DNA from: Acidobacteriota bacterium
Lineage (GTDB): Bacteria > Acidobacteriota > UBA6911 > RPQK01 > JAJDTT01
Direction: 5' to 3'
Length of the DNA: 64,000 bases
Assembly (NCBI GenBank): GCA_965209055.1
Contig: OZ242374.1
Span: forward strand, 3,968,001 to 4,032,000
The notes beneath the pieces are model-generated. The model was given only the letters and a program-made list of their open reading frames with translations. It ran no database searches and was not told the origin of the DNA. Both the position numbers and the translations under genes were made by a program. Positions 1-64,000 of this stretch are shown one piece after another. How positions within the stretch are numbered: the stretch's first letter is position 1; each line of letters begins with the position of its first letter.

Positions 1-733
1 GGAATCCGGCCAGTTCTTCGCAGGTTCTGACCATCCGGGAGGTGGAAGTCTCCCCCGAGAATACCCGGTCGCCGTCGCGGAATATTTCGCAGCTTACGGC
101 CAGGTTGTGGGGATCGGCAACGGACCCGGCGCTCACGATGCAAGGGCCGATGGAGCAGCATCGGCGGTAGATCTTGGCTTGGGGGAGGTAGAGGGGGTTG
201 GCTCCCTCGATGGAACGGCTGCTCACGTCGTTGCCCGCCGTGAAGCCGGTGATTCGCCCGTCATGGAGGATGAAGGCCAACTCGGCTTCCGGCACGTCCC
301 AGCCGGAATCCCCGCGAACGCCGACCGCCTCTCCGGGGCCGACGCAACGGGCCGGGGTCGCCTTGAGAAAAATCTCGGGTCGTTCGGCCCGGTAGACCTT
401 GGCGTAGGGATCGGGGGTTTCGCTTTCCCGCTCCCGCTCGTCCCGGCTCTTGCGATAGGTGACGCCGGCCGCCCAGACTTCGGGTGGAACCAGTGGACGG
501 CCGAGTTGCAGACCCTGGCCCATCAGCTCCTCGGACGAAACCCGCCGGTCGCCGTTCCGCAGCAGGTTCCCCACCAGGCCGTCCACGCTTTGGCCCATGA
601 GACGGGCCCAGCGGACCAGATCGGTGAAGCCTTCAACGGGAGCATCGCGGGTCAGATCGAACAGTCCGCCTGTTCCGTCTTCCACGATGAGATGGACATC
701 GCCCTGGGCGTTCCGGTAGCGGAAATACTTCAT
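1..733 (-). CDS. Fumarylacetoacetate hydrolase family protein (2-keto-3-deoxy-pentonate dehydratase-like), runs off window start
   Basis: Not in ORF track. Manual translation from ATG 733: MKYFRYRNAQGDVH...PEVWAAGVTYRKSR...RPEIFLK...VPEAELA...GNDVSSRSIEGANPLYLPQAK, typical FAH/KdaD-XylX motifs. Confidence 0.85.
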   Translation of the reverse strand, partial: MKYFRYRNAQGDVHLIVEDGTGGLFDLTRDAPVEGFTDLVRWARLMGQSVDGLVGNLLRNGDRRVSSEELMGQGLQLGRPLVPPEVWAAGVTYRKSRDERERESETPDPYAKVYRAERPEIFLKATPARCVGPGEAVGVRGDSGWDVPEAELAFILHDGRITGFTAGNDVSSRSIEGANPLYLPQAKIYRRCCSIGPCIVSAGSVADPHNLAVSCEIFRDGDRVFSGETSTSRMVRTCEELAGF

Positions 734-897
734 GGAGTCCTCCAGCAGTTTGTCGAGGGTCTAATCTCACACGTTGCCGGACCGGTTCGCAACTGGACTT
801 TTCGCGGGTACTTGTTGGACCATACCGGCGGTGCCGGGATCCGGCGTGCGGGCCGGCCGGCCATTGATGAGGCGGGTCCGTCCCCGGGGGAATCGAG

Positions 898-2397
898 ATG
901 AGCGCATCGCAGGAATGGTTTGACGAGCAGAGCAGGGAACTGGTCCATCTGGAGAGCGTTCTGGAGGTGCTCGGCTGGGACCAGAATACCACCATGCCTT
1001 CGAGTGGAGCCGGTGCCCGGGCCCAACAGAGTGCCTCCCTGGCGGCCCTCTATCACCAGAGGCTCACTCGGCCCCGTTGGGCAGAGGTTTTGGACGAGCT
1101 CGAGTCCAGAGAGCAGGACGAGTGGACAGGAGCGGCCGTCCGGGAGATGAGGCGGAGATACGACCGGGCGACGCGCATCCCCGAGGCTCTGGTCCGGGAT
1201 TTGGCGGAAACGACGTCGCTGGGATACGAGGCCTGGGTCGCGGCCCGGAAGGACTCCGATTTCGAGGGATTTCGGCCCTGGCTGGAGCGAATTCTGCGTC
1301 TCAAGCGTCAGGAGGCCGCCTGTCTGGCGACCGGTGACTGTCTCTATGACGCTCTACTGGACGACTACGAACCGGGGATGACCGTCAGTGAGCTGGACCC
1401 TGTTTTCTCCCGCCTGCGGCCGGAGTTGACACGGTTGCTGGGCAGAATCCAGGAGTCGACCCGACAGCCACCGGCCGGGATGTTGAAGGGACACTATCCC
1501 AGAGCCGCTCAGGAGGCGTTCGGACGCAGTGTCCTGACCGCCATTGGGTTCGACTGGAAGGCAGGCCGGCTGGATGTGTCTCCTCATCCATTCTGCTGCG
1601 GATTCTCTCCTCAGGATGTACGCATCACGACCCGATACGGGGAAGACTCCTTTGTCTCCTCCTTTTTCGGCATCGTTCACGAGGGCGGCCATGCCCTCTA
1701 CGAACAGGGACTGGGTGGAGAGCGGTATGGTTCTCCCGCCTGCCAATCCATCTCTCTGGGCATACACGAGTCCCAGTCCCGGCTCTGGGAAAACCAGGTG
1801 GCTCGAAGCCTTCCTTTTTGGGAGTACTGGTACCCGAAACTTCGCAATGTCTTTCCCGGGCAGTTGGACACGGTCCCGCTGGATTCTTTCCTGAGAGGAG
1901 TCAATCAAGTCGAGGCCAGCCTGATCCGCGTCGAAGCCGACGAGGTCACGTACGGGTTGCACATCATTTTGCGTTACGAGTTGGAAAAGGCCCTTCTGGA
2001 CCAGGATCTTCCGGTTTCGGACCTGGAGGGGATCTGGGTCGAACGCATGCGGGAGTACCTGGGAATCGTACCCGGCAACGCCGCCGACGGGGTGCTCCAG
2101 GACACCCACTGGTCCTGCGGGCTCGTCGGCTACTTCCCCACTTACCTTTTGGGAAACCTGTATGCGGCGCAGATCTACGCCCGGGCGCGCCAGTTGTTCC
2201 CCGACCTGGACTCACAATTTTCTGCCGGCCGGTACCTTGCCCTGAGGGAATGGCTGCGGGAGCGGATCCACCGGAAGGGGAGAACCCGAACCGCCGGGGA
2301 GTTGATTCTGGAGATCAGCGGAGAACCCTTGGATTCTCGTTTCCTGCTGAACTATCTGGAGGGGAAGTTTTCCCGGCTGTACCAACTCGACGGCTGA
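898..2397 (+). CDS. Carboxypeptidase M32 (Taq family)
   Basis: HEGGH zinc motif, HPF, HESQSRLWEN, IRVEADEVTY, QDTHW, GYFPTY. Confidence 0.95.
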   Translation: MSASQEWFDEQSRELVHLESVLEVLGWDQNTTMPSSGAGARAQQSASLAALYHQRLTRPRWAEVLDELESREQDEWTGAAVREMRRRYDRATRIPEALVRDLAETTSLGYEAWVAARKDSDFEGFRPWLERILRLKRQEAACLATGDCLYDALLDDYEPGMTVSELDPVFSRLRPELTRLLGRIQESTRQPPAGMLKGHYPRAAQEAFGRSVLTAIGFDWKAGRLDVSPHPFCCGFSPQDVRITTRYGEDSFVSSFFGIVHEGGHALYEQGLGGERYGSPACQSISLGIHESQSRLWENQVARSLPFWEYWYPKLRNVFPGQLDTVPLDSFLRGVNQVEASLIRVEADEVTYGLHIILRYELEKALLDQDLPVSDLEGIWVERMREYLGIVPGNAADGVLQDTHWSCGLVGYFPTYLLGNLYAAQIYARARQLFPDLDSQFSAGRYLALREWLRERIHRKGRTRTAGELILEISGEPLDSRFLLNYLEGKFSRLYQLDG

Positions 2398-2416
2398 TCC
2401 CCGAGGAAGGAAGCCC

Positions 2417-3844
2417 ATGGACAAGGAGGAACTCAGGCGGCAATTGGAGGCCATCGTGGGAGAGGACAAGGTCCAGTCCCACCCCTCCGAACTCGTGGTC
2501 TATGAGTGCGACGCGCTGATCTTTCACCGGCGCCCGCCCGATTTCGTGGTCTATCCGTCGACCGCCCGGCAGATCCAGGAGATCGTTCGGCTCGCCTATG
2601 CCAACGACGTTCCCTACCTTCCACGGGGCGCCGGAACCAGTCTCAGCGGCGGCGCTGTTCCCATCAGCGGCGGCATTCTGATCCAGCTCTCCCATCTGAA
2701 CCGGATCCTCGAGGTCAACGCCCGGGAGCGTTATGCCGTGGTGGAACCGGGCGTGATCAATCTGGAACTCTCGGAACAGGTCAAGCCGCAGGGTCTCTAC
2801 TTCGCGCCCGACCCGTCCAGCCAGAGCACCTGCACTGTCGGCGGAAACATCGGCGCCAATGCCGGAGGGCCGCACTGCCTCAAATATGGCACGACGGTTC
2901 TGCATGTCCTGGCCGCCGAGGTGGTGACCCCCGAGGGAGACCTGGTGCAGTTGGGGAGTCCTCAAGGCGAGAATGCCGGCTTCGACTTGACGGGACTGTT
3001 CACCGGAAGCGAAGGGACCCTGGGGATTCTGACCAAGGCCTGGGTCCGGCTGCTGCCACTCCCGGAGCAGGTCAAGACGTTCCTGGCCGATTTTACCAGC
3101 ATGGCGGACGCCACCCGGGCGGTGAGCGGCATCATCGCCCGGGGCATCATCCCGGCTGCCATGGAGATCATCGATCAGTTGACGATCCAGGCCGTGGAAG
3201 ACTCACACTATGCCGCCGGGTACCCCACCGATGCGGCGGCCGTGCTGTTGGTGGAACTGGACGGGTTGGGGTGCGAGATCGAGGACACCGAGGGTCTCAT
3301 CGACCGGATCCTCAGGAACAATGGTGCTCGAGAGGTTCTGGTGGCTCGCGACGAGGCGCAGCGGGCCAAGCTCTGGGCTGGCCGGAAGAAAGCCTACGGC
3401 GCCTTTGGGCGGCTGGCCAGGAACTTCTATCTCCAGGACACGGTGGTTCCCCGGACCCGCCTGACCGAAGTGTTGGAGAAGATTTACGCCATCGCCGACA
3501 AATACGACTTTTCGGTGATCAACGTCTTCCATGCCGGCGACGGAAACCTGCATCCCATGCTTCCGTACGACGCCAGCGATCCCCAGGACGTGGACCGGGT
3601 CCTGAAGGCCGCCGAGGAGATGGTCCGGGCTTCCATCGAAGCCGGAGGATCGCTCAGCGGGGAACACGGGGTGGGCCTGGAGAAGAGAGACCTCATGCCC
3701 TACCTGTTCACGGATGACGACTTGGAGGTCATGCGCGGCATCCGGCAGCTCTTCGACCCCAAGCAGCTCTGCAATCCCGAAAAGATCCTGCCGACGACCA
3801 AGGTCTGCATGGAGTTCCGGGAAAAGGGCGCCTTCATGCTCTAG
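2417..3844 (+). CDS. glcD: FAD-linked oxidase, glycolate oxidase subunit GlcD-like
   Basis: PRGAGTSLSGG, PDPSS, NAGGPHCLKYG, GSEGTLG, HAGDGNLH, GEHGVG; RBS AAGGAAG; no glcE/glcF adjacent. Confidence 0.85.
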   Translation: MDKEELRRQLEAIVGEDKVQSHPSELVVYECDALIFHRRPPDFVVYPSTARQIQEIVRLAYANDVPYLPRGAGTSLSGGAVPISGGILIQLSHLNRILEVNARERYAVVEPGVINLELSEQVKPQGLYFAPDPSSQSTCTVGGNIGANAGGPHCLKYGTTVLHVLAAEVVTPEGDLVQLGSPQGENAGFDLTGLFTGSEGTLGILTKAWVRLLPLPEQVKTFLADFTSMADATRAVSGIIARGIIPAAMEIIDQLTIQAVEDSHYAAGYPTDAAAVLLVELDGLGCEIEDTEGLIDRILRNNGAREVLVARDEAQRAKLWAGRKKAYGAFGRLARNFYLQDTVVPRTRLTEVLEKIYAIADKYDFSVINVFHAGDGNLHPMLPYDASDPQDVDRVLKAAEEMVRASIEAGGSLSGEHGVGLEKRDLMPYLFTDDDLEVMRGIRQLFDPKQLCNPEKILPTTKVCMEFREKGAFML

Positions 3845-3866
3845 GCCGCATTTCTACCAGGTCGCT

Positions 3867-5156
3867 ATGCGTTTGACGAAAGTGAGCCACTTTTTGAACA
3901 GATACGCGAGTTTTGACGGCCGGCTGCTTTCGATCCTGCTGGGAGTCTGGATCCTGGGCGCCTGCAGCGAATCGGCGCCGGCTCCGTCCCCGCCTTCCCG
4001 TCCGACGTTGCGTCTGGGCAGCGACCGGCTCTTCGAGGAACCGTATCTGGGCTGGATCCAAGGGAAATCGGTAGGGCTGATCGCCAACCACACGGCGCTG
4101 AACTCCAGGCTGGAAGCGGTTGCCGGCGTGCTCGCAAGCCGCCCCGGGATCAAGGTGAAGGCCATATTCTCTCCCGAACACGGTTTTTCAGGTGATGTCC
4201 AGGCCGGCGTGCTCGTGCCCCATCAGTCCCGGGTCTACAGCCTCTATGGAGCGCACCGTTCGCCGACGGCGGAAATGCTCCGTGGCGTCGATCTGCTGAT
4301 CTACGACATCCAGGACGTGGGAGTTCGTTTCTACACGTACATCTCCACACTCTACGAGTGCATGAAGGCGGCGGCCCGTGAGGGGATCCCCCTGGTCGTC
4401 CTGGACCGCCCCAATCCCATCGATGGCGACCGGGTCGAGGGACCGCTTCTGGATACGAGTCTCGTCTCATTTGTGGGCGTTCATCCCCTCCCCATCCGGT
4501 ATGGAATGACGGTGGGAGAACTGGCCCGCCTCTTCAATCACGAAGGGGAACTGGAATGCGATCTGAGGGTGGTCCCCATGCAGGGCTGGCACCGTTCCCG
4601 ATGGTTTGACGAGACCGGTCTGGTCTGGGTTCCTCCGTCTCCCAACATGCCCACCCTGACCACGGCGACTCTCTACCCCGGATTCTGCCTGGTGGAAGGA
4701 ACGAATCTTTCCGAAGGCAGAGGAACGACTCGTCCGTTCCAACTGGTGGGCGCCCCCTGGCTCGACGCCCCGCGTCTGGCGGAATCACTCAATGCCCTCG
4801 GGCTGGCGGGAGCCTATTTCCGGGTCCAATCCTTCACCCCGACCTTCTCCAAATTCAAGGGCCAGATCTGCCGGGGCGTCCAGATCCACATCGTGGACCG
4901 GGACCGTTTCGATCCCATCTCCTGCGTCCTGCACTTTCTCCGGCAGACGCTCGATCTGCACCCCGGGGAGTTGGAGTTCCAGGATCAAATGTTCGATCGG
5001 CTGGCGGGGCAACCCGGTCTCAGAACCGGTCTCCTGCAGGGGGTCCCGGTGGAACAGGCTGTGTCTTCGTGGCGGTCCGGATTGGAGTCATTCCGGGAAC
5101 GGAGAGCCCGGCATCTCTTATATCCGCAGGATGACGGGATTTGGAAAGAGAGATGA
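3867..5156 (+). CDS. namZ: Exo-beta-N-acetylmuramidase NamZ family (DUF1343) lipoprotein
   Basis: LGAC lipobox; FSPEHG, DIQDVGVRFYTY, VLDRPNP, PSPNMP, EGTNLSEGRGT; start moved to ATG 3867. Confidence 0.9.
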   Translation: MRLTKVSHFLNRYASFDGRLLSILLGVWILGACSESAPAPSPPSRPTLRLGSDRLFEEPYLGWIQGKSVGLIANHTALNSRLEAVAGVLASRPGIKVKAIFSPEHGFSGDVQAGVLVPHQSRVYSLYGAHRSPTAEMLRGVDLLIYDIQDVGVRFYTYISTLYECMKAAAREGIPLVVLDRPNPIDGDRVEGPLLDTSLVSFVGVHPLPIRYGMTVGELARLFNHEGELECDLRVVPMQGWHRSRWFDETGLVWVPPSPNMPTLTTATLYPGFCLVEGTNLSEGRGTTRPFQLVGAPWLDAPRLAESLNALGLAGAYFRVQSFTPTFSKFKGQICRGVQIHIVDRDRFDPISCVLHFLRQTLDLHPGELEFQDQMFDRLAGQPGLRTGLLQGVPVEQAVSSWRSGLESFRERRARHLLYPQDDGIWKER

Positions 5157-5208
5157 GGAGAGAACGGATTTGGCGGTTCCAGTGGACCATGTCGAAAAGG
5201 AGCTTCAC
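5020..5208 (-). pseudogene. Possible remnant of DUF5615 PIN-like toxin
   Basis: GTGA overlap with DUF433 stop; starts MKLLFD like DUF5615 proteins, then loses resemblance and overlaps namZ antisense. Confidence 0.4.
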
Positions 5209-5432
5209 CGGGGCGGGATCGGAATGAGCCTGCGCTCACGCTCCGCGGCGAACGCCAGCACTGCTAGGATGTCTTCCTGTTCCAATGCCGGGAAATCCGC
5301 CAGGATTTCCGACTGTGTCATGCCGGAGGCCAAATACTCAAGAATATCGTACACCGTAATCCTGAGTCCGCGAATGCACGGCTTCCCGCTCCGCTTGTCC
5401 GGCTCCAGAGTGATGCGATCCAAATGGTTCAT
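5205..5432 (-). CDS. DUF433 domain protein (antitoxin-like)
   Basis: RITLEPDKRSGKPCIRGLRITVYDILEYLASGMT..EILADFP.LE.EDI.A.LAFAA. Confidence 0.92.
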   Translation of the reverse strand: MNHLDRITLEPDKRSGKPCIRGLRITVYDILEYLASGMTQSEILADFPALEQEDILAVLAFAAERERRLIPIPPR

Positions 5433-5552
5433 GCCTCAGAGTAGCCTAAGGCCGGATCAAGGGTCAAAAGGCCCCAAAGAGCGACAACAAATTTCAGACT
5501 TGGTTGAGTCCACTTCGACTCTCCATCCAGTGCGGTCACAGGGGACTGCGCA

Positions 5553-6986
5553 TCAGGGATTCCCCGGTGACTGGGAGGACGGTGGAGTCTGCGGGTCCGG
5601 AATGGACTCGTATTCCTTGAGAAGTTCGTTGAAGTCCTTCCGGTAGCGGATCACGTCCAGGTCCGAAGTCACCTGCTTCAGAATCCGGCGCACCAAGGGG
5701 ACGTAGGTTTCCGGTTCCATGCGGATGGCTGCCGTCAGATGAACCATGGCCTCTTCCGGCTGCGATTGCACGGCGAAGAATTGGGTCAGCCGGAAACGTC
5801 CCTGCGGCCGGTCGACGCCACAACGGATCGCCTCCAGAAAATGTCGTTGAGACCCGTCGTGTTCCTTGCGCTGATCCAACAGCACGGCCAGACTGTAGTG
5901 AGCCCGGCCCTCCTGGGGACTGACCTTGATCGCCCGTTTCAGGAATTCCTCGGCCTTGTCCTTCATTCCCAGGCTCACCTGCATTGCGGCCATGTTGTAG
6001 AGAGTGCTGAAGTTCTCGTGGCCCAGGTCCAAGGCTTGCCCGTACGCTTCGACGGCTTCCTGGTGCTTTTTCTGGAAGCTCAGGACATCGCCCAGATTGG
6101 CCCACAGTTGATCGTTGTCCGGAGCCTCTGCCAGAGCCAGGCGCAAGTATCTCTCGGCGTCGGCATATCGCTTTTCCCGTCTCGCGATGAGCCCCAGGTT
6201 GCCCAGGTTCCACGCGTCGCCCTCGCCGGCCCGGGAAAGTCGCTTCTTCGCCTCGTCTGGATTGCCCAGCTCAAGATAAAGACCGCCCAGTTCCCGCAGA
6301 ACCGCTGGATCATCGGGTTTCAGCCGTTCCGCCTTCAACATTTCCTGTAGTGCTTCTTTTTTCCGTCCGGCCTCCACATGGAGCAATCCCAGGCGAAACC
6401 GGGCCTGGAAATCCTCCGGATGAGCTTTGAGAAAGGCTTCGTAGTGGGCTTGAGCTTTCTTGTCTTGACCCAGCCGCTGATACGCCTGCGCCAGATTGAT
6501 GTGGGGCTGGGACGTGGAGGGGTTCAACTTCAGGACTTGTTCGAAAGCGTCGATGGAGTCCTGATCCCGCCCCTGTTGGAAATGAATGACGCCCAATAGA
6601 TGCCAGGAGATGGGGTCCTGAGGATTGATCTGCAGCGCTCTGCCCAGATCCTCCCGCGCCGGCTGTATCTGTCCTTCTCCGAACCGGATCTGAGCCCGCA
6701 TCTGGAGCCCCCGGGCGTCCTCGGGCTCCAGCTCGATGAGGGCGTCGAGGTGCTCGACCGCCTGATCCAATTTCTTCTGCTGGAGGTAGATCACTGCCAG
6801 GTTGTAACGGGCGGAGGCGAAGGCGGGAGAAATATGGACCGCCCGCTCGAAGAACTCGGCCTGCCGGTCGGAAAACTGGTCGGGGGTCCCGATCAGTTCC
6901 TCCCCTTTTCGGAACCACTCCACCGCGCGCCGGTCGATCTGGGCGCCTGCTTGGAACAACAGCCAGAAGGCAAGAAGGAGGCTCAT
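5553..6986 (-). CDS. Exported tetratricopeptide repeat protein
   Basis: Signal peptide MSLLLAFWLLFQAGAQ; many TPR units; C-terminal DLDVIRY..DF cap. Confidence 0.88.
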   Translation of the reverse strand: MSLLLAFWLLFQAGAQIDRRAVEWFRKGEELIGTPDQFSDRQAEFFERAVHISPAFASARYNLAVIYLQQKKLDQAVEHLDALIELEPEDARGLQMRAQIRFGEGQIQPAREDLGRALQINPQDPISWHLLGVIHFQQGRDQDSIDAFEQVLKLNPSTSQPHINLAQAYQRLGQDKKAQAHYEAFLKAHPEDFQARFRLGLLHVEAGRKKEALQEMLKAERLKPDDPAVLRELGGLYLELGNPDEAKKRLSRAGEGDAWNLGNLGLIARREKRYADAERYLRLALAEAPDNDQLWANLGDVLSFQKKHQEAVEAYGQALDLGHENFSTLYNMAAMQVSLGMKDKAEEFLKRAIKVSPQEGRAHYSLAVLLDQRKEHDGSQRHFLEAIRCGVDRPQGRFRLTQFFAVQSQPEEAMVHLTAAIRMEPETYVPLVRRILKQVTSDLDVIRYRKDFNELLKEYESIPDPQTPPSSQSPGNP

Positions 6987-7002
6987 GATGGGTCCGTCCG
7001 AA

Positions 7003-7956
7003 TCAGGAGAGAAATTTCTCCCTGGGTTGCGCGAAGTCGTCGAAACGAGTCATTCGCTGAAGTTCATGGTAACGGATCTCGATTTCGGGGAGCGTCACCG
7101 CTTTGAGATGGTCCAGGGAGAAGCCCTCGACGGTGAAGCTGGCCATGACCGAGCCGAAGATGACGGCTTGCCGGAGGGCGCGGCGGTCAGACCGGCCGGT
7201 TCCGGCCAGATAGCCCATGAATCCGCCGGCGAAGGTGTCGCCGGCGCCGGTGGGATCCAGCACGTCTGCCAGGGGATAGGCGGGAGCGCCGAAGATGTCC
7301 AAGCCGCCTCCCTTCTCCCGGCGGAACATGAGCGCCCCGTACTCACCCCGCTTCACCACCAGGACGCGGGGACCCCAGTCCAGAATCTTCTCGGCTGCCC
7401 GGATCAGGTTCGATTCCCGGGAGAGCTGCCGCGCCTCGCCATCGTTGATGAGGAGGAGTCCCACCCCCTTGAGGGTCTCCAGCAGAGAGGTGAAGTGCTC
7501 CTCGATCCAGTAATTCATGGTGTCGCAGGCAACAAGTTTGGGCTTGCCGACCTGTCGCAGCACTTCTCGTTGCAGATCCGGATCGAAATTGCCCAGAAAG
7601 AGGTATTCGCTGCTGCGGTAATGCTTGGGGAGGTTGGGCCGGAAGTCGGCCAGGACGTTCAGTTGAGTGTCCAGGGTTTGGGCGTCGTTGAGGTCATATC
7701 CATAGTGCCCGGACCAACGGAAGGTCAGGCCCGGCAGGAAGTCGAGTCCGGCCAAATCGATGTTTCTGGATTCCAGAAGCGAGACATCCCTCTTTCTGAA
7801 ATCACTTCCCACGGCCCCGACGATCTGGACTTCCGTGAAATAGGCAGCCGCAATGCTGGCAAAAGTTGCAGCGCCTCCCAGTGCCTCCTCCACCTTGCCG
7901 AAGGGGGTTTCCACGGAATCGTAGGCGACCGAACCGACGACCACGAGGGATGCCAT
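7003..7956 (-). CDS. PfkB family carbohydrate/nucleoside kinase
   Basis: VVGSVAYD..GGAA N-terminus; DPTGAGDTFAGG signature; downstream of mtnP. Confidence 0.92.
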   Translation of the reverse strand: MASLVVVGSVAYDSVETPFGKVEEALGGAATFASIAAAYFTEVQIVGAVGSDFRKRDVSLLESRNIDLAGLDFLPGLTFRWSGHYGYDLNDAQTLDTQLNVLADFRPNLPKHYRSSEYLFLGNFDPDLQREVLRQVGKPKLVACDTMNYWIEEHFTSLLETLKGVGLLLINDGEARQLSRESNLIRAAEKILDWGPRVLVVKRGEYGALMFRREKGGGLDIFGAPAYPLADVLDPTGAGDTFAGGFMGYLAGTGRSDRRALRQAVIFGSVMASFTVEGFSLDHLKAVTLPEIEIRYHELQRMTRFDDFAQPREKFLS

Positions 7957-7998
7957 CCTGTCTCCTTTTCGAATCCTTCCTCTATCCGGCGATCGCCA

Positions 7999-8859
7999 TC
8001 AGCCCAGGTACTTTCCCACGATGGGCTCCAGACGCCGGCGCACCTCCGCGGGTATGGAATCCGGATCGGTGATGATGGCGTTTTGGAGGGCGTGGTGGCA
8101 GGGACAATCGAAATCGCGGGGTATCCGGGTGACTGTCCGGGCAATCAGGCGCTTCGCGTTTTGGCTGTTCTTGTTCAGGTAATCGATGAGCATTTCCACC
8201 GTAACCGGCTCTTCTTCTTCGTGCCAACAGTCATAGTCCGTCACCATGGCCACGGTGACGTAGCAGATCTCGGCCTCCCGGGCCAGCTTGGCTTCCTGGA
8301 AGTTGGTCATACCGATCAGGTCCATCCCCCAACTCCGGTACAGGCAGGATTCGGCGCGGGTGGAGAAGGCCGGGCCCTCCATGCAGACGTAAGTTCCACC
8401 CCGCTTGATGGGTAGATCGATCTCGCCCGCCGCCTGCTGCACGACATCCATCAGGTTGCCGCAGATCGGATCGGCCAGGCTCACGTGAGCCACGATCCCT
8501 TCCCCGAAGAAGGTGGAGACTCGACTGAACGTGCGGTCTACGAATTGATCGGGGAGGACGAAGTCCATCGGTGCATGCTCGATCTTGAGCGAACCGACCG
8601 CGCTGGCGGAAATGATCTGCTTCACGCCAAGTCGCTTGAAACCGTAGATATTGGCCCGAAAGTTCAATTCGGAGGGCAGCAGCCGGTGTCCTCTGCCATG
8701 CCGGGCCAGGAACGCCACCGGCTTGCCCTCAAGTTTCCCCAGCAGATAGGAATCGCTGGGATCCCCAAACGGCGTGGGCACGCGCAACATGCGGCTGTTC
8801 TCGAGCGGCATGTCGTAGAGTCCGCTGCCGCCAATGATTCCGACTCTCGCTTCGTCCAT
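7999..8859 (-). CDS. mtnP: S-methyl-5'-thioadenosine phosphorylase
   Basis: [43 protein letters not shown]; start at ATG 8859. Confidence 0.93.
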
Positions 8860-9149
8860 ATCTGGTTCCCAATAATATCTTGGATTTCCTGCCTTTATCC
8901 AAAAAACATCTTCCACACCGAGTTTTTCTGGCGAAAGAGACCAGTACGGGAAATTTTCTGCACACTCACAAAAACCAGTTCCGACAAATCTCAATCTTCG
9001 AGGGCCGGCTGCATCCTGGTGAACGCGCAGCGTATCGGCAACGGATGCGGGAGGAGGAACCAGCAGCAGAGAGAGCTGGAGGAACGAATCGGAAAGCCTC
9101 GGCGGAATTTCGAACCGGATCACGAGCCCGACCCTTGGGAATTGGCCCT

Positions 9150-9272
9150 GGGCTGCGACTTCGAGACGCCGCGCTCTTCGCCACCATGTTGTACGGGCTG
9201 TTGCGATGCTCGGAAGCGTGCGGCCTCGACGTCTCCGGCTTTAGGAAGATGAACGACCCCGAAGACAAATGA
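9150..9272 (+). pseudogene. Tyrosine recombinase fragment (box I-like)
   Basis: Reads [28 protein letters not shown], resembling integrase RD.A.....Y.TGLR.SE...L; stop follows at 9272, no HxxR/Y box. Confidence 0.55.
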
Positions 9273-9293
9273 GGTTGGCGTCAACCCCTGCTA

Positions 9294-9320
9294 TATAATT
9301 CCCCATGTCAAACAAGGAGA
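9294..9320 (+). promoter_or_regulatory. Putative -10 box (TATAAT) and RBS (AAGGAGA) for TonB receptor gene
   Basis: TATAAT at 9294-9299; AAGGAGA just before GTG 9322; no clear -35. Confidence 0.35.
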
Positions 9321-9321
9321 A

Positions 9322-12111
9322 GTGAGGTTGAACGCCGGTTGTCCTGCCTGTGTGGTCTGTTTAGTCGTTCTATTTTCCCCCGTATCATCACTTCCGGCGA
9401 TCGCCGAAAATACTGGCAAGCAGAAAGAACGATGCCTTGAGGTCCAGGTTCTGGATCCTTCGTCCGCGACGATGCAAGGCGCCACGGTCACCATCGGGGA
9501 TCGGGAGGAGAGAACCGGCGACTCGGGTATTGCCTCCTTCTGTGGACTCGGCGCCGGGCCCCACTGGGTCATCGTGTCGGCGGCGAATTTTCAGGTCGAC
9601 GAAGGCTCTGTGGACCTGTCGGAGGGTCGGGTCACCATTATCCTCCAAGCCCGGCTGGAGACGGAACAGGTGGTGGTCGTCGGCAGCCGCGCGCAGCCGC
9701 GGTCGGTGACGAAATCCCCGGTTCCCATCGACGCCATTCCATTTCGCGATGTCATGAGCCAGGGAGCGACCACGCTCGACTATCAGCTGCGGAACCTGGT
9801 CCCTTCATTCAACGTCGCCACGCACCCGATCAGTGGCGCCGCCTCGCTCGTGCGACCTGCAAGCCTGCGCAACCTTGCCCACGACCATACGCTCGTGCTG
9901 GTGAACGGCAAGCGCCGCCACCGCTCGGCGATATTGGTCTGGTTCGGTGGCGTCACGGACGGCACGCAGGGATCGGATATCTCGACCATACCGTCGATCG
10001 CCCTGCGCCAGGTGGAGGTGCTGCGCGACGGCGCCTCAGCGCAGTACGGATCCGATGCCATCGCCGGCGTCCTGAATTTCCTGCTCAAGGATGCCCGCGA
10101 GGGTGGCAGCGTGGAGTTCAACACCGGAACCTATCGCGCGGGCGACGGCGATGCCTACAACGTCGCCGGCAATGTCGGACTGCCGCTCGGCGACAACGGC
10201 TTCGCCAACCTCAGCCTGGAGTATGGCAACGCCGATCCGACCGACCGCAGTGTCCAGCGCGCCGACGCGGCAGCGCTCATTGCGGCTGGCAACACCTCGG
10301 TGGCTGACCCGGCGCAGCCGTGGGGAAACACGACTAATGAGGACGACCTCAAGCTTTTCGTCAATTTCGGCCATCTGCACGCCAGCGGACTGCAGTTCTA
10401 CGGTCACGCCAACTACGCGAACAAGACGTCGACGCAGGGATTCTACTTTCGGAACCCGAATACTCGGGCCAACATCTTCAGTCTCGACGGTGGCCAGACG
10501 CTGCTGGTCGGGGACGTGCTCGATGCGCGCGACGGCGTCCGCGACGGCTCAGCCGGCTGTCCCACCGTGAAAATCACCGGCCACACGCCGGATCAGGCGG
10601 CCTTGGCGCGGGTGTTCGCCGACCCGAACTGCTTTTCCTTTCAGGAGATCGCCCCGGGCGGGTTCACCCCGTCCTACAGCGGAGTGATCACCGACCTGTC
10701 GTCGGTCGCCGGCCTGCGCCGCACCGCGGCCAACGGCCTGACCTGGGACGTCAGCGCGAGCTATGGCGCCCACCAGGCGGACTTCTTTCTTTTCAACACC
10801 GTCAACGCGTCGCTAGGTCCCGAAACCCCGCGCGATTTCGATCCCGGACTCTATCGGCAGGAGGAGGTCAATCTCAATCTCGATGTCTCGTATGCCGCCA
10901 CCGATATGGTCCACCTGGCCGGCGGCGCCGAGTGGCGGGACGAGCGTTTCACCATTCGCGCCGGGGAGCGCCCGTCGTGGGAGGTCGGTCCGTTCGCGGC
11001 GCAGGGCTTCGTCTCCGGGTCCAACGGCTTCGCGGGATTTCCGGATTACACGGCCGGTACCTGGACCCGCGCCAATGTTGCCCTCTACGGCGATGTGGAG
11101 CTGGGCAACCCCGACGACCGCTGGACCATCGGCGGCGCTCTACGCGTCGAACGCTTCGACGTATTCGGCGCGACGGCGAACGGCAAGCTGTCGGCCCGCT
11201 ACGGGCTGGGCGGCGCCGTCTCCGTGCGCGGCGGCGTGAGCACGGGGTTCCGTGCCCCCACGCCCGGTCAGCAGAACGCATTCAACGTGCAGTCGACCAT
11301 CAACCCCAAGACCCTGGACCTTGTCGATAGCGCCACCGTGCCGTCTACCTACAGAGCCGCGCAACTGCGGGGTGGCCAGCCGCTTGATCCCGAGACTTCT
11401 ACCAACGCAACGGCCGGTCTCGTGGTCGACACCGGAGCATTTACTCTGACCGCTGACTACTTTCATGTCGCCGTCTCGAACCGCCTTGCGCTGTCACAGA
11501 ACTTCACCCTCGGGGAGGACGAGCGCGCGTTGCTCCTGTCGGAAGGCATCACTTCGGCGCGCACGCTGGCCTTCTTCCGGTTTTTCATCAACGACTTTTC
11601 GACCGGGACCCGGGGGATCGACATCGTTTCGACCTATGCTCCCCCCGGGCTGGGTGGCGACACGGTTTTCAGTCTGGCGCTGAACCACACCGACACGGAG
11701 GTGACGGAAGAGTCGGACCTGCTTAGTCTCGGCGACGTGCTCGCCCTGGAACGGGGCGTACCGGAGACGCGATGGAATGTCGCCGTCAACCATCGCGCCG
11801 GCCGGGTTGGCCTGCTCGGCCGCCTGCACTACTTCGGATCGTGGGTCGATCACCTCGACGCGCGGTCCGCTCGCGGCGCCGCCGCGCAAGTTCTCGGCGG
11901 CCGTTTCATCGTCGACCTGGAGGCCAATATCGCACTGCGCCCGGGCGTGACGCTGGCGGTCGGCGGCCAGAATGTCTTCAACACATTCTCGGACCGGATG
12001 GACCTGTTCGCCGCGCGTTTCGGCCTGCCCTACAGCCAGTTCACGCCGTGGGGCCTGAGCGGCGGTTACTACTACGCCCGACTCAAGTATTCGTGGGGGA
12101 GCAGTTTCTAG
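9322..12111 (+). CDS. TonB-dependent receptor
   Basis: Signal peptide, N-terminal carboxypeptidase-regulatory-like domain, VVVVGSR box, plug (LVLVNGKRRH; EVLRDGASAQYGSDAIAGV), STGFRAP, C-terminal aromatic strand. Confidence 0.93.
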   Translation: MRLNAGCPACVVCLVVLFSPVSSLPAIAENTGKQKERCLEVQVLDPSSATMQGATVTIGDREERTGDSGIASFCGLGAGPHWVIVSAANFQVDEGSVDLSEGRVTIILQARLETEQVVVVGSRAQPRSVTKSPVPIDAIPFRDVMSQGATTLDYQLRNLVPSFNVATHPISGAASLVRPASLRNLAHDHTLVLVNGKRRHRSAILVWFGGVTDGTQGSDISTIPSIALRQVEVLRDGASAQYGSDAIAGVLNFLLKDAREGGSVEFNTGTYRAGDGDAYNVAGNVGLPLGDNGFANLSLEYGNADPTDRSVQRADAAALIAAGNTSVADPAQPWGNTTNEDDLKLFVNFGHLHASGLQFYGHANYANKTSTQGFYFRNPNTRANIFSLDGGQTLLVGDVLDARDGVRDGSAGCPTVKITGHTPDQAALARVFADPNCFSFQEIAPGGFTPSYSGVITDLSSVAGLRRTAANGLTWDVSASYGAHQADFFLFNTVNASLGPETPRDFDPGLYRQEEVNLNLDVSYAATDMVHLAGGAEWRDERFTIRAGERPSWEVGPFAAQGFVSGSNGFAGFPDYTAGTWTRANVALYGDVELGNPDDRWTIGGALRVERFDVFGATANGKLSARYGLGGAVSVRGGVSTGFRAPTPGQQNAFNVQSTINPKTLDLVDSATVPSTYRAAQLRGGQPLDPETSTNATAGLVVDTGAFTLTADYFHVAVSNRLALSQNFTLGEDERALLLSEGITSARTLAFFRFFINDFSTGTRGIDIVSTYAPPGLGGDTVFSLALNHTDTEVTEESDLLSLGDVLALERGVPETRWNVAVNHRAGRVGLLGRLHYFGSWVDHLDARSARGAAAQVLGGRFIVDLEANIALRPGVTLAVGGQNVFNTFSDRMDLFAARFGLPYSQFTPWGLSGGYYYARLKYSWGSSF

Positions 12112-12120
12112 CTTGCAAAC

Positions 12121-12963
12121 TCAGTCCTCCCACGGAACCGGATCGACCACATACCGGCCCTCTTGGCGGCTCATGACGCCGGCCACCACGTCGGGATCAT
12201 GGTCGAAGAGCAGGAGCCACTTTTCCGCCGCCGCCCGGGAGTAGATACGTTTTCTGGTTTCGAGAGTGGTCAGCGGGAAGAGATCGTAGCCCATGATCCA
12301 GGGAAGCGGCACGTGGGCCGTGGTGGCGCAGAGGTCCCCCAGGAAGAAGACGGTCCCGCCGCCGGACCGGACCTTGACCGAGTGGTGTCCGGGGGTGTGG
12401 CCGGGAGTATGGACCAGCGAGACGCCCGGGACGATCTCCTGCTCTCCGTCGACGAGCCGGAGTTGATTCGCCTCCTGGAGCGGCAGCCAGTTCTCGGACC
12501 GGTAGGAGACCGCCGTCCTCTCGTTCCGGCCGGTTGCCGTCAGGTAGTCTTCCCGCGCCACGATGCAGGTGGCGTTGGGAAAGTTGGGCACCACCGCCTC
12601 ACCCTCCCGGCGGGTGTTGCCTCCGCAATGGTCGAAATGGAGATGGGTGTTGATCACCAGGTCGACGTCCGCCGGCTCCATTCCAAGGCGCCCCAATCGG
12701 GCGACAATGTCCGGCTCCTCGCCGACGCCGTAGATCTCCTGCTCCTTGGGGGAGTGTTTCCGTCCGGCGCCGGTGTCCACCAAAATGGCTTCGTGTGGCG
12801 TGCGGATCAGGAGGCAGTTGAGTCCCAGACGAACCCGGTTGCGGTCGTCCGGACGCAGCTTCCGTTCCCAGAGGACTCTGGGCACGATCCCGAATACGGC
12901 GCCGCCGTCCAAGCGGATGGAACCGTCGGAGATGTGGTTGAGTTGGAACCTTCCCAGCCTCAT
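12121..12963 (-). CDS. MBL fold metallo-hydrolase (YtnP-like)
   Basis: LDGGAVFGIVPRVLW, THLHFDHCGG, PGHTPGH, WIMGYD; ATGA overlap with mce. Confidence 0.92.
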   Translation of the reverse strand: MRLGRFQLNHISDGSIRLDGGAVFGIVPRVLWERKLRPDDRNRVRLGLNCLLIRTPHEAILVDTGAGRKHSPKEQEIYGVGEEPDIVARLGRLGMEPADVDLVINTHLHFDHCGGNTRREGEAVVPNFPNATCIVAREDYLTATGRNERTAVSYRSENWLPLQEANQLRLVDGEQEIVPGVSLVHTPGHTPGHHSVKVRSGGGTVFFLGDLCATTAHVPLPWIMGYDLFPLTTLETRKRIYSRAAAEKWLLLFDHDPDVVAGVMSRQEGRYVVDPVPWED

Positions 12964-13373
12964 TCCTTCGGCGGGACGGGGGCCTGGGTCAGTTCCACCA
13001 GGACGCCGCCGGTGCTGCGCGGATGGATGAAGGCGATGAGGCGGCCTTCGGCCCCGGTACGCGGAACCTCGTCGATCAGGACCACGTTCCGTTCCCTCAA
13101 CCGCCTGAGATCTTCGCGGAGATCGTCGACTTCGAAGGCGATGTGATGGATGCCTTCTCCTCGTTTCTCCACGAAGCGGGAGATGACCGAGTCGGGTTCG
13201 GTCCCCTCCAACAATTCCACGGCCGTGTCTCCCACCGGCAGGATCGCTGCCCGGACCTTCTGGTCCGCGACGGTTTCGGTGGATTCCACTTCCAAGCCGA
13301 GGTCTTCGTAAAGGCGGGAGAGAGACTTCAGAGAGCGGGTGGCGATCCCCACGTGGGCCAGTCTTCGAATCAC
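12960..13373 (-). CDS. mce: Methylmalonyl-CoA epimerase
   Basis: HVGIAT, VELLE, GEGIHHIAFEV, FIHPRSTGGVLVEL. Confidence 0.93.
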   Translation of the reverse strand: MIRRLAHVGIATRSLKSLSRLYEDLGLEVESTETVADQKVRAAILPVGDTAVELLEGTEPDSVISRFVEKRGEGIHHIAFEVDDLREDLRRLRERNVVLIDEVPRTGAEGRLIAFIHPRSTGGVLVELTQAPVPPKE

Positions 13374-13375
13374 TT

Positions 13376-14335
13376 TCAGGACCTCGATCCCGATCGCTCA
13401 AAGATGCGATCCACCAGAGTATAGGGGTCCACCTCCCGATTGGCCATTTGCCGCGCCCATCGATCCAGTTCTTCCGATCCCAGGTCGTCCACGACTCGCT
13501 CGGCCACTCGGTCACGGATCATCTCAAGGACTTTCTGCCGGTAGAGGAAGACCCGTCGCTTGGAGGCCGTCTCGCGGCTGGTGAATCGCCGGAACGTTTC
13601 CACGGCTTCGGCCACCTCTTCGATTCCCTGGTCCCGTGTGGCCACGGTCTGAACGATGGGAGGGTCCCATCCGTCGTCACGAGCCGCCAGGGAGAGGACG
13701 GCGCGCAGTTCCCGCTCCGTCTTCATGGCTTCGGGGCGATCCGCCTTGTTGATGACGAAGATGTCTCCGATTTCCATGATTCCGGCCTTGATGCTCTGGA
13801 TCTCGTCTCCCATGCCCGGGACCAAAAGGACCAGGACCACCTCGGCGGTCCGCACCACGTCGACCTCGTCCTGACCCACCCCTACCGTCTCTACCATCAG
13901 CCGCTTGAAGCCCCCCGCGGCCAGCACCACCAGGGCGTCGTCCACGGCGCTGGAGAGCCCTCCCAAGCGTCCCCGGGTGGCCATGCTGCGGATGAAGACC
14001 CCCGGGTCGGTGAACAGATTCTGCATTCGAACCCGATCCCCCAACAGGGCGCCTCCCGAGAAGGGGGATGTCGGGTCCACGGCTACGATCCCCACCTTCT
14101 CGCCGGCGCCGCGATAGTGACGGGCCAGCGCCTCCACCAGCGTGCTTTTCCCGGAGCCGGGACTCCCGGTGATCCCGGTCACCCAGGAGCCGTCGGTCAG
14201 GGGAAAGAGAGACTTGAGCAGGCTTCGGGTCGCATGCGTCGGGGAATTCTCGACTTCGGAAAGGATGCGGGCGAGTTGACGGATGTCACCGCGGCAGATG
14301 TCGCGGATCTCGTCCAGTCGTTCCGGGTCGTTCAC
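13376..14335 (-). CDS. meaB: Methylmalonyl-CoA mutase-associated GTPase MeaB/ArgK
   Basis: GITGSPGSGKST, VDPTSPFSGGALLGDRVRM, ETVGVGQDE, INKAD. Confidence 0.95.
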   Translation of the reverse strand: MNDPERLDEIRDICRGDIRQLARILSEVENSPTHATRSLLKSLFPLTDGSWVTGITGSPGSGKSTLVEALARHYRGAGEKVGIVAVDPTSPFSGGALLGDRVRMQNLFTDPGVFIRSMATRGRLGGLSSAVDDALVVLAAGGFKRLMVETVGVGQDEVDVVRTAEVVLVLLVPGMGDEIQSIKAGIMEIGDIFVINKADRPEAMKTERELRAVLSLAARDDGWDPPIVQTVATRDQGIEEVAEAVETFRRFTSRETASKRRVFLYRQKVLEMIRDRVAERVVDDLGSEELDRWARQMANREVDPYTLVDRIFERSGSRS

Positions 14336-14357
14336 CTTCTTGATCCGCGGCGATGAC

Positions 14358-15446
14358 TCAGCCGTATCGTTGGCGCAGAATACGTGCCCCGTGGCACATG
14401 GCCTTGAGCTTCAGGTAGGCCTCGTCCAGGTCCATGGGATTGAGACTGGAGGGGGCGAATCCACAGTCGGGATTCAGGGTGATCCGTTCCGGGGGGACGT
14501 ACTCCATAGCCTGCTCGACCCGGCCGACCACTTCCCCGGGTGTCTCCACATGCGGGTCGGTGTGGTCGATCACCCCCAGCCCCAGGAGCTTGTCCGTGGG
14601 GAATCGCCTGAGGCTCTCGATGCTTCCGGCATCCGGGGTGGCGAACTCCATGGCGATTCGATCCACGTTCATCTCTCCCAGCGCGTCCATGATGAGGTGG
14701 TAGGGACCGCGGGTGGAGTGGGCGCGATTGAAATGGGCGTGGCAGAGATGGACGCTGATGAACGCGCCCTCGAATCCGCTCACCGTCGCATTGAAACACT
14801 CGACGCAAAGGGAGATCTCCTGCTCAAGATCGACGATATTTTCACGCTCCCGATAATCGGGGTCCACCAGCAGCGCCAACCAAGGGTCGTCCAGTTGAAT
14901 GGCATCGACCCCGATGGCCATGAGTTCCCTGATCTCGCGGCGCAGGAAGGGAATGCAGGCCCGCATGAAGGCTTCCCGGGTGGGATATGCCCCGGTCGAA
15001 AAACGGGGGTCCCACATCCGGCGGCCCAAGGTGTACGCGGAAGGAATGGCGGCGAGAACCCTGCGGTCCGTGTGCTCGCGGACGAAGCGGATCTCGTCCC
15101 CGGCGATGAATCGGTGCGCCTTCATCTCCGAGACCACCGACGGATATCGGAGCTGGGGGAAATCGGTGGCTCCCGCCGAGACCGTATCGATTTCGAAGCC
15201 GGAAACCGATTCGGAGAAGACCTTCATGTAGCTCTCGCGGCGCCACTCGCCGTCGGAGACGTAGTCGAGTCCGGCCCGTTCCTGCATCTTCAGGTTCGAC
15301 GGGATGGCTTCGTCGAGCAGCCGGTCCGTCTCAGTGGCAGCGATGAGCCCCGCCTTCCGGTCTTCGATCAACTCGCGAATCCACGCAGGCCGGGGGAGGC
15401 TCCCGACCACGAAGGTGGGGAAGGGGTGGGGAATCGTTTCCGTCAT
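14358..15446 (-). CDS. Cobalamin-independent methionine synthase II family (MetE C-terminal-only) protein
   Basis: VGSLPRP, SDGEWRR, IQLDDP, HLCH zinc motif, LNPDCGF. Confidence 0.88.
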   Translation of the reverse strand: MTETIPHPFPTFVVGSLPRPAWIRELIEDRKAGLIAATETDRLLDEAIPSNLKMQERAGLDYVSDGEWRRESYMKVFSESVSGFEIDTVSAGATDFPQLRYPSVVSEMKAHRFIAGDEIRFVREHTDRRVLAAIPSAYTLGRRMWDPRFSTGAYPTREAFMRACIPFLRREIRELMAIGVDAIQLDDPWLALLVDPDYRERENIVDLEQEISLCVECFNATVSGFEGAFISVHLCHAHFNRAHSTRGPYHLIMDALGEMNVDRIAMEFATPDAGSIESLRRFPTDKLLGLGVIDHTDPHVETPGEVVGRVEQAMEYVPPERITLNPDCGFAPSSLNPMDLDEAYLKLKAMCHGARILRQRYG

Positions 15447-15630
15447 GCCGCGTTCACTCCCGGGTGGCCGGCTGGCCCGGAAGTTCGTTCGGAACCTCGG
15501 GGGGGCCTGCCGGCGCCCAGTCTACTACGAGCCGGTGCGGCAAGTCGGAGAACCGGTGGGATCCGGTCAGGCCGGTCCGAATGCGGGACGCGGGTTGAGC
15601 GTCACGTCCGCATCTGTTAAACCGGGACCC

Positions 15631-16296
15631 ATGAGTTCTCCACGGAGCCTCGTTGCCGGCGGTTGTTTGGCGGTTCTCGTCCTGGTGTCCTTTCTGCAAG
15701 CTGAGACAGGTGACGCCATTGCGGTCGAGATCTCGCCCGGCCGGATGCAGGTCGAGGCGCCCGATTGTCTCACCCTCCTCTTCAACCGTATGACGCCGGT
15801 TCCGGTCCGTATGACAAACCGGACCGGGAAGGACGTCGAGCTTAATATCACGACACGTTCCGACGTCCTGGGCCTGGTTCCGTTTCGGGGAGAGGTTTCG
15901 GCCGGGGGCAACGGGGAAGGAGAGGAGTTGGTCCTGATTCCGCTGATGGCGGGAGAGTGGGATGACGACCTGATTCTGACGTCCGGGGACCGGACCCGGT
16001 CTTGGACGCAGCGATTCTGTGTATTGCCGCCGGCCCGATTGCACGCGCGGGTCCGCGATTCGAATGACCGGGTGGTGCCGGCCCGGGTCCGGGTGACCGG
16101 TGCGGACGGACGCGAATACACGCCGGACGGCCATGACTCGGGTGAGTTCCGGACGGAGGGGCTCTTCGAGTTGCTGGTCCCGGCCGGCGCCGCCACGATT
16201 TCCGTCCGTTCCGCAGATGGAGACGCTCCGGCGCGCAAGACACAAGTCGATCTTCCCGTTAACCGCACCGTATTCGTCGAACTTGCTCTCCCATGA
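15631..16296 (+). CDS. Exported protein resembling the non-catalytic N-terminal domains of CehA/McbA hydrolases
   Basis: Signal peptide from ATG 15631; VPARVRVTGADG...FELLVPAG motif; ATGA overlap with next gene. Confidence 0.65.
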   Translation: MSSPRSLVAGGCLAVLVLVSFLQAETGDAIAVEISPGRMQVEAPDCLTLLFNRMTPVPVRMTNRTGKDVELNITTRSDVLGLVPFRGEVSAGGNGEGEELVLIPLMAGEWDDDLILTSGDRTRSWTQRFCVLPPARLHARVRDSNDRVVPARVRVTGADGREYTPDGHDSGEFRTEGLFELLVPAGAATISVRSADGDAPARKTQVDLPVNRTVFVELALP

Positions 16297-18437
16297 GAGT
16301 CCTCCGCATCGTCTGGATTCTGTCGATCCTGGCCCCGGTTTCTCTCGTAGCAGCGGGGCGCGCCTGGAATCCCTACGGGCTGAGCGAGGATGAAGTGGAT
16401 GCCCTGCGCGTCCGGCATCCGGCCCTCCGGGAGTTCGCCGAGTTCTTTACGGCGCTGCTTCGTTATGAGGATGCTCCTCGGGACGAGAACCTCGCCGTTT
16501 ACCGTCCGATCCGGCGACTGGCCATGCGGCGCAGGACGGTTCGAGGCTCCGGGTCTCCCGAGGCGCAGGATGGGATCCAAGACCAGGTCAGCCAGGCTCT
16601 CTGGCGCCTGACCTCACCCGAATTGACGCGAATCGACCTCAACCCGGAGGTCCTCCTGACCCCTTCCGCCCGGGTGCCCGTCTTCACCGTGGGGCTGGAG
16701 AACCGGGTTCTGCTCCTGCTTCGCAACAACGGCAGGAATCCGGTGGAGTTGAGTCTGTCCCCCAACGGCGGCATGCTTCATTTTCCGCCTCGCGAGGCGT
16801 CTCTGGCTCCGGGACAGGTGACGGGAATACAGCTTCGGATCTGGGGAATGGGCGGCGACTCGCTGGGCCTGCGGCTGAACGTCCAAGGGACCACGGCCGA
16901 ACTCTCATTGCCGATTCATTGGCGTGAGGCGGCCCGTTTGGATCTGACCGTCAGAACTCACGACCGCGCCGGTTTCCTTCCTGCCCGGGTCTACGTGGTG
17001 GGGGCGGATCGCTTGGCGCGAGGCCCCGCGGGGACTTTTCTGAGGAGCACCTGGACCGAAGGGCACCAATATTTCCATACCCGGGGAGCCAGTCATTTGG
17101 TCCTGCCCTCGGGACCGGCTCGCCTCCTTGTGGTTCATGGATTCGAACACGCTCCCGTGACCATGAACGTGGATTTGGAGCCGGGAAGCAATCAGGTGGA
17201 GGTCATCCCTCAACCGGGGATCGATTGTGCCTCTCGGGGATGGTATTCGGGAGACATCCATATCCACCTCAATCTGGTCCACAAGACGCTGGACCAACTG
17301 GTCTCGACTCAGGACGCGCTTCTGCAGGCAGAGGCCGAAGACCTGGATGTTTCCAATTTGCTGGTCTGCAACTCGCTGGGCTCCATCACGTTCGATCGCA
17401 ACCGCTTCACCGGGTCGCTCCATCCACTATCGACGGTGGACCGGATTCTGTATTGGAACGAGGAGGTTCGGGCTGCCCTCTACGGTCACTTTGCCGCACT
17501 CAACCTCAAGACATTCCTGGAGCCCAACTTCACCGGGTTTCGGAACACCGACCACGCGTTCGACTATCCTTCCAACACCATTCAGGCCCGGAAAGGGAGG
17601 GAACAGGGGGCCGGGATCTTCTACGTTCATCCGGTCCACAATCCGGAGGCCAACGATCTGGCCGGGTCCAGCGCCAAGGCGGTTCCCGTGGACGCGGCGT
17701 TGGGCCTTGTCGACGGACTGGAGATCCTGGGGTACGGGCATCTCGCCGCCTCCCTGCGCCTCTACTACCGGTTGTTGAACTGTGGTTTCCGGTTGGCGGC
17801 CGCGGCCGGCACCGACGCCTTCAACAACATCCGGCGCCACAAGGTCATCGGCGGCGACCGCGTCTACGTGCATACGGGGGGCGTCTTCAACTATGACTCC
17901 TGGGTTCAGGGGCTCAAGGCGGGTCGAAGCTTCGTGACCAACAGCCCCCTCCTGTTCTTCGAGGTCGACGGCCGCTTGCCGGGATCGGAACTGGAATTGG
18001 ATGGGCCGGACCGGGTTCAGGTTCAGGTGGAAGCTCATTCCCATGCTCCCATGGATCGACTCGAGCTGGTCTTCAACGGGAAGCCGGTCCACACGGTGAA
18101 GGCTTCGGGAAACGGGAACCATCTGCTCTTTCGGGGCTCGCTTCCCATCACCGGGAGCGGGTGGCTGGCTGCGCGGATCCAGGGTGGTCCTCACCGTCTG
18201 GCCGTCAACAACACGGACCTGTTTGCCCATACGACCCCCGTGTACCTGACCGTGGGGGGCAAGCCGTATGCGGATCCCGATTCCGTGGCCCACTTTTTAC
18301 GCTGGATCGGAGATCTGCGGAAGCGGGCGCTGTCCGAGGGATTGTTCCAGGAACCGATCCAGAAGCGCGAAGTCCTGGATCAATTCCGGCGGGCCGAAGC
18401 GGTCTACCGGCAGAAGCTGGTTCAGGTCGAGGAATAA
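16293..18437 (+). CDS. CehA/McbA family (PHP-like) metallohydrolase, exported
   Basis: Signal peptide; GWYSGDIHIH, YVHP, YYRLLNCG, AGTDA, GRSFVTNSP, FAHTTPVY. Confidence 0.88.
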   Translation: MRVLRIVWILSILAPVSLVAAGRAWNPYGLSEDEVDALRVRHPALREFAEFFTALLRYEDAPRDENLAVYRPIRRLAMRRRTVRGSGSPEAQDGIQDQVSQALWRLTSPELTRIDLNPEVLLTPSARVPVFTVGLENRVLLLLRNNGRNPVELSLSPNGGMLHFPPREASLAPGQVTGIQLRIWGMGGDSLGLRLNVQGTTAELSLPIHWREAARLDLTVRTHDRAGFLPARVYVVGADRLARGPAGTFLRSTWTEGHQYFHTRGASHLVLPSGPARLLVVHGFEHAPVTMNVDLEPGSNQVEVIPQPGIDCASRGWYSGDIHIHLNLVHKTLDQLVSTQDALLQAEAEDLDVSNLLVCNSLGSITFDRNRFTGSLHPLSTVDRILYWNEEVRAALYGHFAALNLKTFLEPNFTGFRNTDHAFDYPSNTIQARKGREQGAGIFYVHPVHNPEANDLAGSSAKAVPVDAALGLVDGLEILGYGHLAASLRLYYRLLNCGFRLAAAAGTDAFNNIRRHKVIGGDRVYVHTGGVFNYDSWVQGLKAGRSFVTNSPLLFFEVDGRLPGSELELDGPDRVQVQVEAHSHAPMDRLELVFNGKPVHTVKASGNGNHLLFRGSLPITGSGWLAARIQGGPHRLAVNNTDLFAHTTPVYLTVGGKPYADPDSVAHFLRWIGDLRKRALSEGLFQEPIQKREVLDQFRRAEAVYRQKLVQVEE

Positions 18438-18441
18438 ACGA

Positions 18442-19278
18442 CTATTCGGGAGCCGGCTCAGGCTCCTGGCTCGAGTTGGGAGGCGCCTCCGGCACCGGTT
18501 CCGGCTGCGATTCCGGCTGCGATTCCGGCTCGCCGACGACCTCGCCGAACTTGATTGAGGTCCCCACCTCGTACTTCTTGAAATCGGAATAGGTGATCAG
18601 CTCGCGGATGTGGACGCGGCGGCTCCGCCTGAAGCCTCCCCCGAAAACGAGGATGTCATCCGCCTCGCTCCAAGTCGGGAACCAGTACTTGCCGTCGACC
18701 TGTTGTCGGAGCGTCTCGAAGGCCGGAAACTTGTTGTTGCCCAGGTCCGGGACGGCTTTTCCCTTGGTCATCACGATCTGCAGATCCAGGTCGTCCACCC
18801 AGATTCGTCCCCGGAAGTAGCGCCTGTTGCGGCGGATCCGCTTTGGCTTCACGTCAAACACGTAGCAGTTGAGTTCGTCCACCTGCTCTTGCCCCTTGTA
18901 CTTGATCTCGTATTCGGGAAGGTCCTCGGTGGTCAGCGCAAAGGGTTGCAGGTTGAGGGCGTCGTCCAGATCTTCCCGGGTCAGTATGACTGACTCCAGC
19001 CTGCCCCGGTCGTAAACGATGCGGTGTTGGCGTTCTCCATCGCTGGTGAAGTAGATCTCGATGGTCATTTCCCGTTGCTCACGCACCCGGCCGGTACGGG
19101 TCAGGACCTGAAAGACGATATCTTGAGTGTATGTGTACTGTTGCCAGACTTCGCGGAATTCCGATTCTTTCTGGGCGAAGCGTTTGATGATGTCCTGGGG
19201 ATCCACCTTCGCTCCGGTCCCGGACCCCGTAGCAAGGAACAAGAGGAACGGAAATATCGGGAATGTTTTCTTCATCAC
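18442..19278 (-). CDS. Conserved exported hypothetical protein (beta-rich, LolA/MucB-like fold suspected)
   Basis: Signal peptide; CYVFDVKPK, FRGRIWVD, YWFPT, YSDFKKY; Pro/Glu-rich tail. Confidence 0.75.
   Translation of the reverse strand: MMKKTFPIFPFLLFLATGSGTGAKVDPQDIIKRFAQKESEFREVWQQYTYTQDIVFQVLTRTGRVREQREMTIEIYFTSDGERQHRIVYDRGRLESVILTREDLDDALNLQPFALTTEDLPEYEIKYKGQEQVDELNCYVFDVKPKRIRRNRRYFRGRIWVDDLDLQIVMTKGKAVPDLGNNKFPAFETLRQQVDGKYWFPTWSEADDILVFGGGFRRSRRVHIRELITYSDFKKYEVGTSIKFGEVVGEPESQPESQPEPVPEAPPNSSQEPEPAPE
18499..18530. repeat. Short 12 bp tandem repeat (TTCCGGCTGCGA x2.7) encoding PESQ tail
   Basis: Direct reading; in-frame within the C-terminal low-complexity tail. Confidence 0.7.
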
Positions 19279-19327
19279 ACCCTATTGGATGCATCGTCGG
19301 CCGAAAAGGGTCTTGATGACTCCCACT

Positions 19328-20314
19328 CTAACTCTCCCGAGGATGGGTCTTCAACAGGGACAGGACTTCGCCCAAGGGGGGGATGCCGGATCTGGCGCCG
19401 ACGCGGGTGCAGGCCAGGCCCGCGGCGGCACCGGCAAAGAGGAGGCAACGCTCCACGCTCCAGTCCTGGAAGAGGCTGTAGATGAAAGCTCCGTGAAAGA
19501 CGTCACCCGCTCCGTTGGTATCGACGGGACGGACGGGGAAAGCGGGGAGCTGGAAGATCCTGCCGTTCCAGATTGCGGCGGTCCCCTCACGGCCACGGGT
19601 CATGGCCACGAAACCGCGGCTCCGCCGGGCCAGTTCCCTCAATCCCGATCTCCAGTCCTCATGCCCGGTGAAATTCCGCACGAAGGCCTCACTCGGAATC
19701 AGAAAGTCGGTCAGCTCGACGACCTCGTGGATGCCCGGCTGGACGTCGTCCACGTCCAGGGACACCTTCATCCCAGCCTCTCTGGCCCAGCGGGCGGCGT
19801 GGAGGTTGGCGTCCGGATCGCAGCCGTCCAGGTGAAGGAGCCGGCCGGAAACGATCCACTCCCGTTTCAGTTCGCCCTCGGCGTATCGCAGTCTCCGGTC
19901 CCGGTGCCATAGGACGGTCCTCTCTCCCGTGAGGCGATCGACCAGGATGATGCCTACTTGGGTGGTCGCGCCGGGAACGACCCGGACACAGGAGAGGTCC
20001 ATGGGCTCCCGTCTCAGATCCGCAAGCGAGAACCGGCCCAGGTCGTCTCCTCCCACACTTCCGATGAATCTGGCCTTGAGGCCGTAACGTCCGCAGAGTG
20101 CTGTAGCCGTGGCCACCGGTCCGCCGCCCAGCTTCGTAACTTCGTCGCATTCGGTCCGGCTGCTGTGGGCCGGATAATGGGGAAGGAAGCACACCCAGTC
20201 CACCGCGTCCATCCCCTGTCCGATCACGTGAAAGGACCTGTCCCGGGGCCAGCGAATATCGAAAAAGGCGCGATGGAGAGGGCTGGAGGACGATTTGGGA
20301 TTTGGGCCGGTCAT
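19328..20314 (-). CDS. PfkB family sugar kinase (sulfofructose kinase-like)
   Basis: GGGPVATA, GSVGGDDLG, DTNGAGDVFHGAF; start estimated at ATG 20314. Confidence 0.88.
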   Translation of the reverse strand: MTGPNPKSSSSPLHRAFFDIRWPRDRSFHVIGQGMDAVDWVCFLPHYPAHSSRTECDEVTKLGGGPVATATALCGRYGLKARFIGSVGGDDLGRFSLADLRREPMDLSCVRVVPGATTQVGIILVDRLTGERTVLWHRDRRLRYAEGELKREWIVSGRLLHLDGCDPDANLHAARWAREAGMKVSLDVDDVQPGIHEVVELTDFLIPSEAFVRNFTGHEDWRSGLRELARRSRGFVAMTRGREGTAAIWNGRIFQLPAFPVRPVDTNGAGDVFHGAFIYSLFQDWSVERCLLFAGAAAGLACTRVGARSGIPPLGEVLSLLKTHPRES

Positions 20315-20369
20315 CCGGGCGTGTTCCCGGTTGCGGTGAGATGCGGGATATTCACGGTGGACGTCCCGA

Positions 20370-21044
20370 TCAGAGCAGGCCTTCGTCGGCGAAACTGAAG
20401 TACCGGTGGGGTCCGATGATAACATGGTCCAGAACCCGGATCCCCACCATCTCGCCGGTGGCCACGAGGCGGCGTATGATCTCACGGTCCTCCCGGCTCG
20501 GTGTCGGATCCCCGCTGGGATGGTTGTGAGCCAGGATGACGCCGACCGCCGCTTCCTCGATGGCCGGCCTGAAGACTTCCCGCGGGTGGACCAGAGACGA
20601 AGTCAGCGTTCCCTCCGAGACTTTCACCAGTTTCAGGGTGCGGTTCTTTCCATCCAGAAGGAGAGTCCAAAAGCATTCCTTGAGAAGCGCCGGGACCGAA
20701 CCTCGAAAGTGGCGGTAAACCTGGGCGCTGTTGTGAAGCGAGTCGCCGGCCGCAAGAGGAACGTTCCCCAATCGCTGGAAGAGGTGGGCCGCAGCCAGTA
20801 GGGCGTGAGTCTGTCTCCGGGTCATTCCGGCCTGCCGGAGAAGCGAGTAGCTTGCCCGGCGCAGCCTCCGGATCGAACCCAGCAGTTCCAGGATTCGCCG
20901 GGCCCGCGTAAGAGCCTGCTGATCCGAGTCGGTCGGAGCGAGGACCAACGCCAACAGTTCCACATCCGAGAGTGAATTCCAGCCGGACTCGAAGAGTCGC
21001 TGCGCAGGCAGGAGTTCGGCGCTTCCATTCATATTCAGTAACAA
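20370..21044 (-). CDS. radC: RadC/JAB domain protein
   Basis: LSDVELLALVL, VHPREVF, AHNHPSGDPTPS.ED, VLDHVIIG. Confidence 0.93.
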   Translation of the reverse strand: MLLNMNGSAELLPAQRLFESGWNSLSDVELLALVLAPTDSDQQALTRARRILELLGSIRRLRRASYSLLRQAGMTRRQTHALLAAAHLFQRLGNVPLAAGDSLHNSAQVYRHFRGSVPALLKECFWTLLLDGKNRTLKLVKVSEGTLTSSLVHPREVFRPAIEEAAVGVILAHNHPSGDPTPSREDREIIRRLVATGEMVGIRVLDHVIIGPHRYFSFADEGLL

Positions 21045-21117
21045 CGAGTCAGATCGGCAATCAATGGGAAAAGATTTTCCGCGGAGACAACCTTCGTTTG
21101 CCCTGTCTTACGGTGAC

Positions 21118-21146
21118 TTGTGAGGGAACGGGGATGGTGGTATGGT
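21118..21146 (+). promoter_or_regulatory. Putative sigma70 promoter for RRM gene
   Basis: TTGTGA-17 nt-TATGGT with extended -10 TG. Confidence 0.35.
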
Positions 21147-21269
21147 GATTTCAACCTGAATGACCTGCTCATTCCAAATAGCCTGATCCGAACATCCGGG
21201 ATTTGTGGCGTGGTCCGTCTTGGGGACAGACCGGCGTCGGGCGGGATTTCACTATCCTAAGGAGTCCGA

Positions 21270-21584
21270 ATGAACAAAATTTTCGTTGGCAATCTGAGCT
21301 TCAGCGTCAGTGAGAGCGCCCTGGAAATGTTTATCCGCGAGTTCGGTATAGAGGTCGAAGAGATTCGGATCATTCGAGACCGCTATACCGGCCGGTCCAG
21401 AGGCTTTGGATTCGTTGAGTTGCGCGAAGGCCAGGATCTGGATGAAGTCATTTCACAGTTGCACGGAAGGAATCTGGAAGGGCGCGACCTTCGGGTCGAT
21501 CGGGCCAATGAGCGCCCCAAGAGAGACTCGTACGGAGGCCGAAAGGATTCGTTCGGGGACCGGCCGCGACGCCGGTACTATTGA
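21270..21584 (+). CDS. RRM RNA-binding protein
   Basis: RNP2 IFVGNL, RNP1 RGFGFVEL, Arg/Gly tail; RBS TAAGGAG. Confidence 0.95.
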   Translation: MNKIFVGNLSFSVSESALEMFIREFGIEVEEIRIIRDRYTGRSRGFGFVELREGQDLDEVISQLHGRNLEGRDLRVDRANERPKRDSYGGRKDSFGDRPRRRYY

Positions 21585-21589
21585 GACCC

Positions 21590-21608
21590 CGCGGTGAGCC
21601 TCACCGCG
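21590..21608. terminator. Hairpin between convergent genes
   Basis: CGCGGTGA-gcc-TCACCGCG; no clear U-tract. Confidence 0.35.
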
Positions 21609-21621
21609 AAACCCTTCCTCC

Positions 21622-22251
21622 TCAGCTCCGCTTGACGCTCACCGATACTCCGTCCCGAATCGGAATCACGGTGGAAACGTACTCTTCGTTCCGGAAGATC
21701 AGCCGCGTATACTCCCGCATTCCCCGGACATTTTCATCGGCGCCCGATTTCAGAACCCGCCCCTGACACAAGAGATTGTCCGAGATCAGCATTCCGCCCG
21801 CCTTCAACAATCTTGAGGCCTGAGTGAACACCAGCGGATACCGAGCCTTGTCCACGTCGTTGAAAATGATGTCGAACGGCCCGGAGACCTGCTTGAGTGT
21901 CCTTAGGGCATCCCCGACTCGAAATTCCGTGCGGCAGGAGATTTCTCCCCGTCTGAAATAACTCTCGGCGTCTCGAAGGTTCCGGGACGAGAGATCGGTC
22001 AGAATGAGCTGGCCGCCGGAGCCAACGGCAGAACCGAACCAGTAGCCGGAATATCCGAATCCCGAACCCAATTCCAGAATGCGTTTGGCTCCGCTGATGC
22101 AGGCAAGCTGAAACAGCAGGCGTCCCACCAATGGACCGACGATGGGAAAGGAGTCGGCCGCCGCCCGGGACTCCATTTCCGCCAGGATCGAGTCTCGCGG
22201 GGGGCAAGCCCGGAGCAGATACGCGTCGATGTCCGCCAAGAGCATGTTCAT
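21622..22251 (-). CDS. Class I SAM-dependent O-methyltransferase
   Basis: FPIVGPLVG, ILELGSGFGYS, FDIIFNDVDK, GGMLISDN; start ATG 22251. Confidence 0.9.
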   Translation of the reverse strand: MNMLLADIDAYLLRACPPRDSILAEMESRAAADSFPIVGPLVGRLLFQLACISGAKRILELGSGFGYSGYWFGSAVGSGGQLILTDLSSRNLRDAESYFRRGEISCRTEFRVGDALRTLKQVSGPFDIIFNDVDKARYPLVFTQASRLLKAGGMLISDNLLCQGRVLKSGADENVRGMREYTRLIFRNEEYVSTVIPIRDGVSVSVKRS

Positions 22252-22407
22252 GGGGGTATGTTGGCATCCGAGTGGGGTGGGGACAACCGGTGCTTGCGGG
22301 GAACCGTGTAAAACGAAAGAGGGCGCCCACGAGGAGTGCCCCTGCGTTGTTCCCGTAAGCGGAAACAAGGGTCAAGTTGAGGTGGGTGCGATCCAGAAAA
22401 TCGCGGT

Positions 22408-24171
22408 CTATGGCGGCGAACCGGTGGACGGGCCTGGGAGATCCATAGCCGAGGCCACCGGCGAAAAGATGGGATCGTCCTCACGCCAAGGGCGCCGGCA
22501 GGGTTGTCGGCTTTGGTAAAGCGCGAGGTTTTCGTTCAGGAGCCGCGCCAGATCGAAGCGCTGGTTCCGCTGTAGATCGGAAATCATGGCCCGTTGCATC
22601 TCGGCTGCCCGTTCAAACTGCCCCGTTGCGGCGAAGGCCATCGCCAGAGTTTCGACGTATTCCAGTTCAAGCTCGCCCTGGCCCTCGAACAGGCCTTTGA
22701 GAATCTGCAACGCTCTCATTCCATTTCGGATCTTTGGGTCGGGAGAAGCGGCGAGCAGCCGAGCCACGGCGTGCGTCATGTCGGCGTGGCCTGGAAAAGC
22801 CTGCAGTCCTTGCTCCAATACCTCTAACGCCTGCTCATGCCGGCCCAATTGGACCAGGGCCATGGCCCGCATGAAATGTGCCAGGATGCTCATTTGCCGG
22901 ATCTGTCCGCCTCCAGCGCTATCGGCCGGGGACCGGCTGGCGAAACCGGAATCGAGTTCGGCGACGGCCGCGTAGCGGGGGATGGCCTGATCGAAACGCC
23001 GGAGGCGCATCAGCAGATTGGCCAACTGAAAGTGCGCCTCCATGAACCCCGGGTTCGCCTCAATGGCTCGCTGATAGTGCCTGGCCGCTTCCTCTTCGGA
23101 CTGCAACCCCATCAACGTGGTTCCCAGGTAGTAATGGAGCATGGGATTTCCGGGCGAGACCCGCAGCGCCTGAGCGTATTCCCGCGCCGCGCCTTGGAGG
23201 TCCCCCATTCGAGCCAACGCCGAACCCAGATCGGTGAGCGGAACCGGGTTCTTGGGATCCAGAGCCACCGAGGTGCGGTATTCCTTGACGGCCTCCGCAA
23301 ATCGCCCTTTTCCGAACGCCCGCATTCCACGGACCCAATGATGGCGCCAACCTGTGGTCAGATCGTCCAGGGCTTCCATCAGGGGATCCGGATAACCGGC
23401 GGTGGCATGGCCGCGCCGGAGCCTCTCCAGCATGGCGACCTGCTGGAAATGGGCCTGGGCCTGGTCCAGGTCTCCTTGCCTTCGGTAACTCATGGCCAAC
23501 AGGTAGTGGATGCTGTTGGCTTCCGGTTGCAACGCCAGGGCGGCCTCGAAGTTGCGGATGGCTTCCTTGGTGCTCCGTCTTGAGGAGGCGATCTTTCCTA
23601 TCCCCACCAGGGCGGGAGCACAGTCTTCGTCCAGTGCCAGCGCCCGCTCGAACAACGGCTGCGCCCGGTCGTAGCGGTTCAAGCTGAGGTGGCCTTCAGC
23701 AGCGCCCAATATGGCCGGGACGTTCTCGGGTTGGTGCTCCATGGCCCGCTGGTAAGCGGCGATGGACTGCTCGAGATCACCCTTGTTCCGAAAGATGTGA
23801 CCCAGGTAGTAAGGCCAGCGAAAGTCTGTCGGCGCCAGTGACTCCGCATTGAGATAGCTGGCCTCGGCCGCGCCCAGGAAATCCTGGACGTGGTAGAGCT
23901 TGCCCATCTCACCGTAGGCTTGGGAGAGTTCCTCGGAGCTGGCCTTTCCCGCTTTCGCCATCGAATCCAGCCCCGCCCGCGTGTCCCTGATTCGCTTCCG
24001 GGCGGCAGGCTCCAGGCGGCTCAAATCCGGGTGGGGAATCGGCTGAATCGAATCATTCGATGGGGAGACCGGCGCGGATTCTCCCGCGGCCGCGAAGGGC
24101 AGGACGCCGAGCCCCAAGAGCAACAGGGCGCCGGCACGAAACCGGTTGCGGTGCTTCGTCGAATCACTCAT
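22408..24171 (-). CDS. Exported TPR protein (paralog of 41736-43463)
   Basis: Signal peptide from ATG 24171; PHPDL start, DFRWPYYLG, TPR arrays, C-terminal QPCRRPWREDDPIFSP. Confidence 0.87.
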   Translation of the reverse strand: MSDSTKHRNRFRAGALLLLGLGVLPFAAAGESAPVSPSNDSIQPIPHPDLSRLEPAARKRIRDTRAGLDSMAKAGKASSEELSQAYGEMGKLYHVQDFLGAAEASYLNAESLAPTDFRWPYYLGHIFRNKGDLEQSIAAYQRAMEHQPENVPAILGAAEGHLSLNRYDRAQPLFERALALDEDCAPALVGIGKIASSRRSTKEAIRNFEAALALQPEANSIHYLLAMSYRRQGDLDQAQAHFQQVAMLERLRRGHATAGYPDPLMEALDDLTTGWRHHWVRGMRAFGKGRFAEAVKEYRTSVALDPKNPVPLTDLGSALARMGDLQGAAREYAQALRVSPGNPMLHYYLGTTLMGLQSEEEAARHYQRAIEANPGFMEAHFQLANLLMRLRRFDQAIPRYAAVAELDSGFASRSPADSAGGGQIRQMSILAHFMRAMALVQLGRHEQALEVLEQGLQAFPGHADMTHAVARLLAASPDPKIRNGMRALQILKGLFEGQGELELEYVETLAMAFAATGQFERAAEMQRAMISDLQRNQRFDLARLLNENLALYQSRQPCRRPWREDDPIFSPVASAMDLPGPSTGSPP

Positions 24172-25939
24172 TCCCGCTGACTGTCCGGCCACTGCCCGCC
24201 AGAAGTGTGGAATAACGGCCAATGGGAAGATCGGTCCACTCCTCGACACCGCCGCCGGGCCAGGTGACACGGACGGCGTCGACTCGGTTCCGGTTCCCCA
24301 GCCCCACCAGCACCCGGGGATCGTTGGCGGAACCGTAGCTGCCGTCGGTCCTGACACGCCGTAGCAGCGTGAGGCCATCAGGGAAGACGACTTCCACCCG
24401 CGCTCCCAACATGTCCCGCGGGAGGTCTTTGCCCAGCAGCCGCAATCCCAACCAGTGACGGCGAGTCCCCACGTTGTTGATGAGCAGGCGTGCCGGACCG
24501 TTGTTGTTGACGATCAGCACGTCCACGTCTCCATCGTTGTCGACATCCCCAAAGGCGCCGCCGCGGCTCACCTCGGAGAGCTGGAAAACGGCTCCGCCTC
24601 GTTGGGTGACCTCCTCGAAACTTCCGTCGCCCAGGTTGCGGAAGAGCTGGTTGGGTTGATGCAACGGATAGGGATCCCGCAGTTTTTCCAGGGCCTCGAT
24701 GGTGGCCACCTCCCCGTGCAGGGCCAGAATGTCCAGCCAACCGTCATTGTCGTAATCCAGGAAGGCGGTCCCGAAACCGGTGTAGGGCATGCTCGCGACC
24801 CCCAATTCGCTCTCGAAGGTCTGGTCTTCGAACCATCCCTGTCCATTGTTGAGGTAGAGCGTATTGGTTTCCCGGATCAGATGGGTCATGAAGAGGTCTT
24901 CGTCGCCGTCGTTGTCCAGGTCTCCGGCGTCGACTCCCATGCTGGCCTCGGTCTTCCCGTCCCGGTTCAGGGCGCAGCCGGCCACCAGCGCTTCCTCCCG
25001 GTAACTGCCGTTTTTCTGGTTCATCCACAGGTGATTGGGACGTTGATCGTTGGCGACGTAGAAATCGATCCAGCCATCTCCGTTGAAGTCGGCGCTCACC
25101 ACCCCCAGCGCGCCGCCGTGCCTGGTGGCGACGCCGGTCCGGGAGGACACGTCCTGGAATGTCCCGTCACCCCGGTTGCGATAGAAACGGTTGGACTGGG
25201 CCGGGTAGCTGCGGGGTCCACAGTAGTCGATGGCGCCGGTACTGGAGTAGCACTTCTTGGGATTGGACAGCCGGTAGTCCACGTAGTTGCCCACGAAAAG
25301 GTCCAGCCAACCGTCCCGGTCGTAGTCCAGGAAGGAGGCGCTCACGCTCCACGCCGTATCGGCGCCGTCACCCACGGGGACCTCGGTGAAGGTGCCGTTG
25401 CCGTTGTTGCGGTACATCCGGTTCCTGCCGAAGTTGGTGACGTAGAGATCGACCCAGCCATCGTTGTCGATGTCTCCCGCCGCCACGCCCATTCCGTAGC
25501 CCAGCGAGACGATCCCGCTCTCGGCGGTCACGTCGGTAAAGCGCAGGTTGGGCGTCCCGTCCGGGTTCGACGTCAGGTCGTTTCGAAAGAGCCGGTCACG
25601 GAGCGGAGGCTCTTCCGGCGGCGGAAAGAGGGCGTCGTCGATGGTCTTGTCCGGGCCCAGCATCTGTCCCTGAACCAGGTAGACGTCCAGGTCGCCGTCG
25701 TTGTCGAAGTCCAAGAGGGCGCCTCCGGGACCCATCATCTCGCAAAAATAGTATTCCCCGGACATTCCGTTGAAGTGGCGGAAGTGGATTCCGGCTGCCG
25801 GGGCGACGTCCTCGAACCAATCGGCGCCGGTGTCTCCCGTCTTGGACGGGTGCGTCCACGAGGTGAAGAACCCCAAGGTGGCGACCCCGATCAGCAGGAT
25901 CATCCGGTTGTGTTGTGGGTTTGAATGAGGACTAGCCAC
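24164..25939 (-). CDS. CRTAC1 family FG-GAP / ASPIC-UnbV protein
   Basis: Repeated DxDxDGxxD Ca-binding blades, SRGGAFGDVDNDGD, ASPIC/UnbV tail (GSYGSANDPRVLVGLG..VTWPGG); start ambiguous (25978/25939/25903). Confidence 0.9.
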   Translation of the reverse strand: MASPHSNPQHNRMILLIGVATLGFFTSWTHPSKTGDTGADWFEDVAPAAGIHFRHFNGMSGEYYFCEMMGPGGALLDFDNDGDLDVYLVQGQMLGPDKTIDDALFPPPEEPPLRDRLFRNDLTSNPDGTPNLRFTDVTAESGIVSLGYGMGVAAGDIDNDGWVDLYVTNFGRNRMYRNNGNGTFTEVPVGDGADTAWSVSASFLDYDRDGWLDLFVGNYVDYRLSNPKKCYSSTGAIDYCGPRSYPAQSNRFYRNRGDGTFQDVSSRTGVATRHGGALGVVSADFNGDGWIDFYVANDQRPNHLWMNQKNGSYREEALVAGCALNRDGKTEASMGVDAGDLDNDGDEDLFMTHLIRETNTLYLNNGQGWFEDQTFESELGVASMPYTGFGTAFLDYDNDGWLDILALHGEVATIEALEKLRDPYPLHQPNQLFRNLGDGSFEEVTQRGGAVFQLSEVSRGGAFGDVDNDGDVDVLIVNNNGPARLLINNVGTRRHWLGLRLLGKDLPRDMLGARVEVVFPDGLTLLRRVRTDGSYGSANDPRVLVGLGNRNRVDAVRVTWPGGGVEEWTDLPIGRYSTLLAGSGRTVSGNE

Positions 25940-27569
25940 CTTTGACTCGGAAGCTGTCTCCGACCTGAGTCCTGGCATCGTTGAGCTGATCCCAAGCTTC
26001 GACTTCCACCCGGTAGGTTCCGGGTTCCAGGCCCCCCAGGTGAAAGCCCTTCACCAGGACCAGTCTGTCCGGCGAGAAAAACTGAACCGACTCCCCGTTG
26101 TTGTCGGTGGTTTCGTGAATGAGGTCGCCGCCGCGCCTGATCTGATAACGCACCTTCAACTCGGGCGCGTTGGAGGATTGATCCAGGCCGAAATTGTACA
26201 GATGCAGGTAAACCGCCAGCAGGGACTTGGGGGAAAAACTCTTGTCCATGCTGGGCCGTATTTTGACGTCTCCCAAAACGAACATCTGGTTGTCTTCGGG
26301 GACCTGGTCCAGCTTGCGGATGAAGTCGGAAAGAACGAGCGAACTGTTGCTCAGTTTCGCTCCTTCCTTCAATCCCGACGGCGGAATGATGGCTTGTTTG
26401 ACGGCGCCGATGTTGCTGCTTTCGACGTCCTTCACGACCAGATCGAGCTTGTATCGGGTCTTGTTGTCCAGAATCAGGACTTTCTGGTACATCGATCGGC
26501 CCCTCAAACTCCTTTCAAACTGCTCCGGCGTGTATGAGATCACCAGTTCATCGTCGAATTCCTGGATCAACTGATTGTCCAAGCTGGTCACGGCGCCGTA
26601 GAGGCCGATTCGAGCGGTATGCAGATCTCCCTTTCGCTTGAAGGTCATGTCCTTGTTCTGGAGTTGCAAGGTGACGGGAACCAGAAGCTTCTCCCGGTTG
26701 AGCTTGAAGTAGTCCCTTCGAACCTGGAAAGCGAGGTTTGAATAGCCGATGTTGACCTTCACCAACTCCTTCAGATCGTTGTACTTGATCTCCTTGGGGG
26801 TCTGCACCTTGGAGAAAATCTCGTAGCGGTAAAAGGGGTTGTTCCGAAAACTGCCGGTGTTGTAGGCGGGGTTGTGGCGTCCCGGAGCAAAATAGGGGCG
26901 GTCCTCTTTTTTGGTGAGACCTACCTGCTCGGCCCAGGTCAGGCCCTGACCCGGCATGTGCAGTAGGGCGTCCTTTTCTTCCGGATTGAGAGCCAGGTGG
27001 TAGTCTCCGGTGAAGGACTTGTCCACGAATTCCAACTCGATGTCGTCTCCGATGCCCTCCAGGTGCCGATAGCGCCACCGTTCGAATGCATAGACGGTCG
27101 TCTGTCCGCCACCCTGTTCGAATTCGCGGTCGTAGAAGCTTCCTGCGGCGTAGGTCTCGATTTCAGCCGGTTCCCCGTGAATGATGTAGACACGGCCCCG
27201 ATCCGAGCGCCATCCCTCCTTGCCGGAGTGGAATCGCTCATTGGCATAGGCGATGCGCCGATAGTGTTCTTCCTTGAACTCGTTGAGCGCCGTCCGGGGA
27301 TCGGGGTCTCGCCGGCGCCAGAACTGTTCGATGAAGCGTTCCTTTTCGTCCTCCGTCGTCAGCTTTGCAAAGACCGACTTCTCCTCTTCCGTAATAATGT
27401 AGACGGCATCCCGTTCCAGCCAGTTCTTGAAATAGTCCTCACTTTCCTCACGGCGAACGTCGGGATCCACCTTTTGCTTTGCCGCCATCGCGGGAAAGAA
27501 AGGCCCCAGCGACAGAATCATCAATAGGGGAGGGAATAGAAGACGCACGGCTCTGGCCCTTCGTTCCAT
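25932..27569 (-). CDS. GWxTD domain-containing protein
   Basis: Signal peptide; WLERDAVYIIT.EE, FWRRRDPDP, EHYRRIAYAN, GWRSDRGRVYIIHGEP; the upstream extension to 28727 is a shadow of the opposite-strand gene. Confidence 0.9.
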   Translation of the reverse strand: MERRARAVRLLFPPLLMILSLGPFFPAMAAKQKVDPDVRREESEDYFKNWLERDAVYIITEEEKSVFAKLTTEDEKERFIEQFWRRRDPDPRTALNEFKEEHYRRIAYANERFHSGKEGWRSDRGRVYIIHGEPAEIETYAAGSFYDREFEQGGGQTTVYAFERWRYRHLEGIGDDIELEFVDKSFTGDYHLALNPEEKDALLHMPGQGLTWAEQVGLTKKEDRPYFAPGRHNPAYNTGSFRNNPFYRYEIFSKVQTPKEIKYNDLKELVKVNIGYSNLAFQVRRDYFKLNREKLLVPVTLQLQNKDMTFKRKGDLHTARIGLYGAVTSLDNQLIQEFDDELVISYTPEQFERSLRGRSMYQKVLILDNKTRYKLDLVVKDVESSNIGAVKQAIIPPSGLKEGAKLSNSSLVLSDFIRKLDQVPEDNQMFVLGDVKIRPSMDKSFSPKSLLAVYLHLYNFGLDQSSNAPELKVRYQIRRGGDLIHETTDNNGESVQFFSPDRLVLVKGFHLGGLEPGTYRVEVEAWDQLNDARTQVGDSFRVKGG

Positions 27570-27827
27570 TGGAGATCTCATCGAGTCGAGCCCGGTTCGG
27601 ACTAGTTTAGGCAAGATCCGATTGGGGTTCAATGACGGAGCGCCGTCGATCTGCAGGGCCGTCGCACGGTGGGTGACCGGTACCTGAAGAGGGACAGCCG
27701 CAGGGTTGGTCCCGACTTGACCGGTTTGACGGTCAGGCCGCAGGATGGGTTCGGTGGCGGCAATCGTCATTTCAATTGAGACAGACCGCAGATTCGGAAA
27801 TCTCTGCCCCCTGCTTGAGACAAGCCG

Positions 27828-30050
27828 GTGAAGCTTTACAGATCGGGTCGGCCCCTTCAGCGGAGATTCAAGGCAACCATTGCTTTTCCCATCATCTTGG
27901 GGACCCTGTTCGGCTCGAGTTGGATCGGATGCACGCAATCGGAACCGCCGCAACCGCCACCTTCCGCGACAGATTCCGGCACTGAAGAAGCAGCGGAAAC
28001 CAGGGAGCCCGAGCCTCCCGTGGGCTTGACTTTCACCCGGGACATCGCGCCCATCGTCTTCCGGAACTGTTCTCCTTGTCACCGGCCGGGCGGAGCGGGT
28101 CCGTTCGATCTGCTCAGCTACGACGACGTCAAAACGCGGGCCCGGTTGATGGTCGCGGTCACGCAGAGTCGCTTTATGCCTCCCTGGCAGCCCGAGCCCG
28201 GCTATGGAGAATTCATCGGCGAGCGCCGGCTCGGCGATGAGCAGATCGAGATGTTTCAGGAGTGGGTGGCCCAAGGGTCGGTAGAAGGGGATCCGGCCGA
28301 CCTGCCCAGTATCCCGGAGTGGCCCACGGGATGGCTGCTGGGGCCGCCCGATTTGATAGTGACCATGCCCCGGCCATACACCCTGGCCGCCGAGGCCGGC
28401 GCGGCGGGGAAGGACGTCTTTCGCACCTTCGTGCTGCCGGTTCCGCTGGAGTCCATGCGTTACGTCCGGGCGTTGGAATTGAGGCCCGGAAATCCCAAGG
28501 TCGTGCATCACATCGTGGGTGGTGTCGATCCCACACCGCGCTCCCGGCAACGCGACCAGCAGGACCAGACACCCGGTTTCGATGGGATGAGGTCCACGCA
28601 GACGGCTCGTCCGCCCGGAGGCCATATCCTGGTCTGGACCCCTGGAAAGGTCCCCACGGAGTACGCCGAGGGCTTGGCCTGGGGACTCCGGGAGGGGACC
28701 GATCTGGTGCTGGAACTGCACATGCAACCGTCAGGCCGGCCGGAACCGGTTCAGCCCAGCGTCGGTCTTTATTTCAGTGAAGAGGCGCCCACCAAGACCC
28801 CGTTCATCCTGATTCTGGGCTCCGTCGCCATCGATATTCCGGCGGGCAGCAAGGACCACCGGGTCGAAGACAGCTATGTGCTGCCGGTGGACGTGCAGGT
28901 GACGAGTCTCTATCCGCACGCCCATTTCCTGGGCAAGCAGATGGAGGTCTTCGCGCGCCTTCCCGACGGGAGCCGGCGCTGGCTCCTCTACATCAAGGAT
29001 TGGGACTTCAACTGGCAGGACGATTATCTCTACTCTGAGCCCGTCTCGCTCCCGCGCGGCACCGAACTGACCATGCGCTACAGCTACGACAACTCGGCCG
29101 ACAATGTTCGCAATCCTCACAATCCGCCCCGGCGAGTGGTCTACGGCCCCAATTCCTTCGATGAGATGGGCGAGGTGTGGATCCAGATGTTGACCCGGGA
29201 CCAAGGCGACCGGACAACGCTGCAGAGTGATTATCGGCGCAAACAACTCGACCTGGGCATTGCCGGCTTCCGGCATTCCCTGGACACCAGGCCCCAGGAC
29301 GCCAAGACCCATCTGCAACTGGGTCAGGCACTGTACGTCCAGGGAAAGATCGACGAGGCCATCAAGCATTTTCGCCAGGCGCTGGACTTGCAACCTGTCA
29401 GCGCAGAAACGCACGCCTATCTGGCCAACGCCCTGATGCAAAAGGCCAATCCGGAGCAGGCGATTCGGCATTATTCCCGGGCGTTGGAGATCAAACCGGA
29501 CTTTGTGGAGGCTCACCTGCATGCCGCCAACGCGCTGATGGGGATCGGAAGACACGCTCTAGCGGAAGGGCACTATGCGCGAGTCGTCGAATTGAAAGGC
29601 GGCCACGCCTTCGCCCGCTACATGCAGGCCATGGCGCTGATCCGGCTGGGCCGCTACCGGTCCGCCCGGTCCCGCCTGGAAGAGGGCCGCCGGGCGTTGC
29701 CCGGCGATATCGACATCACTCACGCCCTGGCCCGGCTTCTGGCGGCGGCTCCCGACGACAGCGTCCGCAACGGATCGCTGGCCCTGCAGCTGTTGCAGCA
29801 GGTGTTTCAAGCCCAGGAGGAAGTCTCCTTCGAACACGTTGAAACACTGGCGATGGCCTTCGCGGAGACGGGGCAGTTCCAGCGGGCGGTTCAGATGCAG
29901 CAGGCCATGATCGAGGACGTCAGCCGGGGCGGCCGATTGGATCTTGCCCAAATGCTGCAGGAGAATCTGGGCCGGTATCGCCGGGGACAGCCCTGCCGAC
30001 AGCCGTGGAAGGACGATGATCCGGTCTTTTCACCGCTTCCGGGGGAATAG
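27828..30050 (+). CDS. Lipoprotein: cytochrome c + copper type II (PHM/DBH-like) monooxygenase + TPR
   Basis: WIGC lipobox; CSPCH and MPPW; VVHH, LELH, HAH, DEM copper-ligand pattern; WDFNWQ; TPRs; C-terminal QPCRQPWKDDDPVFSP. Confidence 0.85.
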   Translation: MKLYRSGRPLQRRFKATIAFPIILGTLFGSSWIGCTQSEPPQPPPSATDSGTEEAAETREPEPPVGLTFTRDIAPIVFRNCSPCHRPGGAGPFDLLSYDDVKTRARLMVAVTQSRFMPPWQPEPGYGEFIGERRLGDEQIEMFQEWVAQGSVEGDPADLPSIPEWPTGWLLGPPDLIVTMPRPYTLAAEAGAAGKDVFRTFVLPVPLESMRYVRALELRPGNPKVVHHIVGGVDPTPRSRQRDQQDQTPGFDGMRSTQTARPPGGHILVWTPGKVPTEYAEGLAWGLREGTDLVLELHMQPSGRPEPVQPSVGLYFSEEAPTKTPFILILGSVAIDIPAGSKDHRVEDSYVLPVDVQVTSLYPHAHFLGKQMEVFARLPDGSRRWLLYIKDWDFNWQDDYLYSEPVSLPRGTELTMRYSYDNSADNVRNPHNPPRRVVYGPNSFDEMGEVWIQMLTRDQGDRTTLQSDYRRKQLDLGIAGFRHSLDTRPQDAKTHLQLGQALYVQGKIDEAIKHFRQALDLQPVSAETHAYLANALMQKANPEQAIRHYSRALEIKPDFVEAHLHAANALMGIGRHALAEGHYARVVELKGGHAFARYMQAMALIRLGRYRSARSRLEEGRRALPGDIDITHALARLLAAAPDDSVRNGSLALQLLQQVFQAQEEVSFEHVETLAMAFAETGQFQRAVQMQQAMIEDVSRGGRLDLAQMLQENLGRYRRGQPCRQPWKDDDPVFSPLPGE

Positions 30051-30072
30051 GGGGGACAGGAATGTCCCCCCT
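30049..30072. terminator. Perfect hairpin between convergent genes (terminator or REP-like)
   Basis: AGGGGGGACA-ggaa-TGTCCCCCCT, 10 bp stem. Confidence 0.55.
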
Positions 30073-30075
30073 CAT

Positions 30076-33000
30076 TCACCAGGCGATCCTTAGCCGGAAC
30101 TGAATAATTCGGGCGAGAGCCGTATTGCGATATCGTGCGAAGGCGCTTGGGTTCGCGAGGGAATAGCTCGGGCTATAGAACTGCGCCCGGTTGAAGATAT
30201 TGAAAATTTCTGTCCCGAACTCCAGACGCACTCCCTCCAGGACCTGAAAGTCCTTCAGGATCGACAGGTTCTCGGTCGAGTATCCGAATTTGCGAATGTC
30301 CGGCAACTGTCGGGTGTCCGCAAATCCGATCACTCGATTCTCAGGCGCAAAGGCGTCCACGTTGAGCGTGTTTTTCTGCGAGCCGTTGGGATCGTAGCTC
30401 CCATGGCTGACCCCGCCGCCCAAGCCTCTTCCCGTGCGATTGACTCGCCCCAGATCGATGGGGTCTCCCGACATGTAGTTGTGCCACCCCATGACCCGCC
30501 ATCTCCCGATGAAGTGGTTGAGCACGGTGGAGGCGTCGGCACCCCATTTCTGACCCCGGCCGAAGGGCAACTGCCAGGTCCAGGTCAGGGCCATGTTGTG
30601 GGTTCGATCATAAGGCGTCAGGAAATTGACATTGCCCCCTCCGTACCCCTCATGCGAGACACCGGGAGCGCCGAATACACCATAACCTCGGCCCGTGGCA
30701 ATGTTCTTGGAAAGGGTGTACGCCAGCAGAAAACTGAGTCCCCCGCCAAAACGCTTCTGGGCACTGATGTTGGCGGCATGGTAGGAGGTATTCCCTCCGT
30801 GGGCGCCTCTCAGGTTGACTCCCGTGTATTGGGGATAGGGACGCGAAGCCTGCCGGACACTACCGGTGAACCCGGCATAGGGCACGCCGACGCCGGTCGC
30901 CATGCCTGCGGGGGAGGACAACGGCTGATCGATGACCGGTCCCAGCCTGAAGATCCCGGGCGGCACCTCGTTGCGTTCCCAATTCAAGCGGTAATGGCGG
31001 CCCATTTTGCCGACGTAGTCCCCCTTGAGCAGGAGATTCCACCCGACCTCCCTTTCAATCCCGAAACCGAAGTTATTGCTGGTGGTCCACTTGTTGTCCT
31101 GGGGATGAATCCAGTGCACCGCGGTCCCGTTGGCCAGGGTCGGGTCGAGGTTGGGAAGACTGGCGACGATCTGGAGTCCTTCGGCCGGAAACCCGTCGTT
31201 CCAGTTGAAGGCCGGAGTCACGCCTCCATCGGTCGAGCTGTAGCGTGGCTCGGCGGCCCACCCCAGAGCCGCTACATTCCCACCGCCCTGCAACTCGGCG
31301 CCCGGATTGGCGTAGGTGATTCCCGCGTAAGCTCGAATCACGGTCCTGTCGTCCAAGGCGTAGGCCAGACCAATACGGGGCGACCAGGCGCCCCAATCCC
31401 GATCGTAGGCCCGGGTTCGACCGTTTCGCCCCGGTCCCTCGCCGTTGAAAGTCAAGGCGCCCAGACGTCCGTCCGCCCCGGCATTGGGAATGTCGGGACT
31501 GAAGTAGCCCATCCGGTGATAGGTTTCGCCGAAGGGGGTCCACCAGTTGTATCGAAGCCCGTAATTGACGGTCAGTTGGCGGGTGGCGCGCCACGTATCC
31601 TGCAAATAGATGGCATAGACGCGATTGTTGACCCTCTTGTTGTCAGAAGGCCTCATGAAGGCGGTGTTCACTTCGCCCAACAGGTAGCTGGCCCAGCCGC
31701 GGCCGGTCAGCGCGATATCGGGGAATGCGGAGACGTTGCCTCCCGCATCCATCTGGTTGCCGCCGGCCAATCCCGTCGTGATGTCGCTGAAGGTGAAATT
31801 GCCGTTGGTGAAAATCTGGACGTTCCGTCCCACGGCGGCATACCTGCCCTGGATGCCGAACTTGTAGTTGTGGCTCCCTTTGACCCAGGTCAGATCCGTG
31901 TAAACCGGGTAGGTGAACTCGGGCATGAAGAGGTTCAGGAAGAGGAAGCCGAATCCGGAGGCGCCCTGGATGTTGGTGAAGGGAGTATCGGGCGTCACCA
32001 AGCCGGTGAGTCCCGAATCCCGCCCATGAGTGTTCCCCGGCTTGCCGATCTCCCGAGGGACTCCCTGGCCGGCAAAGCGCAAACTGAAGAGCACGTTGGG
32101 CCGCAAGGTGTAGTAATTCGAGAACCGGTAGCGGAACTGTTTGCCCAGCGTCAAGTGGGTGGTATTGATCTTCTGGTCGTAGGCGGCATTCCCGGGCCAG
32201 ACGACGTCCTTCCGGTGCCAGTCCATCCCGAACGAGAATTTGTAGTTGTCGGTAAACTTGTGGTCCGTCTTCAGGGTCAGCTTGTCGATGTCCTGCTCGC
32301 CCTTGTCCAGGGGGCCGACATGGTTGTTCACCGTGCCGGGCCGGTTGGGCATCGGGACGCTGTCCTGAAACGCGGCCGAAATGGAGCTGATCCGGTCGCG
32401 GGGGATGACGTTGCCTGGGAACGGATCCCGAATGAATCCTCCATGTCCGTCCGGCCGGGTGGTGGCCGGATCGTAGATCTGGCCCTGCATGATGGGTCTT
32501 CCCAGGACATCGGTCCCGATCTGACCACCCAGGAACTCGCTGAAGTCCCCACCCCGCATCAACGCCGTGGGAACGGTCGAGGTCTGGCCGCCGGCCGTCC
32601 GCCGCTCGCGGTATCCGGTATAGCTGGCCAGAAAGAAGTGCCTGTCCTGGATGATCTTCCCGCCGACGACGGCTCCGAACTCGTTCTGCCGGTGCGGGTT
32701 GACGTCTGCCGCGAACCACTGGCGGGCGTCCAGGACGTCATTCCGGAAGTACTCGAAAAGGCTGCCGTGGAACTCGTTGGTTCCCGATTTCATGACCATT
32801 TCCACGCTCGAGCCCATGTTCCAGCCGTGCTCGGCGTTGACGTTGGCCACCGTTCGAAACTCGCTGATGACCTCGGGAATCAGCCCCGAATCCTCCCTCA
32901 TGCCGAAGTTGTTGGCGGGACTGGAGTAGATCCCGTCGATGTTGGTGCTCATGACCCCCACGACCCCGTGGATGTAGCCCCGGTCGGTGGTGTCGGTCTC

Positions 33001-33528
33001 CTTGCCATAGGGATCGTAAGAGAAACCGGGCAACGTCCGAGTGAAGGACAGACTGTGCCGGGCCCCCTGGTTGACCGCCATGGGGAGTTCCTCGATCTCC
33101 TCGACCACCCGGGTGAGGCCTGCGCTGGAGGATTGGTTGTCGACGGCCAGGGCCTGACTTTCCACCGTCACGGTGTCGACCACTTCTCCAATGGGCATGG
33201 TGATGTCGAGCGTTATGGCCAAGCCGGAAACCACGCGGACGCCCACTTGTTCGATGGTCTTGAATCCAGGGAGACTCGCGCTGATCGTATAGGACCCGAT
33301 GGGCAGGCCTGGAAAAGAGTAGTCTCCCGCTTCGCTGCTGATGGTCGCGGTCTCGAGGCCGGTCGCTTCATCGCGGGCCGTCACGTCGACGCCCGGAATG
33401 CGCGCCCCGGTCTCGTCGGCGATGGCCCCCGCAATCCTGCCGAAGTTGTCCTGGGCCATGACCGGGAGGGATACCAGCAGAAGAATCAGCGGCAGGATGA
33501 TCCTGACTGAAGAGAGATAAGGCTGCAT
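30076..33528 (-). CDS. TonB-dependent receptor, Oar/carboxypeptidase-regulatory-like type
   Basis: RBS TAAGGAGG; signal peptide; GRIAGAIADETGARIPG, KSGTNEFHGSLFEYFRNDVLDA, YLQDTWRAT..LTVNYGLRY, SPRIGLAY, RIIQFRLRIAW. Confidence 0.94.
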   Translation of the reverse strand: MQPYLSSVRIILPLILLLVSLPVMAQDNFGRIAGAIADETGARIPGVDVTARDEATGLETATISSEAGDYSFPGLPIGSYTISASLPGFKTIEQVGVRVVSGLAITLDITMPIGEVVDTVTVESQALAVDNQSSSAGLTRVVEEIEELPMAVNQGARHSLSFTRTLPGFSYDPYGKETDTTDRGYIHGVVGVMSTNIDGIYSSPANNFGMREDSGLIPEVISEFRTVANVNAEHGWNMGSSVEMVMKSGTNEFHGSLFEYFRNDVLDARQWFAADVNPHRQNEFGAVVGGKIIQDRHFFLASYTGYRERRTAGGQTSTVPTALMRGGDFSEFLGGQIGTDVLGRPIMQGQIYDPATTRPDGHGGFIRDPFPGNVIPRDRISSISAAFQDSVPMPNRPGTVNNHVGPLDKGEQDIDKLTLKTDHKFTDNYKFSFGMDWHRKDVVWPGNAAYDQKINTTHLTLGKQFRYRFSNYYTLRPNVLFSLRFAGQGVPREIGKPGNTHGRDSGLTGLVTPDTPFTNIQGASGFGFLFLNLFMPEFTYPVYTDLTWVKGSHNYKFGIQGRYAAVGRNVQIFTNGNFTFSDITTGLAGGNQMDAGGNVSAFPDIALTGRGWASYLLGEVNTAFMRPSDNKRVNNRVYAIYLQDTWRATRQLTVNYGLRYNWWTPFGETYHRMGYFSPDIPNAGADGRLGALTFNGEGPGRNGRTRAYDRDWGAWSPRIGLAYALDDRTVIRAYAGITYANPGAELQGGGNVAALGWAAEPRYSSTDGGVTPAFNWNDGFPAEGLQIVASLPNLDPTLANGTAVHWIHPQDNKWTTSNNFGFGIEREVGWNLLLKGDYVGKMGRHYRLNWERNEVPPGIFRLGPVIDQPLSSPAGMATGVGVPYAGFTGSVRQASRPYPQYTGVNLRGAHGGNTSYHAANISAQKRFGGGLSFLLAYTLSKNIATGRGYGVFGAPGVSHEGYGGGNVNFLTPYDRTHNMALTWTWQLPFGRGQKWGADASTVLNHFIGRWRVMGWHNYMSGDPIDLGRVNRTGRGLGGGVSHGSYDPNGSQKNTLNVDAFAPENRVIGFADTRQLPDIRKFGYSTENLSILKDFQVLEGVRLEFGTEIFNIFNRAQFYSPSYSLANPSAFARYRNTALARIIQFRLRIAW

Positions 33529-33592
33529 TGTCGCGTCCTCCTTAGGGACGGAAGTGGAGTAGGTGGAAAGTGGATTCCACAAGATGTTGCGG

Positions 33593-33622
33593 ACGCTACC
33601 TGATTCCGTCAAAAAAAGTCAA
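33593..33622 (-). promoter_or_regulatory. Possible sigma70 promoter for TonB receptor
   Basis: TTGACT-18 nt-TAGCGT on the minus strand in an AT-rich divergent spacer. Confidence 0.3.
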
Positions 33623-33813
33623 GCACAAATCGTGTCCGCACTTTCTCAAACTTATTGGACGTTTACATGAGCAGTTGATGCACATCGGCGGGATGGTCTC
33701 AACTCTGCTGTACAACATCCATGCCACGGCCTTGCGAGAATCTGCCGGACTGCGGTCGCAATCACGTAGAATCGGGAATCAGGCGTCTCTTTAACCTGAC
33801 TGGGGGTAAGGCG

Positions 33814-35844
33814 GTGAAGCTTTACGGGCCGGATCGGCCTCTCGGGGAGAGATTCAAGGCAGGCGCGGTCTTTCCGCTCTTGATGGGGGCGTTGTTCAGC
33901 TCGATCTGGATGGGGTGCACACAACCCGACTCTCTTCAGACAGCCCCGCCGCCTCCCGAGTCAAGCGTAGAAGACTCGCTGAAAACTTATGCGCCCCGGC
34001 CGGCCGGCAGCTTGACCTTCCACCGGGACATCGCTCCCCTGGTGTTCGAGAACTGCGCGCCCTGTCACCGGCCCGGGGGATCGGGTCCGTTCAACCTGCT
34101 CGGCTACGACGACATCAGCCGCCGGCGAAATCAGATCGTCACCGTCACGCAGAGCCGTTACATGCCGCCCTGGCAACCCGAGCCGGGATACGGGGAGTTC
34201 ATCGGCGAGCGCCGCCTGAATGCGGATCAGGTCGGGATGTTGTCCCAGTGGGTGGCCGAGGGGGCGATCGAAGGAAATCCGGAAGATGCCCCGGAGGTGC
34301 CGGAATGGCCGTCCGGCTGGCATCTGGGTGAGCCGGACCTGGTTCTCACCATGCCTCGGCCCTATACCTTGGCGGCTGATGGTCCGGACGTCTTCCGGAT
34401 GTTCGTGATACCGGTTCCCTTGAAGTCAAGCCGTTTCGTCCGTGCCTTGGAAATACGCCCCGGCAACTCCAAGGTGGTGCATCATGCGGTGGGACTGGTC
34501 GACACGACCCGGCGCTGCCGGAACCTGGACGCGGAGGATCCCGTTCCCGGCTTCGAAGGCATGAGGTCCACCGAGTTCGCTCGCGCCCCCGACGGCAACT
34601 TTTTGGGGTGGACGCCCGGCAAGATTCCGACGGAGAGCGCCGGAGGGAGGACCTGGCGGCTGAAGAAGGGGACAGACCTGGTCATGGAACTGCACATGAT
34701 GCCCTCCGGCAAACCGGAACCGATTCAGCCCAGCGTGGGGCTCTATTTCAGTGACGAGGCCCCGGCCAAGTCCTCCTTCATCATCGGGCTGGGATCCCGG
34801 ACCATCGACATTGCCCCGGGGGAGAAGGAGTATTGGATCGAGGACAGTTATGTCCTGCCGGTGGCCGTGGAGCTTCTGGGCGTTTACCCGCATGCCCACT
34901 ATCTGGGGAAACGGATGCGCGCCTTTGCACAGCTTCCCGACGGCAGCAGGCGGTGGCTCGTCTACATCAAGGAGTGGGACTTCAATTGGCAGGACGAATA
35001 CGTCTACCGTGAGCCGATTTCTCTGCCGCAGGGAACCCGTCTGACCATGCAGTACAGTTACGACAACTCTGCGGAAAACATTCGCAATCCCCACAACCCG
35101 CCGCGGCGGGTGGTCTACGGCCCCAATTCCAGCGATGAGATGGGGGACCTGTGGCTCCAGGTATCGGCGGAAAACAGAAATGACCTGCTGACCCTGCAGA
35201 TCGACTACCGCGCCAAGGAGCGTGACCGGTTCATTGCCGGCTACCGGCACGCCTTGCAGATCAAGCCGGGGGATGCCCGGACGCACGACCACCTGGGACA
35301 GGTGCTTCAGGCGCGGGGAAGGGTTGAGGATGCCATCGGCCACTATCGTCAAGCGCTGAAACTCCGTCCGGGTTATGCGGAGACCCACAGCAATCTGGCG
35401 ACCGCCCTGGCGCAGCAGGGTCATACCGAGGAGGCGATCGGCCACTACGGGCAAGCCCTCAAAATCAAGCCGGACCTGCTCGAAGCCCACTACAACCTGG
35501 GCGGAGCCCTGCTGGCCATGGGCCGCACCGGCCAAGCCATCGCCTCCCTGCGGCGAGCCATCCGGATCGAGCCGGAGTTTGCCAGGGCGCACAACAACTT
35601 GGGCATCGCCTTCGCTCAGCAGGAGGATTTGGCCCAGGCGCTGTTCCACTTTGAGCGGGCGGTGAGGATCGATTCGGACTTTGCGGAGGCCCGCAACAAT
35701 CTTGGCAATGCGCTTCTCGCGACCGGGGATTTCAGCCGTGCCGTGTTCGAATACCGGCGCGCCCTTCAGATCGACCCCAGCTATGCGGATGCCGAGCGCA
35801 ACCTGAAGCTGGCGCAGGAACTGCTGCTGACTTCCCCCAATTGA
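33814..35844 (+). CDS. Lipoprotein: cytochrome c + copper type II monooxygenase + TPR (paralog of 27828-30050)
   Basis: GTG start aligned to paralog (MKLYG..); WMGC lipobox; CAPCH, MPPW; VVHH, MELH, HAH, DEM; TPR tail. Confidence 0.85.
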   Translation: MKLYGPDRPLGERFKAGAVFPLLMGALFSSIWMGCTQPDSLQTAPPPPESSVEDSLKTYAPRPAGSLTFHRDIAPLVFENCAPCHRPGGSGPFNLLGYDDISRRRNQIVTVTQSRYMPPWQPEPGYGEFIGERRLNADQVGMLSQWVAEGAIEGNPEDAPEVPEWPSGWHLGEPDLVLTMPRPYTLAADGPDVFRMFVIPVPLKSSRFVRALEIRPGNSKVVHHAVGLVDTTRRCRNLDAEDPVPGFEGMRSTEFARAPDGNFLGWTPGKIPTESAGGRTWRLKKGTDLVMELHMMPSGKPEPIQPSVGLYFSDEAPAKSSFIIGLGSRTIDIAPGEKEYWIEDSYVLPVAVELLGVYPHAHYLGKRMRAFAQLPDGSRRWLVYIKEWDFNWQDEYVYREPISLPQGTRLTMQYSYDNSAENIRNPHNPPRRVVYGPNSSDEMGDLWLQVSAENRNDLLTLQIDYRAKERDRFIAGYRHALQIKPGDARTHDHLGQVLQARGRVEDAIGHYRQALKLRPGYAETHSNLATALAQQGHTEEAIGHYGQALKIKPDLLEAHYNLGGALLAMGRTGQAIASLRRAIRIEPEFARAHNNLGIAFAQQEDLAQALFHFERAVRIDSDFAEARNNLGNALLATGDFSRAVFEYRRALQIDPSYADAERNLKLAQELLLTSPN

Positions 35845-35903
35845 GGGGGTTCGGGTATCCGGTTCTCCACTACGGAATGTGTTCGTAGTGGGATGAGAAA
35901 AGC

Positions 35904-37718
35904 ATGGGCGCTCTCCGAGGGGGTTTCCGGGTCATCCTGATCATCGACGCCCTGCTATCCGTATGTCTTGCCCAGAATCCTCAGCAGGCCGCCGCTCCGG
36001 GGCAGCAAGAAGGAGATTCGACGGCCACCGAAATATTTGTGGATGCCACGCGGGAAGCGGGGATCGATTTCGTCCACTTCAATGGGATGTCGGGAGAACG
36101 CTACCTGTGCGAAATGATGGGACCCGGCGGAGCCTTGTTCGACTATGACAACGACGGCGACCTCGACCTCTACCTGGTCCAGGGCCGCATGCTCGGACCG
36201 GGAAAGACGCTGTCCGATGCCATCTTCCCTCCACCCGATTCCGGACCGTTGATCGACAGGCTCTTCCGAAACGACCTGCGGAAGAACCGGAGCGGCGAAC
36301 GACGATTGCACTTCACCGATGTGACGGAGCAAAGCGGGATCCAGTCCCCGGGCTACGGGATGGGCGTGGCGGCGGGAGACTTCAACAATGACGGATGGAC
36401 CGACCTGTACGTGACCAATTTCGGGCCCAACCAGATGTTTCGGAACAACGGGGACGGGACCTTTACCGATGTGACCGCGGCCACCGGCACGAATGACCCG
36501 CGCTGGAGTGTCAGCGCGGCGTTCGTGGACTACGACCGGGATGGCTGGCTCGACCTTTACGTGGGCAACTACGTCGACTTCAGCTTCTCGAACCACAAGC
36601 GCTGCTTTTCTTTCTCCGACGCGGGCGGCGGCAGCGCACTTGAGTATTGCGACCCCAGCCAATACCAACCGTTGCCGGAGAGCCTGTTCCGCAATCGGGG
36701 GGATGGGACCTTTGAAGATGCCTCCCACAAGGCAACAATTGCGCGGGAATCGAATGGCGCCTTGGGCGTGAGTACGGCCGACTTCAATGGGGACGGCTGG
36801 ATCGACATCTACGTCGCCAATGACAAGCGGCCCAATCACCTCTGGATCAATCAAAAAGACGGCAGTTTCCGGAACGAGGCTTTGCTGAACGGATGCGCCG
36901 TCAGCGGGGAGGGTTTTTCCGAGTCCAGCATGGGTGTTGACGCCGGCGACTTTGACAGTGACGGAGACGAAGATCTCTTCATGACGCACATGTCGCTCAA
37001 CGAGAAGAACACCCTCTATGTCAACCAAGGGAAGGCGTCGTTCAAGGATGCCTCCTACCCGAGCGGGCTGGCCCTTCCCAGCATTCCATTCACCGGATTC
37101 GGAACGGCATTCCTGGACTACGACAATGATGGCCGGCTGGACCTTCTGGCCGTCAATGGACACGTCAAGAATGTCGAGGCGCTGGCGCGGGCCAAGGACC
37201 CCTACCCCTTGCATCAGACCAATCAACTCTTCAGGAATCTGGGGCAGGGAAGATTTCAGGAAGTGACCCGAACTGCCGGGGCCGTGTTCAGGCTGTCGGA
37301 AGTGAGCCGCGGAGCGGCGTTCGGGGATGTGGACAACGACGGAGACACGGACGTTCTGGTCCTCAACAACAGCGGGCGGGCGCGGCTGCTGGCCAATCAA
37401 TCCGGAAGCGTCAACCACTGGATAGGACTGAGGCTTGCCGGCCGGCCGCAGGGCCGGGACATGTTGGGCGCGAGAGTCGCGGTCCTGCTACCCGAGGGCC
37501 GAACCCTGTGGCGCCGGGTCCGCTCGGACGGGAGCTACGCCTCCGCCAATGACCCCAGGGTGCTGGTCGGGCTGGGCCGGGCGGATCGAGTCGAGGCGGT
37601 GCGCGTCTACTGGCCCGACGGACGGGCGGAAGAATGGAAAGAACTGCCGATCAAGACGTATTCAATGTTGGTGCAAGGCGCAGGGACCCGGTTCTCCGTG
37701 CCGCCCCAGCGTCGATAG
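35904..37718 (+). CDS. CRTAC1 family FG-GAP / ASPIC-UnbV protein (paralog of 24164-25939)
   Basis: HFNGMSGE.Y.CEMMGPGG, DxDxDG repeats, ASPIC/UnbV C-terminus. Confidence 0.9.
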   Translation: MGALRGGFRVILIIDALLSVCLAQNPQQAAAPGQQEGDSTATEIFVDATREAGIDFVHFNGMSGERYLCEMMGPGGALFDYDNDGDLDLYLVQGRMLGPGKTLSDAIFPPPDSGPLIDRLFRNDLRKNRSGERRLHFTDVTEQSGIQSPGYGMGVAAGDFNNDGWTDLYVTNFGPNQMFRNNGDGTFTDVTAATGTNDPRWSVSAAFVDYDRDGWLDLYVGNYVDFSFSNHKRCFSFSDAGGGSALEYCDPSQYQPLPESLFRNRGDGTFEDASHKATIARESNGALGVSTADFNGDGWIDIYVANDKRPNHLWINQKDGSFRNEALLNGCAVSGEGFSESSMGVDAGDFDSDGDEDLFMTHMSLNEKNTLYVNQGKASFKDASYPSGLALPSIPFTGFGTAFLDYDNDGRLDLLAVNGHVKNVEALARAKDPYPLHQTNQLFRNLGQGRFQEVTRTAGAVFRLSEVSRGAAFGDVDNDGDTDVLVLNNSGRARLLANQSGSVNHWIGLRLAGRPQGRDMLGARVAVLLPEGRTLWRRVRSDGSYASANDPRVLVGLGRADRVEAVRVYWPDGRAEEWKELPIKTYSMLVQGAGTRFSVPPQRR

Positions 37719-37788
37719 AGACCGGCTCAAGCGGACCGGCCCGATTCTCGGAACGTCTGCCGCAACCGGATCGTCGGTCCGACCGGGT

Positions 37789-38946
37789 TCACTGTGGCGT
37801 TCCCTGCAGGAAGCTTCCGGCATCGCGCTGCTTCTTATCGCGTTCCTGCGTGTCCAGTCTCTGAAACAGCTCCAGCTCTTTTCGAGCCTCTTCCGTCCGT
37901 CCCAGCGTCTTGTAGATCTGAGCCAACTGATAGTGGGGCTGGGGCTGGTTCGGATCCAGGGCGATGGCTCTCTGCAACGCCGCCACGCCGTCCTGTAGCC
38001 GTCCCTTGGCCACGTAGGCCGAGGACAAGGCGACGTAAGCATCGGGAATCTGATTATCGACGCGGGTCACCGCCTCCAGATGCTGGATCGCTTCGTCGAA
38101 CTTCTGGCGGTAGTTCTTGATGATTCCCAGCTCCAGATTGACGATGGGATGGTGGGGATCGATCTTCAACTCCTTTTCCAGCACCGGCTCCGCCTTGTCG
38201 TACTGTCCCAAACCGAAGTAGAGATCACCCAGCGCGAAGTTGACCCCGGGCGCGTTGGGATTCAGGGCGACGGCTTTCTCGTATTCTTCGATGGCCTGGT
38301 TCAGACGCCCTTGGGTGGCGTAAGCCTCCGCCAGCAATTGGTGGGTGCGGAAGGACTCCGGATCGATCTCCTCGATCCGCGAGAAGACCTGCTGGAACTT
38401 GTCGTAGGCGCTTCTGGTCCGGTTCAAGTAAGCCTGGGCCAAAGTCTGAAGTGCCTCCAGCTCCTGGGGATGTTTCTTGGTGACCTCCTCCAGGTGCTCG
38501 ATACTCTCGTCAAGCCGTTGCAGAGCCAGGAAAGAGACCCCCAGGTAGACCTGCGCCTTGATGTTTTCGGGATTCCGGGAAATCGCCTGTTGGAATGCCC
38601 CGATCGCCTTCTGATAGTCATACAGGCTGTAGTGGGCGAGTCCCAGAAAGAAGTGGGCGTCGGGCAGCTTGGGTTCGAGTCTCAGCGCCTTCTCGATCGA
38701 GGCGACCGCTTCCGTGAATCTTCCCTGAAACTGATGGATCAGCCCCAACTTGGCATGGAGAGGCGCGAACTCGGGTTGGATCGCCAACGCTGCCCGGTAG
38801 GCCTGTTCGGCTGCGCTCCAGTCGCCGTTCTGCTCGGCGCGAGCGGCATTCTGGAGCTGTTCCTGAACCGCTGGAGGCAGTTGGACGGGTGTCCCGGCCG
38901 CCTGCATCCCCACCAATGTCAGAAGCAACAAACTATGAATTGCCAT
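37789..38946 (-). CDS. Exported TPR protein
   Basis: Signal peptide MAIHSLLLLTLVGMQAAG; TPR arrays; HYQLAQIY..LGR.EEA.KELELF end. Confidence 0.87.
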   Translation of the reverse strand: MAIHSLLLLTLVGMQAAGTPVQLPPAVQEQLQNAARAEQNGDWSAAEQAYRAALAIQPEFAPLHAKLGLIHQFQGRFTEAVASIEKALRLEPKLPDAHFFLGLAHYSLYDYQKAIGAFQQAISRNPENIKAQVYLGVSFLALQRLDESIEHLEEVTKKHPQELEALQTLAQAYLNRTRSAYDKFQQVFSRIEEIDPESFRTHQLLAEAYATQGRLNQAIEEYEKAVALNPNAPGVNFALGDLYFGLGQYDKAEPVLEKELKIDPHHPIVNLELGIIKNYRQKFDEAIQHLEAVTRVDNQIPDAYVALSSAYVAKGRLQDGVAALQRAIALDPNQPQPHYQLAQIYKTLGRTEEARKELELFQRLDTQERDKKQRDAGSFLQGTPQ

Positions 38947-38963
38947 CACACAGCTACTACAGC

Positions 38964-41435
38964 CTACGGCTCCGTTACATTCAATTCGGAACCGGCTGGT
39001 ATGGGTCCAGGAAGCACTTGTTGCTGACCTGACGGCCATAGCACCTCGACCTGATCGACACGACCGGCATCGCCGAGCCCGAAGTAGAGCGGCCAGCGAC
39101 TCTGTGAGAGGTATCCGGACTGGCCGTCCCGCACCCTGGTGTAGGTGGCCGAACCCGCGCGGACCGTGACCCGGGCGCCGAGCCCGTCGCGGTTCGAGCG
39201 GGTCCCGGTGAGATTGACTTTGAGGAAATGAATCCGCTTCCGATCAGCCAGGTCGCTGACCAGGACCATGGGTTCGGAATTGAAATCGTTGGTCACGATG
39301 TCAAGGTCCCCGTCGTCATCCAGGTCGAAAATCACCGAGGAACGTGAGCCTATGGCACCCCAGGCCACGACACGGGTGACTTTGGCGCCCCGGGCCCGGA
39401 CCTTTTTGACCAGTTCGTGGTCCTTGTCGGCGCCGAGCACGTCCAGTTCGAACCAGGGGATGAGGGTCCGGCCGCCGCGCCTGGGTTCCACTCCCAAAAT
39501 GAATTCGCTGTCCACGAATCTCCGTCCGCGGTCATTCAGCAGCAGACTGTTGATTCCGTAACGATAGCCGTAGTTCATGCAGGACGTGATGAAGGCGTCA
39601 TCGAATCCGTCGGCGTTCAGGTCCCCCACGCTCAGTCCCCAGGGCCAGTAGTTCTCGGCATTGAATCGATCCGACATTTCCTTGTAGGCGCCATCTCCCT
39701 GTTTGCGGAAGAAGGCGTTTCCCCAGACGTGATTCCCGTCGGTGGCCAACATCTGCTTCTCGGCGATCTCCTCGGGGAAGGGGATCTTTTCCTTCTCGCT
39801 GAACGGATCGAGATGCTTCCACATGTCCGTGTGCATGTCGGTCAGATAGAGGTCCAGGTGACCGTCGTTCTCGAAGTCGAAGACCTTGATCCCCATGGTT
39901 CCCCACGGCGTGGCGGGAAACAGCCGGCGGCTCTTCTTCACGAATCGCCGGCCTTCCACATTCTCGTAGTACTGATCGTGGCCCTGCATGTTGGCCAGAT
40001 AGAGGTCAGGCCACCCATCGTTGTTGGCATCCAGCGGACTGGCGTCGCCCGACCAACTCGTATCCTGCAGACCCGCCTGGACGGTGACGTCGACGAACCG
40101 GTTTCCTCCCTGGTTCCGGTAGAGGATGCTGGGCTCCGAGAGCGCGTCATTCAGGTGGCGGTTGAAGGCATCCGGCGTGGAACGAAAGTAGGTATAGGTG
40201 GCGCGATCGGTTCCCGTAAAGGAGTCATGGACGACCGTCCTGATTTCGTCCGTCGTATAAATGCCGACATTCACCAGGAAGAGGTCCAGGCGGCCGTCGC
40301 GGTCGTAGTCGAAGAAGACCGCCGCCGAGGAATGGCCTTTGTACCCGAGGCCGGACTCGACGCTGATGTCCTTGAAGACTCCCTTCCCGTTGTTCTCGAA
40401 CAACACGTTGCCCCCGCGAACGGTGGTGACGTACAGGTCCGCATCGCCGTCATTGTCGATATCGGCAAAAGACGCGGTCACGCCGATTCGCTCTTTGACA
40501 CCGACCCCCGCCCGCTCCGTGATGTTCTCGAACCTGCCGCCGCCCAGGTTCTTCCAGAGTTCATTGCTGCCGGCCTGGCTCACGAAGTAGATGTCATGCC
40601 GGCCGTCGCCATCGACATCGGCAATGGCGAGTCCGTTGCCATGGTCGTAATGGGCGAAAACAAAGGACCTTCCAGCATCGTCGACGATCCGGTTGCGAAA
40701 AGTGATGCCCGACTCCCCGACCCGGTCCTCAAACGAAAAATCGTGGAGGACCTGCATGCCGCCGGCGCTTTCAAGCTGGGCCTGCCGGCGTTCTTCCAAC
40801 CACGGGAATTCCTGCCACAGGAGACGTTCCTGCAGCGTTGTCAGGACATCCCTCTTCAGGGCCTCTCTCCGGCCGGCTGCGTTGCCGTCGTAGAACCCTC
40901 GGACATGCCCTTGCGGATCGACCAGCATCCATTTCCCGCCGGACTCAAGCGCCGGCCCGGCGAACCCCGCGTCTACTTGCCCGAGTGTGTCCCGGGGACC
41001 GGTCAGGAAGCTCCACTGCGCGCCGTCGACCCCGGCCGCATTTGCGTAACTCCGAAGGACTTCCGGCGAGTCGTGCTCCGGATCGGCCGTAAAGGTGACC
41101 AGACGAATGTCGCCCCAGCCCGGCCGTCTCTTGAGTTCCCCTTGGAGCTTCGCCAGCGCGGCGGTTTGCGACGCCGCCTGCGGATCGCGGGTGCGAATGA
41201 AATCCGCGATCCATGCTTTGCCCAGCAGTTGGTGGGTCCCAAAGGTCCGGGAGAGGTGATCGGTCAAGGAGAACTCGGGCAAACGGCGCAGTACGGGAGG
41301 TTGATGGTCTTGCGGGCGGGTTCTCTCGTCGGCCTCCCGGCGCAGGTTCGGCGCGGCGGCCGGAGCCGCCGCCAGACCGAGCCAAACCACTGCCAATATG
41401 CCGCCCGCCCTCCTTGCCGAATTTGGTGGGGCCAT
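38964..41435 (-). CDS. SCO/SenC-like domain fused to FG-GAP / ASPIC-UnbV protein
   Basis: Signal peptide; LPEFSLTD..LLGKAWIADF..DPEHDSPEVLRSYA..WSFLTG..LVDPQG.VRGFYDG (SCO-like), then DxDxDG blades and GYLSQS..LYFGLG..WPSG. Confidence 0.85.
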   Translation of the reverse strand: MAPPNSARRAGGILAVVWLGLAAAPAAAPNLRREADERTRPQDHQPPVLRRLPEFSLTDHLSRTFGTHQLLGKAWIADFIRTRDPQAASQTAALAKLQGELKRRPGWGDIRLVTFTADPEHDSPEVLRSYANAAGVDGAQWSFLTGPRDTLGQVDAGFAGPALESGGKWMLVDPQGHVRGFYDGNAAGRREALKRDVLTTLQERLLWQEFPWLEERRQAQLESAGGMQVLHDFSFEDRVGESGITFRNRIVDDAGRSFVFAHYDHGNGLAIADVDGDGRHDIYFVSQAGSNELWKNLGGGRFENITERAGVGVKERIGVTASFADIDNDGDADLYVTTVRGGNVLFENNGKGVFKDISVESGLGYKGHSSAAVFFDYDRDGRLDLFLVNVGIYTTDEIRTVVHDSFTGTDRATYTYFRSTPDAFNRHLNDALSEPSILYRNQGGNRFVDVTVQAGLQDTSWSGDASPLDANNDGWPDLYLANMQGHDQYYENVEGRRFVKKSRRLFPATPWGTMGIKVFDFENDGHLDLYLTDMHTDMWKHLDPFSEKEKIPFPEEIAEKQMLATDGNHVWGNAFFRKQGDGAYKEMSDRFNAENYWPWGLSVGDLNADGFDDAFITSCMNYGYRYGINSLLLNDRGRRFVDSEFILGVEPRRGGRTLIPWFELDVLGADKDHELVKKVRARGAKVTRVVAWGAIGSRSSVIFDLDDDGDLDIVTNDFNSEPMVLVSDLADRKRIHFLKVNLTGTRSNRDGLGARVTVRAGSATYTRVRDGQSGYLSQSRWPLYFGLGDAGRVDQVEVLWPSGQQQVLPGPIPAGSELNVTEP

Positions 41436-41735
41436 CGTTTCAGCTACGGGGGTTCGGAGTACCACCCCGTGAAGGGGATAGGATCTTCTTTTTTCGGGAG
41501 CCTGGCAAGGCCAACTCCTGCGCGGCGGAGCTTGGTCAATAGCACCTGGACAGCCGTCACCCATAAGCCTCTCTGTTCCCTCCGGTGGTATTCTTCTAAG
41601 AAAAAGGGGGGGCGATTTCCAATCGCCCAGTCTTCGTTGCCAGGTTTGTCGCACCGGAGATCGGCGGTTAGGAAACCGCCGCTCCTTTTTCGACCGGGCG
41701 TCCGCCGGACTGGGCCGGTGGGGGAGCTTCTGAGA

Positions 41736-43463
41736 ATGTTTCGGTTCTTCGCAAACGGCAGGGGAGCCTTACCAGTGCCGGCCAGGCTGACCCTGGCTCT
41801 GGTTTTCCTGGGTGTGGCCGGTGTCCATGCCGCAGGCGTACCGGCCGGGCTTCAGGATCCCGGCGCCAGAGATTTGACCCCCGTTCCTCATCCCGACCTC
41901 AATGCCGTCGAGCGGATGATTCGGGAGCAACTTCAAGCGGAGCGTTCCAAGTTGGCGGCGATGGTCTCGGCGGTCGAAGTTCCCGATTCGGCTCGGGCTG
42001 ATGCTTTCGGTGGGCTGGGAAGGCTCTACCACGCCTATGATTTCACCGAGGCCGCCCGCGCCTGCTACCGGAATGCGTTGGTCCTGAAGCCGAAGGATTT
42101 TCGCTGGGCCTATCTGCTGGGCCGCCTGTTGGAGAGCCAGGGGGACCTGCAGCAAGCTGTCGAGCAATACCGGCGCGCCGCCGGCATCGAACCCGAAGAT
42201 CTTCCGACACTGCTGCATCTGGCCCAAGCGCAACTGAACCTGAATCGCCCGGACCTGGCCGAACCGCTCTTCAAGGAGGCCATCTCCCGCGACCCGTATC
42301 CGTCGTCAGCCTCGGCGTTGGCGGGGCTGGGCAAGATTGCTCTCTCTCGAAACGATCCTGAGGAGGCCATCGAGTACTTCGAATCCGCCGTCTCGATGCA
42401 ACCGGACGCCAGCAGCATCCACTATCCACTGGCCATGGCCTACCGGCAGATCGGGGATCTGGAGAAAGCGCGGGAACATCTCAGGAAACGCGGGACCAAG
42501 ACCCCGGAATATCCGGATCCGCTGATGGAAGAGCTCCGTAAAGTCAGAACGGGCAAGCAGTTTTTTTGGAGTCAGGGCACAGTGGCGCTGAGCGAAGGAC
42601 GCTTCGCCGAGGCCGCCGAGGCTTTCCGCCAAATGGTGGCGGCCGATCCTCAGGAGCCGATCGCCCACATGGACCTGGGGACGGCGCTGCTTCAAATGGG
42701 AGACGTGGGCGGAGCCATGGCCAAGTACCAGGAATCGCACAGGCTCTCGCCGGGCAATCCCCGGCTTCACTACAATCTGGGGTTGGTTTACACCCTGCGG
42801 AAGGCCTATCCGAAGGCGCTCGAGCATTATCGGAACGCCGTCGAACTGGATCCCGGATTCGAGAACGCCCATTTCAATGCGGCGAATCTATTGATGAGAC
42901 TGGGGGACATGGCGCAGGCCGGGCAGCACTACGGCCGAGTCAATGAACTGAATCCCAGCCACGCGTTTGCCCGATTCATGCAGGCAATGACGTTGGTGAA
43001 GCTGGGCCGTTTTCAGGCCGCGCGAACGCTTCTCGAATCAAGCCACAAGGCTCTGCCGGAGGACATCGATATCGCCCATGCTCTGGCGCGCCTGCTGGCA
43101 GCTTCGCCCCAAAGCACGGTCAACGACGGACGGCTGGCTCTGAAGCTCCTGCAGGATGTCTTCAAGTCCCAGGACGAAGTGGCTTTCGAGCAATTCGAGA
43201 CACTGGCTATGGCTCTGGCAATGAGCGGCCAATTCAATAGAGCTTTGCAGGTCCAGCAGGGAATGATGAACGAAGTCACGCAATCCGGCCGCGCGGATCT
43301 GGCTGCCTTGCTTCAGGAGAATCTGGTTCTTTATCGGAGTGGCCAGCCCTGCCGTAAACCGTGGAGGGCCGACGACCCGATTTTTTCGCCCGTCCCGGGA
43401 GATCTGGCGCCGCTGAAGTCAGCAGGGGAAGGGGCCAATCCATCTCCAGCCCTGACGAATTGA
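41736..43463 (+). CDS. Exported TPR protein (paralog of 22408-24171)
   Basis: Start ATG 41736 within the 1348 aa ORF; PHPDL, DFRWAYLLG, TPRs, QPCRKPWRADDPIFSP. Confidence 0.87.
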   Translation: MFRFFANGRGALPVPARLTLALVFLGVAGVHAAGVPAGLQDPGARDLTPVPHPDLNAVERMIREQLQAERSKLAAMVSAVEVPDSARADAFGGLGRLYHAYDFTEAARACYRNALVLKPKDFRWAYLLGRLLESQGDLQQAVEQYRRAAGIEPEDLPTLLHLAQAQLNLNRPDLAEPLFKEAISRDPYPSSASALAGLGKIALSRNDPEEAIEYFESAVSMQPDASSIHYPLAMAYRQIGDLEKAREHLRKRGTKTPEYPDPLMEELRKVRTGKQFFWSQGTVALSEGRFAEAAEAFRQMVAADPQEPIAHMDLGTALLQMGDVGGAMAKYQESHRLSPGNPRLHYNLGLVYTLRKAYPKALEHYRNAVELDPGFENAHFNAANLLMRLGDMAQAGQHYGRVNELNPSHAFARFMQAMTLVKLGRFQAARTLLESSHKALPEDIDIAHALARLLAASPQSTVNDGRLALKLLQDVFKSQDEVAFEQFETLAMALAMSGQFNRALQVQQGMMNEVTQSGRADLAALLQENLVLYRSGQPCRKPWRADDPIFSPVPGDLAPLKSAGEGANPSPALTN

Positions 43464-43484
43464 CATTTTCGCGCCGGGTCGCCT

Positions 43485-45086
43485 CTACGATCCCGTCTCC
43501 ACCGCCGTAAATCGAACCAGCGTGAGGGAAAACGGCGGGCACGACAAGGTCCACTCTCCACCCTGTCCGCCAACGCTCGCCGCCGCAGGCCTGACTCGAT
43601 CCGGCGCCTGAAAGTCATTGAATTCCAACGGTCCGGAGGCGGTCAGTACGGTCGCCGCAGGCTGCAGCCGCCGGGCGCCCTCAAGGTTCAATCGGACGGT
43701 CTGCTCGCGGCTCAGGTGGGGGTTGACGACGGAGACGACGAACTGGCTCGAATCACTGTTCGCGGAAGCCATGATGTCCAGATCGGGCAGCGAGCGCGTC
43801 CTGCCCTCGTCCACAAATCCGAAGCCGCCGATCGTTGCGTCCACCCCGACGACATCCATGTTCATATGGTGTTTGAGCAGGTCAAAGACATGGAAGGTGG
43901 GAGTTCGAACCAGCTTGGGACCCTGGGTCTTAATGACGTTATGAATGATGTTGATGGATTCGGTCAGATGGGCCAGGCGCAGACGTTTCGCCCTGCGCAT
44001 GAACCCGTGCAGCATGCGTGCCGCCATGAGTGCGTCGCGCATGGTGTCCGGCTGCATCCAGTCCTTTCCTGAAATCTCCACCGGAAAGGATTGAACGGGA
44101 TCGATCTCCTTGTGCCAGGAGCCCCACTCGTCGAGCATGATGCCGATGTCCTTGCGGTCCCCGATCCAGCGGTCGATCGATTTGGCCGCGAGATCAATCA
44201 CTTCCTGACACCGCTCGACATCGGCCAGCAGGGTGTAGGTGTCGGCGGCTTGGCTTTCGGCGGCAAGAGCCGGCTTCAGGTAGCACTGAACCGAAATCAG
44301 GTCGAACAACTCGAGGCGGTCACGGAGTGCTTTCAGCAGCCTGTCGACCCAGTCGGTGTCCGGTTCCCCGTTGATGATGATCTTGGCGTCCGTGGCATAC
44401 TGACGCATGTAGAAACCGTAGCGGCGCACCTGGATGGCGTAGAGTTCGGGCGTCCAGTGATAGCTGGTCTCATTGCCGATGGTCCAGTACTTGACGCCGT
44501 AGGGTTCGGGGTGGCCGTTCTTCCGCCGCAATTCAGCATACTGGGTGTCGTGAGTGCCATTGGCGTATTCCATCCAGGACACGATCTCGCTGGGGTCTCC
44601 CATCCCGATATTGGTCTGGATGACCGGTTCGGCGCCGATGGCGGCGCACCACCGCAGGAACTCGTCGGTTCCAAAGGAATTGGGTTCAACCTCCTGCCAG
44701 AAGTTCATGATGCGGGGCCGTTGAGATCGAGGGCCGATCCCGTCCTTCCAGCGGTAGGTGTCGGCAATGGTCCCCCCCGGCCAGCGAAACGCGGGAGCGC
44801 GGAGTTGGCGATAGGCTTCGATGGTGTCGAGCCGCAAGCCGCCGTCATTGGGGATACTGGAGTCCTCGCCCACCCAGATGCCGTCGTAAATGGTCGTGCC
44901 GATCATCTCCACCATGTGACCGAAGATCCCGGGAGCGACTGTTCCCCGGCGCTCTGAGGGATTCAGCTTCACTGTGTACTCGGCCCCGGATTCGCGGGCG
45001 CCTGGAGGATTGGAGCCCTGCGCTTGGATGGCGGTGGCCGGTCCGGCGGCCGCCGCGAGAATCAGAGGAAGAAACATTCTCTTCAT
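43485..45086 (-). CDS. GH51 alpha-L-arabinofuranosidase, exported
   Basis: YDGIWVG, RWPGG, FGTDEF, IGNE (acid/base), DEWG (nucleophile); signal peptide from ATG 45086. Confidence 0.92.
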   Translation of the reverse strand: MKRMFLPLILAAAAGPATAIQAQGSNPPGARESGAEYTVKLNPSERRGTVAPGIFGHMVEMIGTTIYDGIWVGEDSSIPNDGGLRLDTIEAYRQLRAPAFRWPGGTIADTYRWKDGIGPRSQRPRIMNFWQEVEPNSFGTDEFLRWCAAIGAEPVIQTNIGMGDPSEIVSWMEYANGTHDTQYAELRRKNGHPEPYGVKYWTIGNETSYHWTPELYAIQVRRYGFYMRQYATDAKIIINGEPDTDWVDRLLKALRDRLELFDLISVQCYLKPALAAESQAADTYTLLADVERCQEVIDLAAKSIDRWIGDRKDIGIMLDEWGSWHKEIDPVQSFPVEISGKDWMQPDTMRDALMAARMLHGFMRRAKRLRLAHLTESINIIHNVIKTQGPKLVRTPTFHVFDLLKHHMNMDVVGVDATIGGFGFVDEGRTRSLPDLDIMASANSDSSQFVVSVVNPHLSREQTVRLNLEGARRLQPAATVLTASGPLEFNDFQAPDRVRPAAASVGGQGGEWTLSCPPFSLTLVRFTAVETGS

Positions 45087-45226
45087 TGCTGCTGCCCGCC
45101 TTCCAATTCTCGTGCGTTCCACTCCGGCATATTGCACAATTATTGCGCCCCTTGGTGACCAGCCCGAATTTCTCACCAGGTCGCTAGGAGTATGATTAAA
45201 AAGAACGGAATTGTACGCTTTTGGAC

Positions 45227-45255
45227 TTGACACCTTCCAGGCACTCAGGTAGTAT
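45227..45255 (+). promoter_or_regulatory. Sigma70 promoter for transposase-MTase operon
   Basis: TTGACA-17 nt-TAGTAT abutting left TIR; GGAGGT RBS before ATG 45273. Confidence 0.7.
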
Positions 45256-45272
45256 GTGCATGGAGGTTGTCA

Positions 45273-46157
45273 ATGAACATCATCACGCTATTCTACTCCT
45301 TCAAGACGCAGGAACAAGCGGTCGAATACCTGGAGAAAGTCCGGTGGAACGGCCAGCCGACCTGCCCCTACTGCGACAGCGTGGCCTGCGGGACACACGC
45401 CAGTTCTGACCGCGCCATGCGCCGCTGGCAGTGCCGCGATTGCAAAAGCACCTTCTCCGTCACCGTGGGAACAATCTTCCACGGCACTCACAAGCCGCTC
45501 CGAGACTGGTTCCTCGTCCTGGGCCTGATGCTCAACGCGAAGAAGTCCGCCAGCGCGTGCCAGATTTCCCGCGACCTGGGCATCCGCCGACCCACGGTCT
45601 GGAGCATGATGCACCGAATTCGCGTTGCCATGGACAGCGAACTGGAACGCTCGCTGCTCTATGGGATCGTCGAAGCCGACGAAACCTATGTCGGAGGAAA
45701 GCCCCGGCCCGGCAACAACCGGAAGCCGATCCGCAAGGCCAAGCGTGGCCGCGGTACACAGAAAACCGCCGTGATCGGGATGGTGGAGCGCGGCGGCAAG
45801 GTCATTGCCAAGCCCACGGACCGCCTCACGTCCAACGCGATCTCCAAGTTCGTCGGGGCCTACTTGGACCATGACGCCTCGCTGCTCATCACGGACGAGT
45901 TCAAGGGATACAAGGCGGTCCGGGAAACGGTCCGGTCCGCCGTCATCAATCACTCTCGCCAGTTCGTGGACGGGCTCACGCATACGAACACGATTGAAGG
46001 GTTCTGGTCCCTGGTCAAGAGAGCGTGGTACGGGACACATCACCACTACTCGAACAAGTACATGCCGCTCTATCTGGCGGAGTCCTGCTTCAAGTACAAC
46101 GTCCGCAAGATGGATCACGCCTTCGGCTACGCCTGCAAGGTGCTCGTGGGCGCATGA
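45273..46157 (+). CDS. IS1595 family transposase
   Basis: Zn ribbon CPYC..CRDC, GTIFH, HTH, EADETYVGG, TDE, HTNTIEGFWSLVKR, YLAE. Confidence 0.95.
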   Translation: MNIITLFYSFKTQEQAVEYLEKVRWNGQPTCPYCDSVACGTHASSDRAMRRWQCRDCKSTFSVTVGTIFHGTHKPLRDWFLVLGLMLNAKKSASACQISRDLGIRRPTVWSMMHRIRVAMDSELERSLLYGIVEADETYVGGKPRPGNNRKPIRKAKRGRGTQKTAVIGMVERGGKVIAKPTDRLTSNAISKFVGAYLDHDASLLITDEFKGYKAVRETVRSAVINHSRQFVDGLTHTNTIEGFWSLVKRAWYGTHHHYSNKYMPLYLAESCFKYNVRKMDHAFGYACKVLVGA

Positions 46158-47623
46158 ACCGCCTCTACTACGGCGACAATCTCACGATCATGCGTGAGAT
46201 GCCGCTCCGGTCTGTCGATCTCATCTATTTGGATCCGCCCTTCAACTCGAAGCGGAACTACAACCTCATGTATCGGACCATGACGGGAAAGCCCGTCCCG
46301 GAGTCCGTCGAGGCGTTCTGCGACACCTGGGAGATGGACCCGGAGAAGGAGCAAGCGGCCCGCCAGATGCCCGTCCTGATGCGGGAACACGGCGTAGATG
46401 ACTACTACGTCGAGTTCTGGCGGCTCTGGATGCAAGCTCTTCGGTACACGCAGCCCCACCTGCTGGCCTACCTGATTTACATGGTGGAGCGGCTGCTTCA
46501 AATGAAGGTGCTTCTCAAATCCACCGGTTCGATTTTTCTGCATTGCGATCCCACGGTGAGCCACTACATCAAAGTGATGATGGACGGCGTATTCGGCCAC
46601 CGGAATTTCCGAAACGAGATCATCTGGCACTACGGGCAACGGACGGCCATTTCTAGGCGCCGATTCAGTCGGAAGCATGACGTGATCCTGTTCTACTCGA
46701 AAAGCCCGAAAACCGTTCTCAATCCGATAACTCAGACGTGGAAGAAGGAGGAATTTCTGGCACGTCGCCACGATGTCAAAACGGACGAGGACGGGAGAGA
46801 GTTCATTTGGACGGATGGTGGAGCAAAAGGAGTCCGCTACAAGCGGATGGTCGATGACGTGATTGCCAAGGGCAAGCCCCTCGATTCAGTCTGGGATATT
46901 CCGATCCTGAATTCAGCCGCGAAAGAGCGCCTGGGCTATCCGACCCAGAAGCCTAGCCGACTTCTCAAGCGGATCATCAAGGCGAGTTCCAATTCGGAGG
47001 ACGTGGTATTCGACCCCTTTTGCGGATGCGGAACGACCATCTATTCGGCCCACGAGCTGGGCCGGTCCTGGATCGGCTGCGACATTGCCATTCTGGCGGT
47101 CCGTCTGGTGGCCGACACTTTGGACGCTCGCTATGGGTTGCGGGATGATCGCCACTACCAGGTCACCGGAATTCCGGCCAGCTATGACCAGGCCGTGGAC
47201 TTGTTCAAGCGCGACCCGTTCCAGTTCGAGCACTGGGCCGTGGAGCGAGTGGGAGGGTTCCCGAATCAGAAGCAGGTGGCGGACAAGGGCATCGACGGCC
47301 GCATCTACTTCGACGCGCCGGACGGCTTGGAGTCCATGGTGCTGTCCGTGAAGGGCGGTCATATCAAGCCCATGGACATTCGGGAGCTGCGCGGCGTCGT
47401 GGAGCGGGACGAGGCACTGATGGCGGGATACATCTGCAACCGGGAGCCGTCCAAGGCCATGCTGCGCGAGGCGGCAATGGCCGGGATGGTCCAAGTCGGA
47501 GAGCACCAATACCCGCACGTCCAGATTCTCACCACGCGGGAGATGGTCAAGGGCAAGACGTTCGAGACGCCAACGCGGATCACGTCGAAGGTCAGGAAGG
47601 GACAGGGCGCGTTCCGGTGGTAG
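46154..47623 (+). CDS. N6-A/N4-C DNA methyltransferase (beta class) with C-terminal Mrr-like domain
   Basis: LYYGDNL, DLIYLDPPF, YPTQKP, DPFCGCGTT; tail FQFEHWA..DKGIDG..LSVKGG..IRELRG; ATGA overlap with transposase. Confidence 0.9.
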   Translation: MNRLYYGDNLTIMREMPLRSVDLIYLDPPFNSKRNYNLMYRTMTGKPVPESVEAFCDTWEMDPEKEQAARQMPVLMREHGVDDYYVEFWRLWMQALRYTQPHLLAYLIYMVERLLQMKVLLKSTGSIFLHCDPTVSHYIKVMMDGVFGHRNFRNEIIWHYGQRTAISRRRFSRKHDVILFYSKSPKTVLNPITQTWKKEEFLARRHDVKTDEDGREFIWTDGGAKGVRYKRMVDDVIAKGKPLDSVWDIPILNSAAKERLGYPTQKPSRLLKRIIKASSNSEDVVFDPFCGCGTTIYSAHELGRSWIGCDIAILAVRLVADTLDARYGLRDDRHYQVTGIPASYDQAVDLFKRDPFQFEHWAVERVGGFPNQKQVADKGIDGRIYFDAPDGLESMVLSVKGGHIKPMDIRELRGVVERDEALMAGYICNREPSKAMLREAAMAGMVQVGEHQYPHVQILTTREMVKGKTFETPTRITSKVRKGQGAFRW

Positions 47624-47739
47624 GAGCCCCTTTAGTCCAAAAGCGTACAATTCCGAAAAAGAATCTGTTTTCGAGCAATTTAACGAATTCCCCCAAGGTT
47701 TCTCCGCGACAGACTGCGCTGGGCGCGCGCTCGCTGGTC

Positions 47740-47821
47740 TTTTCGCCCTCAGCGCGCACGTGCTCCCTCAAACGTAGTCACTACTACGTTCTCGGTCGCG
47801 AGCACGCGCTGAGGGCGAAAA
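47740..47821. repeat. Long nested inverted repeat (REP/MITE-like hairpin)
   Basis: TTTTCGCCCTCAGCGCG / CGCGCTGAGGGCGAAAA (17 bp perfect), TGCTC/GAGCA, inner AACGTAGT-cact-ACTACGTT. Confidence 0.85.
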
Positions 47822-47860
47822 TCCTGCGCGGTCGTCACGCCCCCTGGTGAAAAATGCGGG

Positions 47861-48217
47861 CTAGAAACGGTTCCGGACCAGACGGTAGGCTGCCAGGACC
47901 AAAGTGATTCCCGCCACGTCCGCCAGCAGGTCTCCAGCGGAGGCGACCCGGCTGGGAACGAAGGACTGATGGATCTCGTCGGTCACCGCAAAGAGCGTTC
48001 CCAGTATCCCGAGCCACACGAGTTGGCGTGTCCGGATTTTCCGCCGCAGTCCTGCGCTTCTTCCCCAGACCAGGGTCAGAGTCAAAAACGCATACTCGAT
48101 GAGATGCAGCAGAGGGTTCAGACCCAATCCGGCTCCGGGCAGACGGCTCTGATGAGAAAGGAAGACGATCAGGCCGATGGTGACGAGAGCCGGAATCCAG
48201 TGCAGGACGGTCCCCAC
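47861..48217 (-). CDS. VanZ family protein
   Basis: HLIEYAFL, DEIHQSFVPSR.AS..DLLAD. Confidence 0.88.
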   Translation of the reverse strand: MGTVLHWIPALVTIGLIVFLSHQSRLPGAGLGLNPLLHLIEYAFLTLTLVWGRSAGLRRKIRTRQLVWLGILGTLFAVTDEIHQSFVPSRVASAGDLLADVAGITLVLAAYRLVRNRF

Positions 48218-48230
48218 GTCGCCACCGTCG

Positions 48231-48401
48231 CTACCACGGAATCAGCTGCATCAGCCACACGGCCGCCAACGATCCCAGAACCAGATAGGCCGTCAGGGAG
48301 AGGAAATACCGGACCCGGTCGCCCGTATCCTCCTTGTTGATCAAGGCGAAGACCGCGCCGATGCTCAACGCCAGAATGACCAGCCCGGCAAGGTGGTTCA
48401 T
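48231..48401 (-). CDS. Small two-helix membrane protein (56 aa)
   Basis: Below ORF-track cutoff; MNHLAGLVILALSIGAVFALINKEDTGDRVRYFLSLTAYLVLGSLAAVWLMQLIPW; ATGA overlap with upstream gene. Confidence 0.75.
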   Translation of the reverse strand: MNHLAGLVILALSIGAVFALINKEDTGDRVRYFLSLTAYLVLGSLAAVWLMQLIPW

Positions 48402-48760
48402 CGCCGATTCCCCGCCGCGATGTCGTAGCTGTCCAGCACCACCAGCATGTTGAGCAACCCTGCCGTGTAGAGGAAGGTATTGCCGTATTCATAGCCGAAA
48501 GAATGGATGTTGCCCGCTCCCCAACCGGCCCATTTCCCGAAGAGGTAGGGAAATCCGATGCTCAGATCGGCGATGAATTTGAGCTTGCCGAAGAACCCTG
48601 GCCCCAAGCCGAAAAGGCGGCCGTCCATGGAGAGTCCGAAGACGAACAATACCATGACGACTGCGAAGAAAAGCAGGCCCCTTGCCCACCGCCCTTGGAG
48701 CAGGTGGCCCGATCCCGGAATCAGCCAGGCGGCCAGACAGAGGGCAATCTTCGTAGGCAC
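48398..48760 (-). CDS. DUF6677-like membrane protein
   Basis: AWLIPGSGH..GRW.RG; EYGNTFLYTAGLLNMLVVLD.YD. Confidence 0.8.
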   Translation of the reverse strand: MPTKIALCLAAWLIPGSGHLLQGRWARGLLFFAVVMVLFVFGLSMDGRLFGLGPGFFGKLKFIADLSIGFPYLFGKWAGWGAGNIHSFGYEYGNTFLYTAGLLNMLVVLDSYDIAAGNRR

Positions 48761-48896
48761 GCCTGAAGAATAGAAAGAGTCGTCCTGGAGTTCAAGCCGC
48801 CGGATTCAGGCTGTCTGCCCGCCCGGATAGAATGACGGAGACAAGACGCAGAACTTTCACCACGGACTGTTAGAATCCCCCGGTCGAGCGACGGCT

Positions 48897-49712
48897 ATGG
48901 AAGATCTGTTCGGATTTCGCGAGTGGCATCCGGTTCTGCAGGCCTTGGGTGCGACTGGATTCACCTGGTTCATGACCGCTCTCGGGGCGGCCCTCGTCTT
49001 TGCCGCCAAGGACCTGAACCGCAAGGTCCTGGATGGCATGTTGGGATTCGCGGCGGGGGTGATGATCGCCGCCAGCTATTGGTCCCTACTGGCCCCGGCC
49101 ATCGAAATGTCGGAGGGAGGGACCCTGCCGGAATGGTTTCCCGCAGCCACCGGATTTCTGATCGGCGCCTCGTTCCTGTGGTGCGTCGACAAGGTGATGC
49201 CCCACCTTCACCTGGGATTTCCAAAATCCGAGTCGGAGGGGATCAAGACCACTTGGCACCGGACGAGCCTGTTGATACTGGCCATTACCATCCACAATAT
49301 TCCGGAGGGCTTGGCCGTCGGGGTGGCGTTCGGATCCCTGGGCGTCGATTCGGCCATGACGCTGGGGTCGGCGGTGGCGCTCGCCATCGGAATCGGACTG
49401 CAAAACCTGCCGGAGGGGGTGGCTGTGGCCATGCCGTTGCGCCGGGAGAAGGTCTCCCGCTTGAAGTGTTTCTGGTACGGTCAACTTTCGGCCGTGGTGG
49501 AGCCGGTGGCCGGCGTCCTGGGGGCCGTCCTGGTCTCTCTTTCGCGGCCGTTGCTGCCCTATGCCTTCGGTTTCGCCGCGGGAGCCATGATTTTCGTCGT
49601 GGTGGAGGAGGTGGTCCCCGAGTCCCAGCGGGCAGGCGACACGGATCTGGCCACCATGGGCGCCATCTTCGGATTCACCGTGATGATGATTCTGGACGTG
49701 GCCCTGGGCTGA
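48897..49712 (+). CDS. ZIP family metal transporter
   Basis: GFAAGVM, HNIPEGLAVG, QNLPEG, FAAGAM. Confidence 0.93.
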   Translation: MEDLFGFREWHPVLQALGATGFTWFMTALGAALVFAAKDLNRKVLDGMLGFAAGVMIAASYWSLLAPAIEMSEGGTLPEWFPAATGFLIGASFLWCVDKVMPHLHLGFPKSESEGIKTTWHRTSLLILAITIHNIPEGLAVGVAFGSLGVDSAMTLGSAVALAIGIGLQNLPEGVAVAMPLRREKVSRLKCFWYGQLSAVVEPVAGVLGAVLVSLSRPLLPYAFGFAAGAMIFVVVEEVVPESQRAGDTDLATMGAIFGFTVMMILDVALG

Positions 49713-49833
49713 ATGGACGGTCCGCATCGACGGCGGACCCGGCCCGGGAAGGGCCGGAAGCGGCGCCGCACGAGGTTATGGTTTTTCGCCCGGCTCGGAA
49801 TCGCCCTCCCTCTGAATCCCGGTCTGGAGGAAT

Positions 49834-50835
49834 ATGGCGCGAAGACGTTCCACTCTGATCCTGGGAATCGGTCTGCTCCAGACATGGTTGGTGGTGGGCA
49901 GTCTGGGATTTTCCTGGATCGAGGGCTGGTCGCTGCTGGACAGTGTCTACATGACCGTCATCACCATCTCCACGGTGGGATACGGAGAGGTGGAGCCGCT
50001 TTCGGCCTATGGAAAGGCGTTCGCCACCTTCCTGATCGTGGCGGGTCTGGGGACGGCGATCTATACCTTTACCGCCCTGGGCCAGACGTTGCTGGAAGGA
50101 GAGTTGGCGGAAGCATTGGGGAGACGGCGCATGAAAAGCGATCTGGGCAAGCTCGAAGACCACTTCATCGTCTGCGGCCACGGGCGGGTGGGCCGCACCG
50201 TGGCGATCGAGCTGGGCCGCCGCAATCTGCCCTTCTGCGTGATCGAGGCCGACCCGGCCGCAGAGGAGGATCTGAGACGGCTCCGCTATGGGCATGTGAT
50301 CGGCGACGCCACTGAAGATCGAAATCTACTCCTCGCCGGGTTGGCCCGGGCCAAGGCGGTGTTCGCCCTGCTGCCGTCGGATGCCGACAACCTGTACCTG
50401 ACTCTGACGGCCAAGGGTCTCAATCCATCGGTGGTGGCCGTGGCCCGGGCCTCCGGCAAGAGTGCGGAGACGAAGCTGGAAAGGGCCGGAGCCGATCATG
50501 TGGTGTCGCCGTACGAGCTGGTGGGACTGAGGCTGCTTCACAAGGTCCTGAGTCCGGCGCTGGTGGAGTTCATGGACCTGGTGATCCGTCGGGAACGCCT
50601 GCAACTCGTCATGGAGGAGATTCAAATCGCTTCGGACTCGGAGGTGGCGGGACGCTCCATCGAAGAGTCCAGGATCCGGAGCGGGTACGGTCTGATCATC
50701 GTTGCCGTCAAACGCTCCCGGTCTCCCGTGGTCTTCAACCCCGATGACGCCGTGAAGATCGGAGCCGGAGACGTGCTGGTGGTGCTGGGCCCGGAGGACC
50801 GGGTCCGAGAGTTGGCCCGAGCCAAGCGCGGGTGA
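49834..50835 (+). CDS. Potassium channel with RCK (TrkA-N/C) domains
   Basis: TISTVGYGE selectivity filter; IVCGHGRVG; GDAT; FNPD. Confidence 0.93.
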   Translation: MARRRSTLILGIGLLQTWLVVGSLGFSWIEGWSLLDSVYMTVITISTVGYGEVEPLSAYGKAFATFLIVAGLGTAIYTFTALGQTLLEGELAEALGRRRMKSDLGKLEDHFIVCGHGRVGRTVAIELGRRNLPFCVIEADPAAEEDLRRLRYGHVIGDATEDRNLLLAGLARAKAVFALLPSDADNLYLTLTAKGLNPSVVAVARASGKSAETKLERAGADHVVSPYELVGLRLLHKVLSPALVEFMDLVIRRERLQLVMEEIQIASDSEVAGRSIEESRIRSGYGLIIVAVKRSRSPVVFNPDDAVKIGAGDVLVVLGPEDRVRELARAKRG

Positions 50836-50957
50836 CGGCGGCTGGTCCTGACACCTGCCGGCGCCGGCGTGGCCGCCGTATCTGGCATTTGGCAGGGGAT
50901 TCGTGTAAAGTAAAGCGGTCTTCGCGAGCGCGTCTGAAAGGAAGGACGGGTAGATTT

Positions 50958-50993
50958 GGCGCCGGTGGGAGTGTTCCCGCCAGCCATTTCTTT
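50958..50993 (+). terminator. Possible intrinsic terminator/attenuator upstream of korA
   Basis: GGTGGGA-gtgt-TCCCGCC stem with outer TGGC/GCCA followed by TTTCTTT. Confidence 0.4.
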
Positions 50994-51067
50994 ATTCGGA
51001 TACGAGTTTCGACCCTGGCGGAGTTCACGAGCGACTCGTCCGGGTCCGCCCCCAACTCGAGGAGAGA

Positions 51068-52855
51068 ATGGATATGAGTTCGGGACAGTTCGATTTTGCC
51101 TTGGCCATCGGTGGCGCTGCCGGTCAGGGAATTGCGACGCCGGGAAACATCCTGGCTCGAATCTTCGTGCGGCGCGGCGTTCACCTGCACGCATACAATG
51201 CCTACCAGTCCATCATTCGCGGTGGGCACATTTTTCTTACGATTCGGCTCAAGGACGGCTATCCATCGACTCACGGCGACAAGCTGGATCTCCTGGTCTG
51301 CCTGAATCAGGACACCATGAACCGGCATCTTGGTTTGCTGGGCCCGGGTGCTTGCGCCATCTACAACAGCGACGCCATCACGCCCGGGGACGCCGCCGAT
51401 GGAGTCCAGTTGTGCCCCATGCCGGTCGTGGACCTGACCAGCGGCAATCGGAACCGGCTGGTCCAGAACACCGTCGCCCTGGGTGTGATGGTGTCCCTGC
51501 TGCGATTGGACTTCGATGTGCTGGCTGGCGCGTTGAAGCTCCAGTTCGGGCGTAAGGGGCAGGCCGTGGTGGACGAAAATGTCACGGTAGCGGAAGCCGG
51601 ATACAAGTTCGCCGAAATCAACTTCGATCCTTTTCCCGTCCAAGTCCCGGTGGGACCGAAACCGCTTGCGGTCTGGACCGGCAACGATGCCCTGGCCATG
51701 GGCGGAGCCGCCGGCGGCTGCAAGTTCTATTGCGCTTATCCCATGAGCCCGTCGACCGGCGTGCTCCACTGGATGGCCAGGAATGCCCCGGAATTGGGGA
51801 TCATGGTGCGTCAGGTCGAGGATGAGATCGGAGTCGCCAACATGGCGATCGGTGCGGCGCATGCCGGAGCCCGGAGCATGTGCGCCACCTCGGGTGGCGG
51901 ATTCGCGCTCATGACCGAAGCCATCGGCGCAGCCGCCATGATGGAGATCCCGGTGGTCTTCATCGACGTGCAGCGGGCGGGTCCGTCCACCGGAGTCCCC
52001 ACGAAGACGGAACAGGGGGACTTGTGGCAGATGCTGGGGGCGAGCCAGGGAGACTTCCAGCGTTTCATCGTTGCCCCTAAGAACGCGCTTGACGCCTTCA
52101 ACACGGTTCCCGAGGTCTTCAATTTGACCGATCGATATCAGTGCCCGGGCATCGTGCTTTCCGATCTGTTGATTTCGGAGGGGACCTTCAGCGTCGATCC
52201 GGACGACATCGATTTTCAACCTGTGATCGACCGGGGCCAATTGATTACCGAGCACTCCGCGACCGACGGCTACAAACGCTACCTGGACACCGACAGTGGG
52301 GTGTCTCCGCGGGCCATCCCCGGGCTGGAGGGATACGTCCATGTCGTGGCCACCGACGAGCATGACGAGGACGGAGTGCTGATCAGCGACGAGTTCACGA
52401 ATCCCCACAAACGCCGTCAGATGGTGGAGAAACGAGCCCGAAAGTTCGACAGGGTGCTGGAGGACATCGAGGCGCCCCGGTTGGAAGGCGCGGCGGAAGC
52501 TGAGGCCACGCTGGTCGGTTGGGGATCCACCTATGGCGTGATCCAGGAGGCCATCGAACAGCTCGAGGAGCAGGGGGTTCAGATCAACCATCTGCCCATC
52601 AAGTGGATCGTCCCGTTGCACGGCGACGCCATCCTGGAGGCTCTGGCAGGGGCCAAAAGGACCATCATTGTCGAGAACAACCACTCGGGACAGTTTGCCC
52701 GGTACCTCCGAGGCGAGACCGGTTTCGTGGCGGATGGCCACATCCGAAAGTATGACGGCGAACCCTTCATGCCCCACCACATCGTGGAAGCGGTGCTGGA
52801 GCAGTTGAGGGGCAAAACGAACCACTCCGTTCCTTACCAGGAGATCATGGTATAG
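51068..52855 (+). CDS. korA: 2-oxoacid:ferredoxin oxidoreductase alpha subunit (fused gamma-alpha)
   Basis: GGAAGQGI, IRGGH, YPMSPST, EDEI, ATSGGGF, QRAGPSTG, GWGST; substrate not determined. Confidence 0.92.
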   Translation: MDMSSGQFDFALAIGGAAGQGIATPGNILARIFVRRGVHLHAYNAYQSIIRGGHIFLTIRLKDGYPSTHGDKLDLLVCLNQDTMNRHLGLLGPGACAIYNSDAITPGDAADGVQLCPMPVVDLTSGNRNRLVQNTVALGVMVSLLRLDFDVLAGALKLQFGRKGQAVVDENVTVAEAGYKFAEINFDPFPVQVPVGPKPLAVWTGNDALAMGGAAGGCKFYCAYPMSPSTGVLHWMARNAPELGIMVRQVEDEIGVANMAIGAAHAGARSMCATSGGGFALMTEAIGAAAMMEIPVVFIDVQRAGPSTGVPTKTEQGDLWQMLGASQGDFQRFIVAPKNALDAFNTVPEVFNLTDRYQCPGIVLSDLLISEGTFSVDPDDIDFQPVIDRGQLITEHSATDGYKRYLDTDSGVSPRAIPGLEGYVHVVATDEHDEDGVLISDEFTNPHKRRQMVEKRARKFDRVLEDIEAPRLEGAAEAEATLVGWGSTYGVIQEAIEQLEEQGVQINHLPIKWIVPLHGDAILEALAGAKRTIIVENNHSGQFARYLRGETGFVADGHIRKYDGEPFMPHHIVEAVLEQLRGKTNHSVPYQEIMV

Positions 52856-52910
52856 GAGAAGCAAAACAGGTCGGTTCCGGTCAGCGGCCGACACAGGAAA
52901 GGGAAGTATC

Positions 52911-53813
52911 ATGAGTATGGCTGTCACTCAACAAGCATCGGTCAAGCCCTTGAAGGCAAAGGATTTCAAGGGAAAGGTCGAACCGGACTGGTGCGCCGGA
53001 TGCGGAGATTTCGGCGTCCTGCGGACGCTGCAAAGGGCCTGCGCCGAGTTGGGTCTCCAACCTCATGAGATCCTCACGGTCAGCGGGATCGGATGTTCTT
53101 CGAATCTGCCGGGGTACTTCAACGGCTACGGAATGCACACCCTGCACGGCCGGGCGCTGGCGGTGGCCACGGGCGCGCAAATGGCCAATCACGAGTTGAC
53201 GGTCGTGGCGACCGGCGGAGACGGAGACGGCTACGGAATCGGCGGCAACCACTTCACCCATACGGCCCGCCGCAACGTGGACATGACCTACCTGGTCATG
53301 AACAATCAGATTTATGGTCTGACCACCGGGCAGGTTTCTCCGACCAGCGAAGAGGGAATGAAGACCAAGAGCACTCCCTACGGCAGTGTCGAGATGCCGG
53401 TGAACCCCATTACTTCAGCCATCATGAACGGCGCCACCTATGTGGCTCGCGGGTTCAGCGGACAGGCGCTTCACCTGGTGAATCTTATCAAGCAAGCCAT
53501 CCTGCACAAAGGGTTTGCCTTGGTGGACGTCTTCAGTCCCTGCGTCACCTTCAACCACGACAACGACTACAAGTTCTTCAAGCCCCGGGTCAGGAAGCTG
53601 GAGGACATCGAGCACGACACCACCGACTGGAAGGCCGCCTGCGAGAAGGCGATGGTCTGGGGTGACGACATCTACATCGGCTGCTTCTTCCAGAAGTTGG
53701 CCCCTTCCCTCCACAACCTGGAAGGGGTTCTGGACGAAGGCGGACCCCTGGCGCACCGGGAACTGGGCGTCACCAACGAGCAGGCGCAACGCATCATCAA
53801 GCGGATGATGTAG
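52911..53813 (+). CDS. korB: 2-oxoacid:ferredoxin oxidoreductase beta subunit
   Basis: WCAGCGD, SGIGCS, HGRA, GGDGD..NNQIYGLT, SPCVTFN. Confidence 0.93.
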   Translation: MSMAVTQQASVKPLKAKDFKGKVEPDWCAGCGDFGVLRTLQRACAELGLQPHEILTVSGIGCSSNLPGYFNGYGMHTLHGRALAVATGAQMANHELTVVATGGDGDGYGIGGNHFTHTARRNVDMTYLVMNNQIYGLTTGQVSPTSEEGMKTKSTPYGSVEMPVNPITSAIMNGATYVARGFSGQALHLVNLIKQAILHKGFALVDVFSPCVTFNHDNDYKFFKPRVRKLEDIEHDTTDWKAACEKAMVWGDDIYIGCFFQKLAPSLHNLEGVLDEGGPLAHRELGVTNEQAQRIIKRMM

Positions 53814-53964
53814 TCTTGACCGACCGTGTCGTCACGGCGCCGCGGAATCGCTGTAAGGCTCGACCGGAAACCGGAGTCGCGACTATCCGGGGGCGTTTGC
53901 ATCTTAACTACTTGCCGTCGGGTGGGACCTTAAGAGGCTGGGGACGCTTCGATCGGATGTTGAT

Positions 53965-54048
53965 GGAACGGTATTCCCGGGGCATCGGACGCCGGGAATA
54001 CCGGTTCCAACTACCGTAACCGGGGAGACCGTGAAACGGTTTTCCCCG
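53965..54048. repeat. Two adjacent strong hairpins in korB-hemG spacer
   Basis: GGAACGGTATTCCCGG...CCGGGAATACCGGTTCC (16 bp, one bulge) and CGGGGAGACCGT-gaa-ACGGTTTTCCCCG. Confidence 0.6.
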
Positions 54049-54186
54049 CAGCGGGCCGCCGGAGGCTTCAGCCATGAAGCGGGCGATTCTGGCCGACCCA
54101 TCTCTCTATCCTCAAGCCCGAACCTGGGACCGAAACTCCAAAAATCCGGCGCTCTCCATTATCATTCAGGCATTCGACGTCCCTCA

Positions 54187-55596
54187 ATGCCTTCCGGACT
54201 GAGGGTAGGAATCGTCGGCGGAGGACTCTCCGGACTGGCGGCGGCCTACTACCTGAGCCGAGCAAGCTCCGCTGAAGGACTGGACCTGGAGATTACGCTC
54301 CTGGAGAAGGCGCCTCGCCTGGGTGGAGTCGTCCGCTCGAGACGCGTTGGCGACTTCCTCCTGGAAGACGGCCCCGAAGCCTTTGTTTCCTACAAGCCGG
54401 CGGCTCAGGACCTGGCCCATGAACTGGGCCTCGGCGCCGACCTTCTGGGGTCCAGGGATGACCGGCGCAAGGTCTACGTCCTGGGGCCGGAAGGTCTGAA
54501 CCCGCTTCCGGAAGGCATGGTCTTTCTCGCCCCGGTTCGGAGGCGAGCCTTCTGGTCCTCGGCCACATTGAGTCCGGCGGGCAAGCTGCGAGCCCTTCTG
54601 GAACCGTGGATCCCACGTTCCCGGATGGACACCAGTGTCCAGAAATTCTTCCATCGGCGCCTGGGCCGGGAGTTCACCCGCCGGGTCGCGGAACCTCTGG
54701 TTTCAGCCATCTACGGAGGCAACATCCGTCATTTGAGCATGGAAAGCGCTCTGCCTCTCCTCTACCGGTTGGAGCAGACCCAGGGAAGCCTCCGGAAAGG
54801 ATTCCTTCGCCGGCCCCTCGAGAGTTCATCCCAGCCGCTCCCCCTCTTCCTGACCCTGCGCAACGGGATGCAGCAGTTGACGGATGCCCTCGGAAAGCGC
54901 CTCCCAGGAGTCCGGATCCGCACCGGAGTCGCCGGGTTGCGCCTGACCGCCGTTGCCAGGAGCAGGTATCGACTGCAAGGAGACGGGTTCGACGGGGTCC
55001 AGGACGGGGTCATCCTGTCGACTCCGGCGCCGGCGGCCTCAAGGCTCCTCGCCGGTTTGACCGCGGAAGACAGCTCTCCCCTGAGCCGGGTTCCCTATAC
55101 GTCGACCCGGATCGTCTATCTGGCCTACAGGCGATCCGAGTTCTCGCATCCCCTGAACGGATTCGGCTTCGTCGCGTCCGAGGGGGCGGACACGGTGCTG
55201 GATGCCTGCACCTGGGTCAGCAGCAAGTTCGATGAGCGGTGTCCCCCGGACTCGGTTCTGCTTCGATGTGCCGTCCACGACGGGCGCCGGCGCCGGACGG
55301 GGATGAGCGAGGATGAGAGTGTGGCCCGGACGCACCAGGAACTCCGGCGGATTCTGAAGATCTCCTGTTCCCCCACCCTGAGCTACGTCTGGGACCATGG
55401 CCCGGTCATGCCCCAACCCGTCGTCGGACACGCCAGGAGGATGGAAGCAATCCGCGCTACCCTGAACAAATTCCCGGGGATCTACCTGACCGGCGCCTTC
55501 ATCGGTGGAGTCGGAATCCCCGACTGCATCGAGACTTCCCGGAAGGTCGCGGAAGAGGTTGCCGTACGCGCTCGCCAGCGCATGCACGGTGACTAG
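54187..55596 (+). CDS. hemG: HemY-type (copro/proto)porphyrinogen oxidase
   Basis: IVGGGLSGLAAAY, RLGG, EDGPEAF, EPLVSAIYGG, GVGIPDCI; start ATG 54187. Confidence 0.9.
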   Translation: MPSGLRVGIVGGGLSGLAAAYYLSRASSAEGLDLEITLLEKAPRLGGVVRSRRVGDFLLEDGPEAFVSYKPAAQDLAHELGLGADLLGSRDDRRKVYVLGPEGLNPLPEGMVFLAPVRRRAFWSSATLSPAGKLRALLEPWIPRSRMDTSVQKFFHRRLGREFTRRVAEPLVSAIYGGNIRHLSMESALPLLYRLEQTQGSLRKGFLRRPLESSSQPLPLFLTLRNGMQQLTDALGKRLPGVRIRTGVAGLRLTAVARSRYRLQGDGFDGVQDGVILSTPAPAASRLLAGLTAEDSSPLSRVPYTSTRIVYLAYRRSEFSHPLNGFGFVASEGADTVLDACTWVSSKFDERCPPDSVLLRCAVHDGRRRRTGMSEDESVARTHQELRRILKISCSPTLSYVWDHGPVMPQPVVGHARRMEAIRATLNKFPGIYLTGAFIGGVGIPDCIETSRKVAEEVAVRARQRMHGD

Positions 55597-56495
55597 TCCA
55601 CGTCACGGGCGCAGCGGAAACCCAGATTTGTCAGGCCCGAATCGGGGGCGGTCTTCTGACGCGCGGCCACGCGGTAGCCTTGGCAGTAGTTGACGCTGCA
55701 CATCCAGGAGCCTCCCCGGATCACCCGCTCGGAACCCTTCGCGGGACCCGCCGGATTTCGGGCGCCGCCGGAATGGCGGTAGTAGTCGTTCCGGTACCAG
55801 TCCCGGGTCCATTCCCACACGTTGCCGCCCATGTCGTAGAGCCCGTAGCCATTGGCGGGGAAGGAGCCGACGGGCGCCGTGGTGCGGAACCCGTCCAGCA
55901 CCTGGTGCCGGACGGGAAACACGCCCTGCCACAGGTTGGCCATGTGCCGGTCGTCAGGATTCAGGTCGGCGCCCCAGGGAAAGGGACCCTGATCCAGACC
56001 CCCGCGGGCTGCCCATTCCCATTCCGCTTCGGTGGGCAGCCGCTTTCCAACCCACTGGGCGTAGGCAACGGCGTCGTTCCATGAGACGTGGACCACCGGG
56101 TGGTCCAGCCGATCTTCGATAGAGGAATCGGGACCCGTGGGATGTCTCCAGGAGGCCCCCGTCACCGGGTTCCAGGCTTCCTCTTCTTCGGAAAACACGC
56201 CCGACCAACCAAAGGTCTCCGCCTCGGTTCTGTGGTCGGTCTCGGTGACGAAGTCGCGAAACTGGCGATTGGTGACCTCGTAGCGATCCAACCAGAAGGA
56301 GCTGACGCTGACCCGGTGCGGAGGGCCCTCGAAGGGAAATCCCTGATCCGTCCCCATGAGAAAGGTGCCTTGGGGAATTTGCACCATCTCTTCAGGCGGT
56401 GGTTGGGGCACGGTCCGGCAGGAGGAGAAAGCCATGCAGACGAGTGACCCCAAGACGACGAACTGATCGACCGGACGGTTGAAGGCTTTCGTCAC
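55593..56495 (-). CDS. Formylglycine-generating enzyme (SUMF1) family lipoprotein
   Basis: FLMG, HPVVHVSWNDA, RLPTEAEWE, GNVWEW, RGGSWMCSVNYC (both Cys), GFRC. Confidence 0.92.
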   Translation of the reverse strand: MTKAFNRPVDQFVVLGSLVCMAFSSCRTVPQPPPEEMVQIPQGTFLMGTDQGFPFEGPPHRVSVSSFWLDRYEVTNRQFRDFVTETDHRTEAETFGWSGVFSEEEEAWNPVTGASWRHPTGPDSSIEDRLDHPVVHVSWNDAVAYAQWVGKRLPTEAEWEWAARGGLDQGPFPWGADLNPDDRHMANLWQGVFPVRHQVLDGFRTTAPVGSFPANGYGLYDMGGNVWEWTRDWYRNDYYRHSGGARNPAGPAKGSERVIRGGSWMCSVNYCQGYRVAARQKTAPDSGLTNLGFRCARDVD

Positions 56496-56501
56496 GAGTG
56501 G

Positions 56502-58298
56502 TTATGCCGGGGCTCCGGTGGTCCTTCGCCGGGTAAACAGACCCAGCAGACCTGCGGAGAAGAGGGTCACCAGACAGGAACTGGGAAGCACCCACATCCA
56601 CGACACGGCCTTGACCTTGACCAAAAGGCGATTCCCCGCAATCTCGATGGAATCGTCGGGCCGGATCTGGGATTGGGAAACGAGCTCATCATTGATCCGG
56701 GTCCCGGCCAGGCTCTCCAACTGCCAGCCGTCCTCGGTTCGCCGGACGACGGCATGTCGTTCGGCCACCCCTACGCCGGTCAGGACGAACTCATTCTCGC
56801 CCGAATCCGATCCGATGGCGTTGTCCCGGTCCCTGGATGGTTCCCAGCGCATGGTCTCCGCCTGACCGGGCGCGTCCACGTAGATGAAGATGTCCGGGTG
56901 GGTTTGTATCCAGGTGGCGAGGGAGAGGTAAAAGCCGACGGCCATGCCCAGAAACCCCGACGCGATCATCATGGGGCCGGTGCAGCGGAAGCGCAGGAAG
57001 GCAGCGAAGAACATGCCTCCCAGAGCACCGGTGATGTAGCTGCTGATTCGAACGGTGAGATCGAAGAGATTGCCCCGGGTCTCTTCGGGAATCGTGTTGA
57101 GATAGAGGCAGAAGCCGACCGCGAACAGGCCGGCCAGAATAGTGATCGTCCGGGCCAGCTTCAGCTCGGCGGCCGCGTCGAGGGCCTTCTTGCGAAGACG
57201 GCGGAAGAAGTCGACCGTCAACACCGTGGCTACCCCGTGCATCCCCGAGTCCAGGCTCGACATGGCGGCCGAGAACAGCGCCGCCACCACCAGGCCGGCC
57301 AGTCCCCGAGGCATGCCGTGGGCGATGAAATGGGGAAAGGCCTGGTCGGGCGTGCCGGGAAGTTGTCCCAGGTAGAAGGAGTAGAGGGCCATGCCGGTGA
57401 GCCCCAGGGAGAGGGCAATGGTCATGTCGGCGCCGAGATTGGACGCGAAGGAGCGCCGGGCGCCCTGGACCGAGCCGGTAGTGAGGTACCGTTGGATGGC
57501 TACCTGATCCGAGCCGGCGGTGCAGGTCCACCAGAACATGGCGTAGATGGCCATGCCCAGGAGGCTGACCCGGACATAGGGGTCGAAGGCAAAGAAGGGT
57601 TGCGGCTCCCGTTCCGCCTGCATCACGTCGTTGAACCAGGTGGCGGGGCCGGTCCCGGTCTCGAAGAAGACGAATCCCACGGTAAACGCCAGGCCGGCGA
57701 AGAGGATGGCGAACTGGGCAACGTCGGTCCAGATCACCGCCCGCATTCCGCCCATGGTGGTATAGACGATGGCGATGGAGCCGATTCCCACCACCACCCA
57801 GATAAAGGGCAGGCCGGTCATCCGGACCATGGCGAAGGATGCGGTGTAGACGATCATCCCCATCCAGAACAGCCGATTGAGCATGAACAGGATCGACGCG
57901 AAGAGCCGGGCGCCGAGACCGTATTGCGTCTCCAGGTATTCATAGGCGCTGGTGAAACGCTTGCGCATGAAGAACGGGATCAGGACCAGAGTGACCAACG
58001 CCAGGGTGAAGGGAATGTGCATCTGTCCCCCCCAGATGCCCAGACCGTTCTTGATGATTTCGCCGGGACTGGAGAGGTAGCTGACCGTGGACAGGAGGGT
58101 GGCGAACATGCTCACGCCCACCACGAACCAAGGCATGCTCCGGCCCGCCATGAAGTACTCTTCCGTCGATTTCTGCCTCTTGCTGAAGTAGTAACCGGCG
58201 ATCAGCATCACGATGAAATAGAGGACGACGGCCCCGTAGTCGATGGATTGGAGGCCATCGAACAGGTCTGGTCTGCCCTGGTCGAGGGCTAGCAACAT
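56502..58298 (-). CDS. Sodium:solute symporter (SSS) with inserted FHA-like domain
   Basis: YFMAGR, SAYEYLE, GGMRAVIWTD, QRYL, AAMSSLDS; soluble insert before last helix. Confidence 0.9.
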   Translation of the reverse strand: MLLALDQGRPDLFDGLQSIDYGAVVLYFIVMLIAGYYFSKRQKSTEEYFMAGRSMPWFVVGVSMFATLLSTVSYLSSPGEIIKNGLGIWGGQMHIPFTLALVTLVLIPFFMRKRFTSAYEYLETQYGLGARLFASILFMLNRLFWMGMIVYTASFAMVRMTGLPFIWVVVGIGSIAIVYTTMGGMRAVIWTDVAQFAILFAGLAFTVGFVFFETGTGPATWFNDVMQAEREPQPFFAFDPYVRVSLLGMAIYAMFWWTCTAGSDQVAIQRYLTTGSVQGARRSFASNLGADMTIALSLGLTGMALYSFYLGQLPGTPDQAFPHFIAHGMPRGLAGLVVAALFSAAMSSLDSGMHGVATVLTVDFFRRLRKKALDAAAELKLARTITILAGLFAVGFCLYLNTIPEETRGNLFDLTVRISSYITGALGGMFFAAFLRFRCTGPMMIASGFLGMAVGFYLSLATWIQTHPDIFIYVDAPGQAETMRWEPSRDRDNAIGSDSGENEFVLTGVGVAERHAVVRRTEDGWQLESLAGTRINDELVSQSQIRPDDSIEIAGNRLLVKVKAVSWMWVLPSSCLVTLFSAGLLGLFTRRRTTGAPA

Positions 58299-58400
58299 GT
58301 GTTCACTCCTGTTCTCGCAGTGATGGAAGGTCGATTCGATGCCGGCCGGGTCCGCGCGGGGCCAAGAACTTCCCTTCGCGTTCCCAAATGCCCGGCGGGG

Positions 58401-59480
58401 CTATTTCGCTGCCCTGTAGATCGGCTCACCGAGCCCGTGGTCGTAATCCTGGTAGTGGGCGGCCAGGACATCGTGTCCGAAGTCCCCGTTCCAGTCTCGC
58501 CAGACCGTGTGGCTGTGGTTGGCCCGGTTCTGGGTGTTGGCGTATTCGATGAGAAAATCGGGCGTCTGGACCCGGTAGTAGACCCCTTCTCCGGGCTGGG
58601 TCCCTCCGGCCCAGGCGAAGTGGACTTTCGCCCTGGGCGTCCCGTCGAAGCGAGCCATTCTCCCCTTGGTAATGGCGGTGGATCCGTTGGCGGCGTACTC
58701 GTGCACCAGGCTCCTCAGCGCCTGGTACTGCTCATCGGTGAGCTCCGCGGCCGCCAGCCCGGGAGGCTCGTTGACCAACCGCGCCCGCTTATCGACGAAG
58801 CTCAGGATGTCCCTGTAGGCGACGTGTTGCACGACCGCCAGGTCGCGTTGTCCGGACTCCAGGCTCTGCAGCAACTGCTTGGCCTTGTCCTCTTCCGCGC
58901 CCAGCACCCTCAGGCCCTTGTCGGCTCCCCCGCGGACTTCGTGGGGATTGGCGCCGAGGAAGGCCGGAGTGGCGGAGACCAGCTTGCCGTCCCGGATGGT
59001 GAAGTTCAGGGAAAGATGGTGCCCTTCCAACCGCCAGCCCCAGGTCCCGGAAGCCGACGGCTTGCCGAAAACGGTGTAGTAGTAAGCTTCCCGGTCACGG
59101 TTTCCTGAAGTGTCGTTCTCCAGGATCCGGAGGATTTCCTCCAGTTGGATCACCCCCTGAACCTTGGAGAAGCCCTGCTCGCTCATCCCGGCCCGAAGCA
59201 GGTTGTGGGCCAGCTTCTCCTGCTTTTCGTCCATGTACTTGTAGCCGATGCCGGGCCGGGCGTAGCCGTAGGACCGCTGGTAGCCGCTGTCGGGAAAGTA
59301 GTGCCACTCCACCCGTTTCGCGCCGTCGAAGGAATACTGGGTCACGGCCTTCTGCATGGCGGAGAGGGAATCCAGGAAACGACTGGCTTCTCTGATCATG
59401 GCTTCACCATCCCCAGACGCACCGGAGGACGCAACCAGGGAGGCGGCGCCCAGCAACAGGACCAAGAGTCGAAGTCTCAT
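58401..59480 (-). CDS. DUF3500 domain-containing exported protein
   Basis: Signal peptide; WHYFP, WGWRLEGHHLSLN, P.FLGANP, YYRVQ, NHSHTVWRD..GDFG. Confidence 0.88.
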   Translation of the reverse strand: MRLRLLVLLLGAASLVASSGASGDGEAMIREASRFLDSLSAMQKAVTQYSFDGAKRVEWHYFPDSGYQRSYGYARPGIGYKYMDEKQEKLAHNLLRAGMSEQGFSKVQGVIQLEEILRILENDTSGNRDREAYYYTVFGKPSASGTWGWRLEGHHLSLNFTIRDGKLVSATPAFLGANPHEVRGGADKGLRVLGAEEDKAKQLLQSLESGQRDLAVVQHVAYRDILSFVDKRARLVNEPPGLAAAELTDEQYQALRSLVHEYAANGSTAITKGRMARFDGTPRAKVHFAWAGGTQPGEGVYYRVQTPDFLIEYANTQNRANHSHTVWRDWNGDFGHDVLAAHYQDYDHGLGEPIYRAAK

Positions 59481-59656
59481 CAGATCGCTCCATATGGTTC
59501 GAAGTGGTTCGCCGCCCCAGGGCCCCGGGTCGGGGGCGACCGGCGGTCGATTATATCCGGCGGATGAGGTTCCCGCCACCGGAGGACGGCCGGCGGCCGG
59601 CTTCCTTCCGGTTCGGTCTGGCCAGGTGACGCAATGCCGAAGGAACAGGGGACGAC

Positions 59657-60742
59657 TCAGGACTCAACGAATTGCGGAGGATCGATCCCGAACTTCCGGC
59701 TGGTCTCCTCGATCCAGGGGAGCACCGCGGGAGACACGGGTATGCCGTGGCGGACCCGGTGTTCGTAGGTCCGGTGCTCCAGCTCCCCGGGGATCAGGAC
59801 CTGGTCTTGACCGGCTACGGTAGGGGTCCGGTGCAGGGTATCGATCAAGTCATCCATCATGGCCTTGAACTGAGCCGCCGGCTGGAACGCGGAAACGTCG
59901 ATGGCCGCCACCCAGTGGTAATTCTCTCCGGCCACGATGCGGGGGCCGATGTTGCCGCCGGCCAGCACGCCGCAGAGAATCTCCACGATCAGTCCCAGCC
60001 CGTAGCCTTTGTGGCCGCCGTGGAGGAGACCTGCCCCGCCCAGTGGCAGGTGCGATCCGGACTGGAGACCGACGGTGGCATCCGTCAAGGGATCTCCTTG
60101 CTCGTCCACCATCCAACCTTCGGGCATCTTCTTCCTGGCCAGGTGGGAGAGATAGACCTTGCCTCCGGAGACCACGGTGGTGGCCATGTCCAGCTCGAAA
60201 GGGGGATGTTTCCCGGCAGGCGCCGCCATGCTCATGGGATTGGTGCCCAGACGCGCCTTGCGGCCGAAGGTGGGGACGGCGGCCGGCATGGTGCTGGTCA
60301 TGGTGAGGCCGATCATGTCCTGGGCCACGGCCATGAGGGGATAGTAGGCGCACATTCCCAGGTGCGTGCTCCGGGTCACCGAGACCATGCCGATGCCGTG
60401 GGTGCGAGCCCGTCCGATGGCCAGCTCCATGGCTTCCCAGGCCGCCACCTGGCCGAAGCCCCAGTCGCCGTCCAGCAGCAGAGCGGCGCCCTGGTCCCGG
60501 AGGATCTTCAGGTTCGGCTTCAGGTTGATCTCCTGCAGGTTGGGCTTGACCTGGTCGATGCGGTCCAGGTAGGGCTGGACACAGACGAAGACCCCGTGCG
60601 TGTCGACCCCTCTCAGGTCGGCCTTGATCATGACCTCGGTGACCCGCTCCGCATCCCGGGGCGGAGTCCCCTTGGCCAGGAGTATCTGCTCGGTCCAGCG
60701 GCGGAGGGGTCCGGCGTGGACGTAGGTTTCAGATGGGGTCAT
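59657..60742 (-). CDS. Ldh_2 family oxidoreductase (AllD/YiaK-like)
   Basis: ADLRGVDTHG, GFGQ, LGTNP, DMATT, HKGYGL, IPGE. Confidence 0.92.
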   Translation of the reverse strand: MTPSETYVHAGPLRRWTEQILLAKGTPPRDAERVTEVMIKADLRGVDTHGVFVCVQPYLDRIDQVKPNLQEINLKPNLKILRDQGAALLLDGDWGFGQVAAWEAMELAIGRARTHGIGMVSVTRSTHLGMCAYYPLMAVAQDMIGLTMTSTMPAAVPTFGRKARLGTNPMSMAAPAGKHPPFELDMATTVVSGGKVYLSHLARKKMPEGWMVDEQGDPLTDATVGLQSGSHLPLGGAGLLHGGHKGYGLGLIVEILCGVLAGGNIGPRIVAGENYHWVAAIDVSAFQPAAQFKAMMDDLIDTLHRTPTVAGQDQVLIPGELEHRTYEHRVRHGIPVSPAVLPWIEETSRKFGIDPPQFVES

Positions 60743-60791
60743 GGTCCTGCCTTTTGCTTCTTCGACACTGTCGGCATCTTGGTCCCCCGGA

Positions 60792-61703
60792 CTATGCGTT
60801 GGGCCACTGTCTCATGTCCAGAAGCCGCCGAGGAACCTCGATGACGGCTCGGTCGATCTCCTCCATGGTCTCCCTGCTCAACTCCCCTTGACCGATCCAA
60901 GCCAAGTTGTCCTCCAATTGTGCAAGGGTCTCAAGACCGGCCAGCACGCCGAGGACGCCGGGAAGGGATGCGACATAGCGAAGCGCCAGGGAGGCCAGGC
61001 CCTGGTCTCCCGCGATGCGGGCCAGCCGGCGGCGGACGGGATGCAGATCCTGAAGAAAGTCGGGCAGGTCGTCATCGGACAGTCCCAGAACGCCCTGCAG
61101 ATAGACGCTGCGGACAAACACCGAGATGCCCTGCCGCTCCGCCCGGACCGGGATCTCGCATTTCAGGAAACGCCGGTCCAGGACATTCAGGGGAACCTGG
61201 ATCGCTTCGATTCCCTCCAGGGACAGGGCCTCCAGCGCCTGTTCCGGTTCGTAGACCGAAACTCCCACGTGTTCGACGTAACCCTTCTCCTTCAGGGCCA
61301 GTGCGGCGTCCAGATAGGGCAGATCGTCGTAGCGGTGAAAAAGGCAGAGGGGCAACCGGTCCAGTCCCAGGTTTCGAAGCGCCCGGACGATCCCCCTTTC
61401 CAGAAACCGGTCGGGATGCTCGTCCCCGGATTGATGGACCCAGGGGAACTTGGTGATCACGAAGGCCCGGTCCCGCAATCCCAGGTCCTTCAGGGCCCGG
61501 CCCAGGACCATCTCCGACTCACCGTAGAGGGCCGCCGTGTCCAGGGCGTTCACGCCCCCCTCGAAGGCCCGTTCCAGGATCTTCAAGACAGCGCGGTAGG
61601 ACGGCTGACCCACCTGGTTGGCGATGCCGTAGTCGTAGCCGAACTGGGCGGTTCCCAGCACCAGTTGTGAAATCGTGTGTCCGTGAAACTTTACTGTCTT
61701 CAT
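60792..61703 (-). CDS. Aldo/keto reductase
   Basis: LGTAQFGYDYG, DTAALYGESE, TK, GVSVY, QVPLNVLDRR, RSVYLQG; start ATG 61703. Confidence 0.9.
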   Translation of the reverse strand: MKTVKFHGHTISQLVLGTAQFGYDYGIANQVGQPSYRAVLKILERAFEGGVNALDTAALYGESEMVLGRALKDLGLRDRAFVITKFPWVHQSGDEHPDRFLERGIVRALRNLGLDRLPLCLFHRYDDLPYLDAALALKEKGYVEHVGVSVYEPEQALEALSLEGIEAIQVPLNVLDRRFLKCEIPVRAERQGISVFVRSVYLQGVLGLSDDDLPDFLQDLHPVRRRLARIAGDQGLASLALRYVASLPGVLGVLAGLETLAQLEDNLAWIGQGELSRETMEEIDRAVIEVPRRLLDMRQWPNA

Positions 61704-61717
61704 GGCGCCGCGTGCAG

Positions 61718-63208
61718 TCACCCCTCCTTGTGCTGGGTCTGAATGGTCAAGCCTTGCAGTCTCCCGGGGGGAATTCGAGTCGTCGCGAGGCTCAACAGGT
61801 AACCCGTAACCAAAGTGACGACACTGCCCAGCGGGGCGTACCAGAGGAAGCTCATGGAGGTCCACTGGGCGGCCGCCACCACGGCGGCAACCCCGCAAAC
61901 GGCGCCGATCAAGACTCCGGGGGCCGTCGTCCGGGTCGAGAGCATGCCCAGCAGGAAGATGCCCAGCAGGCTCCCGGTGAAGAATCCGGCCAGGGTTTTG
62001 GAGGCGTTCAGAATGCCGGAGAAAAATGAGTCGACAAATAGGGCGCATACGGTGGCCACAGCGCCCCAGAAGACGGTGAAGAGGCGGGACACGTGCAGAT
62101 TAGTCCTCTCGTCGGCCTCGGCCCGAAAATAGCGCTGGTAGAGATCCTTCATCGTGGAGGTGGAGAGGGAGTTGATGGCGGAGTCGATGGTGGACATGGC
62201 GGCTGCGAACATGGCCGCGATGAAGACTCCCGAGATCCCTGCCGGGAGTTCGTGGACGACGAAATGGGGCAGGACGGCGTCACCCTTCAGTCCCTCGGCC
62301 AAGCGGGCCGGAAACTGCTGGTAGAAGACGTAGAGGGCGCCCCCGACGAAGAGGAGCAGTAGGGCGGCGGGGACGACCATGAATGCGTTCAGGATCATGG
62401 AATTGCGGCCCGCCCGGAGCGTCGGCGTGGTCAGGTACCGCTGCAGCGTGATCTGATCCGCTCCGTACATGGACAGATGAATGAAGAAACCGTTGATCAG
62501 TACCGCCACGAGTGTCACTTCCGCCCAACTGTTCCAACTGAGCTCGACGTGGAAGGGGCCTCCCTGGGAGGCCACCGCAACGATTTCTCCCAGGCCGCCG
62601 TCGACCCGGAGGATCAGGACGGCCGTCACGAGAATGAGTCCACCGAACAGGACAGCCGCCTGAACCACATCGGTCCAGATGACCGCCTTCATCCCGCCCA
62701 GGAGGGTGTAGAGCGTCGCCAGACCGCCGATAAGCAATATGGTCCAGCGTAGCTCCATTCCGGTCACGGTGGAGAGGACCAGAGAGGGTGCGTAGATGAC
62801 GACGGCCAGGTAGGTTCCCCTCAGGAAGAGGAAGAGCAGGCAGGATGCGAGCCGGACCGAGGGATCGAATCGGCGTTCCAGATACTCATAGGCGGTGAAG
62901 ACCCGGAGCCGGTGGTAGAAGGGCAGGAAAACCCAGATGACGATGGGGGTGACGATGGGAATGGTCACGAGGGTCAGTCCCAGGGTCAGGTCGTTCTCGT
63001 AGACCCAGCCGGGGCTGCCCAGCAGGCTGATGGCGGAGAACAGGGTAGCGAAGATGGAAACCCCCACCGCCACCCAGGGCATACGCCGGCCGGCCAGGAA
63101 GTAGTCTTCGGTGTTGTGCTGTCCCCGGAAGAAGAAGGACCCCATCCCCACGACCAGGACGATGTAGAAGATGAGGACGGCGTGGTCGAGAGCTGTGAAT
63201 CCCTGCAA
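61718..63208 (-). CDS. Sodium:solute symporter (SSS)
   Basis: YFLAGR, TAYEYLERRF, GGMKAVIWTD, QRYL, AAMSTIDSAINS; TTG start with GAGGT RBS. Confidence 0.93.
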   Translation of the reverse strand: MQGFTALDHAVLIFYIVLVVGMGSFFFRGQHNTEDYFLAGRRMPWVAVGVSIFATLFSAISLLGSPGWVYENDLTLGLTLVTIPIVTPIVIWVFLPFYHRLRVFTAYEYLERRFDPSVRLASCLLFLFLRGTYLAVVIYAPSLVLSTVTGMELRWTILLIGGLATLYTLLGGMKAVIWTDVVQAAVLFGGLILVTAVLILRVDGGLGEIVAVASQGGPFHVELSWNSWAEVTLVAVLINGFFIHLSMYGADQITLQRYLTTPTLRAGRNSMILNAFMVVPAALLLLFVGGALYVFYQQFPARLAEGLKGDAVLPHFVVHELPAGISGVFIAAMFAAAMSTIDSAINSLSTSTMKDLYQRYFRAEADERTNLHVSRLFTVFWGAVATVCALFVDSFFSGILNASKTLAGFFTGSLLGIFLLGMLSTRTTAPGVLIGAVCGVAAVVAAAQWTSMSFLWYAPLGSVVTLVTGYLLSLATTRIPPGRLQGLTIQTQHKEG

Positions 63209-64000
63209 TCGGACCTCAAGTCTGCGGTTCCTGATCCCGGCGGCTCAAGGCTTCCGGATTCCGGAGCCGCAGGCGAATATTCAACGACACCGTAACCCCG
63301 GACCGCAGGAACGAAGCCGAACATAAAGAGCGTCCCGTAGGGTGTCAAGATTGGAGGAACCAATGAGATCTTCGCGTAATGTTGGCGAGTGCTTCGGTGA
63401 CTTCGAGCAGACGGGCCGCGGGTCCACAGGTTGGGGTTCCACGGCAATGGGTGATCAAGCGTTCCCAATTGCCGCTCCCTTGCTCTATTGGCAAGGAGAC
63501 GGAGGTCACATAGGTATTCCCATTTGCAAGTGCGTCTGGTCAGCGGTAGATTAAGTGAAGATAGTCGCTGGCAGCGTGCTGTCGGCTCAAGGGCTGCTCT
63601 TCGGAGCGGCCCTTGCTATTTCTGGCTGTTCCTATGCGAACCAGAGTCTACTCATTTGTCCTGGGCGTTGGCAGGTTGCACCGAAGTTGGAGAATGTTGC
63701 GAGTCACTTCCGGCACATCCGCCCGGCGATGTTGAAAGCCGCGCAGTTTTCCAACCCGCTTCCAAGCACGATGATTTCAAAGCCGCCTAATTGGTAACGC
63801 GCTAACTACGGGAATGCCATCGTGAGCCAACCTCTCCTCAGAGTTCCGTGATGCCTTCATAGATGAAGGATGACTCAAAGATGCTTGTTCAGAGCCGTCA
63901 CAAGGGTGTTTTGTCATGCCATGTCTCCGGCAGCTTGAATGGGAACCCTGCTGTTCTTCCGCTGTGGCCGGACAATGGTGTGGTTGTGCGGCCGACCAGT

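Follow-up and report, generated by a model that had tools for sequence, protein, structure and literature searches.

Heme c-fused PHM-like lipoproteins in a genus-specific acidobacterial island of CRTAC1-like propellers, TPR proteins and an Oar-type barrel

PHM, which amidates hormones, and DBH are known from textbooks as ascorbate-dependent enzymes of animals. Two genes in the window, the 64,000-nucleotide stretch of acidobacterial DNA analysed here, encode proteins with a PHM-like core and lie in a 21-kb island among genes for exported propeller, TPR, GWxTD-domain and Oar-type barrel proteins. An earlier note on this DNA had read ten consecutive genes as a single integrated machine, in which the Oar-type receptor would import a substrate, the copper enzymes would hydroxylate it, the propellers would carry out a PAL-like second step on TPR scaffolds, and a SCO-like domain would supply the copper.

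PHM-like enzymes with a heme c domain

The structure of PHM2 was modelled with AF2 (pLDDT 85.5, pTM 0.83) and the model was used for a Foldseek search. PHM structures fill the top of the match list, with DBH next, and their 284–316 aligned columns take in the two-domain beta-sandwich core; the best of them, PHM 3mll, has an E value of 1.4e-13 and a TM score of 0.66 over 284 columns. PHM and DBH (PDB: 1phm, 3mll, 4zel) share with the window enzymes both this fold and the order, with similar spacing, of the motifs HH..H and HxH..M. These motifs, the CxxCH heme c motif (CSPCH in PHM1, CAPCH in PHM2) and M84 are invariant in 27/27 sequences of alignment A1, both window copies included. The invariant residues of PHM2 are C48, C51, H52, M84, H190, H191, H261, H327, H329 and M410, and PHM1 (row 2 of A1) has every invariant ligand residue. 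Set against the residue numbering of PHM, and judged by residue order and spacing rather than by residue-level superposition, H190, H191, H261, H327, H329 and M410 fit the ligand pattern of copper type II monooxygenases, His-His...His for CuH and His-x-His...Met for CuM. M84 falls within an invariant MPPW stretch at the place of the distal Met of a class I c-type cytochrome domain, and we infer that it is the heme axial ligand.

At the sequence level these similarities are faint, with only 16–18% identity to PHM/DBH. In Pfam, Cytochrome_CBB3 scores 19.8 and 19.1 bits on the two enzymes (cut-off 27) and Cu2_monoox_C (PF03712) 13.8 and 12.2 bits (cut-off 23), and PF01082 has no match in either protein; a few relatives have a precomputed PF03712 match, and a PDB sequence search with the PHM-like protein returned no match. 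The copper-monooxygenase call, sub-threshold in Pfam, is confirmed because the fold and the invariant ligand residues agree. This supports a PHM fold for both enzymes, joined to a heme c domain and ending in a TPR tail. Their N-termini look lipobox-like by eye (...SSWIGC/TQ in PHM1, ...SIWMGC/TQ in PHM2), and the two heme c-dicopper monooxygenase-TPR lipoproteins described in the earlier note are upheld. Unlike PHM and DBH they are bacterial, begin with a lipoprotein signal and a CxxCH cytochrome c domain and finish with C-terminal TPRs, and unlike PHM they have no PAL-type lyase adjoining.

The family is very large: it comprises at least 7893 sequence clusters and is present in many phyla, in no fewer than 598 species representatives. 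No curated family model covers it, and a literature search found no paper on it. Among nine longer homologues, two are fusions to alpha-galactosidase and none (0/9) is a PHM-propeller fusion. PHM1 and PHM2 are sister paralogues (65% identity) flanking the barrel gene.

Layout and contents of the island

Ten ORFs between 22408 and 43463 carry the domains listed in the earlier note (Table 1). Each N-terminus is hydrophobic, signal-like or lipobox-like, as judged by visual reading rather than program output, with gene starts likewise refined by eye from the N-terminal sequences; those of UnbV1 and TPR2 have no clear positive n-region, and the TPR1 signal peptide starts from M70 of the ORF. Four antisense ORFs searched together with the ten genes match 0 Pfam families. 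An eleventh exported gene, for a GH51 arabinofuranosidase (N-terminus MKRMFLPLILAAAAGPATAIQA, a signal peptide), abuts the ten, 22 nt past TPR3. This synteny is kept across the genus, with GH51 at the same position and 82–91% identity in three relatives (G045–G047).

Table 1. Genes of the island, with positions in the window.
Feature	Position	Strand	Evidence
TPR1, exported TPR protein, 587 aa	22408-24171	-	Pfam TPR families
UnbV1, CRTAC1-like FG-GAP propeller with C-terminal UnbV_ASPIC	24164-25978	-	Pfam
GWxTD-domain protein, exported, ~549 aa	25932-27581	-	PF20094, TIGR04514
PHM1, predicted lipoprotein: heme c, PHM-like core, TPR tail	27828-30050	+	Alignment A1
Oar-type barrel, CarboxypepD_reg and OMP_b-brl_4	30076-33528	-	Pfam PF25183
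PHM2, predicted lipoprotein: heme c, PHM-like core, generic TPR tail	33814-35844	+	A1, AF2, Foldseek
UnbV2, CRTAC1-like propeller	35904-37718	+	Pfam, PDB 9etn match
TPR2, exported TPR protein	37789-38946	-	Pfam
UnbV3, SCO1-like, FG-GAP and UnbV_ASPIC	38964-41435	-	Pfam
TPR3, exported TPR protein, TPR1 paralogue	41736-43463	+	Pfam, alignment
GH51 alpha-L-arabinofuranosidase with signal peptide, island edge	43485-45086	-	PF06964, PF22848

The strand order (-,-,-,+,-,+,+,-,-,+) implies six likely transcription units rather than a single operon. The GWxTD gene probably heads a GWxTD-UnbV1-TPR1 unit, in which the UnbV1 stop and the TPR1 start overlap by 8 nt; a gap of 59 nt separates PHM2 from UnbV2 downstream of it, and one of 17 nt separates UnbV3 from TPR2 downstream of it, each pair sharing a strand; TPR3 is divergent from UnbV3, and the barrel gene sits between those of PHM1 and PHM2. 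The three divergent promoter regions of the island have no common motif beyond chance. An IS1595 transposase adjoins the island.

All three propeller genes belong to the CRTAC1 family by their Pfam domains (FG-GAP_3 140–182 bits, UnbV_ASPIC 57–62 bits; 166 and 58 bits for UnbV1), sharing the FG-GAP propeller and UnbV_ASPIC with murine CRTAC1. UnbV2 matches the structure of that protein (PDB: 9etn, cartilage acidic protein 1; E 1.8e-17), is 61% identical to UnbV1 and has relatives annotated 'CRTAC1 family protein' or 'enediyne biosynthesis protein E4'. The difference is that this genome has 46 copies, many of them TPR-coupled and one, UnbV3, fused to a cysteine-free SCO-like domain. The earlier note was right that one of three FG-GAP/ASPIC-UnbV proteins has a SCO-like domain, of the SCO1/thioredoxin fold (PF02630, 38.3 and 41.8 bits; cut-off 22.8). 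UnbV3, 824 residues long, has a single Cys, at residue 619, that does not fall within this domain, which therefore has no CxxxC (plus His) copper motif of the SCO1/SenC chaperones; without cysteine, copper loading is unsupported. The closest UnbV3 paralogue, at genome position 3369709, is 60% identical. PAL is a six-bladed NHL-type propeller with a catalytic zinc site; the propellers here are FG-GAP/CRTAC1-type, Pfam gives no NHL-family match among the ten genes, and the analogy with PAL is not supported.

The TPR proteins, the GWxTD protein and the Oar-type receptor are as the earlier note had them. The C-terminal module of TPR1 ends in QPCRxPW..DDPxFSP and is common to TPR3 and the PHM1 tail (alignment A2), and within the genome this motif is confined to three related proteins; the PHM1 tail shares 46% identity with TPR1 and TPR3, which are paralogues (47% identity). 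TPR2 has paralogues at genome positions 3432493 and 5371960. TPR1 is the partner gene of UnbV1, and PHM2 occupies the slot of such a TPR partner gene, directly upstream of a propeller gene, so that UnbV2 stands in the position of propeller partner to the PHM2 TPR tail. The barrel is an Oar-type, TonB-dependent-receptor-like outer-membrane protein (CarboxypepD_reg 65.6 bits, OMP_b-brl_4 553.8 bits; signal peptide ...LPVMA/QD by eye), has no Pfam match to a Plug domain in residues 130–300 at E ≤ 1, and is 93–97% identical among genus relatives. The GWxTD protein scores above cut-off in Pfam (60.3 bits) and NCBIfam (110.8 bits), with a signal peptide ...FFPAMA/AK by eye; its AF2 model (pLDDT 73) gave structural matches that were all low-TM.

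Recurrence of the modules in this genome and in other species

The genome holds 46 UnbV_ASPIC genes, about 45 Oar barrels, 20 GWxTD genes and 3 PHM-like genes. Against nulls of uniform placement, which ignore the general clumping of exported-protein genes, a TPR gene on the same strand lies no more than 400 nt from 17/43 strong UnbV ORFs (expected 0.93), an Oar gene no more than 15 kb from 26/46 UnbV genes (expected 9.2) and a UnbV gene no more than 15 kb from 14/20 GWxTD genes (expected 4.0). Many UnbV/TPR gene pairs overlap by 4 nt, and propeller and TPR genes form real pairs, often translationally coupled. Of the 23 islands that have at least three members, seven hold UnbV, Oar, GWxTD and TPR genes together and only 2/23 a PHM gene; paralogous gene sets at 3.36–3.44 Mb have none. 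The modules (CRTAC1-like calcium propeller coupled to TPR; Oar barrel with or without GWxTD) thus recur separately across the genome, and the PHM genes are add-ons to them. The co-location stressed in the earlier note is above uniform chance, but the same families cluster throughout the genome.

Only in this genus were the pairing of PHM1 with PHM2 and the complete order of ten genes found, and there the island parts are kept at 81–97% identity and PHM2 adjoins UnbV2 in 4/4 relatives examined (L001, G045–G047). The sister genus has a PHM3 orthologue only and nothing of this cluster; a UnbV-to-TPR1-like pair is kept there without any PHM gene. In other species, a UnbV gene lies within about 10 kb of a PHM-like gene at 7/44 loci (expected 1.69), loci that are not independent, L001 being of the same genus and L010, L017 and L066 all from Vicinamibacterales. 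Pfam confirmed the UnbV matches in L008, L058, L060 and L069, and those in L010, L017 and L066 rest on a local model that had one wrong training row, the TPR1 ORF. All seven UnbV-positive loci encode TPR-tailed enzymes (7/27 tailed vs 0/17 tail-less), and genomes with tailed PHM have a median of 13 UnbV copies vs 2 in those with tail-less forms. At L008, from another family of the same order, a one-strand array reads Oar-TPR-AhpC/TSA-PHM-PHM-PHM-TPR-UnbV-TPR, and at L060 a UnbV-AhpC-TPR fusion lies 2.4 kb from the PHM gene. At the remaining 37/44 loci no UnbV gene lies in the surrounding 10 kb or so (6/44 genomes have no UnbV_ASPIC match), and the most frequent neighbour family reaches at most 7/80 PHM loci, so the enzyme family operates for the most part outside such a context. 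PHM-propeller linkage outside the genus is weakly supported.

The integrated machine fares poorly against these data. Its parts do lie together across the genus, each of the three PHM copies is within 5 kb of an Oar gene at two independent loci, PHM3 is followed by two same-strand Oar genes, and the L008 array brings in the same families. However, the full set is not kept outside the genus, PHM-Oar proximity across species (at least 4/44 against a chance range of 0.75–3.5) was judged within chance, and GWxTD is near a PHM gene at 1/80 loci, in the same-genus L001 only. With the SCO-like domain lacking cysteine and the propellers not of the NHL/PAL kind, we consider this machine very unlikely. 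The neighbourhood comparison across species gave weak support to proximity of UnbV to PHM and left Oar at chance level; of the larger interpretation, the PHM enzymes and the propeller-TPR pairs are supported, and copper loading, the PAL analogy and a conserved machine are not. Reusable modules, put together in a way specific to the genus, make up the island; its genus-specific gene order, six likely units and divergent promoter regions without a common motif speak against one conserved ten-gene machine.

Another possibility is co-location without functional coupling, self-sufficient periplasmic PHM oxidases, as in most species, having been duplicated in this genus into one of many islands where expanded exported-protein families (CRTAC1, TPR, Oar, GWxTD) accumulate by duplication and shuffling. 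The many PHM loci without UnbV or any conserved neighbour, the rarity of PHM among the 23 islands, the PHM-free paralogous sets, the restriction of the cluster to one genus, its separate units and promoters, and the adjoining transposase are all in keeping with it. Set against this are the confinement of the UnbV excess to TPR-tailed forms, the co-directional array at L008, the homology of the PHM1 tail to the propeller partners TPR1 and TPR3, and the partner slot of PHM2 just upstream of UnbV2, and we regard uncoupled co-location as rather unlikely. A PHM-propeller partnership is plausible. The reading that we tentatively prefer, at somewhat less than even confidence, is of a genus-specific island of six likely units and eleven exported envelope proteins, in which the PHM lipoproteins would be oxidative heads tethered by TPRs, with CRTAC1-like propellers as their likely docking partners.

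Possible coupling, substrate and setting

In such a partnership, the fused cytochrome c domain would accept electrons from periplasmic carriers and hand them on to the CuH site, replacing the ascorbate of the animal enzymes, and the CuM site would hydroxylate a substrate C-H bond. The TPR tail would hold a propeller that binds or further handles the substrate, and the Oar barrel may carry substrate or proteins across the outer membrane. The cytochrome domain of cellobiose dehydrogenase reportedly feeds electrons to the LPMO copper, and the shared principle, a heme domain serving an extracytoplasmic copper monooxygenase, suggests a functional likeness; the fungal system differs from the window enzymes in fold, in its mononuclear copper and in consisting of two separate proteins. 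The exported GH51 neighbour and the fusions of 2/9 long homologues to alpha-galactosidase hint at a glycan or glycoconjugate substrate. Bacteroidota polysaccharide utilisation loci (SusC/SusD) are similar in being many paralogous islands of TonB-dependent-type barrels with exported accessory proteins, and the present island has the exported GH51 at its edge; here the barrel is Oar-type, Pfam finds no SusD-family match among the ten genes, and the accessory genes are for propellers, TPR and GWxTD proteins. A broader and less likely proposal is that CRTAC1-like propellers are common substrate-handling partners of modular extracytoplasmic redox enzymes that dock via TPRs, the complex here being a self-reducing heme c-PHM-like C-H hydroxylase that would act on glycans or peptides, from the host or the environment, that pass through the Oar-type barrel.

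The bacterial version of PHM brings its own cytochrome c domain and TPR tail, and the island offers this family a testable partner hypothesis in the CRTAC1-like propellers, as well as a first enzymatic context for the equally unstudied expansions of bacterial CRTAC1/UnbV, GWxTD and Oar families in Acidobacteriota. Were the partnership real, it would define a novel type of oxidative enzyme complex in the periplasm or at the surface; otherwise, the cluster would be an ordinary product of family expansion and the PHM-like enzyme itself would still be worth study.

Related DNA is found in sponge metagenomes (22–46% of sampled words in several studies), and the acidobacterium probably lives in marine sponges. 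The barrel might work outward, displaying CRTAC1-like, TPR and PHM lipoproteins on the surface, where these eukaryote-like proteins would act on or bind the sponge matrix. By analogy, Oar of Myxococcus is required to secrete the protease PopC, according to PMC6434023, and PMC3909097 counts ASPIC/UnbV and TPR domains among sponge-symbiont repeat proteins; CRTAC1 itself belongs to an animal matrix protein family. We hold such a display island to be the least probable of the readings weighed here, against which it counts that the same module types are present in MAGs that carry labels of soil or freshwater lineages.

Composition and conservation of the island

Genome G000 is a single contig of 6.08 Mb; among named genomes, Acidobacteriota MAGs are the most closely related to it. 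Between positions 22408 and 43463 of the window, Pfam recognises all ten genes of the families named in the earlier note, and four long antisense ORFs tested alongside them gave no Pfam match. Gene starts and signal peptides were judged by eye from the N-terminal sequences, ORF-derived gene calls being noisy in 60%-GC DNA. Judged in this way, all ten proteins begin with a signal-peptide-like sequence, and the two PHM-like proteins have lipobox-like motifs (...WIGC in PHM1 and ...WMGC in PHM2), each followed by TQ. The genes are likely to form six transcription units (GWxTD-UnbV1-TPR1, PHM1, Oar, PHM2-UnbV2, UnbV3-TPR2 and TPR3); the end of UnbV1 runs 8 nt into the start of TPR1, and the spacing is 17 nt between UnbV3 and TPR2 and 59 nt between PHM2 and UnbV2. 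The three divergent intergenic regions were compared for a common regulatory motif, and the idea was rejected: they yielded a single pair of 12-mers (one mismatch), where 0.73 are expected.

Features of the window, in positions of the window
Feature	Position	Strand	Basis
TonB-dependent receptor, classical type	9322-12111	+	
O-methyltransferase	21622-22368		
TPR1	22408-24171	-	Pfam, start by eye
UnbV1	24164-25978	-	Pfam, start by eye
GWxTD	25932-27581	-	Pfam, start by eye
PHM1	27828-30050	+	Pfam, start by eye
Oar	30076-33528	-	Pfam, start by eye
PHM2	33814-35844	+	Pfam, start by eye
UnbV2	35904-37718	+	Pfam, start by eye
TPR2	37789-38946	-	Pfam, start by eye
SCO-like-UnbV3	38964-41435	-	Pfam, start by eye
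TPR3	41736-43463	+	Pfam, start by eye
IS1595-family transposase, then DNA methylase	45267-47623		

The left flank consists of an O-methyltransferase gene and then RadC, and the right flank of a GH51 alpha-L-arabinofuranosidase gene, whose product has a signal peptide of its own, and after it genes for an IS1595 transposase and for a DNA methylase. The ten genes and GH51 are syntenic in three members of the same genus (G045, G046 and G047), with identities of 81-97%. All three also have a match to RadC, and two of them (G046 and G047) have one to the O-methyltransferase; the latter gene is not at the corresponding position in G045 and was dropped as a candidate island member. Since the flanks are syntenic as well, the synteny speaks for vertical inheritance and intact genes, not for functional linkage. 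The transposase and methylase directly past GH51, the methylase being fused to a NACHT-associated inactive restriction-endonuclease domain, were not found at the corresponding position in G047 or G045, and the sole IS1595 match in G046 is 33% identical and lies elsewhere in the region. A second TonB-dependent receptor (Plug, barrel and CarboxypepD_reg), 10 kb upstream of the island, adjoins a metallo-beta-lactamase-fold gene and a MeaB GTPase.

All eight other genomes of the genus contain three PHM copies, including the PHM1/PHM2 pair about 6 kb apart. The six genomes of the sister genus have a PHM3-type copy (56-59% identity in the five intact cases; fragments only in G054), with an additional partial PHM match of 49% in G056, and the PHM1/PHM2 pair was found in none of the six. 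The pair arose at the genus level, and a quick tree joins PHM1 to PHM2 as its sister (support 99). PHM3 groups with locus L002 in the same tree, a grouping that is not independent because L002 comes from a near-identical relative. A UnbV-to-TPR1-like pair is present in the sister genus, in 36 kb without a PHM, Oar or GWxTD gene. In two sister-genus genomes (L102/L103 on G054:C12, and L100 on G056:C6) the UnbV gene that precedes the TPR1-like gene is fragmentary, being either three ORF pieces or a 340-nt remnant, which suggests decay of the propeller with the TPR gene still intact.

The PHM-like copper enzymes

The Pfam model Cu2_monoox_C scores 13.8 and 12.2 bits on the two PHM-like proteins of the island (cut-off 23), and Cytochrome_CBB3 about 19 bits (cut-off 27). 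Querying the PDB with the sequence of the PHM core returned no match at E ≤ 10, and NCBIfam gave only TPR models below threshold, with no model particular to the genes for PHM, UnbV or Oar. Across 27 aligned homologues the residues C48, C51 and H52 (a CxxCH motif), M84, H190, H191, H261, H327, H329 and M410 are invariant. These match the order and approximate spacing of the CuH (His-His...His) and CuM (His-x-His...Met) ligands of PHM. The AlphaFold model is confident (pLDDT 85.5, pTM 0.83) and has the PHM fold: PHM structures take all the top places among its PDB matches (E 1.4e-13, TM 0.66 on target, 284-309 columns), dopamine beta-hydroxylase ranks next, and the following fold is seven orders of magnitude worse. 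The earlier description of these proteins as heme c-dicopper monooxygenase-TPR lipoproteins can therefore be kept as a prediction, because structure and conservation reveal what the sequence libraries barely see.

The family is large, with at least 7893 clusters at 90% identity matching at E ≤ 1e-5 among the 8000 scored, and the sources annotate these clusters simply as 'TPR repeat protein' or as 'mono/diheme cytochrome c'. It occurs in at least 598 GTDB species representatives, the carriers including Acidobacteriota, Planctomycetota, Verrucomicrobiota, Gemmatimonadota and Latescibacterota. Our literature search found no paper on this family, on bacterial CRTAC1 function or on GWxTD. Homologues of more than 1238 residues number nine; among them are tandem PHM proteins and fusions with ankyrin, Trx/AhpC or alpha-galactosidase, and a 'Rosetta stone' search among these nine found no PHM fused to an FG-GAP/UnbV propeller. 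In the homologues P0029, P0030, P0034, P0249, P0250 and P0251, which come from other organisms, the PHM-like core is joined to an EF-hand, to a redoxin/AhpC and haem-binding domain, or to an alpha-galactosidase (Melibiase); the tails of these cores are exchangeable. Two PHM-like genes (loci L028 and L030) come from bins labelled Acidimicrobiia or 'uncultured archaeon' and fall inside acidobacterial clades in the quick tree, reflecting either mislabelled bins or gene transfer.

Propellers, TPR partners and their clustering in the genome

UnbV1, UnbV2 and UnbV3 are CRTAC1-family proteins, with an FG-GAP propeller and a UnbV_ASPIC domain according to Pfam, and UnbV2 matches murine CRTAC1 (9etn) with E 1.8e-17. 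The parallel that had been drawn with the PAL-type propeller of peptide amidation is not supported, Pfam finding no NHL/PAL-type propeller among the ten genes. Nor is the role of copper loader suggested for the SCO-like domain at the N-terminus of UnbV3: this domain scores above the Pfam cut-off and yet has no cysteine (the sole one in the protein is residue 619), and therefore cannot bind copper in the manner of SCO1. TPR1 and TPR3 are paralogues (47%), and their C-terminal halves share 46% identity with the final 275 residues of PHM1; in this genome a terminal QPCRxPW..DDPxFSP module is found only in TPR1, TPR3 and the PHM1 tail. The AF2 model of GWxTD (pLDDT 73, pTM 0.56) gave no functional lead, Foldseek returning only RbmA and transglutaminases at TM 0.15-0.3; the protein lacks an invariant Cys, and the Atlas gave GWxTD clusters only.

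The genome encodes 46 UnbV_ASPIC copies, about 45 Oar barrels, 20 GWxTD copies and three PHM-like copies. An Oar gene lies within 15 kb of 26 of the 46 UnbV genes and of 12 of the 20 GWxTD genes, where uniform placement predicts 9.2 and 4.0, respectively, and by the same null a UnbV gene lies within 15 kb of 14 of the 20 GWxTD genes against 4.0 expected. Chaining across gaps of up to 4 kb yields 109 groups, 23 of them with at least three members; UnbV, Oar, GWxTD and TPR genes occur together in seven groups, including the window island. A same-strand TPR gene is found within 400 nt of 17 of the 43 strong UnbV ORFs, many with 4-nt overlaps, whereas 2000 shuffles gave a mean of 0.93 and a maximum of 8; the observed count is an underestimate because the overlap filter removed two pairs of the window itself. 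The propeller-TPR gene pair is the firmest unit, and the island is a modular, paralogous assembly. Only two islands bear a PHM gene, the window island and PHM3-Oar-x-Oar at 1.88 Mb; at 3.36-3.44 Mb, paralogues of UnbV2, UnbV3, TPR2, TPR1/3 and GWxTD are clustered with no PHM gene among them. Islands of this sort seem to have undergone segmental duplication recently, judging by near-identical paralogue pairs in 160847-178310, 484590-494648 and 790173-796722 of G000:C1. Branch lengths are 0.013 for the UnbV genes at 160847 and 492891, and scores are almost equal for the Oar genes 166505/488309 and 174361/790476 and for the GWxTD genes 177900/796243.

PHM neighbourhoods in other species and a possible mode of action

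All-against-all clustering of neighbours at 80 PHM loci found no family in more than seven loci, setting aside PHM/TPR and a single cluster made up of ORFs that lie antisense to PHM. It recovered generic families only (SDR, ABC transporters, DUF1501-like proteins, kinases and ankyrin). Of the 44 loci for which 17 kb or more of sequence was available, 7 have a UnbV gene, against 1.69 expected from genome copy number and size under uniform placement. This excess has P about 0.001 if loci are independent, which the seven are not, L001 belonging to the same genus and L010, L017 and L066 all to Vicinamibacterales. The UnbV profile contained one wrong row; four of the affected loci were confirmed by Pfam, and L010, L017 and L066 were called by the profile alone. 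All seven are among the 27 loci whose PHM protein has a C-terminal tail 100 or more residues long, and none is among the 17 tail-less loci (one-sided Fisher P = 0.023). The genomes themselves differ in a comparison that is confounded by phylum, with a median of 13 UnbV copies in tailed-PHM genomes versus 2 in the others and UnbV present in 26/27 versus 12/17 (P = 0.025). Oar genes occur at 4 of the 44 loci against 0.75-3.5 expected, which is not significant (best 16 candidates per genome).

The most informative locus is L008, which belongs to a different family within the order: here one strand carries Oar, TPR, AhpC/TSA-like, PHM, PHM (broken), PHM, TPR, UnbV and TPR genes in succession. At L066 two UnbV-TPR pairs converge on the PHM gene. 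In a Planctomycetales MAG (L060:3024-7319, minus strand) an FG-GAP ORF is followed in the same frame, across a single TGA, by a UnbV_ASPIC-AhpC/TSA-TPR ORF. The two ORFs, at a distance of 2.4 kb from a gene of the PHM-like family, may together encode a single protein by recoding (with selenocysteine?), or else the interruption may reflect gene breakage or faulty assembly. The small AhpC/TSA or thioredoxin-like protein of L008 (5945-6730, plus strand), encoded immediately before the first of the three PHM-like genes in tandem, has a single Cys (TDCPIS). The sole Trx-fold piece in the window is the Cys-free domain fused to UnbV3.

We suggest that the heme c domain may reduce the copper centres. 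The TPR tail may dock a CRTAC1 propeller, because PHM2 occupies the partner slot, the PHM1 tail is homologous to TPR1/3 and the association is limited to tailed forms. Such a complex would oxidise a substrate, possibly a glycan or glycoconjugate as hinted by the adjacent GH51 gene and the fusions to glycosidases. Transport of the substrate or of proteins across the outer membrane could fall to the Oar barrel, and either direction, inward or outward, is conceivable because Myxococcus Oar is described as exporting PopC (PMC6434023).

Contigs 90-95% identical to the island, mostly on the Oar gene and also covering parts of UnbV1, GWxTD and UnbV2, are present in two sponge metatranscriptome runs of one study (X22 and X23). 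PHM2, TPR2 and TPR3 are uncovered, and the contigs are RNA-library assemblies from relatives, so that they indicate neither expression level nor absence, and neither rank nor exclude any gene. In several sponge-metagenome studies (runs X5-X21), 22-46% of the words sampled from the central 10 kb were found, and the organism or its close kin probably dwell in sponges.
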